This document shows positions 1-52,042 of a DNA stretch of 52,042 bases, in pieces. How positions within the stretch are numbered: the first letter of the stretch is position 1; every line of letters starts with the position of its first letter. Source of the DNA: Candidatus Taylorbacteria bacterium RIFCSPLOWO2_12_FULL_43_20 (lineage in GTDB: Bacteria > Patescibacteriota > Minisyncoccia > Phycocordibacterales > HO2-43-120); contig MHSK01000011.1 of the NCBI GenBank assembly GCA_001821295.1, forward strand, positions 1 through 52,042. Reading direction: 5' to 3'. Under the pieces are notes generated by a model. That model searched no databases and was not told the DNA's origin. It was given only the letters and a program-made list of their open reading frames with translations. The translations under genes were made by a program, and so were the position numbers.

Positions 1-152
1 CAAATTAAAAGACAAAAAATCCACAATTCAAAGGTCGAAATTACAACTAATTAACTGTCAACTATGTTCCATAGCTTGAACAGCATCGCATTGACTCAGA
101 TTTAAATATGAGTAGTATTTGTCTGAGAAACACAGGATTGGGATTTTGTGTG

Positions 153-178
153 GCCACCGAGGCCGGTGGTTTTCTTTG
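153..178 (+). terminator. Rho-independent terminator-like hairpin
   Basis: CCACCG-AGGC-CGGTGG stem-loop followed by TTTTCTTT. The gene it would terminate lies outside the window. Confidence 0.4.
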
Positions 179-207
179 TCATTGTAAGCAATCAAAACGG
201 ATAAATT

Positions 208-657
208 ATGCCAGCGTCAGAATCTACATTAGTCCGCGTTGAGCGGGCATTACCGAAAATCATTGAGGAGTTCGGAACACCCTGCTATGTCTATGACGAG
301 CAGGGGATTATGGAACGCGGGGAGGAGCTTAAACGAGCCATGCGCAATGTACGCGGCCGCTTCCGGCAGTACTATGCCGTGAAGGCGTGGAATAACCCGG
401 CTAATTTGCGGCTCCAAAGAGACATGGGTTTTGGTTTTGACTGCAGTTCGCCTTACGAGCTCGAGCTTGCGGAGCGGATTGGCGCTAGGGGGAAAGACAT
501 AATGTTCACCTCCAACAACAGCAGGCCTGAATGGTTTGACCAAGCGAACAGATTGGGGGCCATCATCAATCTTGATGATGTTTACAAAAACCAAACCCTC
601 TCTTTGGCCGAAAAAAGGCAAGAAACAATATGTGATTTTGGAGTGACTTTGATATAA
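208..657 (+). pseudogene. N-terminal remnant of a PLP-dependent Orn/DAP/Arg decarboxylase (LysA-like), truncated after ~145 aa
   Basis: FGTPCYVYDE and YAVKAW (family motif YAVKAN) match the N-terminal barrel of group IV decarboxylases. The ORF stops where ~270 more residues are expected and no continuation is seen in other frames. G+C is slightly higher than in neighbours. Confidence 0.6.
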
Positions 658-700
658 TTTAAACAAACGCGTTTTGTCCCATTTAGACCATTCCCTATCT

Positions 701-725
701 GTCATTCCCGCCTTCGCGGGAATGA
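701..725. repeat. Family C hairpin (GTCATTCCCGC-CTTC-GCGGGAATGA)
   Basis: Perfect ATTCCCGC/GCGGGAAT arms. The same unit recurs at 34527, 34571, 41954, 42002, 49091 and 51087. Confidence 0.9.
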
Positions 726-764
726 AATCAAATGCGTAAACCTTAACAATACATTATATAAATT

Positions 765-965
765 ATGGAAACAAAAAAACTTTATAGAAGTAAGACCAAC
801 AGAATATTTGCCGGCATCTGCGGCGGCTTGGGAGACTACTTAGCCGTTGATCCTGTGCTTATCCGCCTAGTCTGGCTCTTGGTGGTTATATTTACCGGTT
901 TTGTACCCGGCCTGCTTGTCTATATTCTTGCCATATTTATCATTCCGGAAAAGAGGGAGAGTTAA
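765..965 (+). CDS. PspC-domain membrane protein
   Basis: LYRSKTNRIFAGICGGLGDYLAVDPVLIRLVWLL is the typical PspC N-terminal signature, followed by one TM helix. Confidence 0.8.
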   Translation: METKKLYRSKTNRIFAGICGGLGDYLAVDPVLIRLVWLLVVIFTGFVPGLLVYILAIFIIPEKRES

Positions 966-1113
966 TCTAGAGTGCCGCAGGTCTACAGTCTTAAAAATAC
1001 AATAAAAAAAGCCAAGGTTAATTCTTAACTCTGGCCTTGTTTCGCGTGGTTATTTTTGCCATTTTGTTCACAAGTTTTCTTTTTGCCGCTTTTTTTGCTA
1101 AGCTGGGTTCAAT

Positions 1114-2385
1114 ATGAAGTTTTTGAAAAAAGTTTTGGATAATGGAGTGAGAGTGGTAACAGTTAACCTGAAGGATAATCCGACGGTTACCGTCCTCGTC
1201 ATGGTTGAAGCCGGTTCCAAATACGAGACAAAGGAGCAAAACGGCGTGTCGCATTTTCTGGAGCATATGTGTTTCAAAGGAACGAAGACAAGGCCTAAGC
1301 CGATAGATATTGTGCGTGAGTTGGACGGCATAGGTTCTCAATATAACGCTTTCACTTCTCAGGAATTCACGGGATATTACGCGAAATCCGACCCGAAGCA
1401 TGTTGGCAAAATTTTAGACGTGGTAACCGATCTTTATTTGAATCCCACTCTGCCGGAAAAAGAATTGGAAAAAGAAAAAGGCGTTATTGTGGATGAGATA
1501 AGCATGTACGAAGATCTTCCGATGCAGGAAGTTCACACGGTATTTGAGGATCTTCTGTACGGCGATCAGCCGGCGGGTTGGAAAATCACGGGAACAAAGG
1601 AAACCGTTCGCGCTATGACTCGCGATAATCTCAAGCGATACAGGGACAGCCACTACGTGCCTGAGGCCACTGTGGTAGTAGTGGCCGGTAATTTTGACGA
1701 GGTCGCGGCCGCCGCCGCCGTAGCGGATAAATTCGGCGGTATTAGCATGAGTCCGAAAAGCGGCAAGGTCAAAGTGGTGGAAAAACAAAGTGGGCCGATG
1801 GTTAAAATAAAGCACAAGAAAACCGATCAGACTCACATTGTTCTCGGGGTGAGGACTTACGACGCTTATGATGAGAGGAATACCGCGCTCAAAACGCTCG
1901 GAGTGGCGCTAGGCGGAGGTATGAGTTCAAGACTTTTTCAAAAATTGAGAGACGAGATGGGAATCGGGTATTACGTCCAGGCGAGCGTTGACGCGTCCAC
2001 GGACCATGGTTATTTTTATGTATCAATAGGCACGGATAAAAACAGGGCAAGGACAGCCGTCGCGGCAATAATGGAGGAATTTGTAAAAATAAAAAACGAT
2101 CCTGTTCCCGACCATGAATTGCAAAAAGCAAAGGAATACATGATCGGCAATATGTATCTGGGGTTGGAAACTTCCGACTCCATCGCCGAGTACTATGGCT
2201 TGAGGGAAGTGTTAAAAAAGGACCTTATTACGCCATATGATCTGGCGGAAAAGATAAGAAAAGTGACGGCGGACGATATAAAAAATATTGCCAACGAAAT
2301 TTTCACTCGCGATAAGATAAATTTGGCCATGATCGGAGAATTGGATGATACAAATGAGTATATGAAGGAAATCTCCAATATATGA
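1114..2385 (+). CDS. M16-family (pitrilysin/insulinase-like) zinc peptidase
   Basis: Inverted zinc motif HFLEH (HxxEH) near the N-terminus. The 423-aa two-lobe length is typical of M16B. Confidence 0.85.
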   Translation: MKFLKKVLDNGVRVVTVNLKDNPTVTVLVMVEAGSKYETKEQNGVSHFLEHMCFKGTKTRPKPIDIVRELDGIGSQYNAFTSQEFTGYYAKSDPKHVGKILDVVTDLYLNPTLPEKELEKEKGVIVDEISMYEDLPMQEVHTVFEDLLYGDQPAGWKITGTKETVRAMTRDNLKRYRDSHYVPEATVVVVAGNFDEVAAAAAVADKFGGISMSPKSGKVKVVEKQSGPMVKIKHKKTDQTHIVLGVRTYDAYDERNTALKTLGVALGGGMSSRLFQKLRDEMGIGYYVQASVDASTDHGYFYVSIGTDKNRARTAVAAIMEEFVKIKNDPVPDHELQKAKEYMIGNMYLGLETSDSIAEYYGLREVLKKDLITPYDLAEKIRKVTADDIKNIANEIFTRDKINLAMIGELDDTNEYMKEISNI

Positions 2386-2500
2386 TCAACATAATACCAA
2401 TATACGAATGGGGAAGCTTTTAGCTGTCAGCTATTAGCTATTAGCTTGTGGAAGAAGAGGGGGGAAATTAGAAAACATCAGTTTATGATATAATTTTCAC

Positions 2501-3580
2501 ATGGAACCAAACAAAAAAATGGTATTGGACGTCACACCAGGCACGATTACAAAAATAATATTGATCTGTTTGTTTTTCATATTTCTTTTTCTTATCAGAG
2601 ATATCATTCTCATCGTTCTGGCGGCTATTGTCTTGGCCTCTTCCGTGGAGCCGGTTACCGTTTGGTTCGTTAAACACAATATAAAGAGGACGTTCGCCGT
2701 CATTATTGTCTATCTTTCATTGGCGCTGATTTTCATGGGTGTTGTTTACTTCTTTCTCCCTCAGCTTATAAGAGAATTTTCCAATTTTATCGGGAGTGTT
2801 TCTGAATATATGAATATAGAGGAGACCCCGCCCGAGGCGATGTCGGGCTTGCTGAACGGCGGCATCGCGGAACAGGTATCAAACTCGGCTTTTACTTTGC
2901 GAGATATTTTGAACAGTGTAAGCAATTCTTTCTCTGACGCGTCCAGAGGTCTTTTTGAGACAATAAGTATTATTTTCGGAGGCATATTCAGTTTCATTCT
3001 TATCGCGGTGCTCTCTTTTTATTTTGCGGTACAAGAGGAAGGGATATCCAATTTTTTGCGCATTATAACTCCGAAAAAACATGAGAATTATGTCGTCAGT
3101 TTATGGAAGCGTTCTCAGCAGAAAATCGGTTTATGGATGCAGGGCCAGCTCTTGCTCGCCGTCATAGTTGGAATACTGGTGTATTTAGGCCTCACTATTC
3201 TGGGCGTACGGCACGCTCTTCTTCTCGCTTTTTTAGCGGCGATTTTTGAACTTATACCGATATTCGGGCCTCTGCTCTCGGCCATACCGGCGATATTGAT
3301 CGCGGCCACAGACAGCGGAATAGGGCTGGGACTGGCGGTGGCTTTGCTTTATTTGTTGATCCAGCAGTTTGAAAACCATCTCATATATCCTTTGGTTGTG
3401 AGAAAAATCGTCGGAGTATCCCCGGTGGTGGTGATACTCGCGCTCATAATAGGTGCCAAACTCGCGGGGTTTCTCGGTGTCTTGCTTTCCGTGCCGATAG
3501 CCGCGGCTCTTATGGAATATTTTAACGACTTGCAAAAAGATAAGAATCACGATTTTAATGAGCCGACATTGATGACGTAG
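2501..3580 (+). CDS. AI-2E family transporter (PerM/UPF0118-like permease)
   Basis: Multi-TM protein with the characteristic C-terminal region LAAIFELIPIFGPLLSAIPAILIA ... QQFENHLIYPLVV. Confidence 0.75.
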   Translation: MEPNKKMVLDVTPGTITKIILICLFFIFLFLIRDIILIVLAAIVLASSVEPVTVWFVKHNIKRTFAVIIVYLSLALIFMGVVYFFLPQLIREFSNFIGSVSEYMNIEETPPEAMSGLLNGGIAEQVSNSAFTLRDILNSVSNSFSDASRGLFETISIIFGGIFSFILIAVLSFYFAVQEEGISNFLRIITPKKHENYVVSLWKRSQQKIGLWMQGQLLLAVIVGILVYLGLTILGVRHALLLAFLAAIFELIPIFGPLLSAIPAILIAATDSGIGLGLAVALLYLLIQQFENHLIYPLVVRKIVGVSPVVVILALIIGAKLAGFLGVLLSVPIAAALMEYFNDLQKDKNHDFNEPTLMT

Positions 3581-3591
3581 GCCAGAAAGAC

Positions 3592-5034
3592 ATGGAGGAA
3601 CAAAAAAATACATTTTATATAACGACACCAATATTTTATCCTAATGCCAATCTGCACATGGGCCACGCGTATACGACTACTTTGGCGGATATTATTGCTC
3701 GGTATCATCGGCTGAGAGACGTAGAAACATATCTTTTGGTGGGAGCTGACGAAAATACGGAAAAAGTCGTAAGAGCGGCCGAAGCGGCCGGCAAGGGAAC
3801 CCAAGAATATTTAGACGGCATTGTCCGCGGGTTTCAAGATTTGTTCAGTAAGCTGGAGATTGACTACGACCAATTTATTCGCACTTCCGATAATGGTGTC
3901 CACTGGCCGGGAGCGATGGAGATATGGCGAAGGATGGTGCGATCGGGCGATATTGAAAAAAGGACTTATAGCGGACTTTACTGCGTTGGGCACGAATCTT
4001 TCATAACAGAAAAAGATTTGGTTGACGGCAAATGCCCCGAACACAATGAAGAACCGCAAAAAGTCAGCGAGGAAAATTATTTCTTCAAATTATCAAAGTA
4101 TTCAAAAAGAATAGAGGAAAAAATAAAAAGCGACGAGCTTGCGATTATACCGCATGCTAGAAAAAATGAAATTCTGGCGCTCATAGCAAGGGGGCTTGAG
4201 GATATAAGTTTTTCTAGGCCGGCGGAAAAAATGTCCGTAGGGATCCCCGTGCCCGATGATCCCACTCAGAAAATATATGTCTGGGGGGATGCTCTGGCGA
4301 ACTATGCGAGCGCTCTGGGTTTCGGCCGTGAGAATGACGAACTGTTTAAAAAATTCTGGCCGGCTGATTTACATGTGATAGGGAAGGATATTTTAAGGTT
4401 CCACGCGGCGATCTGGCCCGGCATGCTAATGTCCGCAGGTTTACCACTCCCAAAATCCATACTAGTGCATGGTTTTATTACCTCGGGCGGAAAAAAAATG
4501 TCCAAATCTCTTGGTAATGTTATAGATCCTAACGCGCTTATTGCCGAGTACGGAGCCGAGGCGGTCAGGTATTATTTGGCTCGGCATATATCTCCTTTTG
4601 AGGATGGAGATATGACGCAGGAATCTTTCAAGGGTGCTTACAACGCCGATCTCGCCAACGGGTTGGGGAATCTGGTGAGCCGGGTGTTGAAAATGGCTGT
4701 GACAAACGGGGTATCAATTGAAGAAGAAAAGTTAAACCAAAATATAAGTTCTGCTCCGGAGCTCGCGCATATGGAATCGTATGAGGTCAATAAAGCGGGG
4801 TCTGCCATATGGGGAAGGATACAAAAAATGGATCAGTATATTCAAGTAGAGCAGCCGTTTAAAAAAATTAAAGCTGATTTGGAGGGAGCGAAAAAAGACA
4901 TTAGATATTTACTTGCAGAATTGTATGCGGTAGTAGCTTTACTTCGACCTATTATGCCCGAAACGTCTAAAACCATATTGGATCTCGTCAGAAAAAACAA
5001 AATGCCGGAGAGTCCGCTTTTTCCCCGAAAGTAA
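3592..5034 (+). CDS. metG: Methionyl-tRNA synthetase (short form, no C-terminal tRNA-binding domain)
   Basis: Class I HIGH-type motif PNANLHMGH and KMSKS motif KMSKSLGN, with MetRS-like anticodon-binding tail. Confidence 0.9.
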   Translation: MEEQKNTFYITTPIFYPNANLHMGHAYTTTLADIIARYHRLRDVETYLLVGADENTEKVVRAAEAAGKGTQEYLDGIVRGFQDLFSKLEIDYDQFIRTSDNGVHWPGAMEIWRRMVRSGDIEKRTYSGLYCVGHESFITEKDLVDGKCPEHNEEPQKVSEENYFFKLSKYSKRIEEKIKSDELAIIPHARKNEILALIARGLEDISFSRPAEKMSVGIPVPDDPTQKIYVWGDALANYASALGFGRENDELFKKFWPADLHVIGKDILRFHAAIWPGMLMSAGLPLPKSILVHGFITSGGKKMSKSLGNVIDPNALIAEYGAEAVRYYLARHISPFEDGDMTQESFKGAYNADLANGLGNLVSRVLKMAVTNGVSIEEEKLNQNISSAPELAHMESYEVNKAGSAIWGRIQKMDQYIQVEQPFKKIKADLEGAKKDIRYLLAELYAVVALLRPIMPETSKTILDLVRKNKMPESPLFPRK

Positions 5035-5040
5035 TTATGT

Positions 5041-5168
5041 ATTACGAAACTCTTTTCTCGGCAGGGCTTTTGCGGAACACGGGTATTTTTTTGCTAAAAA
5101 ATCCCTATGCTCGCCCGTCAGCTTCCGCAATGTTCCGCAAAAGCCCTGCCTGCGACGAGTTTCGTAAT
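5041..5168 (+). repeat. Family A 128-nt palindromic element, copy A1
   Basis: Termini ATTACGAAACTC/GAGTTTCGTAAT and an internal perfect 20-bp stem GGCAGGGCTTTTGCGGAACA/TGTTCCGCAAAAGCCCTGCC. Near-identical to copies at 14269, 39561 and 41468. Confidence 0.95.
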
Positions 5169-5229
5169 TCAACGCTAGTAAGGACTAATTGCACTGTGGA
5201 TAAGATGACATGGCTAGAAAAAATTGTGG

Positions 5230-5238
5230 TGGTACAAT
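5230..5238 (+). promoter_or_regulatory. Extended -10 promoter (TGgTACAAT), possibly giving a leaderless mRNA for the giant surface protein
   Basis: TGGTACAAT ends 6 nt before the ATG at 5245. No Shine-Dalgarno and no clear -35 were seen. Confidence 0.3.
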
Positions 5239-5244
5239 TAACAC

Positions 5245-8200
5245 ATGCGTAATTTTAGGCGCATCGTCTTGGTGTTCATTTTAGCCGGCGCGTTTGCGGG
5301 GCTAGCGTCACTTTCGTTGCATTTGGACAAAAAATATAATAGTTTTTCACAAAAAAACCGTCATATGGCGGCTGTTTCTGGTTCGGGTTCGGGACTCATC
5401 GGTCATTGGGCATTTGATGATGCAAGCGGAACAAACGCTTCCGATTCTTCCGGCAACGGCAGGACGGCTTCTCTTCAGGGCGGAGCGGGATGGTCGACAG
5501 GCAAAATAGTAGGAGCTGTATCTTTGGACGGAACAAATGATTATGTTGATACCGGCTATTCAAATTCGCTCGGATCATTTACCGCGGCGGTTTGGTATAA
5601 GAGTACCAATACTCAAACTTCGGAAATCGCCAGAGCGGTAGCGGGAAACATGACATCTGGCGGGGGGTTCTGGCTTATACCCGAGTGGGCCAATCCTTCT
5701 CCCATCTTCGCATACGGATTCATAAGCACGTCCGCCGACAATGCGGCCTTGCTTTTTTCACAATCGGAAGGATTCAGGTCCGGCTGGCATCATTTGGCCA
5801 TCACATATGACGGTTCATCAGCAAAGATCTATCAGGACGGTTCATTGAGAGAAATCAGATCAGTGTCTCTCGGAAGCGTTCCGTCCGGCACTTCCATAAA
5901 GTTCGGCCAGCGAGGAGACGGCTTATATTATTTCAAAGGATTGTTGGATGACGCTCGCTTTTACAATCGCGCTCTTTCTGCGAGCGAGATAAGCGAATTA
6001 TATAATTATACTGGGGACGTTTCGGTAAATACGGTTGACCCGGACAATGATATTCCGATACAAACAAACTCTGTCATTCCTGCCGAATCGCCGGCTGGAG
6101 ATATTACCGACACTGTTATCACACCCGATGCCACCAAATATTCATTAAAGATAAATAAAACGGGAAACGGGACGGTAAACGGAAGCGGGGTCTCATGCAC
6201 GTTGAGTATTTGCAATACAACCCACAATGAAGGCACATCGCTTACACTCACCTCCTCGCCTTCCTCAGGATATTCTTTCAGCGGATGGAGTGGCGCATGC
6301 TCGGGTACGGGATCTTGTGGTTTGACTATGAATTCTGATAAGACGGTAAATGTTGTTTTTACAAAAAATCCGACGCCGGAAATAGTAATAGAGCAGGAAC
6401 CGGAAACACCACCTTCGCAAGTGGTTAATCCCGTAGTTCCGGTGGAAGTAGGCAGTCAGGAAGGAACCGAATGGTACGTCTCTCCTTCGGGAAGCGTTTC
6501 AGGAGAAGGTACCGCGAGCAAACCTTGGGACTTGAGAACAGCCCTTTGTGGAGGCAGACCTTTTTATCTCGTTGACGGTGTCTGTTCTTCAAATCATGTA
6601 GTCAAGGTCAAACCGGGAGATACGATCTGGCTTCGCGGCGGCAATTATACAGAAGGAGTATCAGGAGAATGGCAGAACAATTACAGCATTATCAGTACTC
6701 TAACCGGATCTTCGGGGAAATACATCACCGTAAGGCAGTATCCCGGCGAAAGGGCCGCTTTGAACATACGCACTTTGCTTGTTAAAGGATCATACGGGAT
6801 TTACAGGGATTTTGAAATTTCCGGTTCTGATCCGGATCACGTCTCGGCGTATGACGGCTCTCTGCCTAATGACGTTTTGGGCCACAGCGCCATTTCATCA
6901 AGCGGGCCTTACAATAAGTTTATCAATCTTGTTCTGCATGACGCGACCGGATTCGGAATAGGCATGAGTGCTTCATCGTACGGTTCGGAAGCATATGGAA
7001 ATATAGTCTATTACAACGGCTGGCAGGGAACCGACAGGGGCCACGGACATGGATTTTATGTGCAAAACACCGGAGCCGCGCAAATATTAGAGGACAATAT
7101 CGTTTTTGGAAATTATCAGAACGGAATTCAGATGAGAGGTGCCGGCAATTCTTCCCGATTCAACTTTATCGGCAATACGAGCTTCAATAACGGAATTTTG
7201 AGCAGAAACAGGGAAGGCAACAATATTACGGCCGCCGACGACACACAGAGGATAGACGTGATCGGAAACATGACTTACAACAGCTACTATGCGAGTGATA
7301 GGACCGGCACGGTCAAATTCGGCGCGACAACGCTCGATATGAGAAACAATTATTTTCCGGAATACACATGGATCGCCAATTCTCCGAGTTCGCTGACTTT
7401 CACCGATAATTTCTTGTCCGGACCGACCACGCTGGTGTATTTCCCGAGCACAATGGCAAATGCCAATTGGAACAGGAATACATATTATTCGGAACAGTTA
7501 AGGTATACGCCGTTCAACGGGTCTTATTTCGATCAATGGAAGTCTTCCACCGGCTATGATCAGAATTCGGTATATACGATCGGAAAGCCTACAGGTGTGA
7601 AAGTATTCGTAAAGCCCAACAAGTATGAACAAGGCAGAGCGAATATCACCGTTTACAATTGGGCGAAAAATTCATCCGTGGCCGTTAATGTCAGCTCAGT
7701 ATTGCCGATTGGGACAAGATACGAAGTCCGCAACGCCCAAGATTTCTACGGTTCTCCTGTTTTGAGCGGCACATACCAGGGCGGAAATTTAAATCTGCCG
7801 ATGTCGGGTCTTTCTTTGGCTCAGCCGAAAGTGTTCACTGGTCAAAATGTAGAATTAACCGGTCCGGAATTCAATGTTTTCGTTCTTTTGCCAGTGGGGT
7901 GGAGCGATCAGGTTCAAAATATTGTCGTAACTCCCGTATTATCTCCCAGCGGTGGAGAGTTCACGGGGACACAGGCAGTTTCAATCTCCAGCGCTACGGA
8001 TGGCGCTACTATTTACTATACATTAGACGGGAGTATACCCACGGAACAATCCGCAAGATATACGAGTCCCATAAATATCAGCCAATACTCGGTTATAAGG
8101 GCAAAGGCGTTCAAGAGCGGCATGACATCTAGTGGAACGGTGACTGCAATATTTACCAAATCAATTGGAGATACAAACAATTCAGCGCCGGTTGTAAATT

Positions 8201-10731
8201 CTGGCGCGGATAAAAATGTCAATCTTCCTGCTCAGAGTGTGTTAACGGGTTCGGCAAGCGATGATGGTCTGCCCGGCAATACTCTCACCACTTTATGGAG
8301 CAGCGTCACAGGATCGGGTGAAGCGACTTTTTCAAGCCCGTCGTCATTGTTTACAGTGGTGAATTTTTCCGCACCCGGCACTTATATCTTGCGTCTTACC
8401 GCGAACGACGGGGAGTTATCATCATCTGATGATTTAACGATTAATGCTTTGGCACCGGTTTATACCGTTGCGCGAGATGATAGGGTAAAAACTACCGAAG
8501 GGGTCAATGTCCGCGGCACGCCTATAATTACCAACAGCAACATTCTCGGATCGCAAACGCGGGGCGTGATAGGCACAATAATTGATGGACCTAGAATCGC
8601 AAGCGGCTATGTCTGGTGGGACGTGAATTATGACAGCGGCGCGGACGGCTGGTCTGTGGAAAATTACCTGGAGAAATACATTCCTCCGATATCGTATTTT
8701 TCTCTTGCTGTATTCAGTTCTGGATCGGGGGTGGGAGCGGTTACTTCGGAGTCCGGCATAAATTGTCACTCGGGACAAGGTGCCGATTGTTCTGAGTCAC
8801 TCGTCTCCGGCACGAGAGTGGTTGTAAATGCTTTGCCCGCAGAGGATTCGGTTTTCCTTGAATGGGCTGGGTGCGACAACGTCACAGGATTGTCATGTGA
8901 AATCGTCATGAATTCAGACAAGAGTGTTTCGGCGTCATTTGGTCCAAAACCACCTCCTCCGGATATAAGAGCCCCGCAAATTTTTCAAATTAGCGAAGAT
9001 TCCGTTACTCCAAGTTCTTTTACTGTCTCGTGGATCACGGATGAGCCATCTGATACTCAGGTGGAGTATGGCCTGACGTCAAGCTATGTTGATGCCACTT
9101 CTCGCGAGATTGCGATGTTGACTTCTCACAGCGCGTCATTGACAGGGCTAGAGTCGGATACAACTTACCACTACCGTGTGATATCGCGCGACGCGGCCGG
9201 GAACCCGGCTGTTTCAGCTGACAGAACATTTACAACCGTAAAATCTTTACCCGCAGAAGATACCGTCAACCCCGTGATATCAGATGTCCAGATCGGCTCT
9301 GTAACCGCGACTGAGGCAGTCGTTTCATGGACGACAGATGAGCCGGCAGATTCCAAGGCTGAGTACGGTTTAGACACTGAACTCGGCCAGATCAACTCAA
9401 ACACAGCATTAAAAACAAGACATGAGCTGACTCTTACCGGCCTTTCAAGAAAGACTAAGTATTACGTCAAAGTAATTTCAGCTGATGAAGCTGGAAATAC
9501 AGCTGTATCGGATGTCATTAATTTTTCCACAAAAGCTCGGCTTGGTAAACCGCCAAAAATAAAAAATGTAAGTATTTCTTTCGGTTCGGTTATTTTGTCA
9601 TGGGAAAACCCAACCGAATATGAATTGTTCAGAAAGGTGGCCATATTTAAAGATACCGAGGAATTGGCAGATGATCCCGACGATAATTATAAAGTAAAGG
9701 AGACTACGGCCAGTTCATGGAAGGATAACGATGTTGCTGCCGGCAGTACATATTATTACGCAATTTACGCGGTAGACGATCTGGGCAATTATTCAGAGCC
9801 GGAGTTTATTACCGTAAAAGTCCCCGATATATCTACTGACGATGAACAACCGGGTCCTTCGGAGAGCCCGAGTTCAAATCCGGAGGCAACGGACGCGCCG
9901 GATGCCGGCTCTGAGAATACTGATACCGGTCAAGGTGACGGTTCTTCATCTCAAAACGGCTCATCGTCTGGCTCTTCCGGTAATTCCGGAAGTGGTCAAA
10001 CCACAAGGGGTGGAAGCGCAAGAAATACTTCTACAGGAAGAAGAGTGCCGACTCAAGGTGCCCCATTTACTTCCGTGCCGCAGATTCCCCAAGTTATAGT
10101 TCCTGTTCCGGCATCCTTTATTACAGAGACACTATACTATGGAGATACAGGACATCAGGTGAAGGAATTGCAAGAGATATTAATAAGCAAGGGTTATTTG
10201 GCGGTTAGTTTAAATACAGGCTACTACGGGCCCGACACTCAAGCGGCAGTCGGCAGGTACCAATGCGCATCCGGAATAATTTGCTCTGGAGGAGGATATG
10301 GTTCTTTCGGACCTCTTACAAAATCCAGGATGAATGCCGAATTGACAGGTGGAGCTCCTGTTGTATCAGCTTCGCCAAGCGTCGCGCCACTGACTGAACA
10401 ATTGCCTCCGCAAAGTGTATCTCCGGAACCATCGCCGGTTACGGTTTCTTCGCCGGCAGGATTCATTTTTTACAGAGATTTAACTAATGGTTCGGTTGGT
10501 GCAGACGTCAAAGCTCTTCAGCAATATCTAAACGTTTCGGGGTTTAGTGTTGCTTCCGTTGGTCCAGGATCTCCAGGCCAAGAGACTACGTATTTTGGGT
10601 CTGCAACAGCTCGGGCAGTTACCAAATTTCAAGAGTTCTACAGAGACGAGGTGCTTACGCCTTTTAATCTGAGAAGGGGGACTGGATATTTCGGACCATC
10701 AACGCGAAAGAAAATGAATGAGCTTCAGTAA
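5245..10731 (+). CDS. Giant (1827 aa) membrane-anchored multidomain surface protein with lectin, beta-helix, Fn3 and peptidoglycan-binding domains
   Basis: N-terminal signal anchor. LamG/ConA-like lectin (LIGHWAFDDASG...LDDARFYNRALS). Two InlB-B-repeat-like Cys modules. Right-handed beta-helix repeats (NIVYYNG...NIVFGNYQNGIQM...IGNTSFNNG). Chitobiase-C-like, PKD-like, SH3b and three Fn3 domains. S/G/T-rich linker. Two PG_binding_1-like domains (YGDTGHQVKELQEIL...GPDTQAAVGRYQ; GSVGADVKALQQYL...GSATARAVTKFQ). Confidence 0.85.
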   Translation: MRNFRRIVLVFILAGAFAGLASLSLHLDKKYNSFSQKNRHMAAVSGSGSGLIGHWAFDDASGTNASDSSGNGRTASLQGGAGWSTGKIVGAVSLDGTNDYVDTGYSNSLGSFTAAVWYKSTNTQTSEIARAVAGNMTSGGGFWLIPEWANPSPIFAYGFISTSADNAALLFSQSEGFRSGWHHLAITYDGSSAKIYQDGSLREIRSVSLGSVPSGTSIKFGQRGDGLYYFKGLLDDARFYNRALSASEISELYNYTGDVSVNTVDPDNDIPIQTNSVIPAESPAGDITDTVITPDATKYSLKINKTGNGTVNGSGVSCTLSICNTTHNEGTSLTLTSSPSSGYSFSGWSGACSGTGSCGLTMNSDKTVNVVFTKNPTPEIVIEQEPETPPSQVVNPVVPVEVGSQEGTEWYVSPSGSVSGEGTASKPWDLRTALCGGRPFYLVDGVCSSNHVVKVKPGDTIWLRGGNYTEGVSGEWQNNYSIISTLTGSSGKYITVRQYPGERAALNIRTLLVKGSYGIYRDFEISGSDPDHVSAYDGSLPNDVLGHSAISSSGPYNKFINLVLHDATGFGIGMSASSYGSEAYGNIVYYNGWQGTDRGHGHGFYVQNTGAAQILEDNIVFGNYQNGIQMRGAGNSSRFNFIGNTSFNNGILSRNREGNNITAADDTQRIDVIGNMTYNSYYASDRTGTVKFGATTLDMRNNYFPEYTWIANSPSSLTFTDNFLSGPTTLVYFPSTMANANWNRNTYYSEQLRYTPFNGSYFDQWKSSTGYDQNSVYTIGKPTGVKVFVKPNKYEQGRANITVYNWAKNSSVAVNVSSVLPIGTRYEVRNAQDFYGSPVLSGTYQGGNLNLPMSGLSLAQPKVFTGQNVELTGPEFNVFVLLPVGWSDQVQNIVVTPVLSPSGGEFTGTQAVSISSATDGATIYYTLDGSIPTEQSARYTSPINISQYSVIRAKAFKSGMTSSGTVTAIFTKSIGDTNNSAPVVNSGADKNVNLPAQSVLTGSASDDGLPGNTLTTLWSSVTGSGEATFSSPSSLFTVVNFSAPGTYILRLTANDGELSSSDDLTINALAPVYTVARDDRVKTTEGVNVRGTPIITNSNILGSQTRGVIGTIIDGPRIASGYVWWDVNYDSGADGWSVENYLEKYIPPISYFSLAVFSSGSGVGAVTSESGINCHSGQGADCSESLVSGTRVVVNALPAEDSVFLEWAGCDNVTGLSCEIVMNSDKSVSASFGPKPPPPDIRAPQIFQISEDSVTPSSFTVSWITDEPSDTQVEYGLTSSYVDATSREIAMLTSHSASLTGLESDTTYHYRVISRDAAGNPAVSADRTFTTVKSLPAEDTVNPVISDVQIGSVTATEAVVSWTTDEPADSKAEYGLDTELGQINSNTALKTRHELTLTGLSRKTKYYVKVISADEAGNTAVSDVINFSTKARLGKPPKIKNVSISFGSVILSWENPTEYELFRKVAIFKDTEELADDPDDNYKVKETTASSWKDNDVAAGSTYYYAIYAVDDLGNYSEPEFITVKVPDISTDDEQPGPSESPSSNPEATDAPDAGSENTDTGQGDGSSSQNGSSSGSSGNSGSGQTTRGGSARNTSTGRRVPTQGAPFTSVPQIPQVIVPVPASFITETLYYGDTGHQVKELQEILISKGYLAVSLNTGYYGPDTQAAVGRYQCASGIICSGGGYGSFGPLTKSRMNAELTGGAPVVSASPSVAPLTEQLPPQSVSPEPSPVTVSSPAGFIFYRDLTNGSVGADVKALQQYLNVSGFSVASVGPGSPGQETTYFGSATARAVTKFQEFYRDEVLTPFNLRRGTGYFGPSTRKKMNELQ

Positions 10732-10879
10732 GCTGTCACAATCTAACCGCAAAACTAATACAGAAAGACAACGATTGCATGCGGATCGGATTTATAACCG
10801 AGTCCTCAGGTTTTGCTTTTGTTGAATTTAACCGATTTCCTTGCTTTTTTAGCCATGTCATAGTAGCATGTCTCATATT

Positions 10880-11293
10880 ATGCCTACAATAAACCAACTG
10901 ATAAAAAATAAAAGGAGAAACACTTCCAGAAAAATTAAGGCAGTGGCATTGACGCGCGGTTTCAATGTGTTGAAAAATCGCCCGCGGTTTTATTACTCAC
11001 CTTTTAAGAGGGGAGTTTGCACGAAAGTCACGACAAAAACTCCGAAGAAACCAAACTCGGCAATCAGAAAAATCGCAAGAGTTCGCCTCACCAATGGCAT
11101 GGAGGTTACGGCTTACGTGCCTGGCATCGGCCATAGTTTGCAGGAGCACTCGGTTGTTCTACTGCGCGGAGGACGCGTGAAAGATGTCGGCTTGCGATAT
11201 ACGATAGTCAGGGGCGTTTTGGACGCTACAGGCGTAGAATCCAGAAAGAAAGGACGTAGCCAATACGGCGCGAAAAAACCAAAAAAGTCATAG
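10880..11293 (+). CDS. rpsL: 30S ribosomal protein S12
   Basis: [13 protein letters not shown] is the canonical S12 N-terminus and sets the start at 10880 rather than 10868. PKKPNSA(I/L)RK motif present. Confidence 0.95.
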
Positions 11294-11346
11294 TAATGTA
11301 TTGATGTTGCTCTACAAACGCGATATAGAATATTTTTGAATTAAAT

Positions 11347-11817
11347 ATGCGAAGAAAAATAAAAGAAAAAAGAACGATTACCCCCGATGAAACTTACGAT
11401 TCAATCAAAGTTTCCAAGCTGATAAATTACGTCATGGAGAGAGGGAAAAAAAACGCGTCGCGGCGAGTGGTGTATGACGCAATGGTCAGCGTTAAAGATA
11501 AAGCGAAGGTGGACAACCCTTTGGAAATTTTTGAAATGGCTCTGAAAAACACGGCTCCTAACATGGAGGTCAAGTCAAGAAGAGTCGGCGGGGCCAATTA
11601 TCAAGTACCGATTGAAGTTAGACCAGAGAGAAAACAAGCTTTATCAATTAAATGGATCATTGATGCCGCGAGAAATAAAAAAGGGAAGCCGATGTCGGAG
11701 AAGCTGGCGGATGAGATAATTTCAGCTTCAAAAAATGAGGGAGATGCCGTAAAGAAAAGGGAAAATGTTCATAAAATGGCGGAGGCAAATAAGGCGTTCG
11801 CTCATTTTAGCTGGTAG
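11347..11817 (+). CDS. rpsG: 30S ribosomal protein S7
   Basis: MEVKSRRVGGANYQVPIEVRPERK signature; follows rpsL. Confidence 0.95.
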   Translation: MRRKIKEKRTITPDETYDSIKVSKLINYVMERGKKNASRRVVYDAMVSVKDKAKVDNPLEIFEMALKNTAPNMEVKSRRVGGANYQVPIEVRPERKQALSIKWIIDAARNKKGKPMSEKLADEIISASKNEGDAVKKRENVHKMAEANKAFAHFSW

Positions 11818-11838
11818 TGTAAACAAGAATTAATATTA

Positions 11839-12093
11839 ATGACGAAAAATAAGAAAAAGACCACAGACAAAAAACTAGATGAGCTGGCTTTGTCAGTTGC
11901 GAAAGGTTTTGCCGAAGTTTCAGCGACGATGGCGACGAAAACTGAAATGCATGAATTAAAAGAGGAAGTTGGTAAGATTTCCGATAAAATTGATCGTGTA
12001 GAGTATCTAGTGAACGGACATGATCGAAGAATTGATGTTTTAGAAGACAAAGTCAGGAGAATTAGCGTAAAAATTGGCGGAATAGGTAGATAA
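11839..12093 (+). CDS. Hypothetical 84-aa coiled-coil protein inserted between rpsG and fusA
   Basis: Intact ORF filling the gap with 21-nt and 10-nt spacers. Lys-rich N-terminus, then heptad-like charged helix. No family recognised. Confidence 0.5.
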
Positions 12094-12103
12094 TTACTTC
12101 ATT

Positions 12104-14242
12104 ATGAACAGAGATTACCCATTGGAAAAGGTAAGGAATTTTGGAATTATCGCTCACATTGACGCGGGAAAGACCACGACTTCCGAGCGTATTTTGTTCT
12201 ATACGGGCATGAGCCATAAGATAGGAGAGGTTCATGAGGGTGAGGCGGTTACAGACTGGATGGAGCAGGAAAAAGAGAGGGGAATAACGATTACCGCGGC
12301 GGCTATTACTTGCTTTTGGAATCCCTCTTATATGGGCGCCGATACTTCAAAAAAGCACCGGTTCAATATTATTGATACCCCTGGGCATGTGGATTTTACC
12401 GTTGAGGTGGAGAGATCGCTAAAGGTGCTCGATGGCGGCGTTGTAGTTTTTGACGGAGTGGCGGGAGTTGAACCGCAGTCAGAAACCGTATGGAGACAGG
12501 CGGACAAATATCATGTTCCAAGAATTTGTTTTATAAATAAACTTGATAGAACGGGGGGGTCTTTTGAACGGTCTTATCAGTCTATTGTTGAACGATTGAA
12601 CAAAAACGCTGTTAGAATGCAGATACCCATAGGTGAAGAGGACGAATTTGACGCGGTAATAGATCTCCTTAAAATGAAAGCGTATTATTTTGAAGGAAAC
12701 ATGGGTATTGACATATCTGAGCGAGAAATACCCGATTCTCATTTGGAGCTTGCTAAAAAATACAGGGCGGAGCTTGTTGAAAAAGTAGTGGAGCATGATG
12801 ATGTTCTGATGGCTGATTATTTGGAAGGCAAAGAAATTTCATTGGAAGATTTGAAGAGAACAATAAGAAAAGCATGTTTGGAAGTAAAACTTATACCGGT
12901 TTTTACCGGATCGGCTTTAAAAAATAAAGGAGTCCAGCTCGTCCTTGACGCCGTCGTCGATTATTTGCCTTCTCCCGTTGACATTCCTCCGGTAAAAGGA
13001 ATTGATCCTGCGACCGGGGAAATAATTGAGAGAAAAGCATCCGACAGTGAGCCGTTCGCCGCGCTGGCGTTCAAGCTTCAGACCGATCCGTTTGTGGGGC
13101 AACTTACCTTTTTTAGGGTTTATTCAGGAAAAATTGAAGCGGGTTCATATATCTACAATTCAACAACAGGAGATAAAGAACGGCTGGGAAGAATCGTGCG
13201 CTTGCAAGCTGATAAACGTGAAGAGGTTAAGATCGTATTTGCGGGAGAAATCGCTGCTGCCGTGGGACTTAAGAATGCCAAGACTTCTCATACGCTTTGC
13301 GATGAAAACAAACCCATAATCTTGGATAAAATTGTATTTCCAGAGCCGGTCATCTCTCTTAGAATTGAGCCCAAGACTAAAGCGGACCAGGAAAAGATGG
13401 GTTTTGCTTTGAAACGTCTGTCTGATGAGGATCCTACATTCAGAGTAAAGTCAGACGAGGAAACGGGCGAGACTGTAATTATGGGCATGGGGGAACTGCA
13501 TTTGGAAATAATTGTAGACAGAATGAAAAGGGAATTTAGCGTTGAAGCGAATGTCGGTAAACCTCAAGTTGCATACAAAGAAACAATATTGGGAGAAGCA
13601 GAGGCGGAGAATAAGTACATAAAACAATCTGGAGGAAAAGGCCAGTATGGGCACGTAAAAATAAAACTGAAGCCGCTCGGCCCGATGCCTGAAAAATTAC
13701 CTAAGACAACGCATAGAGAAGAAGGGTTTGAATTCATTAATTCCATTAAAGGAGGAGTCATACCTCAGGAGTTTATTCCTGCCTGCGAGAAGGGCATAAA
13801 AGAATCAATGGATAGAGGAGTCGTGGCTGGGTATAAGATGACAGATATTTCTTGCGAACTTCTCTTCGGTTCGTACCATGACGTAGACTCTTCGGAAATC
13901 GCTTACAAAATTGCTTCATCCATGGCTTTTCAAGACGCGGCAAAAAGAGCTAAGCCGGTTATACTTGAACCGATAATGAAAGTTGAGGTGGTCACGCCGG
14001 AAAAATTTATGGGTGACGTCACGGGCAACCTTTCCTCAAAACGCGCTCAAATAGAAGGCATGGATGAGCGAGGCATGAATAAGGTAATCAAAGCCAAAGT
14101 ACCTCTGGCTGAGATGTTCGGATATGTGACATCATTGAGATCAATGACGGAAGGCAGAGCCAGCTCCACTATGGAGTTTGATCATTATGAACCGGTGCCT
14201 GCGCATGTTTCCGCTTCTATTATTGAAGAAAGAATAAGCTAG
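12104..14242 (+). CDS. fusA: Elongation factor G
   Basis: G1 motif [10 protein letters not shown]3 motif DTPGHVDF, 712 aa, in str operon context. Confidence 0.95.
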
Positions 14243-14268
14243 AGTTCCCGTATTTCTTTATCACTGCA

Positions 14269-14396
14269 ATTACGAAACTCTTTTCTCGGCAGGGCTTTTG
14301 CGGAACACGGGTATTTTTTTGCTAAAAAATCCCTATGCTCGCCCGTCGGCTTGCGCAATGTTCCGCAAAAGCCCTGCCTTCGACGAGTTTCGTAAT
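14269..14396 (+). repeat. Family A 128-nt palindromic element, copy A2
   Basis: Near-identical to A1 and A4; begins 26 nt after the fusA stop. Confidence 0.95.
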
Positions 14397-14480
14397 TTAC
14401 AATCGATTAGGGTATACACTGTCGGCCATTCCTCCTTTTCTAAATTCACGATATTTTATATTTATGTTATCCTCTTAATT

Positions 14481-15506
14481 ATGGGAACGAAGAAAAAGTC
14501 AGGAAAAAAAAACGCAATTAAAAACAGTGATAGGGCAAATACAAATACGGCCGGGTGCCTCTCATACGATAACTGCAGAGTTTGCCGGCTTATGCGTTCA
14601 GTTAAAGCGAAAGAAAAAGATAAAATTATTCAAGAGGTTGTAAAAAAGGGCGCAAAGGACGGTTGTCGTAGAGTCATAAGTAAAATACGCGAGGAATGGT
14701 GGACTTCCGAGTTAAGGCGTTTGGTGGAAAGAGCCAGTTTGAATGAAAGGAAACATCCCAAGGAAATAGCCGGGTTTAAAATACCCGTATGGTGGGAATG
14801 TGGCTGGCGACGCAAGAGATGTTATAGACCGAATTGCCCGATTTGTCCGAATACTGAAAAAATAATGGGGGTATTGGGTCTTGATGACGAGACGGGTAAA
14901 AAAACGGATGATATTAACAAAATAGACGGAGAAATTATCAAAAATGAAGACAAGTTACCGGACACCCTTTTTGATCCGAAAGACATTGGTTTGTCTTTTG
15001 ATAAAGATAAAATATTGGATATTTCAGAAGATCTGATTGATGATATTGGCTTTGACGAGAACTATGACGATATATATGAGGAAGAGGAAGAGTTAGAAAA
15101 GGATAAGAACCCCGAGTCCTTTTCGCTTTATAGGAAAACTGCCGCTTGGACGGAGAAAAATAGAAGTCTTGTCAAGAAGAACATAGGAAAAAAACAAATT
15201 GACGATGAGGAGATTTTGGACATTATGTGGTATGGAAACATTTTACCCATAAAGACTTATATGCAGATGTGTTTTAAAAAAGATATGTTCGTCCATTTCA
15301 ATTCCGGAGGAGCGGCAGCTGATAATCCGGACGAGGTCAATTACAGGTATAACGGCTATGTACTCAAGGAGGTGTTGTTGATTTTGGAAGCAGCGCTGGA
15401 AAAAAAGATTAAGACAGGAAAAGAAAAAGAAAAATCGCATTACTTGTCTCAACTTAAGGAATTGCGCGTTTTCAAGCCGAGTATTTTGTCGTTGTGCCCG
15501 CGATAA
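14481..15506 (+). CDS. Hypothetical Cys-rich / highly acidic protein (341 aa)
   Basis: The ORF-track start at 14298 lies inside repeat A2, so the ATG at 14481 (MGTKKKSGKK) is preferred. Cys clusters CLSYDNCRVC and CYRPNCPIC, a central D/E-rich tract, and no recognised family. Confidence 0.55.
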   Translation: MGTKKKSGKKNAIKNSDRANTNTAGCLSYDNCRVCRLMRSVKAKEKDKIIQEVVKKGAKDGCRRVISKIREEWWTSELRRLVERASLNERKHPKEIAGFKIPVWWECGWRRKRCYRPNCPICPNTEKIMGVLGLDDETGKKTDDINKIDGEIIKNEDKLPDTLFDPKDIGLSFDKDKILDISEDLIDDIGFDENYDDIYEEEEELEKDKNPESFSLYRKTAAWTEKNRSLVKKNIGKKQIDDEEILDIMWYGNILPIKTYMQMCFKKDMFVHFNSGGAAADNPDEVNYRYNGYVLKEVLLILEAALEKKIKTGKEKEKSHYLSQLKELRVFKPSILSLCPR

Positions 15507-15537
15507 CTGCCAACAGTCCACCTGTGGATATACTGTC

Positions 15538-15567
15538 TTGCATTTTTTCCTGCCTCGGCGGTATAAT
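15538..15567 (+). promoter_or_regulatory. Sigma70-like promoter TTGCAT-N18-TATAAT
   Basis: Read directly; lies upstream of the small ORF and the pilin gene. Confidence 0.4.
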
Positions 15568-15573
15568 TAAATA

Positions 15574-15795
15574 ATGATCAGGTTTGTCCACAAAAGGCAT
15601 ATACACCGGGAGCAAAACTCTAAAAAAATCATTATTTTTTACAGTGCTTCTGATATATTTCTCGGTGTTGCCCTCTTAGCTCTGGTGACGTTTTTCATTA
15701 ACGACTACCTTTCTCATTCTTTGCCGGGTTTGGACCGAAACGACTACTCGTTTGAAAAAGAGTTTAATGCTCCGGAAGGTTTGTATTTGGACTAA
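15574..15795 (+). CDS. Possible small single-TM membrane protein (73 aa)
   Basis: ORF with one hydrophobic helix (IFLGVALLALVTFFI) directly after the promoter-like site. No homology recognised. Confidence 0.3.
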   Translation: MIRFVHKRHIHREQNSKKIIIFYSASDIFLGVALLALVTFFINDYLSHSLPGLDRNDYSFEKEFNAPEGLYLD

Positions 15796-15802
15796 CCCGC
15801 TT

Positions 15803-16393
15803 ATGTTTTATTTGAAAAATGAAACCCCGTTAGAAAATCATAAAACAAAAGCCAATTCCTTTTTTAGTTTTTTTCAATGTAAATCTCTGTCAGCTGGTAG
15901 CTGTGACCGCCGTAATTTTCTAACGGGGTTTACTCTAATTGAATTGCTTGTAGTGATCTCTATCATCGGGCTTTTGTCCTCCGTGGTTCTCGCCAGTTTG
16001 AATAATGCGAGGGCTAAGGCGAGGGATACGAGGAGGATTCAAGATTTTAAACAGATTAGCACAGCACTTTATCTATATTATGATAAATATGGCACTGTGC
16101 CTGTCTATAACAATAGTAATTCTCCAGGAAGTCATCAAATTAAATTTGAAAAAATGGCTACTGATTTGGTAAATGCGGGTTTTCTAGCACAAATTCCAAC
16201 CTCACCTACCGGCTCGACTTATCAATATTATTACTATGGGGGAAGTACCGTAGGTGGCATTTTAGTGACCACTTTGGAATCAATTCAAAATACGACAGTA
16301 CCTCCATATGGTTCGTGCAGACCATTCACAAATAACTGGTGTTCTTCAACTATTGCGTCAAAATATTATTGCTTATGTAATGTTGACAACTGA
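15803..16393 (+). CDS. Type IV pilin / pseudopilin-like protein with an unusually long leader
   Basis: Class III signal G|FTLIELLVVISIIGLLSSVVLASL (prepilin peptidase site with conserved E5). Two C-terminal Cys pairs. Start uncertain; the 15803 ATG gives a 42-aa leader. Confidence 0.8.
   Translation: MFYLKNETPLENHKTKANSFFSFFQCKSLSAGSCDRRNFLTGFTLIELLVVISIIGLLSSVVLASLNNARAKARDTRRIQDFKQISTALYLYYDKYGTVPVYNNSNSPGSHQIKFEKMATDLVNAGFLAQIPTSPTGSTYQYYYYGGSTVGGILVTTLESIQNTTVPPYGSCRPFTNNWCSSTIASKYYCLCNVDN
15822..15931. repeat. Perfect 17-bp inverted repeat (AAACCCCGTTAGAAAAT / ATTTTCTAACGGGGTTT) flanking 76 bp inside the pilin leader
   Basis: Arms at 15822-15838 and 15915-15931 are exact reverse complements. 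The right arm covers the codons of the peptidase cleavage site. Confidence 0.9.
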
Positions 16394-16447
16394 TCTCTGG
16401 TAATAGGCTTTAACGCACTTGTTTTTGTGAATTCCCAAATTAATAAA

Positions 16448-16480
16448 TTTATCATTGGCATAGATGAGGTGGGGAGAGGT
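16448..16480 (+). pseudogene. Possible relic of the RNase HII N-terminus
   Basis: Translates to FIIGIDEVGRG, resembling the rnhB motif IAGIDEAGRG. No ORF continues beyond about 25 further codons. Confidence 0.3.
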
Positions 16481-16618
16481 TTTATCACGGATAAAGGCAG
16501 GTGTGCTCACACTATTCAATATAGATCATCTTAAACAGCAAAGTGTGAGGAAAAGGTGCCAGGAATCTTTTTTATGCACGAGCTTGCATTTAAGTTTATC
16601 TTAAGTTAAACTTCAAAT

Positions 16619-16897
16619 ATGCCTACAAAAGCAAAAAATAACACAAATATCATCGGTTTTAAAGAGCTTCGAGAAAACGCGGGTAAATACATCTCTGCCG
16701 TAGAAAAAGGCAAGGTTTTTACGGTTGTGCGTCGTTCAAGGCCCATATTTAAAATGATACCTGTCGACGAGTGGGGGGATGAAGGATTATGGACCAAAGT
16801 TGTCGATTTCACTAAGTTTAGAAAAGGTGGCGTGAAGGCCGAAGAAGTTTTAGCAAGTTTGAAGCGTTTGGAGGATTATAGCCCATCCACCATCTAA
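16619..16897 (+). CDS. Phd/YefM-type antitoxin-like protein
   Basis: The N-terminus IGFKELRENAGKYISAVEKGKVFTVVRRSRPIFKMIP matches the Phd/YefM fold pattern. Confidence 0.65.
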   Translation: MPTKAKNNTNIIGFKELRENAGKYISAVEKGKVFTVVRRSRPIFKMIPVDEWGDEGLWTKVVDFTKFRKGGVKAEEVLASLKRLEDYSPSTI

Positions 16898-17044
16898 CCG
16901 CCAGATATGAAGCAAGACATGGCTTGACTGCCGTAATGTCCAAAATTCTGCTGCAAATTGCATATTTATCGTCAGCGTACCTCGGTATGCTTCCTCAAAA
17001 TCCGCAATTTTCGCAAAGAATTTTGAACATTTCGTCTAGCCATT

Positions 17045-17335
17045 ATGGTTCAATTGCTTCACCATCCTGAGGAACTCGAAGGAGATCGTGGATGGGCTCT
17101 TATGAATAAGCTCGACAAATTTTTACTTAAACTGGACAAAAAAACTCGGGAAGCAATAAAGGAGATCATGACCTTGATTATTTTAGGCGATCTTTCGGGT
17201 TTAGACATAAAAAAATTGAAAGGTTTTGAAACTAGGTATAGGGTGAGAGTAGGCAGGATACGAGTAGTTTTTGATCAGACTGATTATGGAAATTTAATCC
17301 AAGACGTTTCTTTTCGCGACAATAATACGTATTAG
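17045..17335 (+). CDS. RelE/ParE-family toxin-like protein
   Basis: KLDKKTREAIKE...KKLKGFETRYRVRVGRIRVVFDQ resembles the RelE/StbE pattern (KLDKK..., YRIRVGDYRIIY). Alternative start at 17102. Confidence 0.6.
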   Translation: MVQLLHHPEELEGDRGWALMNKLDKFLLKLDKKTREAIKEIMTLIILGDLSGLDIKKLKGFETRYRVRVGRIRVVFDQTDYGNLIQDVSFRDNNTY

Positions 17336-17406
17336 GGAAAGCGGGTCAGGCACTCTTTCTCTAAATTTAAGGAAAGGTCTAAAAAGATTACCTGACCAAC
17401 CAACCA

Positions 17407-17434
17407 TTGACATTGAATCGTCTTTTGTTAATAT
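17407..17434 (+). promoter_or_regulatory. Sigma70-like promoter TTGACA-N16-TAATAT
   Basis: Read directly; about 350 nt upstream of tuf. Confidence 0.45.
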
Positions 17435-17623
17435 GTTATGTACCGTAATTCGGAGCTTTTTGTTTAATTCTAGTACCATAAACAATTCGGACTGTTATTG
17501 ACTCGATTGCTATACTATCAGGACTTATTTTTTGAAACCGGAGAAAATCAGGATATGCGAATCCAGACTCCGAAAATTCATGCTTAAGTTGTGGTGTGTG
17601 TCGCGTGTCAATGTTTGAACGTT

Positions 17624-17750
17624 TATAGAACTTACGCAGTCGGCGCATTTCTTTGTTGCAAGCTCCGTTTGCACCCGCAATGTATAAAACATACATTTTG
17701 GTCGCAATCCTCGCTTGCGCCTCAAACTGCATCAAAATGCGTAAGTCCAA
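17624..17750 (+). repeat. Family B ~125-nt TIR-bounded element, copy B1
   Basis: ACTTACGCAGTCGGCGCATTTCT...CTGCATC..ATGCGTAAGTCC; aligns along its whole length with the copies at 18984, 24344 and 38721. Confidence 0.9.
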
Positions 17751-17787
17751 GTTTAATAATTTTTTAATAATTTAATAATAAAAAATC

Positions 17788-18981
17788 ATGGCAGAAGCAT
17801 TTGATCGATCAAAACCGCATGTCAACGTCGGAACTATTGGCCACGTTGATCACGGCAAGACAACATTAACAGCGGCAATTCTCAGCGTTTTAAGTAGGTC
17901 GGGAAAGCAGGTTAAGCTGAAAGGAGTTGACCAGATAGACTCCGCGCCGGAAGAAAAAGCTCGAGGCATCACGATCTCTTTGTCGCACAACGAATACTCC
18001 AGTGACACAAGGCACTACGCTCACATTGACGCTCCGGGTCATGCCGACTATATAAAAAACATGATTACAGGCGCGGCTCAGATGGACGGAGCCGTTTTGG
18101 TGGTGGCGGCCACGGACGGGGTTATGCCGCAGACTCGCGAGCATATTCTTCTTGCCAAGCAGGTGGGAGTGCCTAAAATCGTGGTCTTTCTCAATAAATG
18201 TGATATGGTTGCCGAACAGGACTTGATAGACCTTGTGGAAGAAGAGGTTAGAGAATTGCTTGATAAGTATGAGTTTGACGGAAAAAACGCTCCGGTTATC
18301 AGGGGATCGGCTCTAAAGGCGCTTGAAGCGTCGGGAGTGGATGATGAATGGTCCAAAAAAGTTTTGGATCTCGTAAATACGCTGGACACCTACATTCCTA
18401 TACCGGTAAGAGAAACCGATAAGCCGTTTCTGATGCCTGTTGAAGATATATTTTCTATTGAAGGACGAGGAACGGTGGTAACGGGAAGAATTGAAAGAGG
18501 AATAGTCAAAGTGGGAGAAGATGTGGAAATAATAGGCATTAAACCGACGATCAAAACAACGGTTACCGGCATTGAAATGTTCAATAAATCTTTATCTGAG
18601 GGCATGGCGGGAGACAACGCCGGTATTCTTCTTAGAGGATCAAAGAAAGAAGATATTCACAGAGGACAAGTATTGGCAAAGCCGGGATCGGTTACTCCGC
18701 ACACGGATTTTGAAAGCGAGGTCTATGTTTTGAAAAAGGAAGAAGGGGGGAGGCATACACCGTTCTTTTCTGGTTACAAGCCGCAATTTTACATCAGGAC
18801 TACGGACGTTACCGGAGAAGTTACGCTGGTGGAAGGCACGGAAATGATTATGCCCGGAGATACGACAAAATTTACGGTTAAGCTGGTTGCGCCTGTAGCG
18901 CTTGAGGAGAAACAGAGATTTGCCATTCGCGAGGGTGGTAAAACAGTGGGCGCCGGAGTAGTGACGAAAATAACCAAATAG
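17788..18981 (+). CDS. tuf: Elongation factor Tu
   Basis: [39 protein letters not shown]; 397 aa. Confidence 0.97.
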
Positions 18982-18983
18982 AA

Positions 18984-19109
18984 TATGATTTACGCAGTCG
19001 GCGCATTTCTTCTATGCAAGCCCCGTTTGCTCCCGCAATGTATAAGCTACATTCTGGTCGCAATCCTCGCTTGCGCCTCGAACTGCATCCAACTGCGTAA
19101 GTCCTATAG
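18984..19109 (+). repeat. Family B element, copy B2
   Basis: Starts 2 nt after the tuf stop; ends ...AACTGCGTAAGTCCTATAG. Confidence 0.9.
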
Positions 19110-19177
19110 AACAATTAACAACTGACATTTGACAATTGACTAATAATCGTTAATTGTACAATATTACCTGTCATATC

Positions 19178-19537
19178 GTGGCTAAAGAAATCACAAAGAA
19201 GAAAAACATCAAGCAGACAAAGGAGGGTGTCGTTCATAAGCTCCGCATCCGCATTCGGGCGTATGAGTATAAAATTCTTGACGCGTCTGTCAAACAGATA
19301 ATGGATACGGCGTTGCGTTATGATGCCACTATTCTGGGACCCATACCGTTGCCTACTGAAATCAGAAAATATACCGTGAATAGGTCGTCATTTGTGTACA
19401 AAAACGCCAGAGAACAGTTTGAGATGAGGGTTCATAAACGTCTGATAGACATAATAAATCCAAGCGCTAAAGTTATAGAATCCTTAACTAACCTGAACCT
19501 TCCGTCGGGAGTGAATATAGATGTCAAAATGGTGTAG
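19178..19537 (+). CDS. rpsJ: 30S ribosomal protein S10
   Basis: LRIRIRAYEYKILD...GPIPLPTE...FEMRVHKRLIDI signature. GTG at 19178 is preferred because the TTG at 19154 overlaps a TACAAT -10-like box. Start uncertain. Confidence 0.9.
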   Translation: MAKEITKKKNIKQTKEGVVHKLRIRIRAYEYKILDASVKQIMDTALRYDATILGPIPLPTEIRKYTVNRSSFVYKNAREQFEMRVHKRLIDIINPSAKVIESLTNLNLPSGVNIDVKMV

Positions 19538-19566
19538 AGTGATAATTTAAAATATGTGTTTCGCCA

Positions 19567-19590
19567 TCATCCCCGCGCAAGCGGGGATGA
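19567..19590. repeat. 10-bp perfect hairpin with GCAA tetraloop (TCATCCCCGC-GCAA-GCGGGGATGA)
   Basis: Lies between rpsJ and rplC and looks like a variant of the family C hairpin architecture. Confidence 0.8.
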
Positions 19591-19625
19591 GGTTTAGTCC
19601 AAAAAAACAACATTAATTTATAACC

Positions 19626-20240
19626 ATGAAATTCATTTTGGGGACAAAACAGAATATGACGCAGATTTTTGACGATGAGGGAAGGGTTTTTCCCGTAACT
19701 GTGATTTCTGCGCTTCCATCAACTGTTGTTCAGGTGAAAAACATGGATAAAGACGGTTATGAAGCGGTTCAGATTGGTTACGGCAATAAAAATCCTAAAA
19801 AAATCAACAAACCCATACAAGGCCATGTAAAAGGTCTCGGCAATTTCTCCACCTTCAGGGAATACAAAAATGGCTCTACCAAACATGCTGTGGGAGATAA
19901 AATAGATCTTACAATATTTAATGAGGGAGAGGCCATTACCGTTACAGGTATAAGCAAAGGCAAAGGGTTTCAAGGTACTGTCAAAAGGCATGGTTTCGCG
20001 GGAGGATCCAGAACTCATGGCCAAAAACATTCAGAGAGAGAGCCGGGTGCGATTGGTGGTGGCGGAGGAAGAGCGGGAGGAAGAGTCGTGAAGGGGATGA
20101 GAATGTCAGGTCGGATGGGGGGGGATCGCGTTAGTGTTAAAAACTTGAAAATTGTCAAAATAGACAAAGAAAACAGCACAGTTTATGTTAAAGGAGCGGT
20201 TCCCGGAAGACGAGGAACATTGTTGGAAATAAGAGCATAA
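19626..20240 (+). CDS. rplC: 50S ribosomal protein L3
   Basis: GKGFQGTVKRHGFAGG..THG signature. Confidence 0.95.
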   Translation: MKFILGTKQNMTQIFDDEGRVFPVTVISALPSTVVQVKNMDKDGYEAVQIGYGNKNPKKINKPIQGHVKGLGNFSTFREYKNGSTKHAVGDKIDLTIFNEGEAITVTGISKGKGFQGTVKRHGFAGGSRTHGQKHSEREPGAIGGGGGRAGGRVVKGMRMSGRMGGDRVSVKNLKIVKIDKENSTVYVKGAVPGRRGTLLEIRA

Positions 20241-20241
20241 C

Positions 20242-20937
20242 ATGGAAGAGAAACTATATAACCAAGAAGGCAAAGAAGTTGGGAAACTGGAGCTTCCAGA
20301 GTATGTGTTCAACTTGCCTTGGAATGCCGATCTGGTTCATCAGGTCTCTGTTTCAATGATGGCGAATATTCGCATGCCTTTGGCTCACGCGAAGACAAGA
20401 GGCGAAGTGCGCGGAGGAGGTAAAAAGCCGTGGAGACAGAAAGGTACCGGCAGGGCCAGGCACGGATCCTCGCGTTCTCCAATTTGGGTGGGCGGTGGAG
20501 TGACTCATGGACCGAGAAATGACAAAATTTACGCCAAAAAAATAAATAAAAAAATGAAATCCAAAGCTCTTTATACCGTACTTTCTAAAAAATATAAAAA
20601 TGGCGAAATTATTTTTGTTGACAATATTAATTTGCCCATGGGAAAAACCAAGGAAGCTCTTTCGGTAATCAAAGGTCTCGGGTCCATTCCGGGATACGAG
20701 CTCGTGGCAAAAAAAAGGAGCAACGCTCTCTGCATAACAGTTCCAAAAGAGGAGCTCGTAAGCGGCGTAAAAAGAGCTTTTTCAAACATAGGCAAATCTC
20801 AAGTTATAACGCTGGATAATTTAAACGCGCTTCATGCTCTGACATATAAATATTTGGTTTTGTCTTCGGCAAAAAATATTAAAGATTTTTTCAATACAGG
20901 CAAGGAAAAGAACAGTAAAGAACTTTCAAAAAGCTAA
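20242..20937 (+). CDS. rplD: 50S ribosomal protein L4
   Basis: KPWRQKGTGRARHGSSRSPIWVGGGVTHGP signature. Confidence 0.95.
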   Translation: MEEKLYNQEGKEVGKLELPEYVFNLPWNADLVHQVSVSMMANIRMPLAHAKTRGEVRGGGKKPWRQKGTGRARHGSSRSPIWVGGGVTHGPRNDKIYAKKINKKMKSKALYTVLSKKYKNGEIIFVDNINLPMGKTKEALSVIKGLGSIPGYELVAKKRSNALCITVPKEELVSGVKRAFSNIGKSQVITLDNLNALHALTYKYLVLSSAKNIKDFFNTGKEKNSKELSKS

Positions 20938-20940
20938 AAA

Positions 20941-21312
20941 ATGTCATTTTTAAATTTAAAAAAGAATAAGAGCCAAGTTGGCGATAATGATAAGAAAAAA
21001 AACGAGAACCCCATTCATTCCGAAGGAGGGGTCGGGCGAGATATGGCGACTTACGTTTTAGGCCCTAGGGTGACTGAAAAGACGGCTAGAGGTTCGGAAA
21101 ACAATGTGTATACTTTCAACATCTCTCGAAACGCGGATAAGAGGCGGGTGGCGCGGGCGATAAAAGAGATATACGGCGTTGTTCCTTTTCAGGTAAGGAT
21201 TATTTCAGTAAGAAATAAAGGAGTTTTTTTTCGCGGTAAACGCGGAAAGACGAGCGGAGGAAAAAAAGCTTATGTATACCTTAGAAAGGAGGACAAGATA
21301 GAGGTTTTATAA
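20941..21312 (+). CDS. rplW: 50S ribosomal protein L23 (with N-terminal extension)
   Basis: L23-like core (VLGPRVTEKT...YTFNISRNADKRRVARAIKEIYGV) in the conserved operon position. Confidence 0.9.
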   Translation: MSFLNLKKNKSQVGDNDKKKNENPIHSEGGVGRDMATYVLGPRVTEKTARGSENNVYTFNISRNADKRRVARAIKEIYGVVPFQVRIISVRNKGVFFRGKRGKTSGGKKAYVYLRKEDKIEVL

Positions 21313-21322
21313 AATATCATGA

Positions 21323-21372
21323 ATTATAAACTCTTTTCTCGACGGGCAACCGTCTTTGATGAGTTTCGTAAT
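21323..21372 (+). repeat. Family A mini-derivative (termini only), copy A5
   Basis: ATTATAAACTC...GAGTTTCGTAAT flank a short GACGG-GCAA-CCGTC hairpin in place of the 100-nt core. Confidence 0.75.
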
Positions 21373-21428
21373 TTCAAGATAAAAAAAGAAGAGGGTTTAC
21401 TGAATTTACAATCAAATCAATCATATTT

Positions 21429-22271
21429 ATGAAAAGTTATAAACCGACATCCAAATCAAGACGGCACATGACCACTATCGCGTATAGGGGGGTAATAACG
21501 CACTCGGAGCCGCACAAGCCGCTTTCAGGGGGGTTCAAGCGTTCCGTGGGAAGAAATAGCCAAGGCAGATTGACTACACGGCATAAGGGCGGCGGACATA
21601 AGCGGCTCTATAGAGACGTTGATTTTTCATATTCTAAGACAGGTATTCCTGCCAAGGTTTTATCTGTTGAGTATGATCCGAATCGCTCAGGTTTTATTTC
21701 TCTCGCGGGATACCCAGATGGTGAAAAGAAATATCTGCTTACGCCTAAAGGTGTTGGCGTCGGCGACACTTTGGAATACGGAATGAATGCCGAGATTAAA
21801 CCGGGTAATGCTCTGCCTCTCAAAAATATTCCCGTAGGTACGCGGGTTTATAATGTTGAGATTAAGCCAAAAGGAGGTGGAAAGATTGCCAGAGCGGCTG
21901 GGAATTTCGTGGAAGTAGTGGCCCTGGATGCCGGCTATACTCATCTCAAGATGCCTTCTTCGGAAATACGCAAGGTACAGGCGGAATGTATGGCGACTAT
22001 TGGAGAGGTTTCCAATGATGAGAATAGACTGGTGAATATCGGTAAGGCGGGCAGGTCCAGGTGGCTCGGCATCCGGCCCACCGTGAGAGGTACGGCCCAA
22101 AATCCAGTTGACCATCCTTATGGAGGAGGTGAAGGTAGGCAGGGTCGAGGATTACGACGTGCGAAGACAAGATGGGGTAAACCGGTCGGCAAGGGACAAA
22201 AATCAAGAAGAGCCAAAAAATATTCCAATTTCCTCATTGTTTCGAGGAGAAAGGTAGGGAAGAGCAGGTAG
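21429..22271 (+). CDS. rplB: 50S ribosomal protein L2
   Basis: GGGHKRLYR and NPVDHPYGGGEGR signatures. Confidence 0.97.
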   Translation: MKSYKPTSKSRRHMTTIAYRGVITHSEPHKPLSGGFKRSVGRNSQGRLTTRHKGGGHKRLYRDVDFSYSKTGIPAKVLSVEYDPNRSGFISLAGYPDGEKKYLLTPKGVGVGDTLEYGMNAEIKPGNALPLKNIPVGTRVYNVEIKPKGGGKIARAAGNFVEVVALDAGYTHLKMPSSEIRKVQAECMATIGEVSNDENRLVNIGKAGRSRWLGIRPTVRGTAQNPVDHPYGGGEGRQGRGLRRAKTRWGKPVGKGQKSRRAKKYSNFLIVSRRKVGKSR

Positions 22272-22325
22272 AGCACAAACTCTATATATTTCAGGACTGC
22301 GTGAGTCCTATATTGAAGGGAGGGA

Positions 22326-22354
22326 TTGACACTGGTGCTAATTCCATATAATAT
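22326..22354 (+). promoter_or_regulatory. Consensus sigma70-like promoter TTGACA-N17-TAATAT inside the S10 cluster
   Basis: Read directly between rplB and rpsS. Confidence 0.5.
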
Positions 22355-22375
22355 GTACCGTGTTAATAAGGCTCT

Positions 22376-22397
22376 AAGCTCGCTTGAGCTTTTTTTA
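22376..22397 (+). terminator. Terminator/attenuator-like hairpin AAGCTC-GCTT-GAGCTT plus T7 run
   Basis: Lies 10 nt upstream of the rpsS ATG and downstream of the promoter-like site. Confidence 0.4.
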
Positions 22398-22406
22398 AAT
22401 CAATTC

Positions 22407-22748
22407 ATGACAAGATCGCTAAAAAAAGGACCATATGTATCAGACAATCTTTTAAAAAAGATTGCGGGAAGGAGACCGGAAGAACTGGGTGTGGTCAAAA
22501 CATGGGAGAGGAGAAGCCAAATTTCACCCGAAATGGTGGGTTTCAAGTTAGGAATCCATAATGGAAGAGAACATGTTGAGGTGCTTATAACTGAAGACAT
22601 GGTCGGTCATCGTCTTGGTGAGTTTTCATTGACGAGGAAATTCCTCAGACATGGCGGAAAAATGCAGAAGGAGCTTGAAATGAAAAAGAAGGAGGCGGAA
22701 ATAGCTTCGGCTCAGGCGGCAAAATCAGCGGTAGCGGATAAGAAATAA
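22407..22748 (+). CDS. rpsS: 30S ribosomal protein S19 (with Lys/Ala-rich C-terminal extension)
   Basis: [11 protein letters not shown]...[23 protein letters not shown]; start set at the canonical MxRSLKKGP. Confidence 0.95.
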
Positions 22749-22754
22749 AATAAG

Positions 22755-23093
22755 ATGAAAGCCAATTTAAATGATTATAGACAGTCACCGAGAAAGGTTC
22801 GTTTGGTCACTCGTTCCCTTCAAGGTAAAAAGGTTCATACTGCCCTTGGTATGCTTGATCTTTTGGACAAGAGGGCGGCTTGGCCCCTAGCAAAACTTAT
22901 CAGATCTGCCGTGGCTAATGCCAAAAACGATATGGGAAAGGATGAAAGCGATCTTTTTATAGAGAAATTTGAGGTAAATCCAGGTCAAGTTTTGAAACGT
23001 AGAATGCCAAGAGCTCGAGGATCTGCTTTCCCCATTAAAAAGAGAACTTGTCATGTTTCCTTGGTTTTGGGAACAAAACCAGAGAATTCCTAA
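22755..23093 (+). CDS. rplV: 50S ribosomal protein L22
   Basis: L22-like sequence (YRQSPRKVRLV...ANAKN...) in the conserved operon position. Confidence 0.92.
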   Translation: MKANLNDYRQSPRKVRLVTRSLQGKKVHTALGMLDLLDKRAAWPLAKLIRSAVANAKNDMGKDESDLFIEKFEVNPGQVLKRRMPRARGSAFPIKKRTCHVSLVLGTKPENS

Positions 23094-23146
23094 TTACCAA
23101 TTTCTAATTTCCAACAAAGACGCTGGGACTTAGAAATTGGTAATTA
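23091..23146. repeat. Perfect 17-bp hairpin TAATTACCAATTTCTAA ... TTAGAAATTGGTAATTA
   Basis: The left arm starts at the rplV stop codon; 22-nt loop; no T-run. Confidence 0.85.
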
Positions 23147-23172
23147 GTTTAGATATTAGAAATTATTAAAAC

Positions 23173-23832
23173 ATGTCACACGTCGTTCATCCATATTCAC
23201 ACAGGTTAGGTATATTAAAGGACTGGAAAAGCCGCTGGTTTGGGGTGGGCGTCAAGAAATATAAAGAATTCTTGAGATGCGACATCCTTATAAGAGAGTT
23301 TTTACAGAAGAAGCTTCGAGGTTTTTACGTAAGTTCCATTGAAATGGAAAGGGGAGAAAAAACCTTGAGAATAATAATTAAAACATCAAGACCTGGGATG
23401 ATCATAGGCAAAGGAGGAGACGGCGCCATAAGATTGAGGGCGCAAATTCTGAAAGAAATTTCACGGCTTAAACTCGCCCTTCCGCCCGATCTAAAAGTCG
23501 ATATTGAAGAGGTGCGTTCACCCGAGTCTAACGCGGCAATCGTGGCTTATATGATAGCTGAAGGTTTGGAAAAAAGGATGCCTTTTCGCCGAGTCATGAA
23601 GCAGATGATAGAAAAAGTAATGGCAAACAGGGACGTGCTTGGGGTCAAGATATACTTGGGCGGCCGACTCGGAGGAGCGGATATGGCCAGAAGCGAGGAA
23701 TTAAAAAAAGGAAGGGTTCCTCTTCAAACATTCAGATCCGATGTTGATTTTGCAAGGGAAAAAGCCCACATGTCATATGGCGACATTGGGATCAAGGTTT
23801 GGATATATAAAGGAGAGATATTTAATAAATAA
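23173..23832 (+). CDS. rpsC: 30S ribosomal protein S3
   Basis: HVVHPYSHRLG...W.SRWF N-terminus and KH-domain core. Confidence 0.95.
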   Translation: MSHVVHPYSHRLGILKDWKSRWFGVGVKKYKEFLRCDILIREFLQKKLRGFYVSSIEMERGEKTLRIIIKTSRPGMIIGKGGDGAIRLRAQILKEISRLKLALPPDLKVDIEEVRSPESNAAIVAYMIAEGLEKRMPFRRVMKQMIEKVMANRDVLGVKIYLGGRLGGADMARSEELKKGRVPLQTFRSDVDFAREKAHMSYGDIGIKVWIYKGEIFNK

Positions 23833-23901
23833 CAAAAATAAGCGCGAAATACTAAATACGAAGCACGAAAAATGAATTCATAATCCAAAAATTAAAAAAA
23901 T

Positions 23902-24321
23902 ATGTTACTACCAAAGAAAGTTAAACACAGGAAATGGCACACCATGAGGAGAAATCCGAAGAAATCTATGGTTGAAACCAGAGGCGTTGCTTTGGCTTTT
24001 GGCTCTTCGGGACTTAAAGCCGAGTCAGCGGGTAGAATAACTTCCAATCAAATTGAATCTGCGCGAAAAGTGATGTCGCGGTTTTCGGGAAAAACCGGGA
24101 GGATTTGGATCAGAGTGTTTCCTGACATGCCTTATACAGCTAAACCGGCGGAAGTGGGAATGGGAAAAGGTAAAGGAGATCCTCAGGGGTATTGTGTGCA
24201 AATACGGCCCGGAAGAGTGATATTTGAGCTTGACGGCATTTCGGAAGCGGACGCAAAAGAAGCGCTGAGAAAGGCCGGTGCCAAATTGCCAATAAAAACC
24301 AGGATGATTGTCAGGCAGTAG
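23902..24321 (+). CDS. rplP: 50S ribosomal protein L16
   Basis: MLLPKKVKHRK...; PAEVGMGKGKG signature. Confidence 0.95.
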   Translation: MLLPKKVKHRKWHTMRRNPKKSMVETRGVALAFGSSGLKAESAGRITSNQIESARKVMSRFSGKTGRIWIRVFPDMPYTAKPAEVGMGKGKGDPQGYCVQIRPGRVIFELDGISEADAKEALRKAGAKLPIKTRMIVRQ

Positions 24322-24343
24322 ACAAGTTTGCGTTATTGAGTAG

Positions 24344-24472
24344 TATATGACTTACGCAGTCGGCGCATTTCTTCGTTGCAAGCTCCGTTTGCTCCCGCAA
24401 TGTATAAGGATACATTTTGGTCGCAATCCTCGCTCGCGCCTCGAACTGCATCCAACTGCGTAAGCCCTATAG
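24344..24472 (+). repeat. Family B element, copy B3 (between rplP and rpmC)
   Basis: TATATGACTTACGCAGTCGGCGCATTTCTTCGTTGCAAGC...CAACTGCGTAAGCCCTATAG. Confidence 0.9.
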
Positions 24473-24495
24473 CATTAGGAATTACTTCCACAGCC

Positions 24496-24693
24496 ATGAA
24501 TATTTCAAAAGAACTAAAGAAAAAAAAAGATGATGATCTGAAGCGTTTGTTGGATGAAAAGCGGAGCGCGTTAAGGGAATTTCGGTTTAAAGTTGTCGGC
24601 AGTAAGCAGAAAAACGTCAAGGAGGGGAGAGGTTTGCGCAGGCACATCGCGAAGGTTTTGACGGAAATAAACGCAAGAAAAAAACGAGATTAA
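24496..24693 (+). CDS. rpmC: 50S ribosomal protein L29
   Basis: The ATG at 24496 (MNISKELKKK...LREFRFK...RRHIAKVLTEI) is used. The upstream part of the tracked ORF is translation of repeat B3. Confidence 0.9.
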   Translation: MNISKELKKKKDDDLKRLLDEKRSALREFRFKVVGSKQKNVKEGRGLRRHIAKVLTEINARKKRD

Positions 24694-24703
24694 AATATTG
24701 TTT

Positions 24704-24964
24704 ATGGATAACAACAAACAACACGAAAAAAAGGAAGAGACAAAGAGAGCAAAGACCCTTTCGGGCACGGTTGTGTCAACTAAAATGAAAGATACCATCG
24801 TAGTTAGGGTTGAACAATACAAAAAAGTCCCTAAATATGGAAAATATGTGATGAGGAGTAAAAGGTATTTGGCGCATGACCTAGGTAATACTAAAAAAAT
24901 CGGAGATAAAGTGGAGATAAAAGAGTGCAGACCTTTATCAAAAAACAAGCATTTTAAGGTATAG
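24704..24964 (+). CDS. rpsQ: 30S ribosomal protein S17
   Basis: LSGTVVSTKMKDTIVVRVE...KYGKY...H signature. Start at ATG 24704 or TTG 24698. Confidence 0.92.
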   Translation: MDNNKQHEKKEETKRAKTLSGTVVSTKMKDTIVVRVEQYKKVPKYGKYVMRSKRYLAHDLGNTKKIGDKVEIKECRPLSKNKHFKV

Positions 24965-24980
24965 CATTTAATTTTTAAAC

Positions 24981-25352
24981 ATGATTCAACCGCGCTCAAT
25001 AGTTAAAATCGCCGATAATTCCGGAGGTAAAATCGGACGAATTTTTAAAATAATCGGGAGTTCAAAAAAAAGATACGCTGAATTGGGCGAGATTGTCGTG
25101 CTATCTGTTCAAAAGGCGGAGCCGCGAAAAGCCGCGAAAAAAAAGGATGTTCTGCATGGAGTCGTCGTAAGACAGAGAAATGCTTATCGTAGAAAAGACG
25201 GTTCATATATACGTTTTGACGAGAATGCCGTTGTCATAGTTGAAAAAGGAAAACTGGAACCGATCGCGGGAAGAATATTCGGGCCAATACCGAGAGAAAT
25301 AGCTGAAAAAGGATTTCAAAAAATAGCATCACTGGCTCCGGAGATAGTTTAA
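24981..25352 (+). CDS. rplN: 50S ribosomal protein L14
   Basis: MIQPRSIVKIADNSGGK N-terminus. Confidence 0.95.
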   Translation: MIQPRSIVKIADNSGGKIGRIFKIIGSSKKRYAELGEIVVLSVQKAEPRKAAKKKDVLHGVVVRQRNAYRRKDGSYIRFDENAVVIVEKGKLEPIAGRIFGPIPREIAEKGFQKIASLAPEIV

Positions 25353-25379
25353 GAAAAATAACACGACACCAATATACGA

Positions 25380-25420
25380 CTCCGACGCTTTGGTCGGAGC
25401 CCCGACCGAAGCGTCGGGGA
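25380..25420. repeat. Family D long hairpin (CCGACGCTTTGGTCGG-AGCC-CCGACCGAAGCGTCGG)
   Basis: Same hairpin as at 42836-42875 and 46782-46821. Lies between rplN and rplX. Confidence 0.9.
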
Positions 25421-25518
25421 TGAAGACGAATTACACTAATATATTGATGGATTTAAACAATCTACCCAATTCTTGTCATTCGTTTTAATTCGTAATCAGT
25501 GTCTAGGAAAAATCAAAC

Positions 25519-25827
25519 ATGAAAATAAAAAAGAATGATAAAGTGGTGGTCATAACCGGTAAAGATAAAGGTAAAATCGGTAAAGTTACGCGCGCTTTTC
25601 CGAGCACTGACATGGTTCTGGTCGACGGGGTGAATAAGAAAAAGAAACATGCCAAATCAAAAAAAAGCGGAAAAAAAGGGGAAATATTGGATATATTTTA
25701 TCCTGTGCACGTTTCTAACGTTAAGATAATTGATCCGGAGACGGAAAAGGGAGTAAGAATAGCCAAGAAACTTGTTGATGGAAAATTTGTAAGAGTTAGC
25801 GCGAAAAGCGGAAAAGAGCTGGGTTAG
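25519..25827 (+). CDS. rplX: 50S ribosomal protein L24
   Basis: KOW motif KIKKNDKVVVITGKDKGKIGKV. Confidence 0.93.
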   Translation: MKIKKNDKVVVITGKDKGKIGKVTRAFPSTDMVLVDGVNKKKKHAKSKKSGKKGEILDIFYPVHVSNVKIIDPETEKGVRIAKKLVDGKFVRVSAKSGKELG

Positions 25828-25841
25828 CGATAATATGACAT

Positions 25842-26372
25842 ATGAATAAAGAAATTTTAAAAAATGAAAAAGCGGCCTTTGCCAAAAAACTTGGTTTTAA
25901 AAACGTCATGCGCGCGCCAAGAATAGTCAAGATTGTCATAAGCACGGGCGTTGGGTCTCTAAAAGACAAGAAGAAACTTGAGCTTATTGGCGATCGCCTT
26001 TCCAAAATATGCGGACAGAAACCGGCTATCAGGCCCGCAAAAAAATCCATAGCTTCTTTCAAGGTAAGGCAAGGCGATCCATCAGGGTATCAGGTTACTT
26101 TGCGCGGTCAAAGAATGGAAAAGTTTTTAGATAAAATGCTTAACGTTTCTTTACCCAGAACGAAGGACTTCCGAGGAATATCCAAGGACGCCATTGATGA
26201 CATGGGAAACATAACAATTGGGATAAAAGAACACACAGTATTTCCGGAAACGGCGGACGAAGAGCTCAAGGATGTGTTCGGTATGGCTGTAACTATCGCC
26301 ACAACCGCGAAGGGCAAGAAAGAGGCGGAAGATTTTTTTGAGCATATTAAGCTACCTTTCAAAAAGAAGTAA
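25842..26372 (+). CDS. rplE: 50S ribosomal protein L5
   Basis: L5-like sequence (PRIVKIVISTGVG...FRGIS...GNITIGIKEHTVFPE). Confidence 0.95.
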   Translation: MNKEILKNEKAAFAKKLGFKNVMRAPRIVKIVISTGVGSLKDKKKLELIGDRLSKICGQKPAIRPAKKSIASFKVRQGDPSGYQVTLRGQRMEKFLDKMLNVSLPRTKDFRGISKDAIDDMGNITIGIKEHTVFPETADEELKDVFGMAVTIATTAKGKKEAEDFFEHIKLPFKKK

Positions 26373-26492
26373 ATGGAGCGAAGCAGACATTGCACTTCAG
26401 GATTTTGTATGTTAGCATAGCATCAAGCTCAAGTGAGCTGTTTTTCGTCAATTGAAACGCCGCATCTGCAATGAGGCGTTAAAAAATTATTT

Positions 26493-26678
26493 ATGGCAAA
26501 AAAATCAGTTATTGCAAGGTCGCAAAAACCTCCAAAATTCGCTTCTAGGGTTGTAAGAAGATGTTTTAGATGTGGAAGAAAAAGAGGTTTTATGAGGGAC
26601 TTTGACTTGTGCAGAATTTGCTTCAGGGAATTCGCCAATGAAGGTATGATACCGGGAGTTAAAAAATCCTCTTGGTAA
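26493..26678 (+). CDS. rpsN: 30S ribosomal protein S14, zinc-binding type Z (61 aa)
   Basis: [23 protein letters not shown] contains the CxxC...CxxC motif; short form. Confidence 0.93.
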
Positions 26679-26690
26679 AAATTTAAAAAA

Positions 26691-27077
26691 ATGGATACCA
26701 TAGCCAATTTTATAATACAGTTGAAAAACGCGAGCCAAACCGGCAAAGAAACCGTTTTTTTTCCTCATTCCAAGATGTGCGCTGGAATTGCCGATGTTTT
26801 GGAAAAAGAGGGATTTATTAAAGTGGAAGTAAAAAAGGGTAAAAAGACTGGTAAGCTCTTGGAAATCAAAATACAGTCCGTTGATGGCAATCCTAAAATT
26901 ACAAATGTAAAAAGAATATCCAAACCATCCAAAAGAATTTATTATGCCGCCAACCAATTGAGGCCCGTAAGAAGCGGATTCGGCCGCCTGATACTGTCAA
27001 CATCAAAAGGCATTCTTTCTGGAAAACAAGCTCGTGACGCCAAAATGGGGGGAGAGGCGTTGTTTGAAATATGGTAG
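26691..27077 (+). CDS. rpsH: 30S ribosomal protein S8
   Basis: DTIANFIIQLKNA N-terminus and ...GGEALFEIW C-terminus. Confidence 0.95.
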   Translation: MDTIANFIIQLKNASQTGKETVFFPHSKMCAGIADVLEKEGFIKVEVKKGKKTGKLLEIKIQSVDGNPKITNVKRISKPSKRIYYAANQLRPVRSGFGRLILSTSKGILSGKQARDAKMGGEALFEIW

Positions 27078-27119
27078 GTAAAGACCCCGATAATATCGGA
27101 CTTTTATATAAAAATTACA

Positions 27120-27653
27120 ATGTCGCGAATAGGAAAACAGAAAATTGAAATAAGTCCCAGTACCGAAGTTACGGTCGTGGAGAACAATGTGACGGTCAAA
27201 GGATCGCTCGGACAACTGTCCAGGACTTTCGGGAGTAAGATAGTCATAAAAAAAGAAGGTAACGAAATAACGCTTGTGCCGGCCAATGATGACAGCGAAA
27301 CCTCCGGCTTGTGGGGGACTTACGCTCGGGAAATTACCAATATGATAAGCGGAGTTAATAAACCGTTTGAAAGGAAGTTGATTGTTGAGGGTATAGGGTA
27401 TAAATCAGAGGTAAAAGGCAATGAACTTGTTTTGGATCTGGGTTTTTCTCATGACGTCAAGGTGCAGATTCCGCAGGGTATAAAAGTAACGGCGGAAAAA
27501 AATCTCATAACCATATCCGGTATTGACAAGGATCTTGTGGGGCAGGTGGCGGCAAAAATAAGAATGCAAAAAAAACCTGAACCGTATAAGGGAAAAGGCA
27601 TCAGGTACAGCGAAGAAATCATAAAAAGAAAGCAAGGCAAAAAGACGGTCTGA
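27120..27653 (+). CDS. rplF: 50S ribosomal protein L6
   Basis: MSRIGKQKIEI N-terminus and ...KGKGIRY C-terminal motif. Confidence 0.95.
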   Translation: MSRIGKQKIEISPSTEVTVVENNVTVKGSLGQLSRTFGSKIVIKKEGNEITLVPANDDSETSGLWGTYAREITNMISGVNKPFERKLIVEGIGYKSEVKGNELVLDLGFSHDVKVQIPQGIKVTAEKNLITISGIDKDLVGQVAAKIRMQKKPEPYKGKGIRYSEEIIKRKQGKKTV

Positions 27654-27666
27654 TAATTATTTGCGT

Positions 27667-28011
27667 ATGGATATAAAAACACAAAAAAGAATAAGAAGGC
27701 ATAAAAAGATTCGCACGAGGGTGAAGGGAACAGGCGATAAGCCGCGTTTTAGTGTTTTCAGGTCCAATAAGCATGTCTATGCCCAGCTCATTGATGATGG
27801 ATCGGGAAAGACTCTGGCTTCAGCATGTTCCATGAAAAAGGTTTCTGGGCAGAAAACCATTGATGCGGCAAAAGAAACCGGCAGGAAGATCGCTCAAATG
27901 GCAAAAGAGAAAAAAATTACGCAAGCGGTTTTTGACCGTTCGGGTTATATATTTACCGGAAAAATAAAAGCCATAGCCGAAGGGGCAAAAGAAGGGGGGT
28001 TGAAAATGTAA
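27667..28011 (+). CDS. rplR: 50S ribosomal protein L18
   Basis: RIRRHKKIRTRV...PRFSVFRSNKHVYAQLIDD signature. Start at ATG 27667 or TTG 27661. Confidence 0.93.
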   Translation: MDIKTQKRIRRHKKIRTRVKGTGDKPRFSVFRSNKHVYAQLIDDGSGKTLASACSMKKVSGQKTIDAAKETGRKIAQMAKEKKITQAVFDRSGYIFTGKIKAIAEGAKEGGLKM

Positions 28012-28026
28012 CTTATACTAAATATC

Positions 28027-28575
28027 ATGGCAGACGCCCAAACACAAAAAAATATAGATTATAAAAAACCTCGTGAGGATGCTAGGGAACAGCGCAAGAA
28101 CCCCAGACGTTCTTTCGCCAGGGAAGCCAGAGTCAAGCCGGAATTCGAACAGCAAATAATCAGCATAAGGAGAGTTACCAGAGTGGCGTCCGGAGGAAGG
28201 CGCTTCAGTTTTAGCGTGGCCATTGTGGCGGGCAACAGGAAGGGGTCGGTAGGTGTGGGTTTGGGAAAAGCGGGAGACACATCTCTTGCTATTGACAAAG
28301 CCATGCGCGATGCCAAGAAGAAGATGATTAAGATCCCGCTTACCAAGAGCATGTCTATTCCTTTCGGACTTAGCGCGAAATTTTGCGGTTCTGTAGTCCA
28401 AATTATCCCTACTCCGGGGAAGGGTCTGGTGGCTGGCAGCGCGGTGAGAAGTGTTCTTGAGCTTGGTGGCGTAAATGACGTAAGTGCTAAAATTTTATCA
28501 AGAAGCAAAAACAAGCTTAATAACGCGGAAGTCGCGATAGCCGCGTTGAAAAAAATTCCCGTTCATGCTGCTTAG
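28027..28575 (+). CDS. rpsE: 30S ribosomal protein S5
   Basis: RVTRVASGGRRFSFSVAIVAGNRKGSVGVGLGKA signature. Confidence 0.95.
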   Translation: MADAQTQKNIDYKKPREDAREQRKNPRRSFAREARVKPEFEQQIISIRRVTRVASGGRRFSFSVAIVAGNRKGSVGVGLGKAGDTSLAIDKAMRDAKKKMIKIPLTKSMSIPFGLSAKFCGSVVQIIPTPGKGLVAGSAVRSVLELGGVNDVSAKILSRSKNKLNNAEVAIAALKKIPVHAA

Positions 28576-28685
28576 GGTCCGTTCATAATCTAATTGCTAG
28601 GCAAATTTCCCAAATTTGCGGTTGGATCATGAACAGCATCTAATAATATAATCGGAAAGGAGTAAGTTATGTTCAAAATATAATT

Positions 28686-29126
28686 ATGCAGTTACATAAT
28701 GTAAAAAGGAATACGAAGAGAAAGAAAAAAATAAGAGTCGGCAGGGGGGGCAAAAGAGGAAAAACTTCCGGCCGCGGGACCAAAGGACAGAATGCCAGAG
28801 CCGGAAGAAAAAAGAGGCCAGAACTTAGAGATTTGATAAAGAAATTGCCTAAACTTCGCGGCCGGGGCGTCAACTCAAACAAAAGCAGACAAGCTGATCT
28901 TTTGGTTGTCAATTTGGATTTCATAGAGAAAAATTTTCAAAACGGTTCGGAAGTAAGTCCGAAAACTCTGGAGACCAAAGGTGTTGTCAGGCGCTATGGC
29001 AATTCTTCTGTTCCTGTTAAAATATTATCCATGGGCAATTTGACTAAAAGTATCACCGTGATCGGATGTGAATTGTCAAAAAAGGCCAAGGATGCGGTGG
29101 AGAAAGCAGGAGGGAAGATTGTATAG
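28686..29126 (+). CDS. rplO: 50S ribosomal protein L15
   Basis: VGRGGKRGKTSGRGTKGQNARAG signature. Follows rpsE directly, with no rpmD (L30) ORF in the 110-nt gap. Confidence 0.93.
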   Translation: MQLHNVKRNTKRKKKIRVGRGGKRGKTSGRGTKGQNARAGRKKRPELRDLIKKLPKLRGRGVNSNKSRQADLLVVNLDFIEKNFQNGSEVSPKTLETKGVVRRYGNSSVPVKILSMGNLTKSITVIGCELSKKAKDAVEKAGGKIV

Positions 29127-29146
29127 GGCCGCGCACGACGTCCTAA

Positions 29147-30418
29147 ATGTTTATTATGTTTGATAAGATTTCCTTTATTTTAAAAGACCATGTTTTGCGC
29201 AGAAAGCTGTTGTTTGTCTTCCTTGGGCTTGTTTTGTTCAGAGTGATGGCCGCGATTCCGATCCCCGGAGTGGATCCCGTACGCCTTGAAAGTTTTTTTG
29301 CCAATAATCAGTTTTTCGGGCTTTTGAATATTTTTTCCGGGTCCGGCTTGGCCACACTTTCAATAGTTATGCTTGGAGTCGGACCTTACATTACCGCTTC
29401 TATAATCATGCAGCTTTTGACCATGATGTCGTCAAAGCTTAAAGCTCTTTATCATGAAGAAGGTGAGGCCGGAAGGATGAGATTCACGCAATATTCTAGA
29501 AGGATAAGCGTCATTTTGGCGGCTATTCAAGCATATGGTTTTCTTATTCTTTTGGAGAGACAGGGTATCATAGACGCGCTAGCCCCCTTTGATCTAGTGA
29601 CTAATATTTTTGTGATAACCGGCGGTTCTGTTTTGCTGATGTGGCTCGGTGAATTGATCACTGAGTACGGCATAGGCAATGGAGTTTCCTTGATAATTTT
29701 CGGAGGAATCGTTGCCGGCTTGCCTCAGACTCTGAATAGATTGATATTTACCTTTGACCCCTCAAGAATACCGCTGTATGTCATGTCATTGGTGGTTGCA
29801 GTCGTTATCGTCTGGGCGGTGGTTGTAATAACCGAAGGTGAACGGCCGATACCGGTAACCTATGCGAAAAGAGTAAGGGGGTCCAAAATGTACGGAGGAG
29901 TGTCCACGTATCTGCCTTTGAGGGTGAATCAGGCCGGAGTTATTCCCATAATTTTCGCTCTTTCCATACTATTGTTTCCTCAAATGATTTTGAACTTTTT
30001 GGTAAATACCACCAATCCTCAAATAGTCAGTTTTGCCGAGCGCGGTCTGGCGGTACTTTCCAATTCATGGATTTACGGTATCGGATATTTTATACTGGTG
30101 TTTGTTTTTACCTATTTTTATACAGCTGTCACGTTTGATCCCCATACAATATCTACCAATCTGCAGAAAAACGGAGCGTTTATACCGGGTGTACGTCCAG
30201 GACAATCCACATCTAGTCATCTGGCCCGCGTCGTTACGCGCATAACGCTGGTGGGAGCCATATTTTTGGCTTTTATCGCCGTCTTGCCTCTCATCATGCA
30301 GGGCGTGACTGGAGATCCTTCTTTGGCAATAGGAGGAACCGCGCTTCTCATTGCCGTGTCGGTTGTTCTGGATTTCGCCAAAAAGATAGAAGGACAGGTG
30401 TCAATGAGAGAATACTAG
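29147..30418 (+). CDS. secY: Preprotein translocase subunit SecY
   Basis: 10-TM protein with typical SecY segments (IPIPGVD, GVGPYITASIIMQLL, LNQAGVIPIIFA). Confidence 0.95.
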   Translation: MFIMFDKISFILKDHVLRRKLLFVFLGLVLFRVMAAIPIPGVDPVRLESFFANNQFFGLLNIFSGSGLATLSIVMLGVGPYITASIIMQLLTMMSSKLKALYHEEGEAGRMRFTQYSRRISVILAAIQAYGFLILLERQGIIDALAPFDLVTNIFVITGGSVLLMWLGELITEYGIGNGVSLIIFGGIVAGLPQTLNRLIFTFDPSRIPLYVMSLVVAVVIVWAVVVITEGERPIPVTYAKRVRGSKMYGGVSTYLPLRVNQAGVIPIIFALSILLFPQMILNFLVNTTNPQIVSFAERGLAVLSNSWIYGIGYFILVFVFTYFYTAVTFDPHTISTNLQKNGAFIPGVRPGQSTSSHLARVVTRITLVGAIFLAFIAVLPLIMQGVTGDPSLAIGGTALLIAVSVVLDFAKKIEGQVSMREY

Positions 30419-30425
30419 TTATTAT

Positions 30426-31016
30426 ATGGAGCTTAAAACTGTTATATTCATGGGTCGGTCCGGTTGTGGTAAGGGTACGCAGGCGTCGCTTCTGGTAGAG
30501 TACTTGAGAATGAAAGACCAAGAGCACTTGACTCATTACCTTGAAACAGGCAAAGAATTCAGAAAGTTCATCACCACTCCGGGCTATTCCGCGGAAAACG
30601 CCAAGCGCATTTATGAGGAGGGCGGACTTATGCCGGAGTTTTTGCCCGTGTGGATCTGGTCTGAGTTTTTTATTAGGAATATTTCAGGCAAAGAGCACAT
30701 AATAATGGATGGCGTGGCAAGACGTTTTCGCGAAGCGGAAATTATGGATTCCGCGTTTGATTTCTACAAGAGGCCAAAGCCGACTGTAATTCTGATTGAT
30801 GTATCCAAGGAGTGGGCGTTTGATCGTCTCATGGCAAGGAAGCGCAGTGATGATAGCGAAGAAGATATCAGAACGCGCCTGGATTGGTTTGAGAAAGACG
30901 TGTCCAAATCTTTGAGTTTTTACAAAAGTGATCCTAAATATGATTTTATTGTGGTAAACGGTGAACAAACTATTGAAGAAGTGCACGGAGAAATTATTTC
31001 CAAATTTTCAAAATAG
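30426..31016 (+). CDS. adk: Adenylate kinase-like nucleoside monophosphate kinase
   Basis: P-loop GRSGCGKGTQ in the conserved position after secY. Divergent, with no zinc lid. Confidence 0.8.
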   Translation: MELKTVIFMGRSGCGKGTQASLLVEYLRMKDQEHLTHYLETGKEFRKFITTPGYSAENAKRIYEEGGLMPEFLPVWIWSEFFIRNISGKEHIIMDGVARRFREAEIMDSAFDFYKRPKPTVILIDVSKEWAFDRLMARKRSDDSEEDIRTRLDWFEKDVSKSLSFYKSDPKYDFIVVNGEQTIEEVHGEIISKFSK

Positions 31017-31043
31017 GATTTGAAACGGGTAGTGCTCAATGCA

Positions 31044-31811
31044 ATGAAAATTAAGTCAGAAAAAGACATAAAGATAATGAGAGAAGGCGGAAGAAGGCAT
31101 TCTGTTATTATGGATAAGATAGCGCGTCTAGTTTCCCCGGGTGTTCGTTCTAGTTATCTCAATGACATGGCTCTAAAATTGATTGAAGAAGGCGGCGATA
31201 AGCCGGCTTTTTTAAACTATAAGCCGTATGGAGCAAGCAGGCCTTACCCCGCGAGTCTTTGCGTGTCGGTCAACGACGAAATCGTTCATGGAATTCCAAA
31301 TGAAAAAGATAAGGTTTTGAAGGAGGGAGACATTGTCGGTTTGGATTGCGGGCTTATACACAAAGGGATGGTTACAGACATGGCTGTAACGGTGCCCGTC
31401 GGAAAGATAAGCCGGGAGGCATTACTCTTGATCCAAGCGGCGAAGTATGCTCTCACGAGAGGAATCAGCGCGGCGAAAGCCGGCAATACGGTTGGCGACA
31501 TTGGTTTTGAAATAATGTCATACATAAAGCCGTATGGATATGGAATAGTTAAAGAGCTTGCCGGCCACGGCGTCGGATATAAAGTGCATGAAGATCCTTA
31601 CGTTCCAAATTACGGAAAAAAAGGTGAAGGGCCGGAGCTTTTACCTGGCGCTGTTATCGCCATAGAGCCGATGTTGAATCTTGGAACGGCCCGGATCAAG
31701 CTGGATCCGGACGGCTACACGTACAGGACTGCAGACGGGAAAATAAGCGCGCACTTTGAGCACACTGTTCTCATAAGTAAAGAGGGGCCGGAGATTTTGA
31801 CTCAACATTAA
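31044..31811 (+). CDS. map: Type I methionine aminopeptidase
   Basis: Metal-ligand context DIVGLDCG...TDMA, HGVGYKVHEDP, AIEPM, FEHTVLI. ATG at 31044 preferred over TTG at 31020. Confidence 0.93.
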   Translation: MKIKSEKDIKIMREGGRRHSVIMDKIARLVSPGVRSSYLNDMALKLIEEGGDKPAFLNYKPYGASRPYPASLCVSVNDEIVHGIPNEKDKVLKEGDIVGLDCGLIHKGMVTDMAVTVPVGKISREALLLIQAAKYALTRGISAAKAGNTVGDIGFEIMSYIKPYGYGIVKELAGHGVGYKVHEDPYVPNYGKKGEGPELLPGAVIAIEPMLNLGTARIKLDPDGYTYRTADGKISAHFEHTVLISKEGPEILTQH

Positions 31812-31875
31812 TGATGATATAATAATGATACACTCTTTAAGAGTATGTACGTAATTTATATAGTGATTAAATATA

Positions 31876-34233
31876 ATGACGGAAAAAATTATAAAAAATT
31901 TGGACGAGCTGGAGATGCCCGAAGCGTCACATTCTTCTAAAAAAGAAGAGACAGGCGGCGATCAGGAAAAAAATGGAATGCGTCAAGCTGATATGCGGAT
32001 AAAGCGCGCTCTAAAACGCTTAATGGCAAGCAAGACGCTTAATGATCTTTTGGGCAGTAGCGTAGATATAGAAAAGATAACGGAAGGACTTGAGACAAAA
32101 ATTGAGATTGCAAGAGCTCAAAATGACGATGAGTTCTCGGCTTCGTGCCAAAATACGTTAGACGCATTCAAAGGTTTTATTAGAACCTCACTTACTTCAA
32201 AGGAAAAGGACGACCCACTGGGAGACAAAGCGGACATTATTGGAAGAATTCTGGAGCCGGGCATTGGGCGTGGTTCTAAAAAAGAAGCTGCTAAAAAGGA
32301 AGAGCAAAATCCGAACACAATATCTGACGAGCAAGCAATGGACGTGATAAGAGCCGTGGCGCATGAGCATCCGAGTGTGTTATCAGTCGGCGATATTGTT
32401 TCCGGTGAAGAAAACGATAAAAAAACAGAAACACGCGCACGGGATGAAAAAAAAGCGGAAAATAGGAGAACTGTTGGTTTACACATAAAAAATCTTAAAG
32501 GATTTGCCGACACTCCCTCAAAGTCAAGGCAGGTAAAAGTGGATAAGTACATAAACATGACTTTATCAGACGCGACTAATAACGTTGATAAAAATCCAGA
32601 ATATTTAGATATGCTGGAAGAAGCATATATTAAAGCTGGATATTTGAAACGCGCAACAGGTGAGAAAGTTGGCCGAGAGGAGTCATCTACAGAGGCAAAG
32701 CAAAAAAATGAACAAACAAAAAAGGAAGAAAAACCCAGAGCTAAAAAAGCCGAGGGAACAGATGTTTCAGACGTGGAAACTGTGCGCGGTTTGTCTGTTG
32801 AGTCCGATATTGGTGGTGAAAATGTGGCGCGTGAAAGTGATTCAACAGAAAGAAAACAAGAAGCGCCCCGTTTAGGTATTCAATCCGATACCGACGGTGT
32901 TAGTGTGGGAGAAGCAGCCAAACCGGAAAATGAGCCGCGGGGAGAGGGGGATATTGGATCGAAAGTAGAGCCGGGTGTTCCCGAAGGGAGCCAGGCGTCA
33001 ATAGGACAAGCGCCTTCACCAATAGAAACAAATGCGGATGCGCCAAAAGCGCCGGAAGTGCCGAAAGAGCCGGAAACTGAAAAAGCCGAGGGCACAAACA
33101 TCGGAGAAACGCCCGCCATTAACTGGAGATTTAAAGAAATTAAAGACGTGCCGGAAGGCGACCTCACTGTAGCCGAAATGATGGACCATGGTGATTTTCC
33201 TCTGTTTCTTGCCCAGTATTCCAACGGAGAGCACCTCATAGATGCTGACGACGTAGAAGGTGTGAGGGAAATTTTTGACGCGTATGTCTACGGAGGAACA
33301 GTTGTTAACGGTCTGAAAAGGACGGTACAGCAGTATTACGAAAGATCAGCTGGAGTCAAGTTCAGCCCAGAGGAGCTTGCTGTCATTGATGAATACATAA
33401 TGGCTGAAGCCAGAGATAATCCGGGCAGAATAAAAGAACTGGGCCAAGAAGTTGTAATTTTTGAATCGTTGCAAAAAGAAAATAACGAGCTTGAGCAGGA
33501 AATAAGAAAAATGGGACGAAATGCTGTCACTGAACGGCTGAAATATGAAATCGCGGCGCTGAAAGCCGAACAGTATGATTTGCAACAATTAGAAAGCGGG
33601 GACGCGGCGAACTCAGGCATGTATCATATGAAAGAACTTTTTCTCTTTTGGAAAAAGGATACGCCGGGGAAGAGGAATAGGAGGCGGCTCAAGGAGCTTG
33701 AAGAAAAAATATCCGAAATGGAAGGCACTTTGGCCGGGCTGGAACAAATCAAGGATTCAAGGAAGTCTTTGTTGGAGATTATTGAGCCTCTTGGCAAACT
33801 AAACGAACTTGCGCAAGAAAAAGCAAAAGAACAGCTGGAGAGAATGATGGCCTCTGGTGATCCGGAAAAAACATATGCTTATTTTGAACGTGTGTCCGAT
33901 GCGGAAGAGGACGATGACATAGAGATGCTCCGCAAAATAGACAAGGATGAAGTGAGATCAGCGCTTGATGAAAAAATTGAGGCCAAGGTTGCCAGAGATA
34001 TCAAGAAAACACTTGATGGGTTTAGGTTTGGAGCGAAAATAGGCAATGTTGAAAATTTGAAGAAATCTTTGAGGAAGCATCTTGAAAGAAGCGGCATGGG
34101 ATCAAAAAAGGGAGTAGAAGCCCAGGAAAACGTGCGCCGCATTTTGCTTGAAGTCTCAAGAGAGCTGGGAGGTGGAGCGGAAGCTAAAGCGAAGATGATG
34201 ATGGTAACAGCCATTTTTAATGAATTAAAGTAG
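31876..34233 (+). CDS. Hypothetical 785-aa hyper-charged (E/K-rich) coiled-coil protein
   Basis: Intact long ORF with no TM and no signal peptide by eye. Internal repeat K(A/K)EGT(D/N). C-terminal half is predicted helical. No family recognised. Confidence 0.6.
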   Translation: MTEKIIKNLDELEMPEASHSSKKEETGGDQEKNGMRQADMRIKRALKRLMASKTLNDLLGSSVDIEKITEGLETKIEIARAQNDDEFSASCQNTLDAFKGFIRTSLTSKEKDDPLGDKADIIGRILEPGIGRGSKKEAAKKEEQNPNTISDEQAMDVIRAVAHEHPSVLSVGDIVSGEENDKKTETRARDEKKAENRRTVGLHIKNLKGFADTPSKSRQVKVDKYINMTLSDATNNVDKNPEYLDMLEEAYIKAGYLKRATGEKVGREESSTEAKQKNEQTKKEEKPRAKKAEGTDVSDVETVRGLSVESDIGGENVARESDSTERKQEAPRLGIQSDTDGVSVGEAAKPENEPRGEGDIGSKVEPGVPEGSQASIGQAPSPIETNADAPKAPEVPKEPETEKAEGTNIGETPAINWRFKEIKDVPEGDLTVAEMMDHGDFPLFLAQYSNGEHLIDADDVEGVREIFDAYVYGGTVVNGLKRTVQQYYERSAGVKFSPEELAVIDEYIMAEARDNPGRIKELGQEVVIFESLQKENNELEQEIRKMGRNAVTERLKYEIAALKAEQYDLQQLESGDAANSGMYHMKELFLFWKKDTPGKRNRRRLKELEEKISEMEGTLAGLEQIKDSRKSLLEIIEPLGKLNELAQEKAKEQLERMMASGDPEKTYAYFERVSDAEEDDDIEMLRKIDKDEVRSALDEKIEAKVARDIKKTLDGFRFGAKIGNVENLKKSLRKHLERSGMGSKKGVEAQENVRRILLEVSRELGGGAEAKAKMMMVTAIFNELK

Positions 34234-34251
34234 GAGCTCTAACTAACACAT

Positions 34252-34488
34252 ATGAAAGACATCAACGCAAAAAAAATAGAAAAGCTTTTAAAAGAAGAGA
34301 GATATGATGAAGCGCGGTCGCTCCTTGCCGATTTTTTCAGTCAGGAGCTCACGAAGGAAGACCGCGCTTCGTTATATCTTGATTATGCTCTGCTTCACCT
34401 CAAGGTTATGAATCGCATAGCCGCGCGTTATAATAAGCAACTTAAAACCATAAGAAAAAATCTTTCCGAGCTTCCAGAAAATGCTTAG
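34252..34488 (+). CDS. Hypothetical 78-aa helical protein
   Basis: ORF starting 18 nt after the preceding gene. No recognised family. Confidence 0.45.
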   Translation: MKDINAKKIEKLLKEERYDEARSLLADFFSQELTKEDRASLYLDYALLHLKVMNRIAARYNKQLKTIRKNLSELPENA

Positions 34489-34502
34489 GGCTGTTCACAA
34501 TC

Positions 34503-34646
34503 GTAACCGCTCACACCTTGAAGGGTGTCATTCCCGCGAAGGCGGGAATCTAGACCGCATTTGAACCTGGATTCCCGTCTTCGCGGGAATGACAGAAGGA
34601 GAAAAATGTTACAATTAGCGGGTTACTCGGCCTTGTGAGCGGTTAA
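34503..34646. repeat. Composite nested palindrome containing two family C hairpins
   Basis: Outer arms GTAACCGCTCACA / TGTGAGCGGTTAA enclose GTCATTCCCGCGAAGGCGGGAAT (34527-34549) and ATTCCCGTCTTCGCGGGAATGAC (34571-34593). Confidence 0.85.
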
Positions 34647-34715
34647 ATTGTTTTTTATTGATAATATATTGCGGTTAGAGTGTAAACTGACTCCAGTGAG
34701 TTTTGAAGATAAATT

Positions 34716-37475
34716 ATGAACGAGACCGGATTTTCAAAGATAGACAATAAATTTAGCTCTCCTGAAGAAGAGTTGGATTTTTTGCGCGCGGAAGTTTCCA
34801 GGAAAGAATCGGAGTTAAATCGGCAAAGCGAGACACCGAGCCGCGACAAGATAATAGCCGAAAGTCTGGACAGGTACAAAAAAACCGATGCCAAGGACAT
34901 TCTTCATGAGTCCTACGCGATGGGAAGCGAGGATAAAAACGAGCTCAGAAAAAAGCTGGATCTTTCCCCCGAACCCCACGATGATAAAATTAGCGAATTC
35001 GCGTCAATCTTAGAAGCTCACGGAATAAAAAACGCCCTTTCCGCCTTGGAAGAGCTGGACAATCCTCATCTCATGGATGATTTTGACAGGTTTCTGGTCC
35101 AATATGTCAAGCAGGATTTTGAAGTCAAAGGCGTGTCAAAAAAAGATCTTTTCAGCCGCGCTCTCCAGATGACCCTGTACGAGATAGCGTTGCCTGAAAA
35201 AACCAGCGAAGAACACCCGAAGACTTTGAAAGAACTGGTTTCGTCAATGGAGCAGTTTTATGCCGGCATGATGGCTGTGGGAGAAAAAAGCGATAAAGGA
35301 CCGAGCTATTTCACGCTGGAGCTCGCTGTGGAAAATCATAGCGATGAATTCATATTTTATTCAGCTGTTCCGGATTCAAGGAGAGATCTTTTTGAAAAGC
35401 AGATAATGTCAATTTTTCCAGACGCAAGAGTGACGGAAAAGAAAGATGACTATAATATTTTTGACGCGGAGGGAGTTGCCGTCGGTTCATACGCCGTGTC
35501 GGGCAACAACCCGATTTTTAGTTTGAAAACGTACGAACAATTTGATTACGATCCTCTCAATGTTCTTTTGAACAGCTTTTCCAAAATAGACAAAGACGGG
35601 GAAGGAGCCGCGGTGCAAATTGTCTTCAAACCGGTCGGAGATATGTACATGGAAAAATACAAGTACGCTCTGGAACAAATACAGAAAGGCGTAAAAGTCA
35701 AAGATGCGATAGATATTCCGGAGAGTCTGGCCGGTCACCTGTTTAAGTTCGCTAAGGAGGTGGCGGGCGATATGAAGAAGGATAAGGAAAAAGAAACGGA
35801 TATCAAGGATAAGCACGTGGATGAGATAGCGGTTGAGGATATAACTCAGAAAATTTCGAGCCCTGTTGCCGTCGCCAACATACGAATAATGGCTTCTTCA
35901 GCCAACGAAGCATCGGCGCTGGCTATTCTGGAGGATGTCCACGCCGCTTTCAATCAGTTTGAAAATAGCCACGGCAATAAGCTAATCTTTAAAACTTTAA
36001 AAAAATCAAAACTGAGGAGACTGGCAAAGGAGTTTTCTTTCCGCTTGTACTCTTCGGACGAGAAAATACCTTTGAGCTTGAAAGAAATTACGACGATCAT
36101 GCATCTCCCCTCCACTGTAATCAAGTCTGCTCCTCAGCTCAAGATTTCAAAGGCGTCTACCGCGCCGGCACCAATGGATCTTAAAGAAGAGGGCATACTC
36201 ATGGGAGTCAACAGAAACCGTAACTCCGAAAGGAAAATTTACATGGCCGAGGAAGACCGTCTGCGGCATTTCTATACCATCGGACAAACCGGAACCGGCA
36301 AGACAACATTGTTGAAAAATATGATCGCTCAGGACATAGCCAACGGAGAAGGCGTGTGCATGATAGATCCTCACGGGTCAGACATAGACGATGTGCTTGC
36401 TTCCGTGCCTCCGGAGAGATATGACGACGTGGTATATTTTGACCCGAGTTACACGGCTCGGCCGACCGCTTTAAATATGCTTGAGTATGATACGCGTTTT
36501 CCGGAACAGAAAACCTTCGTCGTGAATGAAATGCTTTCTATATTCAATAAATTGTTTGATATGAAAACAGCCGGCGGGCCGATGTTTGAACAATATTTCA
36601 GAAACGCGGTGCTTTTGGTAATGGAGGATCCGACAACCGGAAACACGCTTCTTGATGTGTCAAAAGTGCTGGCTGACAAAAAATTCAGAGAGATGAAGCT
36701 GGAGAGGTCGTCAAACCCGATTGTTTCGCAATTTTGGAAAGAGGTGGCGGAAAAAGCTGGGGGTGAATCCGCCTTGGCGAATATTGTGCCTTACATCACC
36801 TCAAAATTTGACGTGTTTTTATCCAACGATATTATGCGTCCTATCATCGCAAGCGAGAAATCCAGCTTCAATTTCAGGGAAATAATGGACAATAAAAAAA
36901 TATTGCTGGTAAATCTCGCAAAAGGCCGGCTTGGTGAAATCAACTCAAATCTTCTAGGTCTCATACTTGTGGGAAAAATCCTGATGTCCGCTTTGTCGCG
37001 CGTTGATTCTTTCGGCAAAAATTTGCCTCCTTTTTATTTGTATATTGACGAGTTTCAAAATGTAACAACAAGCTCCATATCTACAATATTATCCGAGGCG
37101 AGGAAATACAAACTGGCGCTGGTTATTGCTCATCAGTTTATCGCTCAGCTAGAAGATAATATAAAGGATTCGGTTTTCGGAAACGTCGGTTCCATAGCTT
37201 CATTCAGAGTCGGAGCAGAAGACGCCGAATACTTGGAAAAACAATTTGCTCCGGTTTTCGCGGCCAAGGATCTTATGAACATAGATAATAGGTCTTTTTA
37301 CCTGAAAATGCTTTCAGGGGGCAAAACAGTCAAGCCGTTTAACGTGGAAACCATCGCGCCGGCTTATGGAGAAAGAAATAGCGTGGAAAAAATGAAAGAA
37401 TTGTCCTACCTGCGATACGGGAGGGATCGGGAAAGAGTGGAAGCGGAAATCATGAGCAAGTATAATAAGTCGTGA
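34716..37475 (+). CDS. Soluble FtsK/HerA-superfamily ATPase, VirD4/TraD (type IV coupling protein)-like C-terminal half with a ~480-aa N-terminal domain of unknown function
   Basis: Walker A GQTGTGKTT (~nt 36290), DPHGS shortly after it, Walker B FYLYIDEFQN (~nt 37030), AHQ motif LVIAHQFIAQL. No TM helices seen in the N-terminus. Confidence 0.75.
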   Translation: MNETGFSKIDNKFSSPEEELDFLRAEVSRKESELNRQSETPSRDKIIAESLDRYKKTDAKDILHESYAMGSEDKNELRKKLDLSPEPHDDKISEFASILEAHGIKNALSALEELDNPHLMDDFDRFLVQYVKQDFEVKGVSKKDLFSRALQMTLYEIALPEKTSEEHPKTLKELVSSMEQFYAGMMAVGEKSDKGPSYFTLELAVENHSDEFIFYSAVPDSRRDLFEKQIMSIFPDARVTEKKDDYNIFDAEGVAVGSYAVSGNNPIFSLKTYEQFDYDPLNVLLNSFSKIDKDGEGAAVQIVFKPVGDMYMEKYKYALEQIQKGVKVKDAIDIPESLAGHLFKFAKEVAGDMKKDKEKETDIKDKHVDEIAVEDITQKISSPVAVANIRIMASSANEASALAILEDVHAAFNQFENSHGNKLIFKTLKKSKLRRLAKEFSFRLYSSDEKIPLSLKEITTIMHLPSTVIKSAPQLKISKASTAPAPMDLKEEGILMGVNRNRNSERKIYMAEEDRLRHFYTIGQTGTGKTTLLKNMIAQDIANGEGVCMIDPHGSDIDDVLASVPPERYDDVVYFDPSYTARPTALNMLEYDTRFPEQKTFVVNEMLSIFNKLFDMKTAGGPMFEQYFRNAVLLVMEDPTTGNTLLDVSKVLADKKFREMKLERSSNPIVSQFWKEVAEKAGGESALANIVPYITSKFDVFLSNDIMRPIIASEKSSFNFREIMDNKKILLVNLAKGRLGEINSNLLGLILVGKILMSALSRVDSFGKNLPPFYLYIDEFQNVTTSSISTILSEARKYKLALVIAHQFIAQLEDNIKDSVFGNVGSIASFRVGAEDAEYLEKQFAPVFAAKDLMNIDNRSFYLKMLSGGKTVKPFNVETIAPAYGERNSVEKMKELSYLRYGRDRERVEAEIMSKYNKS

Positions 37476-37582
37476 TCCTTTTTTTTGCTTGCTCTGGAGC
37501 AGTGTCGCGGTATATAATTAATGACCAAACGTAATTATCAATATCTTCTCAAAGCATTGCTTTGGGCCGTTAATATATAAAC

Positions 37583-37771
37583 ATGCCTGAAAAATTAAAA
37601 ATTGAATGGTCTGGAGATGAGGAACAGCCGCGAATGGAGGAAACTAGACGGTGGATCGGCAAAATGGCTGACGAAAACAAGAGAGAAATTAATGAAAAAG
37701 GATACGCTAGATATATAAAACTTATGCCGGAACTGGATGAGGCGCTGGAAGAGTCGCTTAAGCAAAATTAA
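37583..37771 (+). CDS. Hypothetical 62-aa acidic protein
   Basis: ORF only; highly charged. Confidence 0.35.
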   Translation: MPEKLKIEWSGDEEQPRMEETRRWIGKMADENKREINEKGYARYIKLMPELDEALEESLKQN

Positions 37772-37775
37772 ATAT

Positions 37776-38069
37776 ATGGACCATCCTTTAAAACAAAAAA
37801 TCGCTCCGCGGCTTAATCTCAACGGTTTTAGCGATACGGAAAAAGAAGAGATAATTACGATGTTGGAGAATATAGCCAAGGAAAAAATTTTCATAGCCAT
37901 TTTGGACGAACTTTCGCATGACGAAAAATCAGAGCTGGAGAAAATGAGCGAAGGGGAATACGCAGATAAGCTCAGCGCCTTTCTCGCTCCGCATTTTGAC
38001 AAATTCAGGTCTATCATAGATAAAAGGACTGAAGAGGTTGTGGGAGAATTTAACGCTTTAAGAGTGTAA
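37776..38069 (+). CDS. Hypothetical 97-aa acidic helical protein
   Basis: Starts at the ATG at 37776 (MDHPLKQ...). The pattern EEIITMLENIAKEKIFIAILDELSHDEKSELEKM recalls small helical proteins common in CPR genomes; this is from memory and not verified. Confidence 0.45.
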   Translation: MDHPLKQKIAPRLNLNGFSDTEKEEIITMLENIAKEKIFIAILDELSHDEKSELEKMSEGEYADKLSAFLAPHFDKFRSIIDKRTEEVVGEFNALRV

Positions 38070-38112
38070 GTGTTAAAGATATTATAAATATTGATATAAC
38101 TATTCATAATAA

Positions 38113-38718
38113 ATGACACATCTTAAAAAAGAGAGGACGCTAGTGGTTATCAAGCCGGACGGTATTCAAAGGACGCTTGTGGGTGAGATTATACAGCGCT
38201 ATGAACGGATTGGACTGAAACTTATCGCCATTAAGATGCTCGTACCCTCCGAGGATCATGTGGACAAGCATTACAATCTTGACCCTGAGTGGAAGAAAAA
38301 TGTGGGTGAGAAATCAATCAAAGGGTATATAGACAAAGGTCTTGAGCCGCCCTCACAAGATCCAATGGTTATAGGGGATCAAGTTATAAGTGTTCTGAAA
38401 AAATATCTTAGCTCCGGACCGGTCATAGCGATGGTGTGGCAAGGCGCTCACGCGGTTAAAATTGTGAGGAAAATTACGGGAGGTACGGAGCCGCTTTCAT
38501 CGGATGTCGGCACGATTCGGGGGGACTATGTTTTAGATTCTTATCAAATGTCCGATAAGGACGGCAGGGCAATACGCAATCTGATCCATGCCTCAGGATC
38601 TGCAAAAGAAGCAGACGATGAGATCAAGCATTGGTTTGTTGAAGAAGAATTGCTAGATTACAATCTGGTGCAAGACAAAATCCTTTACGATGTAAATCTA
38701 GACGGATTGTTGGAATAG
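38113..38718 (+). CDS. ndk: Nucleoside diphosphate kinase, long form (201 aa)
   Basis: ERTLVVIKPDGIQRTLVGEIIQRYERIGLKLIAIKM, GTIRGDY, and NLIHAS holding the active-site His. A ~40-aa insertion relative to the ~145-aa classical form. Confidence 0.9.
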   Translation: MTHLKKERTLVVIKPDGIQRTLVGEIIQRYERIGLKLIAIKMLVPSEDHVDKHYNLDPEWKKNVGEKSIKGYIDKGLEPPSQDPMVIGDQVISVLKKYLSSGPVIAMVWQGAHAVKIVRKITGGTEPLSSDVGTIRGDYVLDSYQMSDKDGRAIRNLIHASGSAKEADDEIKHWFVEEELLDYNLVQDKILYDVNLDGLLE

Positions 38719-38720
38719 TT

Positions 38721-38847
38721 TAGGAATTACGCAGTCGGCGCATTTCTTCTCTGCAAGCTCCGTTTGCTCCCGCAATGTATAAGGATACATTTTGGTCGCA
38801 ATCCTCGCTTGCGCCTCGAACTGCATCCGACTGCGTAAGTCCTATAG
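38721..38847 (+). repeat. Family B element, copy B4
   Basis: Starts 2 nt after the ndk stop; ends ...GACTGCGTAAGTCCTATAG. Confidence 0.9.
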
Positions 38848-38853
38848 CTGTAT

Positions 38854-38881
38854 TTGCGTTAGAAATATCATAGGATATAAT
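38854..38881 (+). promoter_or_regulatory. Sigma70-like promoter TTGCGT-N16-TATAAT
   Basis: Read directly. The predicted start at ~38888 coincides with the 5' arm of the closing helix of the candidate RNA. Confidence 0.5.
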
Positions 38882-38887
38882 TATTAC

Positions 38888-39063
38888 AGGTTATTTGGAG
38901 TATTATCTAGATTAAAGCATATTCAGGAAGCCCGAATTGTTACGTTGTGAGGAGGGTCCTTGCGACCATCCGATCGATGTGTCTGTGGGCATCCACCTAG
39001 TTTTTGACTAGGGCAATACTACCGAATAACCTATCAAAAAACTCTTCTTAGGAAGGGTTTTTT
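38888..39063 (+). ncRNA. Candidate ~175-nt structured small RNA of unassigned class
   Basis: 5' AGGTTATTTGGAGTATTATCTAG (38888-38910) pairs with CTAGGGCAATACTACCGAATAACCT (39008-39032) as a long imperfect closing helix. Internal hairpins include GGAGGGTC-CTTGC-GACCATCC. Ends in terminator CTCTTC-TTAG-GAAGGG plus T6 (39042-39063). No ORF present. Confidence 0.5.
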
Positions 39064-39122
39064 GTTGAAAATTTTTTTTCTTTCCTGTGGATTATGCTGT
39101 CAGGTTCTGTTATCATTTGTTA

Positions 39123-39539
39123 ATGAGAGAACGTTTTTTAAAGCAATTGGTGGCGGTGATATTTGCCATAGCGGTTTTACATATAGCGGCTATCGGCTTT
39201 CATTTCTACTGGTCAATTTGGTGGTACGATATATTACTGCATTTTTTTGGCGGCGTTTGGATAGGGATTTTCTCTCTCTGGTTTGTTTTTTACAGTCGGT
39301 ACATAAAAATAAAAGAGTTGGAAAAAGCGGGAGCTTTGGGAATATCTGCCATTGCCGTTATGTTCGCGTTTGGCGTGGGTATGATATGGGAGCTGTATGA
39401 ATTCATGCTTTCTGCCAACTTCAGCCGGGAGGGCTATGCCATGGATACTCTCATCGATCTCATTATGGATGTTTCCGGCGCACTGGTCGGTTATGTAATT
39501 TTCACATTGCAAAGGGAAAGATATATACACGGGCGATGA
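39123..39539 (+). CDS. Hypothetical integral membrane protein (~4 TM)
   Basis: Hydrophobic helices with W/H-rich motifs (HFYWSIWWYDILLHFFGG; DTLIDLIMDVSGALVG). Alternative GTG start at 39087. Confidence 0.6.
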   Translation: MRERFLKQLVAVIFAIAVLHIAAIGFHFYWSIWWYDILLHFFGGVWIGIFSLWFVFYSRYIKIKELEKAGALGISAIAVMFAFGVGMIWELYEFMLSANFSREGYAMDTLIDLIMDVSGALVGYVIFTLQRERYIHGR

Positions 39540-39560
39540 CACCGTTACTTATGACATTGG

Positions 39561-39688
39561 ATTACTAAACTCGTCGAAGGCAGGGCTTTTGCGGAACATT
39601 GCGCAAGCCGACGGGCGAGCATAGGGATTTTTTAGCAAAAAAATACCCGTGTTCCGCAAAAGCCCTGCCGAGAAAAGAGTTTCGTAAT
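39561..39688 (-). repeat. Family A 128-nt element, copy A3 (inverted orientation)
   Basis: Reverse complement of A1/A2/A4 with a few substitutions. Confidence 0.95.
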
Positions 39689-39715
39689 CCACAATTATGA
39701 ATTAAACAAGATATT

Positions 39716-41095
39716 ATGATGCCGTCATTAACTTTTTGGGGAGGGGTGGGAAGCGTTACCGGAGCCAATTTCTTATTTCAATGTGATAAGAAAAACATTT
39801 TAGTGGATTGCGGACTTATTCAGGGAGGGGATTATGCCGAGCAGGAAAATGAAAAACCCTTTTCTTACGACCCATCACTGGTGGATGTTCTGTTCGTAAC
39901 TCACGCCCATATAGATCATATAGGACGCGTTCCCAAGCTTGTAAAAGAAGGTTTCAGGGGGGTTATTTATTCCACGCTTGAAACCAGAGAGTTGGCGAAA
40001 GTGATGCTCGCGGACGCGTTTCGCATATTGCGCGCGGAAGCTCTAAAAAAAGGCAAGAAAACTTTTTATGACGAAAGTGATATAAACGACGCGTTTGGTC
40101 TTTGGCGCGACATACCATATCATACCGACGAATCTATATCGGATAATATTAAATTTAAATTATTGGACGCGGGACACATTCTCGGCTCATCGATGGTGGA
40201 GATAACCTTTCGCCATGTTCGTGAAAACGGCTGGAAAAAAATAGTATTCTGCGGGGATTTGGGCAACTCTCCTTCATTACTGCTTCGCGAGACCGAAAAG
40301 GTGACAGGAGCGAATTATATGGTCATGGACAGCGTTTATGGAGATAGAAACCACGAGCCGCCGGAAGAGAGAAAAACACGGCTAATAGATATCATCAATG
40401 ACACTGTGGAAAGGGGAGGAGCTTTGATTATCCCGGCTTTTTCTCTTGAGAGAACGCAAGATATCTTGTATGAGATCAATAATATGGTGGAGGGAGGGCA
40501 AATCAAATCTATTCCTGTTTTTTTGGATTCGCCCTTGGCTATTAAGGTGACGGAAATTTATAAAAAATCCATAGCCAATTTCAATGGTAAGGTTAACAAT
40601 GAGATAAAAGCGGGAGATGATATTTTTGACTTTCCCAAGCTTAAATTTACCATGAGGAGGGACGATTCAGTGGCGATAGACGACGTGCCCAATCCGAAAA
40701 TCGTTATCGCCGGCTCAGGGATGTCAGCCGGCGGAAGAGTGATTTATCATGAACAAAGACACTTAAGTGATCCCAAGAGCACTATTTTATTGGTGGGATA
40801 TCAAGTGGCCGGCAGTTTCGGTAGAAAAATATTGGAGGGGGAAAAGAAGGTTCTGATCAATGGAAAAGAGATTGATGTTAGGGCCAAGATTGTATCAATC
40901 AATGGCTATTCCGCTCATATGGATTCTGACCATCTTTTGGAATTTGTCGGCGAAGCTGCGGAATCGCTGGAAAAAGTTTTTGTCGTTATGGGAGAACCGA
41001 AGTCTTCGCTTTTCCTCGCTCAGCGCATCAGAGATTACATAGGAGTCAATGCCATTTTTCCGGAGCGTGGTAAACCGTATATTTTAAATTACTGA
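39716..41095 (+). CDS. MBL-fold beta-CASP family RNA-processing nuclease (CPSF73/COG1236-like)
   Basis: HxHxDH motif VTHAHIDHIG. Length (459 aa) and the C-terminal GYSAH...MGEP region are typical of beta-CASP proteins. Confidence 0.8.
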   Translation: MMPSLTFWGGVGSVTGANFLFQCDKKNILVDCGLIQGGDYAEQENEKPFSYDPSLVDVLFVTHAHIDHIGRVPKLVKEGFRGVIYSTLETRELAKVMLADAFRILRAEALKKGKKTFYDESDINDAFGLWRDIPYHTDESISDNIKFKLLDAGHILGSSMVEITFRHVRENGWKKIVFCGDLGNSPSLLLRETEKVTGANYMVMDSVYGDRNHEPPEERKTRLIDIINDTVERGGALIIPAFSLERTQDILYEINNMVEGGQIKSIPVFLDSPLAIKVTEIYKKSIANFNGKVNNEIKAGDDIFDFPKLKFTMRRDDSVAIDDVPNPKIVIAGSGMSAGGRVIYHEQRHLSDPKSTILLVGYQVAGSFGRKILEGEKKVLINGKEIDVRAKIVSINGYSAHMDSDHLLEFVGEAAESLEKVFVVMGEPKSSLFLAQRIRDYIGVNAIFPERGKPYILNY

Positions 41096-41105
41096 CTCTC
41101 AAAGT

Positions 41106-41453
41106 TTACTGATTCACTTTTTTATATATTCTGGAGAAATATTCCGGTTGATCTTCGGCGAGGGATGCCAATATTTTGCGGTCAATAAGAACGTTCTTCT
41201 TTTTGAGCGCGCCCATAAACTTACTGTAAGACATGCCTTCTTTGGCCAAAGCGGCGCTAATCTTAACATTCCACAATCTTCTGAAGTCACCTTTTTTGTC
41301 TCGTCTATGAGCAAAGGCGTAAGTGCCGGCGTGAAAAATGGCTTCTTGGGCTTGTTTCTCCTTTTTACTTCTGCCGAAGCGGTAACCTTTTACCTTCCTC
41401 AGTGTATTTCTTCTGGTTTTGAGAGCGTTAACTCCTTTCTTTACTCTTGTCAT
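41106..41453 (-). CDS. rplT: 50S ribosomal protein L20
   Basis: MTRVKKGVNALKTRRNTLRKVKGYRFGRSK...FRRLWNVKISAA signature. Confidence 0.95.
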   Translation of the reverse strand: MTRVKKGVNALKTRRNTLRKVKGYRFGRSKKEKQAQEAIFHAGTYAFAHRRDKKGDFRRLWNVKISAALAKEGMSYSKFMGALKKKNVLIDRKILASLAEDQPEYFSRIYKKVNQ

Positions 41454-41467
41454 ATTTATTACTTTGA

Positions 41468-41595
41468 ATTACGAAACTCTTTTCTCGGCAGGGCTTTTGC
41501 GGAACACGGGTATTTTTTTGCTAAAAAATCCCTATGCTCGCCCGTCGGCTTGCGCAATGTTCCGCAAAAGCCCTGCCTTCGACGAGTTTCGTAAT
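41468..41595 (+). repeat. Family A 128-nt element, copy A4 (between rpmI and rplT)
   Basis: Appears identical to A2 by eye. Confidence 0.95.
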
Positions 41596-41667
41596 TCATG
41601 ATTATTAAAAATTAAAATCAGATGGGTATTATTACTATTGCGCGGGTTAGATAAGTTTCGCCATAGG

Positions 41668-41853
41668 TTATGAATTAATCAGAAACCTGGATTTCGCTTT
41701 ATTTGTCATCACAAATGAGGATGAACGCTTCTTGTTCAACTGAGACCGTCTTGACTCTTTGGCGTTAAAGTGATTTTGGCCAGGTTTTCTTGCCACGATC
41801 TTACCGTTTTTTGTAACTTTGAGCCGTTTGATATACGATTTGTTTGTTTTCAT
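41668..41853 (-). CDS. rpmI: 50S ribosomal protein L35
   Basis: MKTNKSYIKRLKVTKNGKIVARKPGQNH signature; 61 aa. Confidence 0.9.
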   Translation of the reverse strand: MKTNKSYIKRLKVTKNGKIVARKPGQNHFNAKESRRSQLNKKRSSSFVMTNKAKSRFLINS

Positions 41854-41953
41854 GCGGTTGGAATTATGCGAAGATGGCGCTGGAATAGCGAAATACGTTT
41901 TTATTCTCCATAGGACTTAGACGTGTTAGTTTATTCGAATCATTCCTCAGTCT

Positions 41954-42024
41954 GTCATTCCCGCGAATGCGGGAATCCAGGGTCTTATCTGCACACTCTG
42001 GATTCCCGCATTCGCGGGAATGAC
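41954..42024. repeat. Family C double palindrome (27-bp perfect arms, 17-nt spacer) between infC and rpmI
   Basis: GTCATTCCCGCGAATGCGGGAATCCAG ... CTGGATTCCCGCATTCGCGGGAATGAC. Confidence 0.9.
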
Positions 42025-42074
42025 ATCAAACGCTTCATTCCTATTTAATTGATAATTAGATTCTGAACAGGCTC

Positions 42075-42584
42075 TTAGACTTTTTCTATTATGGTTGTGA
42101 TTCCCTTTGGGCTTTTTTTGGGAGAATCCGCTATTTTGTATTCTTCGGTTATAAGTTTTAAAATTCTTTCAAGTCTCTGTTTAAGAAATTGAAAATCCAT
42201 ATACTTAGTCCTTCCTATCAAAAATAGTTCAATTTTGATGCGATGCCCTTCTTTGAGCCATTCTGACGCTTTTTTGGCTTTAAGTTCCAGGTCGTGCTCT
42301 CCCGTACCTATCTTGACCTGTATTGTCTTGGTTTCCACGCTATGCGACTTGGCTTTTGCCGCTTTCATCCTTTTCTTTTCCGCGTACTGAAATTTACCAT
42401 AATCCATTATTTTTGCAACCGGCGGCTTGGCGTTGGGAGAAATTTCTATAAGATCCTGGCCATTTTCATTGGCCGCCTTTAACGCTTCGCTTAAAGTCAG
42501 GATGCCGAGATTTTCTCCTTCGCTACCTATGACTCGAAGCTCCGGAGATCGGATTTGGTGATTTATTCTGATTTGATTCGTCAA
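42075..42584 (-). CDS. infC: Translation initiation factor IF-3 (TTG start)
   Basis: INHQIRSPELRVIGSEGENLGI...IEISPNAKPPVAKIMDYGKFQYAEKKR. A non-ATG start is usual for infC. Confidence 0.93.
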   Translation of the reverse strand: MTNQIRINHQIRSPELRVIGSEGENLGILTLSEALKAANENGQDLIEISPNAKPPVAKIMDYGKFQYAEKKRMKAAKAKSHSVETKTIQVKIGTGEHDLELKAKKASEWLKEGHRIKIELFLIGRTKYMDFQFLKQRLERILKLITEEYKIADSPKKSPKGITTIIEKV

Positions 42585-42666
42585 TTGTTTCTGCTGATTT
42601 ATTTTATAATTTTATACGGATATTTGGATTGTTCCTTACTTGATTCCCTTTGTATGTTTTAAAAGT

Positions 42667-42898
42667 GGCACCGCAGGGCGTTCCCCTCTGCCCCTCTTTA
42701 GAGGGGAAGTCCTCGTTCTTACGAGGGATGGGGTGTCTTCTCTCTTCTTCCTTTTCTCCTTTTTGAATTTACAATTTTTTCGGATTTCGTGCTTCGTGCT
42801 TATATAAGGATGGGGTATTCCCCATTCGTATCTATCCCCGACGCTTCGGTCGGGGCTCCGACCGAAGCGTCGGAGTCGTTAAGTGCTATCTACTATAA
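42667..42898 (-). repeat. Family E mosaic element, copy E1 (~230 nt), includes the family D hairpin at 42836-42875
   Basis: Its reverse complement aligns with 46759-47034 apart from a ~36-nt indel. The gene-proximal end lies 82 nt upstream of the infC start. Confidence 0.9.
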
Positions 42899-42939
42899 CA
42901 TAGCTGACAAGATATTTCAACTAATTTTTGTGCAGTTGT

Positions 42940-44394
42940 TCACAAGCTGAGTGAGGACTTGGAGGCGGAGTTTACGGCCGCCTCCTTGAACCATTGAAGA
43001 AGTGATTGCACATCTTTTTCTCTGTCTTTGGATCCCAATACGATAAAAGCCACATTATATTTATCGTTTCCAACTTGAAGTTTGAATACCGAAAGCATTG
43101 TCTCGTTGGCGGCTTGGGTATAGCCGGTTTTACCGCCGACAAAGTCAGAGTCGTCGCTGAATATGTTGAAATTAGTGAACCGGTGCTCGTGCTGGGGGGT
43201 CAGCAACTCTTTTTCAGGCAGGCGTGTAATGGCGAGAATGAATGATTTTTTATTATTAAGGTATTTTGCCATAAGGTACAGGTCATAACCAGTTGATGTA
43301 TTTCCGCTTGAAATGCCGGACGAGTCGGTAAAAGTCGTATCGGTCATTCCGAGCGCCTCTGCTTTTTTGTTCATCAGCGAGATGAATCCGGTTTCCCCAT
43401 AGTAGTAGGAGTACGCCTTGGCCGCGTCGTTGGAAGATTCCATAAGCAGAGGGTATAGCAGATCATTTGCTGTTATTTCTTCTCCCTTCTGCAAATGACC
43501 GCTGTCCCCATGCGTCTCCAATATATAATCGTTGATGGTTATCACTCTATCAAACATGATCGCTTCGTTTGCCACTATGGCCGTCATGAGTTTTGTGATT
43601 GACGCTATGGGGTAAACATTTTTCATGTTTTTTTCCAAAAAAACTTCTCCGGTGTTAATGTCCGCGATTATGAAGGCGTCGGATGTCAGATGGGGAAGCG
43701 GTATGTCTTTAATTCTTATATCCTCGCGTTTGGGATTGCTGTCGTCTTCGGAGCTTTCGTGAACGAAAATAGGGGTGCCATTTTCCACGAACTCAAACAC
43801 TTTTCTCGCGTCTTCAACATCCAGCCGTATGCATCCGCCTGAATAACCGGGGGCTACGGGGGTTCCGTCGGGATAGTATGGCCATCCGTGGATAAAAAAG
43901 TTACCGTAAAATTGCATGCTGTAGGGCATGTACACTTTGCCGACCGAAGAGAAATGAGTGCGGATTTTACTCAGTATTTTATAATCACCGCTCGGTGTTT
44001 CCCAAAAAGATCCCGGCTTGCCCTTGGATAATATCGGAAAAGTCTCTTTTATGCCGCCGTCTTCAAAAAGGATAAGCTTCATGCTATCCAGGTCGGCCGC
44101 GACAAATTTACCCAGTGTGGGAATGTGGTTTTCAATCGTATCAATGGCTATGGTTTTCTGCGGCGTAAAAATTTCTTTCTCTGGCGTTGCCTTGTCTCCA
44201 AGGACAGAAGATGATGATTTCACTTGCGTTGCATCTAACTCAACCATTGGCGATTTTACCTCTTCGCCGGCGGCTTTTGAAATAGTTTTACTCATGTAAA
44301 AACTGATTGAAACCATGCATAAAAAAAAGAGCATGCTCGCCCAAAAAACAATCTCAACCCCGCTTCTTTTCCTGTCGTTATTTTGCGTTCTCAT
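42940..44394 (-). CDS. Membrane-anchored fusion of an L,D-transpeptidase (YkuD) domain and a D-alanyl-D-alanine carboxypeptidase (S11/PBP5-like) domain
   Basis: YkuD catalytic motif IHGWP...GYSGGCIRL. S11 motifs SITK (SxxK), SSN (SxN) and KTGYT (KTG). N-terminal basic stretch plus TM from MRTQNNDRKR (start 44394; tracked ORF start 44457). Confidence 0.85.
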   Translation of the reverse strand: MRTQNNDRKRSGVEIVFWASMLFFLCMVSISFYMSKTISKAAGEEVKSPMVELDATQVKSSSSVLGDKATPEKEIFTPQKTIAIDTIENHIPTLGKFVAADLDSMKLILFEDGGIKETFPILSKGKPGSFWETPSGDYKILSKIRTHFSSVGKVYMPYSMQFYGNFFIHGWPYYPDGTPVAPGYSGGCIRLDVEDARKVFEFVENGTPIFVHESSEDDSNPKREDIRIKDIPLPHLTSDAFIIADINTGEVFLEKNMKNVYPIASITKLMTAIVANEAIMFDRVITINDYILETHGDSGHLQKGEEITANDLLYPLLMESSNDAAKAYSYYYGETGFISLMNKKAEALGMTDTTFTDSSGISSGNTSTGYDLYLMAKYLNNKKSFILAITRLPEKELLTPQHEHRFTNFNIFSDDSDFVGGKTGYTQAANETMLSVFKLQVGNDKYNVAFIVLGSKDREKDVQSLLQWFKEAAVNSASKSSLSL

Positions 44395-44649
44395 CAATGC
44401 GAATAATGATACACGACAATTGGCTATAATGGGAGGAACTATCGCGCTCCAATACATAAAACACGCCAGACGGGTGGCGTGTTTAAAAATCAGAATATCT
44501 ATAGATGTGGGCCCTTCGCTACTGCTCAGGGTCCTACAAAAATATAGTCACTCGCTTCGCTCGTTCATTATTTTTGTGGACATCGACCAAAATACTTGGA
44601 ACCGCTTACAACATTATGTGATGGAGTGGAATCCAGCAGTTGAAGAAGC

Positions 44650-44680
44650 AAAAACCCGCGACCATATTTCAGATCGCGGG
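44650..44680 (-). terminator. Rho-independent terminator (CCCGCGA...TCGCGGG plus T5 on the minus strand)
   Basis: Read directly, about 60 nt downstream of the 149-aa gene. Confidence 0.6.
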
Positions 44681-44740
44681 GAAAGTTTGTGAAAGTTTCG
44701 AGCTTTCGCTCCGGTTTCTTTCAACCGAATGGAGTTACCA

Positions 44741-45190
44741 TTATTTTTTGACCGTGGCCTGGACGTACTCCGTATCGGCGGCTTTCACAGTCACCCCGTA
44801 TGCCAGTTCGACCACATGGTCGTTCTGGTCAGCGAACCGTCGCTGAACGGGGAACCGGAGTTCGATACGAATTAATCCCTCGCCAGCCGGTTGGACCCAC
44901 AGATGTGCCTTGTCGAAGTGAAACTCCGGCGAAAGCGTAAATGGGACACACCAGCGACCGAGGAATTGGCCGAACGGACTCAGTGGGTCAAACCCGAAGG
45001 CCAGGTAGAGGGTGCCGTCCTTATCCGGGATGATTGAAATTTCAGGTCCACTGGCGACCCGGAATCCATCCATGTGGATACGGTTCTTGTGTTCGGCTTT
45101 CAAACCGGACAAGTAACCGTACTTCTCGGCCAGTTGGTCACCCAAAGTCTTGGCCTGTTCATCAGTCAGTTTCGTTGCGGTAGCGTTCAT
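44741..45190 (-). CDS. Hypothetical 149-aa protein, compositionally foreign (high G+C)
   Basis: Intact ORF with its own consensus promoter, an AAAGGAAAAG ribosome-binding region and a terminator. Sampled 60-nt stretches are roughly 55-60% G+C by hand count. No family recognised. Confidence 0.65.
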   Translation of the reverse strand: MNATATKLTDEQAKTLGDQLAEKYGYLSGLKAEHKNRIHMDGFRVASGPEISIIPDKDGTLYLAFGFDPLSPFGQFLGRWCVPFTLSPEFHFDKAHLWVQPAGEGLIRIELRFPVQRRFADQNDHVVELAYGVTVKAADTEYVQATVKK

Positions 45191-45298
45191 GTTCTTTTCC
45201 TTTCAGTTTGTTGAGGTTAAAAGTGACTCTAAAAGCGCAATTTCTGTGCCCTTGGAGTCACTCTCAACCACTTTCTCAATGAGCCTGTAACTGTTACT

Positions 45299-45327
45299 AG
45301 TATAGCATTATACTTCATACTTGTCAA
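45299..45327 (-). promoter_or_regulatory. Consensus promoter TTGACA-N17-TATACT (minus strand)
   Basis: Read directly. Followed by the inverted repeat AGTGACTC...GAGTCACT in the 5' UTR of the 149-aa gene. Confidence 0.5.
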
Positions 45328-45399
45328 GCAAGCAAAAGAAGCATGGAGTGTTGCACTTACTTGTTGAACTCACGAAGGTGAATTTGCACGCTAAACACA

Positions 45400-45651
45400 C
45401 TACACCAAATGTCTTCTGGTAAATGCAAAACCAGACCCATGTTTCAAATATTTTTCAAATTGTAACGCCTTTTTCTTCTCGGAAAAGCAACAATACCAGA
45501 CTAACTTTGTAGGCAATCGATTAGAAGTTGTCTTTACCGATCCTGACAAATGACTTTTCAAACGAGATTTCAAATATTGAGATGAACCAACGTACAAGGA
45601 ATTATCTTTCTGACTTTTTAGTATATAGACAAAGTAAGACATTGCGATCAT
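45400..45651 (-). CDS. Stand-alone GIY-YIG (URI-domain) nuclease-family protein (83 aa)
   Basis: YFVYILKSQKDNSLYVGSSQYLKSRLKSH matches the GIY-(x10)-YVG motif of small GIY-YIG proteins. Confidence 0.8.
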   Translation of the reverse strand: MIAMSYFVYILKSQKDNSLYVGSSQYLKSRLKSHLSGSVKTTSNRLPTKLVWYCCFSEKKKALQFEKYLKHGSGFAFTRRHLV

Positions 45652-45791
45652 TGTATAGAAAATGCCCTGCTCCGCTCCTAATCGGAGCTACGCAGGACAC
45701 TGCTTCGCGTTATTTCATGAAGCAAAATGATTTCTATAAAACAGCAGTGCAGTGCTTGCACTGCGTAGCTCGCGACTAGCGAGCGAAGCAG

Positions 45792-46198
45792 TGGAGATGG
45801 GCGGAATCGAACCGCCGTGCAATTGAATCTCGCGCGCACTTCTACAAAGTTTAGTTTGCTTTCTTTCGCGTGAGCGAATTTAAATCACATGGCTATAAAC
45901 AAACCAAATACCCTGTGATCGGTCCTCAGTTAATTTCAAAATCACATCAAGGCCCTGTGATTTCTATTCCGAAATTATAACACCTACTGCCCGCGTCTCG
46001 GACGTTCGCGGGTAAGGCGCCGCTTAGGCCGAAGCGTAAGCGAAAGCAAAGTCGTTTGCTCCAAAATATGGAGAAGCGACGGATTTTGCTTTTGCGACTA
46101 AGTTATTTACACTTAGTGTTTCTGTCAGATTAAAGAGTTAACAGTGCTCTACTTTGCGTATGCGCGAGGAGCTCAACTGTCTATGCCGGAGCATCCCC
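45792..46198 (-). ncRNA. ssrA: tmRNA (transfer-messenger RNA)
   Basis: 3' end GGCGG-TTCGATT-CCGCC-CATCTCCA forms the T-arm and acceptor strand. 5' GGGGATG pairs with CATCTCC, including the G3:U wobble. Putative tag ORF GCA AAC GAC TTT GCT TTC GCT TAC GCT TCG GCC TAA (ANDFAFAYASA, 46024-46059) has its stop inside hairpin CGCTTA...TAAGCG. CCA is not encoded. Confidence 0.85.
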
Positions 46199-46642
46199 AT
46201 TTTTTTTCAAGGTCCTTCTCATTTCACGTTCCGTGTCTCTCTTTTTCAAATCTTCCCGTTTGTCGTAAAGTTTCTTACCTCTTACGACGGCCAAACGTAC
46301 CTTAATCTTACGCTCTTTATTATACATCAAAAGAGGAATTATTGTCAAACCCTTCTTTTTCTCATATCCCGCTAGTATCGCCATTTCCTTTTTCGTGACG
46401 AGAAGGCGTCTATTCCTCCTTGGCTCATAATCTTTCGGAGTGTTTTTTTCCTGATAGGGAGAGATTAACGCGTTTAGAAGGAACGTCTCGCCGCCTCGCA
46501 CTGTCACGTGCGATCCGATCAGTGATCCTTGTCCCTCTCTAAGCGATTTGACCTCCAAGCCACGGAGCTCTATTCCGGCGTCAAATTCGTGTATTGTCTC
46601 GTAATTAAAGCGGGCTTTTTTGTTGTCTAAAATGACTTGCAT
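46181..46642 (-). CDS. smpB: SsrA-binding protein SmpB
   Basis: LDNKKARFNYETIHEFDAGIELRGLEVKSLR signature and a basic C-terminal tail. Confidence 0.93.
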   Translation of the reverse strand: MQVILDNKKARFNYETIHEFDAGIELRGLEVKSLREGQGSLIGSHVTVRGGETFLLNALISPYQEKNTPKDYEPRRNRRLLVTKKEMAILAGYEKKKGLTIIPLLMYNKERKIKVRLAVVRGKKLYDKREDLKKRDTEREMRRTLKKNGDAPA

Positions 46643-46758
46643 GCAGAAATCATAGCAGAATAGCGAGAAAAAGTAATGGATTCAGCCGCTGATTTTTTAC
46701 GGTTCAGCGTGACGTGATATACTGTACTACGAGAGCAAGAGGTGTAAGTGGCTGCGGT

Positions 46759-47034
46759 TCATAGTAGATACCGCTTAACGACTCCGACGCTTCGGTCGGG
46801 GCTCCGACCGAAGCGTCGGGGATAGATACGAATGGGGAACACCCCATCCTTATATAAGCACGAAGCACCAAATAACAAATTACAAAAAATTGTAAATTCA
46901 AAAAGGAGAAAAGGAAGAAGAGAGAAGACACCCCATCCCTCGTACCCCTACGCTCGAAGCGAGCTTCGGCGGCACACAGTAAGAACGAGGACTTCCCCTC
47001 TAAAGAGGGGCAGAGGGGAACGTCCTGCGGTGCC
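46759..47034 (+). repeat. Family E mosaic element, copy E2 (~275 nt), includes the family D hairpin at 46782-46821
   Basis: Aligns with the reverse complement of 42667-42898. The gene-proximal end lies 81 nt upstream of the ftsH start. Confidence 0.9.
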
Positions 47035-47115
47035 GCTATTAAATTTAACGATCCCTTTCCTTGCACTTTTTAGAAATTAATGTTGAATACATTAAATAAC
47101 GGATAATATCACAGT

Positions 47116-49065
47116 ATGTTAAATATGCTTGAGAAAAAAAATCAGCCGAAAGAGCCAAAGAAGAAAAGGCCGGAAGGTCAGGGACCAATCATGCCTTTGC
47201 CGCCAAAGAACAGTCTTTTTGGAAATATCACCACTGCCATACTTATACTTCTGGCGATTGTTTTCGCCACTTCGCTATTTCGCGATTTGACCACCGAAAG
47301 CACCGTCATACCTATTTCAGAATTGGCGAGGGATATAAATGAAGAAAAAGTTCAAAAAATAACAATAGAAGGTGATGTTTTGGATGTGGGGTATAAAGAT
47401 GGCACGGTAAAGGAAAGCAAAAAAGAGGTTAATACTCCTCTTACGGACACGCTTGTAAATTACGGAGTTACATCCGCGGTTTTGGGCACGGTAGAGACAG
47501 AAGTTAAGTCTCCGTCAGGGATTGGCTATTGGATACTGAGTCTTGCCCCGTTCGTTTTGCCGATACTGATAATAGTTTTCATAATTTGGTTTTTATCACG
47601 GCAAGTAAAAGGCGCGGGTATGCAAGCCATGAGCTTCGGCCAATCTAAGGCCAGATTGATTTCGCCCCATGATAAAAAACAGAGGGTGACGTTCAAAGAT
47701 ATTGCCGGGGCCAAAGAGGCCAAAGAGGAACTTTCCGAGATTGTGGATTTTTTGAAGAATCCAAAAAAATTCCTGGATATAGGCGCCAAAATACCGAAAG
47801 GAGTGCTTCTCATGGGAGCTTCCGGTGTGGGAAAAACACTGTTGGCTCGGGCTGTGGCGGGCGAGTCAAATGTTGCATTCTTTTCAATATCCGGGTCCGA
47901 ATTCGTTGAAATGTTCGTCGGTGTTGGAGCGGCGCGCACGAGAGACCTGTTTCAAATGGCAAAAAAGACGGCTCCCGCTATAATATTTATTGACGAAATT
48001 GACGCAGTGGGCAGAGTGAGAGGTACGGGTGTGGGAGGAGGAAACGACGAGAGAGAACAAACATTGAACCAAATACTCGTGGAGATGGATGGATTTGAGC
48101 CGCACGAGAAAGTAATAGTGATGGCGGCCACCAACAGGCCGGATGTCTTGGATCCAGCGTTGGTGCGCCCCGGACGTTTTGACAGGAGGGTGACAATTGA
48201 TCTTCCCGACAGAAATGATCGCGAGGAGATTCTTAAGATTCACGCGAGGATGAAACCGTTCGCCGAGGATGTCAATCTGGAAGTCGTGGCCGAAAGAACC
48301 CCGGGTTTTTCGGGCGCGGATCTTTATTCGCTTATGAATGAGGCGGCCATATTGGCGGCAAGGGAAAACAGAAAGAAAGTGTCGCAGTATGATCTGATTC
48401 GCGCGATAGAAAAAGTGATGCTCGGTCCTGAAAGGCGAAGTCATCTACTGACAAAAAAAGAAAAAGAAATTACCGCCTATCATGAGGCGGGTCACGCGCT
48501 CATGGCATCAGTATTGCCGTTTGCCGATCCTGTCCATAAGATTTCCATTATTGCTCGAGGTAGAGCGGGAGGATATACTCTCAAACTTCCGCTGGAAGAC
48601 AGGAAACTTCAGTCCAAAAAGGAATTTTTGGACGATATAGCGGTGTCGCTTGGTGGGTATGTCACGGAAAGAATGGTCTTTGGAGACTTAAGCACCGGTC
48701 CCTCAAACGATCTCCAGGTTTCCACAGCTTTAGCCAGAAACATGATAACCAAATACGGTATGTCTGACAAAATAGGGCCCGTGGCTCTGGAGGGAGAAGG
48801 AGGTAGAGTTCTCTTTGGAAGGGGAGTGGAGGAGAGAGAGTATTCCGAGCGGGTAAGCGCGGATATTGACAGTGAGGTATCAAGAGTAATGAATGAAGCT
48901 ATGGATAAGGCGGAGCACATATTGAAAGAAAATAAAAAAGCTCTGGACGCGATTGCCGCTCGGCTCATTGAGGTGGAGACTATAGAAAGGGAAGAATATG
49001 AGAAGATCATTATCGCTCATGGAATAATTCCGAAAAAGAAGCAGGACATTGAGCATCAGGTCTAA
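47116..49065 (+). CDS. ftsH: ATP-dependent zinc metalloprotease FtsH
   Basis: Two N-terminal TM helices, AAA+ Walker [18 protein letters not shown], Walker B IIFIDEID, zinc motif HEAGHA. Confidence 0.95.
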
Positions 49066-49068
49066 CGT

Positions 49069-49159
49069 CTATAGGACTTACGCGTCTATTGTCATTCCCG
49101 CCTTCGCGGGAATGACAATAGAGAATGGTTTGGAAAAAGCCAGTATGCGTAAGTTCTAG
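49069..49159. repeat. Mosaic element: family B-type termini enclosing a family C hairpin
   Basis: CTATAGGACTTACGCG ... TGCGTAAGTTCTAG flank CTATTGTCATTCCCGCCTTCGCGGGAATGACAATAG. Lies between the convergent ftsH and trmB-like genes. Confidence 0.8.
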
Positions 49160-49160
49160 T

Positions 49161-49913
49161 CTATCTGAGAGATTTCCAAATTGAGTCAAAAATTAAACGT
49201 TCCGTCTTGTATATACCCGCGTCTTCTATTATCAGGCCGTGAGGGATATCATTATCTCCTATTGATATCATCGCGACCTTGCTTTTATATATGAGCGTGT
49301 AAGTAGGCGCGCCTTTCTTTCTCATGAGCCATTTTCTCTCGTCCATACCCTGCAAACGGCCACCCGATCCCAATGCTATGGTGCGGACAAAGATTTTTCT
49401 CTTTATTCTTTCCTTCGTAAATTCCGGATATGATTCCTTGTGATATAAATATGGCCGTATTGTGGAAGACGAATAGGCGGCGTATTCCTTGTCTTTGATT
49501 TTTTCAACCGAATCCAAAACATCTTCAAGTATCGTTCTAACTCCCGAAAAGTTTTCGTAAAATTTAATGACAGGCCGATTGGAGGCGATTGTTGAGTTAG
49601 AGAAAAGCTTCGGTATGACGCTTTTTAATGTATTTTCAACTTCATTAATCTCCATTTTTCTCCTGGAGCAGAGCTTATTCAGCACTTTGGGGTCTTCCGC
49701 CAGAAAATGCTGGTGTTTGCCATGATGGTAATATGACACAAGTCCCATCTGCTGCAACTTTTTCAGCAAGTCGTAAGTTGTCCCACGATTAATGTCAGCT
49801 TTTTCGGCGATTTTTCTTATAGCTGTCGGTCCGGTTTCCAAGAGAGTCATGTAGAGTGTCGCTTCCTTGTCTGTAAGGCCGAGCCTATTAAGCGTTAGCG
49901 TTATATCGTTCAT
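49161..49913 (-). CDS. TrmB-family transcriptional regulator
   Basis: N-terminal winged helix LGLTDKEATLYMTLLETGPTAIRKIAEKADINRGTTYDLLKKLQQMGLV. ATG at 49913 (MNDITL) preferred over the tracked 49994. Confidence 0.8.
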   Translation of the reverse strand: MNDITLTLNRLGLTDKEATLYMTLLETGPTAIRKIAEKADINRGTTYDLLKKLQQMGLVSYYHHGKHQHFLAEDPKVLNKLCSRRKMEINEVENTLKSVIPKLFSNSTIASNRPVIKFYENFSGVRTILEDVLDSVEKIKDKEYAAYSSSTIRPYLYHKESYPEFTKERIKRKIFVRTIALGSGGRLQGMDERKWLMRKKGAPTYTLIYKSKVAMISIGDNDIPHGLIIEDAGIYKTERLIFDSIWKSLR

Positions 49914-49926
49914 AGTGTAATTATAC

Positions 49927-49947
49927 TTGTCAATAGAAATTTGACAA
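49927..49947. promoter_or_regulatory. Operator-like palindrome TTGTCAA-N7-TTGACAA
   Basis: Read directly in the divergent trmB/pfkB intergenic region. Confidence 0.45.
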
Positions 49948-49987
49948 ATCAAGGAATACTCATGATAAGTCATTAAGCACAGCAATT

Positions 49988-50008
49988 TTGTCAATTTTAA
50001 ATTGACAA
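49988..50008. promoter_or_regulatory. Operator-like perfect 21-bp palindrome TTGTCAATTT-T-AAATTGACAA
   Basis: 10-bp perfect arms with the same half-site as 49927-49947; 34 nt upstream of the kinase ATG. Confidence 0.5.
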
Positions 50009-50041
50009 ACTATCATTGTCACCGATAGAATAGACAAAGAA

Positions 50042-50986
50042 ATGAACATTATGAAAACGAAGCATAAAGTGGTGGTGGGATTTTCCGTGAATCCCGAGTT
50101 TGAAATTAACGTTGGCGGTGACGCAAAGGAACCAAAGAAAACTTTGCGCAGGTTCAGCGGTAGACTGAGCGGATCATCCGGCAACGTGGCGATCGCTCTC
50201 CAGACGCTGGGAGTAAGCCCGCGGCTCCTGGGTTTAGTAGGAGTAAGCCCCGTGCATGAAAATTCTTGGGAGGGTAAATTTTTTGATGAGCTGGTCAGAT
50301 CAAGCGGGTTTAGTTTCTGGGGAATTCCGGCTCTTCAAAGGACAAATATCGCCGCTATTCCCGTTGTTAACGAGAAGAACGGCGAGGTTTGGGGCAGACG
50401 GAACGGAGTTCTTCGTCATGCTATCCGGCCAGCGCTACGCATGCTTGAGAGTTTTGGCTCAAACAAACAAGCGTTTGCTGTGGTCACCAGTTTGCGGGGC
50501 GGGGAATTACCGTTCGCGACCTCACTTCTTGCGGCAACGCAAGAGGGATATCGCGTTTTGAATGCCAAAGACACGCTATGCCGGCGGCCGGGTTTTGTCC
50601 GGCTCCTCCGGATAGTTGATGTGGTAGTTCTCAATCGGCAGGAATTCGCCGCCACGAACATGTCGTATGACGCTATTCACCGTCGAGGGCCGAAAATTGT
50701 CGTGGTTACCCATGACAAAGATGGCGGGTATTGTTCTTTTTGCGGCAAGATCTTTTCTTTTGCCCCTCATTCTTTCAAGGGAGGGGTGTTTGAAACGGGC
50801 GCCGGTGATTGGTTTCTCGGGGCTTTGGTCGCGGAGCTGATAAGGCATGAGGAAAACGCCGCTTCATGCTCTATGAATCAGTTCAGAGACATTATTGATT
50901 TTTCCGCCAAGGTGGCGGGAAAGAAAATCACTATGTCCGGTGGGTCAAACGGACCTACCCGAGTACAATTGAGACAGCCGGCATAA
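50042..50986 (+). CDS. PfkB-family carbohydrate/nucleoside kinase
   Basis: N-terminal G-G motif region SGSSGNVAIAL and C-terminal ETGAGDWFLGAL (DTxGAGD-type anion hole). G+C is somewhat higher than in neighbours. Confidence 0.75.
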   Translation: MNIMKTKHKVVVGFSVNPEFEINVGGDAKEPKKTLRRFSGRLSGSSGNVAIALQTLGVSPRLLGLVGVSPVHENSWEGKFFDELVRSSGFSFWGIPALQRTNIAAIPVVNEKNGEVWGRRNGVLRHAIRPALRMLESFGSNKQAFAVVTSLRGGELPFATSLLAATQEGYRVLNAKDTLCRRPGFVRLLRIVDVVVLNRQEFAATNMSYDAIHRRGPKIVVVTHDKDGGYCSFCGKIFSFAPHSFKGGVFETGAGDWFLGALVAELIRHEENAASCSMNQFRDIIDFSAKVAGKKITMSGGSNGPTRVQLRQPA

Positions 50987-51008
50987 TAATCTGCCGGCTT
51001 TTTTTTTT
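50976..51008 (+). terminator. Rho-independent terminator AGCCGGC-N10-GCCGGCT plus T10
   Basis: Read directly; overlaps the kinase stop codon. Confidence 0.8.
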
Positions 51009-51086
51009 GCGCGAAATAGGGATTTGCACTGAAGTATGTGTTTTGGCTCATTCAAACCATCCCCATCTGTTAGTCCAGCGCTCTCT

Positions 51087-51112
51087 GTCATTCCCGCTTT
51101 CGCGGGAATGAC
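51087..51112. repeat. Family C hairpin (GTCATTCCCGC-TTTC-GCGGGAATGAC)
   Basis: Lies between the convergent kinase and HAD genes. The trailing ATCAAACGC is shared with the copy at 42002-42024. Confidence 0.9.
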
Positions 51113-51131
51113 ATCAAACGCACAAAACTTA

Positions 51132-51764
51132 TTAAATCATCTTGGGTAGTTCAGAGATATCTGTGATTGTTGGAATATGCTCATGCTCTATGAACCGATC
51201 ATGAGCTGTTTTCGGCCCTTTTACATATATTATTTTAAAATCGGGGAATTTTTTTAGAATAGTTTCAATTTCATCGGCGTGGTCATCAATAAAATACGTA
51301 ACGCCTTTGAACGCAACATCTCTGAGCGCTTCCTCTTTTTTCTCATCGCAGACATAAATATGTTTGCCGAAAAATTTTTCTATGCCGGACTGGCGTATTT
51401 TGAATCTCTGGTAATAATCTATTCCTTTGGTCAGAATCATGAGTACATATCCTTTTTTCTTTAATATGGTAAGGGTCTCTTTCACCGGACCTTTGAGATA
51501 AGAAGACAAGTCATTTTTTAAAAACGCGCTGATATCCTCCTTTGAAATTTTGTATCTCAGTTTCTCCGACTCCTCGCATAGTTTCAAGAAATCGGGATTA
51601 TCCTTTGAATCCGCTCTTTGTTTCCTGATAATATCATCGTAGATCTTTTCCGGTATCGTCCTATCAGTAAAAAATTGATTCATTGAAGAGCTGAAAGCCG
51701 TTGTATTGAAAAGAGTGTGATCAAAGTCAAATATTAATGTTTTTGCCGTTATATTCTTTATCAT
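51132..51764 (-). CDS. HAD-superfamily hydrolase
   Basis: Motif I LIFDFDHTLFNT (DxDxT) and a late FIDDH acidic motif. Confidence 0.75.
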   Translation of the reverse strand: MIKNITAKTLIFDFDHTLFNTTAFSSSMNQFFTDRTIPEKIYDDIIRKQRADSKDNPDFLKLCEESEKLRYKISKEDISAFLKNDLSSYLKGPVKETLTILKKKGYVLMILTKGIDYYQRFKIRQSGIEKFFGKHIYVCDEKKEEALRDVAFKGVTYFIDDHADEIETILKKFPDFKIIYVKGPKTAHDRFIEHEHIPTITDISELPKMI

Positions 51765-51975
51765 GATATGTATGAGACAAAGCTAACGAAGCCCATGAAG
51801 CCACTGAAGCTTCTCCTTGTATTTTAGCACCGAATCATATTTTGTAACTGATAAAAAATAAGGTATATTGTTGGTGTGGTTGGGTCGCAAATGGTTGCCA
51901 GCGCGCGTAGCTGTTTTGGTAAATATCGCTGACCTATGCGCGCCAAAGTAAAATGGGGGTTAAGGTTAGTTTTAT

Positions 51976-52042
51976 GCGCGCGTAGCTCAGCCCCGACGAT
52001 CTAATCGGATTAGATGTCGGGGAGCCGACCTGTCGGACAGCG
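51976..52042 (+). other. tRNA-like 5' fragment interrupted by a 30-nt hairpin, truncated by the window end
   Basis: GCGCGCGTAGCTCAG is a typical tRNA acceptor/D-stem start. It is followed by the CCCGAC...GTCGGG hairpin and then GAGC. It cannot be completed within the window. Confidence 0.2.

Follow-up and report, generated by a model that had tools for sequence, protein, structure and literature searches.

Family A, a probable MITE recently amplified in a groundwater population of Patescibacteria

We find that Family A, a palindromic repeat present in a 52,042-nucleotide stretch of DNA from Candidatus Taylorbacteria (contig MHSK01000011.1, hereafter the window), is very probably a MITE, a non-coding DNA transposon of about 140 nt that was recently amplified in one Patescibacteria population. 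In most accounts, CPR/Patescibacteria have small, streamlined genomes with little mobile DNA. Elements of the Family A kind are known elsewhere but appear to be undescribed in this lineage, and we found no report of MITEs in CPR/Patescibacteria in the literature. The element agrees with how MITEs are defined in the literature: a length below 500 bp, terminal inverted repeats (TIRs), direct repeats around young copies, insertion into AT-rich intergenic sites, and transcripts that form stable hairpins (PMC10969869). Family A leaves what is known of the MITE mechanism unchanged. It indicates that CPR/Patescibacteria genomes are open to recent transposon bursts, and this population has several MITE families in spacers of tens of bases, among them spacers of the S10 and infC-rpmI-rplT operons.

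Four near-identical copies of 128 nt are present in the window, together with a deletion derivative of 50 nt, and all five have the coordinates and sequences that the original prediction gave. Copy 1 (5035–5174, + strand; core 5041–5168; tips TTATGT and TCAACG) lies between the metG stop codon, 6 nt before the core as predicted, and the gene for a 1828-aa surface protein. Its target duplication is imperfect (AAAGTAA at 5028–5034 and CTAGTAA at 5175–5181), and the left repeat contains the metG TAA stop. Copy 2 (14263–14402, + strand; core 14269–14396), with its core at the predicted 26 nt after the fusA stop, has atypical tips (ACTGCA and TTACAA) and no recognizable target duplication in its flanks. 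The inverted copy 3 (39555–39694, − strand; core 39561–39688) has a DUF2238 gene on one side and a beta-CASP RNase gene on the other and is flanked by TTATGA at 39549–39554 and 39695–39700. Copy 4 (41462–41601, + strand; core 41468–41595) is flanked by TTATTA at 41456–41461 and 41602–41607 and sits, again as predicted, between rplT (41106–41453) and rpmI (41668–41853); since both genes are on the − strand, the copy is antisense to the rpmI/rplT operon. The derivative (21317–21378, + strand; core 21323–21372) occupies the predicted rplW/rplB junction and has lost its interior, keeping the termini and a 5-bp stem remnant between flanking repeats ATAAAAT and ATAAAAA, the left of which overlaps the rplW stop.

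The full copies do contain the 12-nt inverted termini and the perfect 20-bp inner stem originally described. The termini are ATTACGAAACTC/GAGTTTCGTAAT, exact in every full copy but that at 39561, which has one mismatch, and the inner-stem 20-mer GGCAGGGCTTTTGCGGAACA occurs eight times in the window (two per full copy) versus 0.01 expected by chance. The predicted fold is very stable on both strands, at −61 to −72 kcal/mol with z about −10. The only open reading frames in this short element (<500 bp) have 44–46 codons and run through the palindrome, and a peptide search with the open frame gave a single, uninformative 31-aa match; we regard Family A as non-coding.

The 128 nt first taken as the extent of the element correspond to its core but not to its outer ends, which lie 6 nt farther out on each side and are followed by target-site duplications. 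When the flanks are aligned, each 12-nt terminus proves to be preceded by a 6-nt tip of variable sequence (YYNTGA), giving a true length of about 140 nt and imperfect TIRs of about 18 bp (YYNTGA plus ATTACGAAACTC) in which the 12-nt part is perfect and the tip is not. The direct duplications that flank Family A are AT-rich, 6–7 bp long, and often begin with TA, for example TACTATA, TATTATA, TAGGATA, TAAACAT, TAAATTA, and TAAAACA. At 14 of 22 sites, at least six of seven positions match between the left and right flanks, as compared with 26 of 462 mismatched left/right flank pairs (5.6%); for 3 of 17 full copies a duplication is not recognizable. The tips are only 61% identical in pairwise comparison versus 96.6% for the core, which is unusual for the ends of a transposon and counts against reading Family A as a MITE.

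To find copies elsewhere, we scanned metagenomes with the 20-mer of the inner stem as bait, requiring one perfect arm. The 24 loci recovered represent at least 14 sites beyond those of the window, all within the same aquifer population, bringing Family A to at least 18 full dispersed copies with unique flanks, plus relics and derivatives that include decayed and truncated copies, 34-nt and 50-nt deletion derivatives, and solo ends. One copy is itself interrupted by another small element. All copies are intergenic, in spacers that measured 11–67 nt before insertion. Between co-directional genes, four or five copies are in forward and six or seven in reverse orientation, and four more lie between divergent genes. 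Besides translation genes, the neighbors are diverse housekeeping genes, as at the yebC/ruvB, recO/ileS, infB, and flavodoxin junctions. Contrary to the original prediction, the copy at 39561 (DUF2238/beta-CASP) is not part of a translation operon, and the apparent bias towards such operons arises from the gene content of the window.

Every contig that covers the window copies carries them, so we saw no insertion polymorphism within the population, and contigs with the same fusA or rplT are 99.8–100% identical with the copies present. No contig extends more than about 230 nt past the window's right end. Several short-read contigs also break in or beside copies (L005, L006, L021, L024), as an assembly or contig-end artefact might produce, but such breaks are the expected outcome of a real multi-copy repeat. 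NCBI, ENA, and JGI assemblies of different samples hold internal copies with unique flanks, so a repeat confined to contig ends is ruled out and an artefact of any kind is hardly credible. Repeats of the Family A type account for the breaking or misjoining of MAG contigs of this lineage at those places. Differing joins across copies occur at L016, L038, and L055, through either chimeric assembly or real recombination.

Family A is absent from the orthologous junctions examined in relatives, which are too diverged to give base-exact empty sites. The rpmI-rplT spacer of one relative (L049) lacks the element and measures 75 nt, as against 214 nt here, and its DUF2238-betaCASP spacer, also without the element, measures 72 nt as against 176 nt here. 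A second relative (L048) has no element within 63 nt upstream of rplT; we rejected it as an empty site because the first 162 nt of this contig derive from a diverged lineage. Species-representative genomes contain just three single matches to the exact 20-mer, in unrelated taxa and apparently by chance, so at that stringency Family A has no relatives there. A plasmid collection gave no match to the element.

The TIRs, the 6–7 bp duplications, the at least 18 copies, and the absence from relatives together argue for a cut-or-copy MITE of the DDE type rather than a REP. We envisage that a transposase, probably of the DDE type, recognizes the imperfect TIRs of about 18 bp and mobilizes Family A in trans. 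Integration would occur at AT-rich targets, often starting with TA, where a staggered cut followed by repair would generate the 6–7 bp direct duplication. The element would then have amplified recently in one groundwater population of Paceibacteria close to Candidatus Taylorbacteria, and the surviving copies would be those in short gene spacers, including spacers of ribosomal-protein operons, as the only places in a compact genome that tolerate insertion. A co-transcribed copy would form a long hairpin in the mRNA and may incidentally influence its processing or stability.

The original prediction looked to a transposase whose ends match the Family A termini, and a cognate gene should be recognizable by the end pair YYNTGAATTACGAAAC...GTTTCGTAATTCANRR. 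We detected neither such a transposase nor an autonomous element with these ends when we looked through the window and about 250 kb of sequence from its genome. This search turned up no multi-copy open reading frames, a long-range inverted-repeat screen returned nothing but MITE pairs and palindromes that surround housekeeping genes, and Pfam scans of 40 open reading frames detected no transposase. Solo ends at two loci (L011, L012) were considered as transposase remnants and rejected; their neighbors are transporter or membrane genes. Spread by a RAYT (Y1) transposase, as for a REP/REPIN-type element, would agree with a palindromic intergenic repeat and with the palindrome-flanked Y1 transposase of one relative (L047), yet we consider it very unlikely. 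REP/REPIN-RAYT systems are 20–40 nt palindromes tied to a Y1 transposase, a description that Family A does not match; REPs are without target duplications or long TIRs, both of which Family A has, and no Y1 transposase was seen among the sampled loci of this genome. Of the mobile element originally proposed as MITE/REP-like, the TIRs, target duplications, and dispersed copies therefore bear out the MITE half and not the REP half.

An RNA-level role was the other original proposal, either as a co-opted module for operon punctuation or as a bidirectional terminator, and neither gained positive support. If selection kept the hairpin for RNase III processing or stability, so that it punctuates polycistronic mRNAs, one would point to the very stable predicted fold with its 20-bp perfect duplex, to the cleavage of Neisseria Correia elements by RNase III (PMC10969869, PMC2649163), and to the many copies in very short spacers between co-directional genes, which must be in the mRNA. 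Variable columns are also fewer among paired positions (6 of 98) than among unpaired positions (9 of 35), but this low stem variability is confounded by a bait that demanded one perfect arm. We think such domestication improbable because copies occur in both orientations relative to transcription and in some cases between divergent genes, because the same junctions in relatives are without the element, and because the target duplications show arrival by transposition. Changes in the stem are all one-sided and uncompensated, and the covariation looked for among the copies was not seen, there being too little variation and an outcome the same as for shuffles. In Rfam, only tmRNA passes the gathering threshold in the window and no family matches Family A; a permissive scan gave generic miRNA-precursor hairpins far below threshold (at most 30 bits versus thresholds of 53–95).

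Intrinsic termination or insulation between cistrons has in its favor a strong GC-containing hairpin after stop codons, but it too is very improbable. A consensus scan found no stem plus T-run site in or beside the copies, nor was a sigma-70-like promoter consensus found there. Essential genes follow some copies directly, for example rplT as well as rplB and the remaining S10 genes, leaving no space in which a new promoter could fit, which is evidence against termination. With Family A read as a MITE, co-transcription is almost certain, since the spacers are mostly 11–67 nt between co-directional genes, and the element may plausibly act at the RNA level, as a putative RNase III hairpin within operon mRNAs. 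The copies are natural hairpin insertions, and existing aquifer metatranscriptomes could reveal what they do to these mRNAs.

Among the closest known counterparts in features is the Correia element of Neisseria (CREE/NEMIS), likewise a hairpin-forming MITE with TIRs, about 100–155 bp long, abundant in intergenic spacers, and co-transcribed with its neighbors. Correia elements carry a 26-bp Correia repeat and duplicate a TA dinucleotide at the target. Family A, in contrast, duplicates 6–7 bp, has different termini, shows no promoter consensus where Correia has promoter-like and IHF sites, and belongs to a host of another phylum. RNase III cleavage of the Correia hairpin is documented (PMC10969869, PMC2649163), and this is the same mechanism as the one first proposed for Family A. 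ERIC/IRU (about 127 bp, Enterobacteria) and RUP (107 bp, Streptococcus pneumoniae) are akin in size and as imperfect palindromes, and they too occupy transcribed intergenic regions or 3′ UTRs in variable orientation with reported effects on mRNA stability (PMC10969869). They share no sequence similarity with Family A (no plasmid match and no Rfam match), their hosts differ, and, unlike them, Family A is clearly flanked by target duplications of 6–7 bp and its copies are very young. QMITE2 of Coxiella burnetii and Chunjie of Geobacter exist as full-length, size-variant, and partial copies, mostly in 3′ UTRs or intergenic regions (PMC10969869), but differ from Family A in sequence, host, and parent insertion sequence. 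Derivation from IS982 was considered and rejected; MITEs of that origin end in 5′-AC(N)6T(N)5TT (PMC7335449), a consensus from which the Family A ends, YYNTGAATTACG, depart. Rickettsia palindromic elements (RPE) are also palindromic repeats of a small genome. They often sit in frame within protein-coding sequences and are not known to have clear target duplications, whereas all Family A copies are intergenic.

Family A also belongs to a superfamily of small elements with shared termini. The terminus-pair pattern gave 16 matches, which take in population loci L013–L033, versus 0.44 expected for the window and four relative loci. Terminus-pair scans of viral contigs yielded no family member, and the lone match there was rejected as a low-complexity region rich in TACGAAAA. 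The genome harbors a modular MITE superfamily (Families A, B, and C) in which TTACG-containing termini are joined to differing GC-rich hairpin cores. It is conceivable, if rather unlikely, that these families are served by a transposase family undescribed in Patescibacteria, and that the cores are kept as putative RNase III or stability punctuation in polycistronic mRNAs because the genome has minimal regulatory capacity. Relatives bear other small elements with the same termini, at 7987–8083 and 11400–11452 of locus L044 and at 20322–20420 of locus L046.

Family A, a palindromic repeat whose 128-nt core has 12-nt inverted termini and a 20-bp inner stem, lies where it was originally predicted, with four full copies in the window (copy 1, 5041-5168; copy 2, 14269-14396; copy 3, 39561-39688, inverted; and copy 4, 41468-41595) and a 50-nt derivative between rplW and rplB (21323-21372) that keeps the termini. 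The full copies are nearly identical in alignment, the 12-nt terminus is exact at every predicted end, a single mismatch in copy 3 being the only exception, and the 20-nt stem arm occurs eight times where 0.01 occurrences are expected. On both strands the element folds as a single long hairpin with an energy of -61 to -72 kcal/mol (z of about -10 against shuffles). Gene calls bear out the predicted neighbors, namely metG (3592-5034), fusA (12104-14242), rplW and rplB, and, on the minus strand, rpmI (41668-41853) and rplT (41106-41453), and they place the inverted copy beside a DUF2238 gene and a beta-CASP RNase gene.

With all sites aligned in one orientation, conservation reaches 6 nt past the 12-nt terminus on both sides (left tip consensus YYNTGA, right tip consensus TCANRR), and most copies are flanked immediately outside the tips by AT-rich direct repeats of 6-7 bp. 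In a fixed-offset test, at least six of seven positions match at 14 of 22 sites, compared with 26 among 462 mismatched pairings of left and right flanks. The target duplication is TTATGA for copy 3 (39549-39554 and 39695-39700) and TTATTA for copy 4 (41456-41461 and 41602-41607). Copy 1 has the imperfect pair AAAGTAA/CTAGTAA, with the metG stop codon within the left copy, and the flanks of copy 2 hold no recognizable duplication. Mean identity among 16 copies is 96.6% for the core but only 61% for the 6-nt tips. In L049, a Taylorbacteria genome in which synteny is conserved, Family A is absent from both the rpmI-rplT junction (spacer of 75 nt, compared with 214 nt in the window) and the DUF2238-betaCASP junction (72 nt compared with 176 nt).

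The concern that the repeat might derive from assembly can be set aside because copies are internal in Rifle aquifer metagenome contigs and bins with the same fusA and rplT genes and 99.8-100% identity to the window; breaks within copies do occur in several contigs, which a multi-copy repeat would be expected to cause. By fusA and L20, the nearest named relatives belong to the Patescibacteria, with Candidatus Taylorbacteria or Paceibacteria in the majority. Species-representative genomes lack the exact 20-mer, three apparent chance matches aside, and in metagenomes it has 24 loci, all from the same aquifer, which reduce to 14 or more further sites and thus bring the total to at least 18 full copies. 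There are also three older half-copies (83-89% identity), solo ends, and a 34-nt mini-derivative, and one copy (L011:1782-2098) is split at its center by an unrelated element of 189 nt whose terminal inverted repeats are GAGCATGTTCnCAATCTAA, a nested insertion by another small element. In other assemblies, differing flanks are joined across repeat copies (L016; L038, at a junction near window position 39550; and L055), and at L048:1-162 a diverged 5′ end is fused onto window-identical sequence; these joins reflect either genuine recombination or chimeric assembly at repeats.

Of the two readings first proposed, a mobile element or an RNA module for operon punctuation, the mobile one agrees with the published definition of a miniature inverted-repeat transposable element (MITE; PMC10969869), and Family A fits a non-autonomous transposon mobilized in trans. 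A transposase would bind the terminal repeats and cut an AT-rich target with a 6-7 bp stagger, but neither the window nor the roughly 250 kb of genome sampled yielded a transposase with matching ends. The ends of Family A do not match those of IS982 (PMC7335449). The suggested link to translation operons is not general: outside the window, copies lie beside yebC/ruvB, recO/ileS, infB, and a flavodoxin-like gene, and so the association mirrors window content. All copies are intergenic, with four between divergent genes and those between co-directional genes lying both forward (4-5) and backward (6-7) relative to transcription. With the element, the tips, and one duplication copy removed, the original spacers measure 11-67 nt, from which we infer that most copies must be part of operon mRNAs. 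Essential genes directly follow some copies, which makes a role as terminator unlikely, and consensus scans found neither a stem-plus-U-tract terminator nor a sigma-70-like promoter in or beside the copies. Rfam gave only microRNA models of the generic long-hairpin type, with scores far under threshold. Across the alignment of 16 copies, 97.4% of cells pair, a figure that does not exceed that of shuffles; covariation is essentially absent, and changes in the terminal repeats and 20-bp stem are one-sided. Variable columns are fewer among paired (6/98) than unpaired (9/35) positions, which does not demonstrate selection because the bait could only match where one stem arm was perfect and the copies are of very recent origin. 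A secondary RNA effect resembling that of Correia elements, which are cleaved by RNase III (PMC10969869, PMC2649163), would be plausible for Family A. Family A is itself new but belongs to a well-known kind of element, the MITEs; the literature searches turned up no report of MITEs in CPR/Patescibacteria. It shows small transposons active in a streamlined CPR genome, and its copies are a testable set of hairpin insertions within operons.

Related termini occur on other elements. Small elements with near-Family A termini (TGAATTACGAAA...TTTCGTAATTCA) also occupy gene junctions in relatives (L044:7987-8083, L044:11400-11452, and L046:20322-20420), some with flanking repeats. Family B, MITE-like and about 136 nt long (17619-17753, 18977-19109, 24338-24473, 38713-38848, and L044:444-561), has Family A-like termini (CTATAGGAyTTACGCAGTCGG). 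A Family B copy fills the spacer between tuf and rpsJ, genes that lie 6 nt apart in a Hainich-aquifer relative. Conservation of Family B in a relative from the Hainich aquifer extends to the ends but not to the core. Family C, a 28-nt palindrome TGTCATTCCCGCnnnnGCGGGAATGACA (700-727, 34526-34594, 41953-42025, 49090-49117, 51086-51113, and L022:2366-2490), is frequently arranged as inverted doublets resembling REPINs, one of which fills the infC-rpmI spacer. Some Family C copies lie within B-type termini, and in one B-ended copy the Family C palindromes form the core; this arrangement suggests modular MITEs, and the picture is of a superfamily with a TTACG-containing terminus in common and differing hairpin cores.

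Further repeats, at 25365-25431, 42658-42896, and 46761-47043, comprise the GC-rich hairpins of Family D and inverted repeats of about 290 nt, which enclose a 3.9-kb segment with a YkuD-type peptidase gene, a 149-aa ORF, tmRNA, and smpB. The segment may be able to invert, or it may be a hotspot of recombination. The tmRNA (45789-46198, minus strand) has a long, unusual predicted tag VNNLVAKAKSVASPYFGANDFAFAYASA and adjoins smpB (46181-46642). In a related Taylorbacteria contig, a Y1 (IS200/RAYT-type) transposase gene lies between inverted ACAAAGGTTCGACCTTTGT palindromes (L047:18948-19679). A small ORF without a Pfam match separates rpsG and fusA both in the window (11839-12093, 84 aa) and in a relative (L046:8606-8914, 102 aa). 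Just beyond the right end of the window is a tRNA gene followed by repeated fragments of the tRNA end (GCTACGCGCGC...; window ~51765-52042, L056:1-360), and every contig ends at this point, suggestive of an integration hotspot or a repeat. Immediately downstream of the ribosomal protein cluster, a 785-aa ORF without a Pfam match precedes a 919-aa TrwB/TraG-like coupling-protein homologue (31876-37475 for the two).

Follow-up and report, generated by a model that had tools for sequence, protein, structure and literature searches.

The coupling complex of the Dot/Icm system contains DotL and the small adaptors IcmS, IcmW, and LvgA. VirB4 uses its N-terminal domain to dock onto VirB3 and VirB8. 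For TraJ, the coupling protein of pIP501, membrane anchoring by the small membrane protein TraI has been proposed (PMC12857230). Orphan T4CP homologues located far from virB4 have already been published for Patescibacteria: of 3035 genomes of this group, Quinonero-Coronel et al. (2025; PMC12102498) list 2918 with a T4CP homologue, which is mostly distant from virB4, and 2417 with a VirB4-type T4SS. The t4cp homologue of Southlakia is described there as non-essential and its T4SS as essential, and the authors raise the possibility of exaptation. By the same counts, T4CP homologues have a wider distribution in Patescibacteria (2918 genomes) than VirB4 (2417), which counts against a link of such homologues to T4SSs.

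Position and conservation of the ATPase gene

We analyzed a window of 52,042 nt, the whole stretch of DNA available here, which encodes a 919-aa ATPase of this kind downstream of map (Table 1). The six co-oriented ORFs that a previous sequence-only reading had described after map are real and lie exactly where it placed them. Their interpretation as a local replacement of the alpha operon did not hold, since synteny among related loci identifies the post-map position as standard for the class. Where the locus sequence extends 8 kb or more upstream of the ATPase gene (49 loci), map was located on that side in 29; where it extends 3 kb or more downstream (55 loci), ndk followed within 4.5 kb in 32. 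The usual place of the ATPase gene in Paceibacteria is between map and ndk, and the apparent replacement of the alpha operon is therefore a class-wide arrangement. The spacers on both sides of the ATPase gene vary greatly in content and length: the one toward map measures 15 nt to 7 kb (15-150 nt in 15 loci), the one toward ndk 9 nt to 4 kb (often below 130 nt). Several loci read map-ATPase-ndk, with no gene in between. One clade has lost this synteny, and its ATPase gene neighbors an AlkD-like DNA repair enzyme and RmuC.

Table 1. Features of the map-ndk region, with positions in the window
Feature	Residues	Position (strand)	Remarks
secY		29147-30418	upstream of the module, before adk
adk		30426-31016	between secY and map
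map		31020-31811 (+)	conserved upstream anchor of the locus; Pfam context
785-aa ORF	1-785	31876-34233 (+)	first gene 3' of map
N-terminal extension of 785-aa protein	~405 aa	31876-33087 (+)	charged, lineage-specific
C-terminal core of 785-aa protein	about 375-380 aa	33088-34233 (+)	fast-evolving acidic helical ~420-aa family
78-aa ORF	1-78	34252-34488 (+)	helical protein; ~96-aa family member, C-terminally shortened here
REP/MITE-like element		34489-34715	two GTCATTCCCGC...GCGGGAATGAC hairpins; intergenic, 78-aa gene to ATPase
ATPase	1-919	34716-37475 (+)	
Helical N-terminal extension	1-140	34716-35135 (+)	Paceibacteria-family-specific; AF2 helices H16-132
DUF8128 alpha/beta domain	141-465	35136-36110 (+)	precomputed Pfam PF26449/DUF8128; VirB4-N-terminal-domain-like fold
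T4CP-type nucleotide-binding domain	489-919	36180-37475 (+)	Pfam, Foldseek, profile scores
Walker A, GQTGTGKT	523-530	36282-36305 (+)	
All-alpha insertion in nucleotide-binding domain	~597-712		
Walker B, YIDEFQN	776-782	37041-37061 (+)	
AHQ motif	805-807	37128-37136 (+)	
62-aa ORF	1-62	37583-37771 (+)	
110-aa ORF	1-110	37737-38069 (+)	
97-aa product of 110-aa ORF		37776-38069 (+)	small helical protein, internal ATG
ndk		38113-38718 (+)	conserved downstream anchor of the locus; Pfam NDK

As stated before for the window, no VirB, relaxase, or pilus genes adjoin the ATPase gene, and the same is true of about 85 related loci. Nor was a gene for an integrase, a relaxase, a nuclease, or a Sir2/DUF4297-type effector found near it, and the GC content of the locus does not depart from its surroundings.

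Throughout the class Paceibacteria (Parcubacteria), the ATPase gene belongs to the core genes and is inherited vertically. More than 2174 homologues were found, and the family is present in at least 593 species genomes throughout the Paceibacteria/Parcubacteria. A whole class of ultra-small bacteria retains an anchor-less relative of the coupling motors of conjugation within its ribosomal gene cluster. The median identity is 58% for the ATPase, compared to 63% for SecY and 57% for Map; the ATPase of the closest relative locus (L001) is 72% identical. No close relatives were found in IMG/VR. SecY-like conservation combined with a position in the ribosomal cluster is unusual for coupling proteins and counts against a role in T4SS coupling.

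Domain architecture of the ATPase and its homologues in T4SS clusters

The C-terminal half of the ATPase passes the Pfam cutoffs of TrwB_AAD_bind (29.7 bits; cutoff 20.5), DUF87 (26.4 bits; cutoff 23.2), and TraG-D_C (23.1 bits; cutoff 22). The VirB4 families AAA_10, CagE_TrbE_VirB, and TIGR00929 gave no match beyond the P-loop. Its best NCBIfam matches are to TraD, TrbC, and a VirD4-like family, with scores far under every curated NCBIfam TraD/VirD4 cutoff. The initial reading was right about the three motifs (Walker A, Walker B, and AHQ), and none of them varies among 79 homologues. In Foldseek searches, the full-length AF2 model resembled TrwB (TM about 0.6) and also DotL, Cagbeta, and HerA, and it was colinear with full-length TrwK/VirB4. 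The reported lack of an N-terminal TM anchor was borne out: no TM helix was detected, and the highest 19-residue Kyte-Doolittle mean (1.63) falls on a helix at the core of the ATPase fold. These results support the 919-aa protein as a full-length, soluble, locally orphan VirD4/TraD-like ATPase.

The large extra N-terminal domain (~480 aa in the sequence-only reading, which regarded it as unassignable) is likewise genuine, but it can be assigned to Pfam DUF8128 (aa 141-465), with a fold like that of the VirB4 N-terminal domain. The AF2 model of this domain has a pLDDT of 84.8. Searched alone with Foldseek against the PDB, it matched only TrwK/VirB4 below E 1e-3 (11 chains, best E 1.7e-5), and against BFVD it matched gp156 of phage G (4.5e-17) and the VirB4-like gp155 (1.8e-6). 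Our literature search found no mention of DUF8128. The preceding helical extension (aa 1-140) carries the invariant motifs PEEEL..LR, PE.HD, and PH..DDF; shorter relatives of 800-840 aa and the phage and plasmid homologues begin at about aa 140-225 of the ATPase.

Distant two-domain homologues fill the coupling-protein slot in complete monoderm T4SS clusters. On the Embleya plasmid, the gene order is TrbL_4 (VirB6-like), PrgI (VirB3), VirB4-like ATPase, ATPase homologue, Replic_Relax, and SLT/NlpC-P60. In Bacillus phage G, gp153 is TrbL_4, gp155 is VirB4-like, and gp156 is the ATPase homologue. The proteins of Embleya sp. (NZ_CP108778, WP_331738717; tblastn E 2e-44), phage G (gp156; E 3e-38 over aa 176-917), and C. 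botulinum pCLJ (WP_012720238), as well as PHROG 5156, are colinear with the window ATPase over the DUF8128 core and the T4CP nucleotide-binding domain. A profile of the C-terminal domain of the family scored 202 (Embleya), 125, and 81 bits on the proteins in the T4CP slot versus 9-10 bits on those in the VirB4 slot of the same clusters, and an N-terminal-domain profile scored 41-44 bits on gp156 and the pCLJ protein. The window ATPase and the ATPase in the coupling-protein slot of monoderm T4SS clusters are orthologues, and the former does not represent an undescribed kind of machine, as had been considered. Unlike the window ATPase, with which they share 23-26% identity, these homologues lack the first ~140-220 aa and are located inside T4SS-like cassettes on mobile elements. 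In addition, a TM-like segment is present at the N-terminus of the Embleya protein, and a loop that is charged in the window ATPase is hydrophobic in gp156. We found no experimental study of these two-domain homologues with the tools used.

The ATPase and its linked gene pair

The 785-aa protein is indeed highly charged, as first noted (36% charged residues, net charge -32). Its conservation is confined to the C-terminal ~375 aa. The N-terminal ~405 aa align to L001 only, are missing from the ~420-aa family members, gave no Pfam matches, and are probably disordered or helical. By HMM iteration, the core was found in 18 non-redundant loci (20 ORFs, 2 duplicate loci included), always at most four genes from the ATPase. 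The alignments share the motifs ALxxxGFxxFL..YPD, ENP, and GxxxGxEAxEF, and the C-terminal 25 aa are net basic, the remainder acidic. Members of the ~96-aa family, to which the 78-aa protein belongs, are always encoded directly 3' of the charged core protein (13 non-redundant loci). The 78-aa ORF is about 16-18 aa short at its C-terminus relative to its homologues of 94-98 aa and runs up to the REP-like hairpin element, downstream of which no remnant of the missing part was found. Further copies of this hairpin family are located at about positions 695, 41953, 41995, 49071, and 51081.

Of 83 loci, 18 have the charged core and its ~96-aa partner beside the ATPase, on its upstream side in some and on its downstream side in others, and these 18 are spread over five ATPase clusters (2, 4, 14, 16, and 17) at the cut used. 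The pair keeps its own order while switching sides, and in three loci (L012, L022, and L078) it stays with the ATPase outside the map-ndk context. In a reciprocal search on the 78-aa family, all 4 metagenome loci contained the pair with the ATPase immediately downstream. Besides housekeeping anchors, the pair are the only families enriched beside the ATPase. The charged core, the ~96-aa protein, and the ATPase form a three-gene module. The homology within the pair families is weak (16-22% mean column identity). Of the neighboring ORFs, the charged protein and the first of the small ORFs thus travel with the ATPase, the 62-aa ORF is not conserved, and the 110-aa ORF is conserved in close relatives only.

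The three small ORFs, initially described as acidic, are not notably so (net charges +3, -4, and -1). For the 62-aa ORF, neither a family match nor a homologue in 84 loci, L001 included, was found, and on comparative grounds it is doubtful as a gene. Homologues of the 110-aa ORF occur in the close relatives L001 (61% identity by tblastx from position 37782 onward) and L079 only. Because conservation begins at 37782, the real start is probably the ATG at 37776; the resulting 97-aa frame would not overlap the 62-aa ORF. Its L001 orthologue has PF18908 in the precomputed matches, yet reached only E 0.008 in our local scan; the 97-aa protein is weakly DUF5663-like.

Proposed function, alternatives, and known systems

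In our proposal, to which we give an even chance, the ATPase would be a soluble coupling motor that serves, together with an adaptor/substrate pair, a distantly encoded patescibacterial T4SS. Judging from TrwB and VirB4, it would form a ring-shaped, ATP-driven translocase that lacks its own membrane anchor. It may dock onto membrane partners through its VirB4-like N-terminal domain, as VirB4 does on VirB3/VirB8, and TraJ-TraI of pIP501 would be a precedent for a coupling ATPase anchored by a separate membrane protein. The motor would recruit substrate for, and energize, the chromosomal T4SS, whose virB4, virB6, virB3, and virB8 would be placed elsewhere in the genome. The ~420-aa acidic protein (785 aa here) and its ~96-aa partner (78 aa here) could represent an adaptor/substrate and chaperone pair handled by the motor, with the charged core protein as candidate adaptor or substrate; structural and family searches gave no match in support of these partner roles. 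Since no T4SS component adjoins the ATPase in about 85 loci, the T4SS link draws on the distant homologues and the literature. The absence of the pair from the immediate ATPase neighborhood in most loci counts against the proposal.

Alternatively, a T4CP-derived motor no longer working with a T4SS may have been exapted for a core cytoplasmic task, for example DNA translocation (in chromosome segregation, recombination, repair, or DNA uptake) or protein remodeling. Its gene would share the expression of the ribosomal/secY-adk-map cluster, with regulatory roles for the charged protein and its partner. We consider this possible, if rather unlikely. It would account for a conservation equal to that of SecY and Map, the missing TM anchor, and the structural resemblance to HerA DNA translocases, as well as for the AlkD-like and RmuC neighbors in the clade without synteny. 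The wider distribution of T4CP relative to VirB4, the non-essential t4cp of Southlakia, and the authors' own suggestion of exaptation, all from that study (PMC12102498), point the same way. The tight ribosomal-cluster placement (15-150 nt from map in 15 loci, ndk often less than 130 nt away) also fits, but gene order is broadly conserved in CPR genomes, so that this context is weak functional evidence. Moreover, the closest characterizable relatives occupy the T4CP slot beside VirB4, VirB6, VirB3, and a relaxase-like gene, the retained VirB4-like domain suggests docking to T4SS-type membrane partners, and nuclease, recombinase, or partition genes do not consistently adjoin the ATPase. The link to DNA uptake suggested earlier received no support from anything tested here.

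It is improbable that no module exists and that the 785-, 78-, 62-, and 110-aa ORFs are unrelated lineage-specific fillers of a variable map-ndk spacer. Recurrence of the pair in five ATPase clusters, its constant order on either side of the ATPase, its persistence in the three loci without map and ndk, its exclusive enrichment, and the four of four reciprocal loci argue against such fillers, despite spacers that are highly variable in length and content, at least 15 loci in which the ATPase directly follows map (gap of at most 150 nt), and a low, compositionally biased similarity within the charged family. This explanation is valid only for the 62-aa ORF, which lacks homologues, and perhaps for the 110-aa ORF, restricted to L001 and L079. 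Least probable is a defense system (an anti-phage ATPase of the HerA/MADS type whose partners vary) or a mobile-element remnant (a decayed integrative conjugative element). Matches to PADLOC mad8 (E 8.9e-12, aa 517-819) and, weakly, HerA are limited to the generic P-loop domain. The PHROG match (phrog_5156, 1.1e-85), the occurrence of homologues in Bacillus phages, phage G among them, and the fast evolution of the partner proteins would suit such an origin, but the ATPase gene is a single-locus, vertically inherited, class-wide gene with SecY-like conservation in a fixed housekeeping context of unchanged GC content. Genes for an integrase, a relaxase, a nuclease, or a Sir2/DUF4297-type effector are also missing nearby, as are close relatives in IMG/VR.

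Compared to known systems, the window ATPase represents the same phenomenon as the orphan T4CPs of Quinonero-Coronel et al. (2025); in the accessible portion of that paper (PMC12102498), we did not find the DUF8128/VirB4-like N-terminal domain, the map-ATPase-ndk synteny, or the gene pair described. TraJ of pIP501 and DotL are functional analogies, as coupling ATPases relying on separate small proteins for anchoring or substrate selection, and no sequence or structural kinship of the window partner proteins with TraI, IcmS, or IcmW was found. With VirB4/TrwK, the window ATPase shares a two-domain plan, in which a RecA-like ATPase comes after a soluble N-terminal domain of the alpha/beta type, whereas the sequence of its own ATPase domain is of the T4CP type. 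With the coupling proteins VirD4, TrwB, TraD, DotL, and Cagbeta, to which the Pfam families TrwB_AAD_bind, T4SS-DNA_transf, and TraG-D_C belong, it has in common the P-loop nucleotide-binding domain and its all-alpha insertion. Unlike these, the window ATPase lacks an N-terminal TM anchor, carries an extra ~465-aa N-terminal region (helical extension plus DUF8128), is encoded in a chromosomal ribosomal gene cluster away from T4SS and relaxase genes, and is conserved like a housekeeping protein.

Genomic context of the ATPase gene

The ORFs found downstream of map in the window are listed below together with their neighbors. Their coordinates agree exactly with those of the sequence-only reading that preceded this analysis.

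Genes between secY and ndk in the window
Feature	Position	Strand	Source
secY	29147-30418	+	ORF map
adk	30426-31016	+	ORF map
map	31020-31811	+	ORF map
785-aa ORF (charged protein)	31876-34233	+	ORF map
78-aa ORF	34252-34488	+	ORF map
919-aa ORF (ATPase)	34716-37475	+	ORF map
62-aa ORF	37583-37771	+	ORF map
110-aa ORF	37737-38069	+	ORF map
ndk	38113-38718	+	ORF map

The surroundings of the ATPase gene were compared in 83 non-redundant loci, comprising the window and 82 fetched loci. The usual order in Paceibacteria is rplO-secY-adk-map, a stretch of 0-7 kb, the ATPase gene, a stretch of 0-4 kb, and ndk-DUF2238-betaCASP; rplT-rpmI-infC comes next, in the opposite orientation. The window shows the same order downstream of ndk, with genes for a DUF2238-like membrane protein and a beta-CASP/RMMBL nuclease and then rplT-rpmI-infC on the opposite strand. 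Among the loci with at least 8 kb of upstream sequence, map lies upstream of the ATPase gene in 29 of 49, and ndk is found no more than 4.5 kb downstream in 32 of the 55 loci with at least 3 kb on that side. The gap between map and the ATPase gene is 150 nt or less in 15 loci. Since the map-ATPase-ndk order is usual across the loci, what had initially been taken for a local replacement of the alpha operon is the normal arrangement of the class. GC content does not depart from that of the surrounding sequence. Promoter and terminator scans gave signals at background level only, and we therefore make no claim on transcription units.

Entire clades of the ATPase tree have the gene outside the map-ndk context, next to unrelated housekeeping genes (for an AlkD-like enzyme, YqeY, RmuC, a PBP, a LOG-family protein, or pyruvate kinase). 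One locus from a clade without this context (L040) has the ATPase gene between a gene for an AlkD-like DNA alkylation repair enzyme and the genes for YqeY and RmuC. In the corresponding ATPase cluster 9 (L040, L052, L058, L062-L065, and L068), a family of RmuC size (~346 aa) is encoded downstream of the ATPase in 7 loci. A Nomurabacteria MAG contains two such ATPase genes, which belong to different ATPase clusters and are located on separate contigs (L014, CALRBL010000059.1; L053, CALRBL010000034.1); just one of them adjoins ndk. This duplication reflects either true paralogy or a mixed bin. In about 85 loci, no type IV secretion system (T4SS), relaxase, or integrase gene recurs near the ATPase gene, and neither virB4 nor a relaxase gene was found within 10 kb of it. 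The missing VirB-type channel, relaxase, and pilus-assembly neighbors pointed out for the window are thus a feature of the other loci, too.

Some further features of the window were recorded. The str operon is also interrupted (14298-16393), between fusA (12104-14242) and tuf (17788-18981), by a 402-aa ORF without a Pfam match and one of 213 aa that carries the N-terminal methylation motif of type IV pilins. Just upstream of rpsL (5245-10731), a predicted surface protein of 1828 aa is encoded, with Laminin_G_3, InlB B-repeat, CHB_HEX_C, PKD-like, fn3, and peptidoglycan-binding domains. Beside smpB, ARAGORN places a tmRNA gene (tag VNNLVAKAKSVASPYFGANDFAFAYASA), with an overlap of a few bases at the 3' end of smpB (45791-46198 and 46181-46642, - strand). 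The window also contains several dispersed repeat families. An intergenic repeat of ~150 nt is present in four copies that are 87-99% identical (5032-5188, 14266-14416, 39557-39711 [inverted], and 41445-41615); two of them lie, in inverted orientation, on either side of the beta-CASP/rplT region, and the copies give rise to spurious ORFs with the common peptide NSFLGRAFAEHGYFFAKKSLCSPVGLRNVPQKPCLRRV. Four copies of a ~136-nt repeat, 80-97% identical, occupy intergenic sites in the ribosomal gene cluster (17619-17753, 18977-19109, 24338-24473, and 38713-38848), including sites on both sides of tuf and one immediately behind ndk. Another family has the palindrome CCGACGCTTCGGTCGGGGCTCCGACCGAAGCGTCGG at its center (25365-25431, 42736-42921, and 46761-46944), and its 160-nt inverted copies flank the region with tmRNA and smpB.

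Conservation, domains, and relatives of the ATPase

Database searches returned more than 2174 homologues of the 919-aa ATPase, and a scan of one genome per species gave at least 593 encoding loci. The best 120 of these homologues cover 98-100% of its length at 61-74% identity and derive from Paceibacterota, Parcubacteria, Taylorbacteria, and similar groups. Homologues are named "TraM recognition domain-containing", "DUF87 domain-containing", or "type IV secretion system DNA-binding domain-containing". Identity to the window protein has a median of 58% in the 82 loci, compared with 63% for SecY, 57% for Map, 65% for Ndk, and 43% for Adk from the same loci. A scan of IMG/VR revealed no close relative. 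Taken together, it is well supported that the ATPase gene is a core gene of the whole class, which is vertically inherited and under strong purifying selection.

The C-terminal half is near-invariant and contains a P-loop nucleotide-binding domain of the FtsK-HerA type. None of 79 sequences deviates in the Walker A motif GQTGTGKT (aa 523-530), in D778 and E779 of the Walker B motif YIDEFQN (aa 776-782), or in AHQ (aa 805-807). Residues ~489-880 match three Pfam models above their gathering thresholds, namely TrwB_AAD_bind (29.7 bits, cutoff 20.5), DUF87 (26.4, cutoff 23.2), and TraG-D_C (23.1, cutoff 22). The best NCBIfam models are those for TraD, TrbC, and a VirD4-like family, but all TraD/VirD4 models scored far below their equivalog cutoffs (e.g., 50.7 vs. 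366); the VirD4-like CD1115 family aligns over aa 509-836. In the AlphaFold model of the full-length protein (pLDDT 74.7), the core is RecA-like and is interrupted between Walker A and Walker B by an all-helical insertion (aa 597-712, AF2), which corresponds to the all-alpha domain of type IV coupling proteins (T4CPs). With this model, Foldseek retrieved TrwB (TM ~0.6), DotL, Cagbeta, HerA, and the VirB4 C-terminal domain, the top matches being full-length TrwK/VirB4 over ~900 aligned columns. Single-protein and profile sequence searches against the PDB gave only marginal matches to the TrwB P-loop; matches to a D-Ala-D-Ala carboxypeptidase (E 0.015) were regarded as noise. The mean KD value of 19-residue windows peaks at 1.63, and this peak (aa 742) is a core helix of the fold within the nucleotide-binding domain. 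The missing N-terminal TM anchor noted at the outset is thereby borne out.

Other ATPase families were considered. Models for VirB4-type ATPases (CagE_TrbE_VirB, TIGR00929) matched the P-loop region only, with 17-20 bits, and AAA_10 was not matched. Membership in FtsK/SpoIIIE was rejected, as PF01580 reached 15.9 bits against a cutoff of 24, again over the P-loop only, and no TM helix is present. In favor of HerA, DUF87 passes its threshold and HerA structures match the nucleotide-binding domain. This assignment was nevertheless rejected, because the N-terminal domain matches VirB4 and not HerA, for which a HAS-barrel would be expected, and because no NurA, Sir2, or DUF4297 neighbor was detected beside the ATPase. 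A soluble and locally orphan VirD4/TraD-like ATPase, as originally proposed, is therefore in line with the Pfam matches, the lack of a TM helix, and the lack of T4SS neighbors, and its description as a soluble motor of T4CP lineage with a VirB4-like docking domain is well supported.

This docking domain is the ~480-aa region that could not be assigned from the sequence alone. Precomputed Pfam annotation identifies it as PF26449 (DUF8128), both on a 100% identical database protein (P0001) and on all of the 120 homologues listed. A Pfam search at E<=10 with a model set that does not include DUF8128 gave nothing meaningful for this region, the charged protein, or the small ORFs. As a lone query, the N-terminal 490 aa retrieved 990 clusters at 50% identity. 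The named distant members again belong to Minisyncoccia/Parcubacteria. Complete members are 800-1120 aa long, so the domain practically never occurs apart from the ATPase; in a shorter form of 800-840 aa, the first ~140 residues are missing. Modeled alone (pLDDT 84.8), the region has an alpha/beta domain (aa ~150-461) behind a helical extension (aa 16-132). In the PDB, Foldseek matched it to TrwK/VirB4 only (11 chains, best E 1.7e-5), with nothing else below 1e-3 and the next family at ~1e-2. VirB4 structures restricted to the C-terminal domain, TrwB, and HerA were all absent from these matches, indicating that the similarity is to the N-terminal domain of VirB4. In BFVD, it matched gp156 of Bacillus phage G (4.5e-17), proteins of the phages Slash and JL (~2e-15), and the VirB4-like gp155 (1.8e-6). 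No match to VirB4 was found at the sequence level, and the likeness is one of fold. On the basis of these fold matches, the region is a VirB4-N-terminal-domain-like fold preceded by a family-specific helical extension.

Distant homologues occur in T4SS clusters. PHROG 5156 matches aa 151-915 of the ATPase (E 1.1e-85), and the 825-aa gp156 of phage G is colinear with aa 176-917 (E 3e-38). Its neighbors are the membrane protein gp153, which is of TrbL_4 type (VirB6-like), and the ATPase gp155, which is VirB4-like (P-loop_TraG, AAA_10). This giant Bacillus phage thus carries a T4SS-like cassette of gp153, gp155, and the T4CP-like gp156 (L089, 87772-93336), and the Bacillus phages Slash and JL encode proteins structurally related to it. 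An 812-aa homologue from an Embleya plasmid (tblastn E 2e-44 over aa 225-902) is part of a textbook monoderm T4SS cluster in the order TrbL_4-like, PrgI (VirB3), VirB4-like, homologue, Replic_Relax, and SLT/NlpC-P60 hydrolase. On plasmid pCLJ of C. botulinum, a gp156-like protein of 800 aa follows a weak TrbC/VirB2-like ORF. Co-encoding with T4SS or relaxase genes is hence seen for the distant Embleya and phage G homologues, unlike in the Paceibacteria loci. Profiles of both domains were built from the Paceibacteria family. With the C-terminal profile, these proteins in the T4CP slot scored 202, 125, and 81 bits, and those in the VirB4 slot of these clusters only 9-10 bits; with the N-terminal profile, gp156 reached 44 bits and the pCLJ protein 41 bits. 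The preference of the C-terminal profile for the T4CP slot indicates that the ATPase is, as judged by profile matching, an orthologue of a coupling-protein subtype whose N-terminal domain is VirB4-like.

The charged protein and its small partner

The 785-aa protein is 36% charged, with a net charge of -32. The three small ORFs carry net charges of +3, -4, and -1, so their initial description as acidic was an overstatement. HMM iteration run on the loci showed conservation of the charged protein to be restricted to its C-terminal ~375 aa; the N-terminal ~405 aa are common only to the nearest relative. Family members are typically 412-516 aa long, occasionally up to 1645 aa, with a mean column identity of 16-22% and the motifs ALxxxGFxxFL..YPD, ENP, and GxxxGxEAxEF. 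A large-database search with aa 401-785 as a single sequence gave no match at E<=1e-3, and a 16-sequence family profile retrieved four proteins, three of them already known. The poor yield of the profile is due to charged low-complexity words swamping the word index. The charged proteins are acidic overall (median net charge -15) and end in a basic amphipathic helix: the last 25 aa have a median net charge of +3.5, and values of at least +4 occur in 9 of 18 proteins compared with 4.8% of all windows. Such a tail would be compatible with a C-terminal recognition signal.

Wherever the partner was detected, a helical protein of ~96 aa, homologous to the 78-aa ORF product, is encoded directly 3' of the charged protein. 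The window version lacks the last 16-18 residues of its family, and its stop codon abuts a REP-like double hairpin. Several repeat families are dispersed over the window, one of them being these REP/MITE-like hairpins (TGTCATTCCCGCnTTCGCGGGAATGACA), which are intergenic (34489-34715, ~695-754, 41943-42052, 49071-49117, and 51081-51140), with two copies between the 78-aa gene and the ATPase gene, directly after the premature end of the former.

The pair of charged protein and ~96-aa partner is found beside the ATPase in 18 of 83 loci, which fall into five ATPase clusters at the cut used (2, 4, 14, 16, and 17). It is located upstream in the window, L001, L016, L021, L028, L034, L039, L046, L049, and L050, and downstream in L003, L012, L017, L022, and L078. 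In L012, L022, and L078, both map and ndk are missing, yet the pair is present. Mainly because its linkage to the ATPase resists rearrangement, we regard the three genes as a module. A reciprocal scan starting from a 4-sequence subset of the 96-aa family found the ATPase immediately downstream in 4 of 4 loci, which is a thin test, as these are close relatives within one subgroup. In at least 15 loci, map is directly followed by the ATPase gene, several of them reading map-ATPase-ndk with nothing in between, so the pair must be elsewhere or dispensable in those genomes. Co-conservation of the ATPase with its neighbors applies to the pair but not to the other small ORFs: the 62-aa ORF has no homologue anywhere in our searches, and the 110-aa ORF is conserved only in L001 and L079, from position 37782 of the window on. 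The real start of the latter is likely the ATG at 37776, giving a product of 97 aa, for which the assignment to DUF5663 is weak.

Possible functions and comparison with known coupling proteins

The job of the ATPase in the cell can be inferred from these relationships. We see about an even chance that it is the coupling or substrate-selecting motor of the patescibacterial T4SS, which is encoded at a distance, and that the charged protein and the 96-aa protein serve it as adaptor or substrate plus chaperone. This role is favored because the only interpretable relatives occupy the T4CP slot, because the docking-type domain is retained, and because T4CP genes are often encoded away from virB4. 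A survey of 3035 Patescibacteria genomes by Quinonero-Coronel et al. (PMC12102498) reports VirB4 in 2417 genomes and 5713 VirD4-like T4CP homologues in 2918 (about 2 per genome), of which only 148 are near virB4; orphan T4CP homologues in Patescibacteria are thus already published. The same survey states that the Southlakia t4cp is non-essential although its T4SS is essential, and that exaptation "cannot be ruled out". This result, the wider distribution of T4CPs than of VirB4, the extreme conservation of the ATPase, and its ribosomal-cluster context all speak for the main rival, a housekeeping translocase working independently of a T4SS, which we consider clearly less probable than T4SS coupling. 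Chance adjacency accounts for the 62-aa ORF and may account for the 110-aa ORF; it does not explain the pair. Matches to mad8 and HerA could hint at a defense system; this was rejected on distribution and context, and a defense system or mobile element is unlikely.

According to a bolder and rather improbable proposal, a conjugation-type coupling motor would have become, in Paceibacteria, an essential, constitutively expressed housekeeping machine that is co-transcribed with secY-adk-map and keeps its ancestral VirB4-like docking domain. Its substrate might be the hypervariable acidic protein with the basic C-terminal tail, escorted by the 96-aa chaperone, or alternatively host-derived or own DNA, and the route could be the patescibacterial T4SS or another channel. 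If so, substrate selection for the epibiotic lifestyle of this class, the largest in the CPR, would be centered on the locus. The sole genetically tractable patescibacterium requires its T4SS genes for epibiotic growth, and the locus offers a concrete entry point to substrate selection in the largest CPR class, with a coupling-type ATPase conserved like SecY, an assignable VirB4-like docking domain, and a co-migrating candidate adaptor/substrate pair as handles. Should the motor prove to be independent of a T4SS, it would clearly exemplify the exaptation of a conjugation ATPase for a core function of the cell.

Our literature search found no mention of DUF8128 or its VirB4-like nature, of a T4CP subtype common to T4SS cassettes of actinobacterial plasmids and a Bacillus phage, of the SecY-like conservation of the ATPase and the map-ATPase-ndk synteny, or of the co-migrating gene pair; a search on FtsK in Patescibacteria was uninformative. 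DUF8128 is a marker of a T4CP subtype not remarked on before, whose N-terminal domain is VirB4-like. The subtype is shared with actinobacterial plasmids, clostridial plasmids, and Bacillus phages, which bears on the divergence of VirB4 and VirD4. Its members differ in potential membrane anchoring. The Embleya protein has an N-terminal TM-like segment, which the window ATPase lacks, and gp156 has a hydrophobic loop where the window ATPase has a charged one (aa 338-365); the pCLJ protein has neither segment nor loop. A precedent for a T4CP without its own anchor is TraJ, the coupling protein of pIP501, for which anchoring through a small membrane protein, TraI, has been proposed (PMC12857230, a 2025 review); the window ATPase is likewise devoid of a TM helix.

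Follow-up and report, generated by a model that had tools for sequence, protein, structure and literature searches.

Nested mosaics of small hairpin modules face infC and ftsH in a Parcubacteria genome from groundwater

Two inverted copies of a hairpin-rich repeat, family E, point at infC and ftsH in the 52,042-nt stretch of a groundwater Parcubacteria genome that we analysed as a whole (hereafter, the window). The reading that we find reasonably probable is that family E consists of miniature palindromic repeat modules nested into a mosaic. Such DNA would most likely be selfish or neutral, similar in kind to REP/BIME, BOX, MITE, and RPE elements, and would not be a regulator dedicated to infC and ftsH. 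Comparison of the copies shows that each is a ∼70-nt core that is conserved at its 5′ and 3′ ends, cassettes having replaced or filled the interior. It also shows that the composite spread in one piece to three or more sites of the genome, upstream of infC, ftsH, and proS, and that a nested insertion (module N), gene conversion, and an indel later set the copies apart. The family belongs to modular, probably selfish mini-elements of this and other CPR bacteria, whose mobility we infer from how their sequences are distributed.

A shared core filled with hairpin cassettes

Located by repeat search and MAFFT alignment, copy A spans 239 nt on the minus strand (42658..42896) and lies 44 nt past the stop codon of a YkuD/S11 PBP gene, while copy B spans 283 nt on the plus strand (46761..47043) in the divergent smpB/ftsH spacer. 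The first-pass annotation had described 42667-42898 (minus strand) and 46759-47034 (plus strand) as the same sequence apart from an insertion of ∼36 nt, and so they are, the insertion measuring 37 nt. The alignment holds 227 identities, 12 mismatches, and 44 gap columns, the latter made up of a 7-nt indel in the AT-rich middle and the 37-nt insertion in copy B (46944-46980). As inverted repeats the copies are 95% identical, with exact-match runs of 26, 36, 28, 58, and 44 nt. The ends originally chosen, 42667 and 47034, fall at a GGTGCC motif, and the similarity runs ∼9 nt beyond them. When re-measured from this motif, the distances to the genes at which the copies point were correct: 82 nt upstream of the infC start (TTG, 42584) and 81 nt upstream of the ftsH start (ATG, 47116).

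Comparison of the ends defines the core. Its 5′ end, T5, reads ATAGTAGATAGCACTTAACGA in copy A (42876..42896, minus strand) and, as in the core itself, ATAGTAGATACCGCTTAACGA in copy B (46761..46781, plus strand). The 3′ end of the core is GGGGAACGCCCTGCGGTGCC followed by TTAAAATTTAC; the corresponding T3 consists of GGGGAACGCCCTGCGGTGCC and an AT-rich tail in copy A (42658..42686, minus strand) and of GGGGAACGTCCTGCGGTGCC and an AT-rich tail in copy B (47015..47043, plus strand). The same two ends bound different interiors in L010, L015, L016, L021, and L028 and are also found on minimal cores of ∼70 nt. When a profile made from four minimal cores was run against the window copies, its 3′ part (positions 37-70) matched both (E = 5e-5), its 5′ part (positions 2-21) passed the threshold for copy B only, at E = 0.04, and its middle (positions 30-47) gave E values of about 0.7-0.8.

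Inside the core lie a D unit, H2, M, and P, with N in copy B only, and the listed hairpins of what had been called a chain of small hairpins were all found in the sequence. The family D hairpin, earlier given as 18 bp, is present as a 36-nt palindrome with a perfect stem of 16 bp and a 4-nt loop, reaching 18 bp only when a flanking C-G pair and a T-G wobble are included. In element orientation, its loop is AGCC in copy A (42838..42873) and GGCT in copy B (46784..46819), where it is flipped relative to the element, so that on the plus strand both copies have the same 36 nt of D. Hairpin H2 reads ATGGGG-AATA-CCCCAT in copy A (42810..42825, minus strand) and ATGGGG-AACA-CCCCAT in copy B (46832..46847, plus strand), which gives a consensus of ATGGGG-AAYA-CCCCAT across copies.

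Cassette M is AT/purine-rich and in copy A includes AAGCACGAAGCAC and AAAAAATTGTAAATTCAAAAAGGAG; by alignment, it occupies 73 nt in copy A (42737..42809, minus strand), 7 nt fewer than the 80 nt of copy B (46848..46927, plus strand). Related pieces occur in L021, L028, and L016, and in L026 one lies directly upstream of the mreB ATG. In copy A, module P (54 nt; 42683..42736, minus strand) contains two hairpins, both as first described, in the order ACACCCCATC, CCTCGT-AAGA-ACGAGG, CCCCTC-TAAA-GAGGGG, CAGAGGGG. In copy B, the alignment shows P (46928..47018, plus strand) to be split by module N (ACCCCTACGCTCGAAGCGAGCTTCGGCGGCACACAGT; 46944..46980, plus strand), a nested insertion of 37 nt that occupies the loop of P's first hairpin and has homologues in L015, L016, L021, L026, and L012.

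Distribution of the modules and the closest known systems

Within the species, E has a third copy (84% identical) upstream of proS, and another mosaic lies upstream of mreB, the latter in L026, which is 99.8% identical to the window across 6.9 kb. An empty and a filled allele of E were not found side by side inside the species. These ends and cassettes are found again in other combinations within the species and on a related Parcubacteria contig, where an E-type element occupies the atpE/atpF spacer, and as single modules in other CPR genomes. In addition, Logan contigs show a 12- to 65-fold excess of depth over the modules, a depth that pools several community genomes, together with many different module flanks and variants with swapped modules.

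Within the window, the D motif has 6 matches against 0.32 expected. The partial copy reported between rplN and rplX, hairpin D with its flanks, is real: motif search places it at 25365..25431 (plus strand), in sense orientation, as a solitary D unit (ACGACT, hairpin D, GGGGATGAAGACGAAT) that is 90% identical to the D unit within the L015 mosaic. The fragments noted at 23850-23900 fared less well. At 23838-23880, the match is weak in the window (13 nt, with an equal count in 3 of 100 shuffles); what stands is a shared AAGCGCGAAAT, common to this fragment and the start of the M cassette of L028.

Outside the species, hairpin D is common to Saccharibacteria, Nomurabacteria, and Wolfebacteria genomes too, and some cassettes are translated. 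Module P sits in frame in an RNase J-like gene, where it accounts for ∼95 extra amino acids in L012 and ∼45 at the same site in L023, an insertion absent from the window, L035, and L036. It is also in frame within guaA (L014, L019), as is hairpin D within rplC (L002) and long ORFs of L003 and L007. Judged from sequence, such in-frame cassettes in housekeeping genes would be behaviour typical of selfish DNA.

This distribution speaks against the original proposal that E is a shared leader of translation and quality-control genes, given the copies before proS and mreB, in atpE/atpF, and between convergent genes, and the single cassettes inside coding sequences of other CPR genomes. So do the orthologous sites of the six nearest relatives available for comparison (L035-L040). 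The spacers upstream of infC in L035-L037 (IF3 76-83% identical) and upstream of ftsH in L038-L040 (FtsH 78-79% identical) are short and carry neither E nor its core; in L035, different hairpin modules take the place of E in the PBP-infC spacer.

Among known repeats, the REPs and BIMEs of enterobacteria and pseudomonads are similar in that short GC-rich palindromes and other motifs form mosaic clusters, present in many copies in transcribed intergenic spacers and evolving in concert. REPs carry a GTAG head, and in the E core, too, a GTAG adjoins a small hairpin. REPs are described as abundant and BIMEs as composite structures made from them, the same REP recurring in alternating orientation at regular spacing (PMC2817692). 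The hairpins of E, by contrast, are each distinct in sequence and all in one orientation, and its cassettes are nested in a core with defined ends. E is also strictly sense to transcription, has some cassettes inside genes, and was not seen with a RAYT transposase.

BOX elements of Streptococcus pneumoniae (boxA-boxB-boxC) resemble E as modular intergenic repeats with conserved end modules, internal modules variable in number and kind, and predicted stable RNA folds. Like E, they are often near gene starts. They share no sequence relationship with E, however, and have three module types in fixed order, whereas E combines six or more types of cassette with nested insertions, and has cassettes also existing alone.

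Rickettsia palindromic elements (RPEs), small palindromic repeats of a reduced genome, enter unrelated housekeeping genes in frame and do not destroy them (PMC10969869). The same is seen for cassettes D and P in other CPR genomes, where they lie in guaA, rplC, and the RNase J-like gene. An RPE measures about 150 bp, though, compared to 54 nt for P and 36 nt for D; moreover, both window copies of E are intergenic, and in CPR genomes the cassettes are strung in tandem and nested in each other. Bacterial MITEs (Correia, ERIC, RU-1/2/3, and others) are non-coding, intergenic sequences of 50-400 bp with predicted hairpin folds, co-transcribed with neighbouring genes and occasionally intragenic (PMC10969869; PMC2759123). 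E has such a size, no coding capacity, predicted hairpin folds, intergenic sites, probable co-transcription with its neighbours, and occasional intragenic copies, but its terminal inverted repeats are poor (about 9/14 positions), target-site duplications were not found at its copies, and the window contains no transposase. We know of no parent IS element for E.

Promoter-like sites, sense orientation and predicted folds

Good sigma-70-like matches occur in either spacer only just upstream of the E copy. T5 of copy A overlaps a promoter-like TTGAAA-17-TATAGT with a TG (42920-42892), similar to the infC promoters of relatives (TGCTATAGT, TGCTACTCT, and TGCTAGTGT, 24-31 nt upstream of the start codon). 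For copy B, TTTACG-16-TGATATACT (46696-46723) lies 38 nt upstream of the element. A scan of the 81-82-nt spacers between E and infC or ftsH returned no consensus promoter. The location of these matches makes a long 5′ leader spanning E possible and fits a leader or promoter role. A -10-like TATAGT or CATAGT is present in the 5′ end of 7 of 11 copies, and several L015 elements lie directly 3′ of an intrinsic terminator (TTTTT-ATAGTAGA).

In the AT-rich group, each of the 12 mosaics, cores, or modules flanked on both sides by genes of one strand is sense-oriented, and the distance to the next start codon is 53-82 nt in five of six cases. The ∼80-nt spacing proposed for further copies holds only loosely, with distances of 82, 81, 74, 68, and 53 nt, but also one of 681 nt. 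Such strict orientation and spacing are unexpected for purely neutral junk and could point to a function exerted through RNA or as a promoter. In addition, the gene-pointing strands are predicted to fold very stably, at -91 kcal/mol for copy A (z -5.9 versus shuffles) and -118 kcal/mol for copy B (z -6.9).

All of these features would suit a portable promoter-plus-leader cassette, in which T5 supplies a -10 box (TATAGT), transcription starts inside T5 and runs through the hairpins, and the resulting leader tunes expression of infC, ftsH, and proS. We nonetheless regard this as unlikely, if deserving of attention, because the same spacers of the six relatives lack the element, a -35 box accompanies copy A only, and the third copy, with GATAGC, has no -10-like box, as is the case for some cores. 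Full elements in L015 and L021 lie between convergent genes, with no downstream gene to lead or drive. The minimal-core consensus fold is weak (-4 kcal/mol, one covarying pair), and a search of Rfam gave no family match for E. Finally, the ftsH -10 boxes of relatives lie 9-10 nt upstream of the ATG, and a TAATAT 6 nt upstream of it in the window suggests a proximal promoter downstream of E. A related precedent are the putative mobile promoters reportedly described by Matus-Garcia et al. in 2012, identical promoter regions upstream of unrelated genes. E is likewise upstream of unrelated genes, co-oriented with them, and has a -10-like box at its 5′ end, but some copies face convergent genes, the box is not in all of them, and promoter activity is putative.

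Could the core or the whole of E be selected as RNA, either as a multi-copy small RNA gene or as a platform for an RNA-binding protein or RNase? Besides strict sense orientation, several stems show compensatory changes: CCCCTC/GAGGGG, CTCCCC/GGGGAG, CCTCCCTT/AAGGAGG, and CCCCCTT/AAGGGGG; CCTCGT/ACGAGG, GCCTCG/CGAGGC, and CCCTCGG/CCGAGGG; and TTC..GAA or TTT..AAA in D. The hairpins are also kept in the third copy, whose M linker has diverged from that of copies A and B, and cassettes are conserved across CPR lineages. We consider this reading improbable all the same, since no terminator follows the elements, the core structure and Rfam results are as above, the same cassettes are translated in frame inside enzymes, and module content varies freely among copies.

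Under the reading that we favour, most likely selfish or neutral mosaics, for which the stem covariation also counts, the elements would be carried on mRNAs. Copy A would form the end of the PBP transcript, a long leader of infC, or both; copy B would be a long leader of ftsH, provided that the promoter-like site at 46696-46723 is active. The hairpins, GC-rich in a genome rich in AT, may form RNA structures that affect stability, processing, or pausing, and antisense insertions may have been selected out or never made.

The block between the inverted copies

The bracketed block (42897..46760) comprises five genes, all called on the minus strand: a YkuD + Peptidase_S11 PBP fusion (42940-44457), a 149-aa ORF without a Pfam match (44741-45190), a GIY-YIG gene (45400-45651), the tmRNA gene ssrA (45789-46198), and smpB (46181-46642). 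These identities and coordinates bear out the earlier statement that the copies bracket exactly this set. The exact bracketing by inverted repeats and the GIY-YIG nuclease gene inside might suggest that a composite transposon or genomic island, ending in the two copies, delivered the tmRNA-smpB-PBP block. Such an origin is hardly credible, however, as relatives without E have PBP adjacent to infC (L035), smpB-ssrA near infC (L037), and smpB divergent from ftsH (L039). The block consists of housekeeping genes that are essential and single-copy; the elements face outward, and more single copies exist elsewhere. The block genes are native and not repeat cargo.

It had further been proposed that recombination between the copies would invert these 3.9 kb. 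The 95% identity, exact runs of up to 58 nt, and the D loop flipped between A and B would all favour inversion, as would gene conversion between the copies (see below), but we judge a switch or frequent structural variation very improbable; inversion may still occur rarely. Based on assembled contigs, every assembly that crosses the repeats is collinear with the window, namely L025, L029, and L031, which span both copies, and seven more that span copy A only. The closest relatives without E agree, with smpB-ssrA oriented as in the window relative to infC (L037) and ftsH (L039). There is no site-specific recombinase in or beside the block. Note also that the gene-proximal ends of both copies stay put, so inversion would move no promoter relative to infC or ftsH.

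If family E is the selfish or neutral mosaic that we prefer, the inverted arrangement would be a by-product of two independent insertions beside oppositely oriented genes, and the copies would interact by gene conversion, yet the block would be no switch. Indeed, cassette M of copy A in L033 contains a ∼60-nt patch of the copy-B type, a gene conversion which shows that copies A and B do recombine homologously.

The two inverted copies of E and the block between them

The mosaic hairpin element E occurs before infC (copy A, 42658-42896, minus strand) and before ftsH (copy B, 46761-47043, plus strand), and both repeat search and MAFFT alignment bear out the proposal of the first-pass annotation that these are inverted copies of one element. 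The alignment comprises 227 identical positions and 12 mismatches, a single 7-nt indel in the AT-rich middle, and a 37-nt insertion (46944-46980) exclusive to copy B, with exact matches running over 26, 36, 28, 58, and 44 nt. All hairpins listed previously were found in E, the gene-pointing strand of which is predicted to fold at -91 kcal/mol in copy A and -118 kcal/mol in copy B (z = -5.9 and -6.9 versus shuffles). Near the 3′ end, the motif GGTGCC lies 82 nt from the TTG start codon of infC (42584) and 81 nt from the ATG of ftsH (47116), the near-equal distances claimed initially. A partial copy reported between rplN and rplX was likewise found, at 25365-25431. The E-like fragment proposed near 23850 is weak inside the window, though it resembles the start of a cassette, M, known from elsewhere. 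Relative to the orientation of the element, copy B (46784-46819) has a flipped D loop as compared with copy A (42838-42873), so that on the plus strand both inverted copies read the same over the 36 nt of hairpin D.

The bracketed minus-strand block (42897-46760) carries the genes ascribed to it: a YkuD plus Peptidase_S11 fusion (the PBP fusion), a 149-aa ORF without family, a GIY-YIG gene, tmRNA (104.7 bits), and SmpB. Several local features deserve mention. The tmRNA gene (ssrA, 45789-46198) overlaps the 3′ end of smpB (46181-46642) by 18 nt; a perfect TTGACA-18-TATAAT (46348-46319) lies within smpB, ∼120 nt before the 5′ end of tmRNA; and the predicted tag peptide is long, at 28 aa (VNNLVAKAKSVASPYFGANDFAFAYASA). 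The small stand-alone GIY-YIG nuclease gene (45400-45651) adjoins ssrA, and another is located upstream of ftsH in a relative (L040:4156-4395).

It had been suggested that recombination between the E copies inverts this block. Ten loci encoding an identical IF3, drawn from several assemblies and two assemblers, were all collinear with the window, minor or rare variants lying beyond the evidence of assembled contigs; three of the ten (L025, L029, and L031) span both E copies. Among relatives without E, smpB-ssrA is co-oriented with infC (L037) and smpB divergent from ftsH (L039), and because these loci share the orientations seen here, the present orientation of the block is ancestral. An inversion would leave the promoters unmoved relative to infC and ftsH, and no site-specific recombinase is encoded among the five genes of the block. 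The idea of a composite transposon or island was rejected, since the genes are neighbors in the same way in relatives that lack E. At the same time, the copy A equivalent of contig L033 (L033:4128-4314) carries a central ∼60 nt of copy B type between copy A markers, which indicates gene conversion between inverted copies, unless the contig is an assembly chimera. On account of this patch and the flipped D loop, the E copies evidently recombine, but no crossover product was seen.

Cassettes of E and their occurrence within genes

For the anatomy of E, public genomes were scanned with hairpin D and metagenome contigs with the last E hairpin, and exact-protein look-ups added related loci. Together, these loci show E to be modular. 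Its ends, T5 on the 5′ side (ATAGTAGATACCGCTTAACGA) and T3 on the 3′ side (GGGGAACGCCCTGCGGTGCC followed by TTAAAATTTAC), recur on elements whose interiors differ strongly (contigs L010, L015, L016, L021, and L028) and also on minimal elements, or cores, of ∼70 nt. When a profile of four such cores was compared with both window copies, the 3′ part matched with an expectation value of 5e-5, the 5′ part reached the threshold in copy B only (0.04), and the middle part gave only ∼0.7-0.8. Inserted into this core are the D unit, which takes the place of the core's AAAGCGCAC between two ACGA repeats; the hairpin cassette H2; the AT/purine-rich cassette M; the 54-nt module P, made of two hairpins; and module N, exclusive to copy B, where it sits in the loop of the first P hairpin. 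Other combinations of N, M, P, and D homologues are found in L012, L015, L016, L021, L026, and L028. Logan contigs of eight DNA runs contain module-swapped variants with many different flanks and excess depth over the modules, and these contigs break at the repeats.

The last E hairpin is built from CCCCTC/GAGGGG, CTCCCC/GGGGAG, CCTCCCTT/AAGGAGG, or CCCCCTT/AAGGGGG; the first P hairpin from CCTCGT/ACGAGG, GCCTCG/CGAGGC, or CCCTCGG/CCGAGGG; and hairpin D contains TTC..GAA or TTT..AAA. The stems thus appear to covary between copies, as judged by inspection only because the MAFFT alignment of the P module lost the stem register. The minimal core was also considered as a structured RNA and rejected, its consensus fold being weak (-4 kcal/mol) with one covarying pair in RNAalifold.

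In other CPR genomes, the same cassettes reside within genes. One example is the RNase J-like gene of L012 (6243-7898), a single 551-aa ORF that includes a ∼310-nt chain of P- and N-type modules in frame, from which the protein has gained ∼95 aa. The corresponding ORF of L023 (3341-4876, minus strand; 511 aa) has a shorter chain of ∼45 aa at the same site, while elsewhere this ORF measures 459 to 463 aa, and the window and the relatives L035 and L036 have no insert. Two cassette inserts are found in guaA of L014 (4663-6396, minus strand; 577 aa) and one in guaA at the 3′ end of L019. In the rplC gene for ribosomal protein L3 of a Nomurabacteria genome (L002:332-970), 12 extra amino acids correspond to the 36-nt hairpin D, which is likewise located inside long ORFs of L003 and L007. 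In-frame insertion of this sort has been described for Rickettsia palindromic elements (RPE) (PMC10969869). Frame-preserving insertion of the RPE kind, at sites unoccupied in orthologues, holds for P and D in other genomes and not for the window copies.

Placement of E and the possibility of a promoter or leader

The main alternative to a mobile mosaic is that E serves as a promoter or leader of its downstream genes, and the first-pass annotation had favored a shared 5′ module of infC and ftsH. A conserved leader was rejected on the respective loci of six relatives. Neither E nor its core is found upstream of infC in the nearest relatives, L035 to L037, whose IF3 proteins are 83, 80, and 76% identical and whose upstream spacers measure 128, 212, and 92 nt; the same is true of ftsH in L038, L039, and L040 (FtsH 78 to 79% identical; spacers of 174, 89, and 605 nt). 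Co-regulation should not be read into the likeness of the regions upstream of infC and ftsH. In L035, the PBP-infC spacer contains other hairpin modules in place of E, for which reason it appears to be a permissive site colonized by different elements. Searches of Rfam 15 at gathering score returned only tmRNA and no RNA family on E, and a permissive E-value gave nothing credible there, the best match being P15 with 21 bits versus a gathering score of 70.

Promoter-like sites speak in favor of a leader. In a consensus scan, good sigma-70-like sites were seen only upstream of both E copies (42920-42892, overlapping T5, and 46696-46723), and CTATGTTATAGT in copy A is similar to the infC promoters of relatives. 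However, the -10 boxes of ftsH in relatives lie 9 to 10 nt before the ATG, and the window has a TAATAT 6 nt before its own ATG, which makes a promoter between E and the start codon plausible as well. In relatives, the -10 boxes of both genes are of the extended type (TGnTAnnnT), and those of infC precede its start codon by 24 to 31 nt (L036:9955-10000, L037:3390-3427, L035:9945-10000, L039:4975-5000, and L038:2120-2150 for both genes together). Such start-proximal boxes suggest that 5′ leaders in these relatives are very short or absent. Start codons of the window genome mostly lack a Shine-Dalgarno sequence.

Further copies speak to placement and orientation. Over 6.9 kb, contig L026 shares 99.8% identity with the window, and it then runs into another region, where a third E copy is flanked by an M50 protease gene and proS; this copy is 84% identical with unchanged cassette order, in sense orientation, and its GGTGCC is 74 nt before the proS ATG. 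A second mosaic follows between proS and mreB, with an M-like piece adjoining the mreB ATG. In L010 and L016, an E-type element sits between atpE and atpF, 68 nt before atpF, while in L015 and L021 convergent genes with intrinsic terminators are separated by a 297-nt E-type mosaic and two minimal cores, which come after the terminators and therefore have no downstream gene. Within the AT-rich group, all elements between two same-strand genes are in sense orientation (12/12); two isolated P modules are antisense in the GC-richer genomes of L012 and L013. The proposed spacing of ∼80 nt upstream of other genes held up loosely, with GGTGCC-to-start distances of 82, 81, 74, 68, and 53 nt, but failed in one case of 681 nt. 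With this 53- to 82-nt spacing and the sense bias both unexplained, a promoter or leader role stays the main rival.

We also note that L026 (beyond 7632) and L028 (beyond 2735), otherwise >99.7% identical to the window, switch to different genes exactly at window repeats, namely, a ∼150-nt family member (39557-39711) and a hairpin pair (41943-42033). Either repeat-mediated rearrangement between strains or chimeric assemblies would account for these switches.

Among known systems, REP/BIME are imperfect palindromes of ∼20 to 40 nt with >100 copies per genome; hairpin D, a palindrome of 36 nt, has three copies in 52 kb and is covered ∼65 times as deeply as its flanks in the source metagenomes, a figure that pools several community genomes. 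A BIME repeats the same REP in alternating orientation at regular spacing, whereas E combines unlike hairpin sequences in one fixed order and orientation. REP/BIME are also strictly extragenic; the window copies of E are intergenic, but D and P lie in frame within rplC, guaA, RNase J-like, and other ORFs of other CPR genomes. A RAYT gene (Y1 HUH transposase), which in REP/BIME systems is flanked by REPs, is absent from the window and from the annotated genes of the loci fetched. As for MITEs, comparison by eye of five full elements revealed neither a common direct repeat in the flanks, as expected of a target-site duplication, nor strong terminal inverted repeats, and no autonomous IS with E ends was present among the fetched loci. 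Terminal pairing is weak in copy B (ATAG-N5-ACCGC versus GCGGT-N4-CTAT, 9/14 positions) and weaker in copy A; in the minimal core L015:3143-3211, GTAGATGCCGC pairs with GCGGCACTAC.

The best account of E is a nested mosaic in which miniature palindromic cassettes are built into a core element. It was copied whole to three or more spacers of the genome and would be carried on transcripts in sense orientation. In kind, it is like BIME, BOX, MITE, and RPE. It is unlike all of these in its heterogeneous cassettes, nested in a core with defined ends; in its strict sense orientation; in that neither a target-site duplication nor a parent element could be detected; and in that its cassettes are common to several CPR lineages and tolerated within genes. 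In the literature searched for palindromic, REP, or MITE elements in CPR, we found no description of E-like elements, and viral contigs scanned for D and P gave no match. The E family shows that repeats of the window are built from a common set of hairpin cassettes, which recur in other CPR lineages and are sometimes translated inside essential enzymes.

A bolder reading, which we regard as rather improbable, is that D, P, N, M, and the core belong to an undescribed, CPR-wide system of miniature structured elements that spread within and between Patescibacteria in a transcription-coupled manner or via RNA, nest in each other's loops, are tolerated in frame in essential genes, and have been co-opted as portable promoters or leaders of housekeeping genes in genomes of very small size. 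Transcription-coupled or RNA-based spread would explain the strict sense orientation. Were such elements general, annotation would be affected through spurious ORFs across elements, inflated protein lengths, and contigs broken or chimeric at repeats, with a bearing on the assembly of CPR metagenome-assembled genomes and on the evolution of expression signals and protein insertions in ultra-small genomes.

Other repeat families of the window

CPR/Patescibacteria genomes are ∼1 Mb in size and usually called streamlined. The repeat load of the window contrasts with this picture: 16 repeat-covered intervals, ∼2 kb in total and all intergenic, belong to at least four families including E. The window itself consists chiefly of the ribosomal-protein supercluster, 92 to 98% of its sampled words are present in groundwater and soil metagenome runs, and the names of IF3 and FtsH homologues place it in Parcubacteria/Paceibacterota, near Candidatus Taylorbacteria.

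One family of ∼150 nt, 87 to 99% identical, occurs in both orientations (5032-5172, 14268-14397, 39557-39711, and 41445-41608); one copy, between rpmI and rplT, adjoins the rplT start codon, and the copies make spurious ORFs, such as 5037-5252 and the N terminus of 14298-15506. Another, of ∼136 nt and 80 to 97% identical (17619-17753, 18977-19109, 24338-24473, and 38713-38848), is found beside tuf, after rplP, and after ndk. The 28-nt hairpin family TGTCATTCCCGC-N4-GCGGGAATGACA, sometimes forming inverted pairs, is located at 700-727, 34526-34594, 41953-42025, 49090-49117, and 51086-51113, and a hairpin akin to it is seen in the PBP-infC spacer of L035. Lastly, a Phd/YefM-type antitoxin match (16619-16897; 27.8 bits, under the Pfam gathering score of 29.8; E-value of 2e-6) precedes a 96-aa ORF that matches no family (17045-17335); the two are placed between str-operon genes and tuf.
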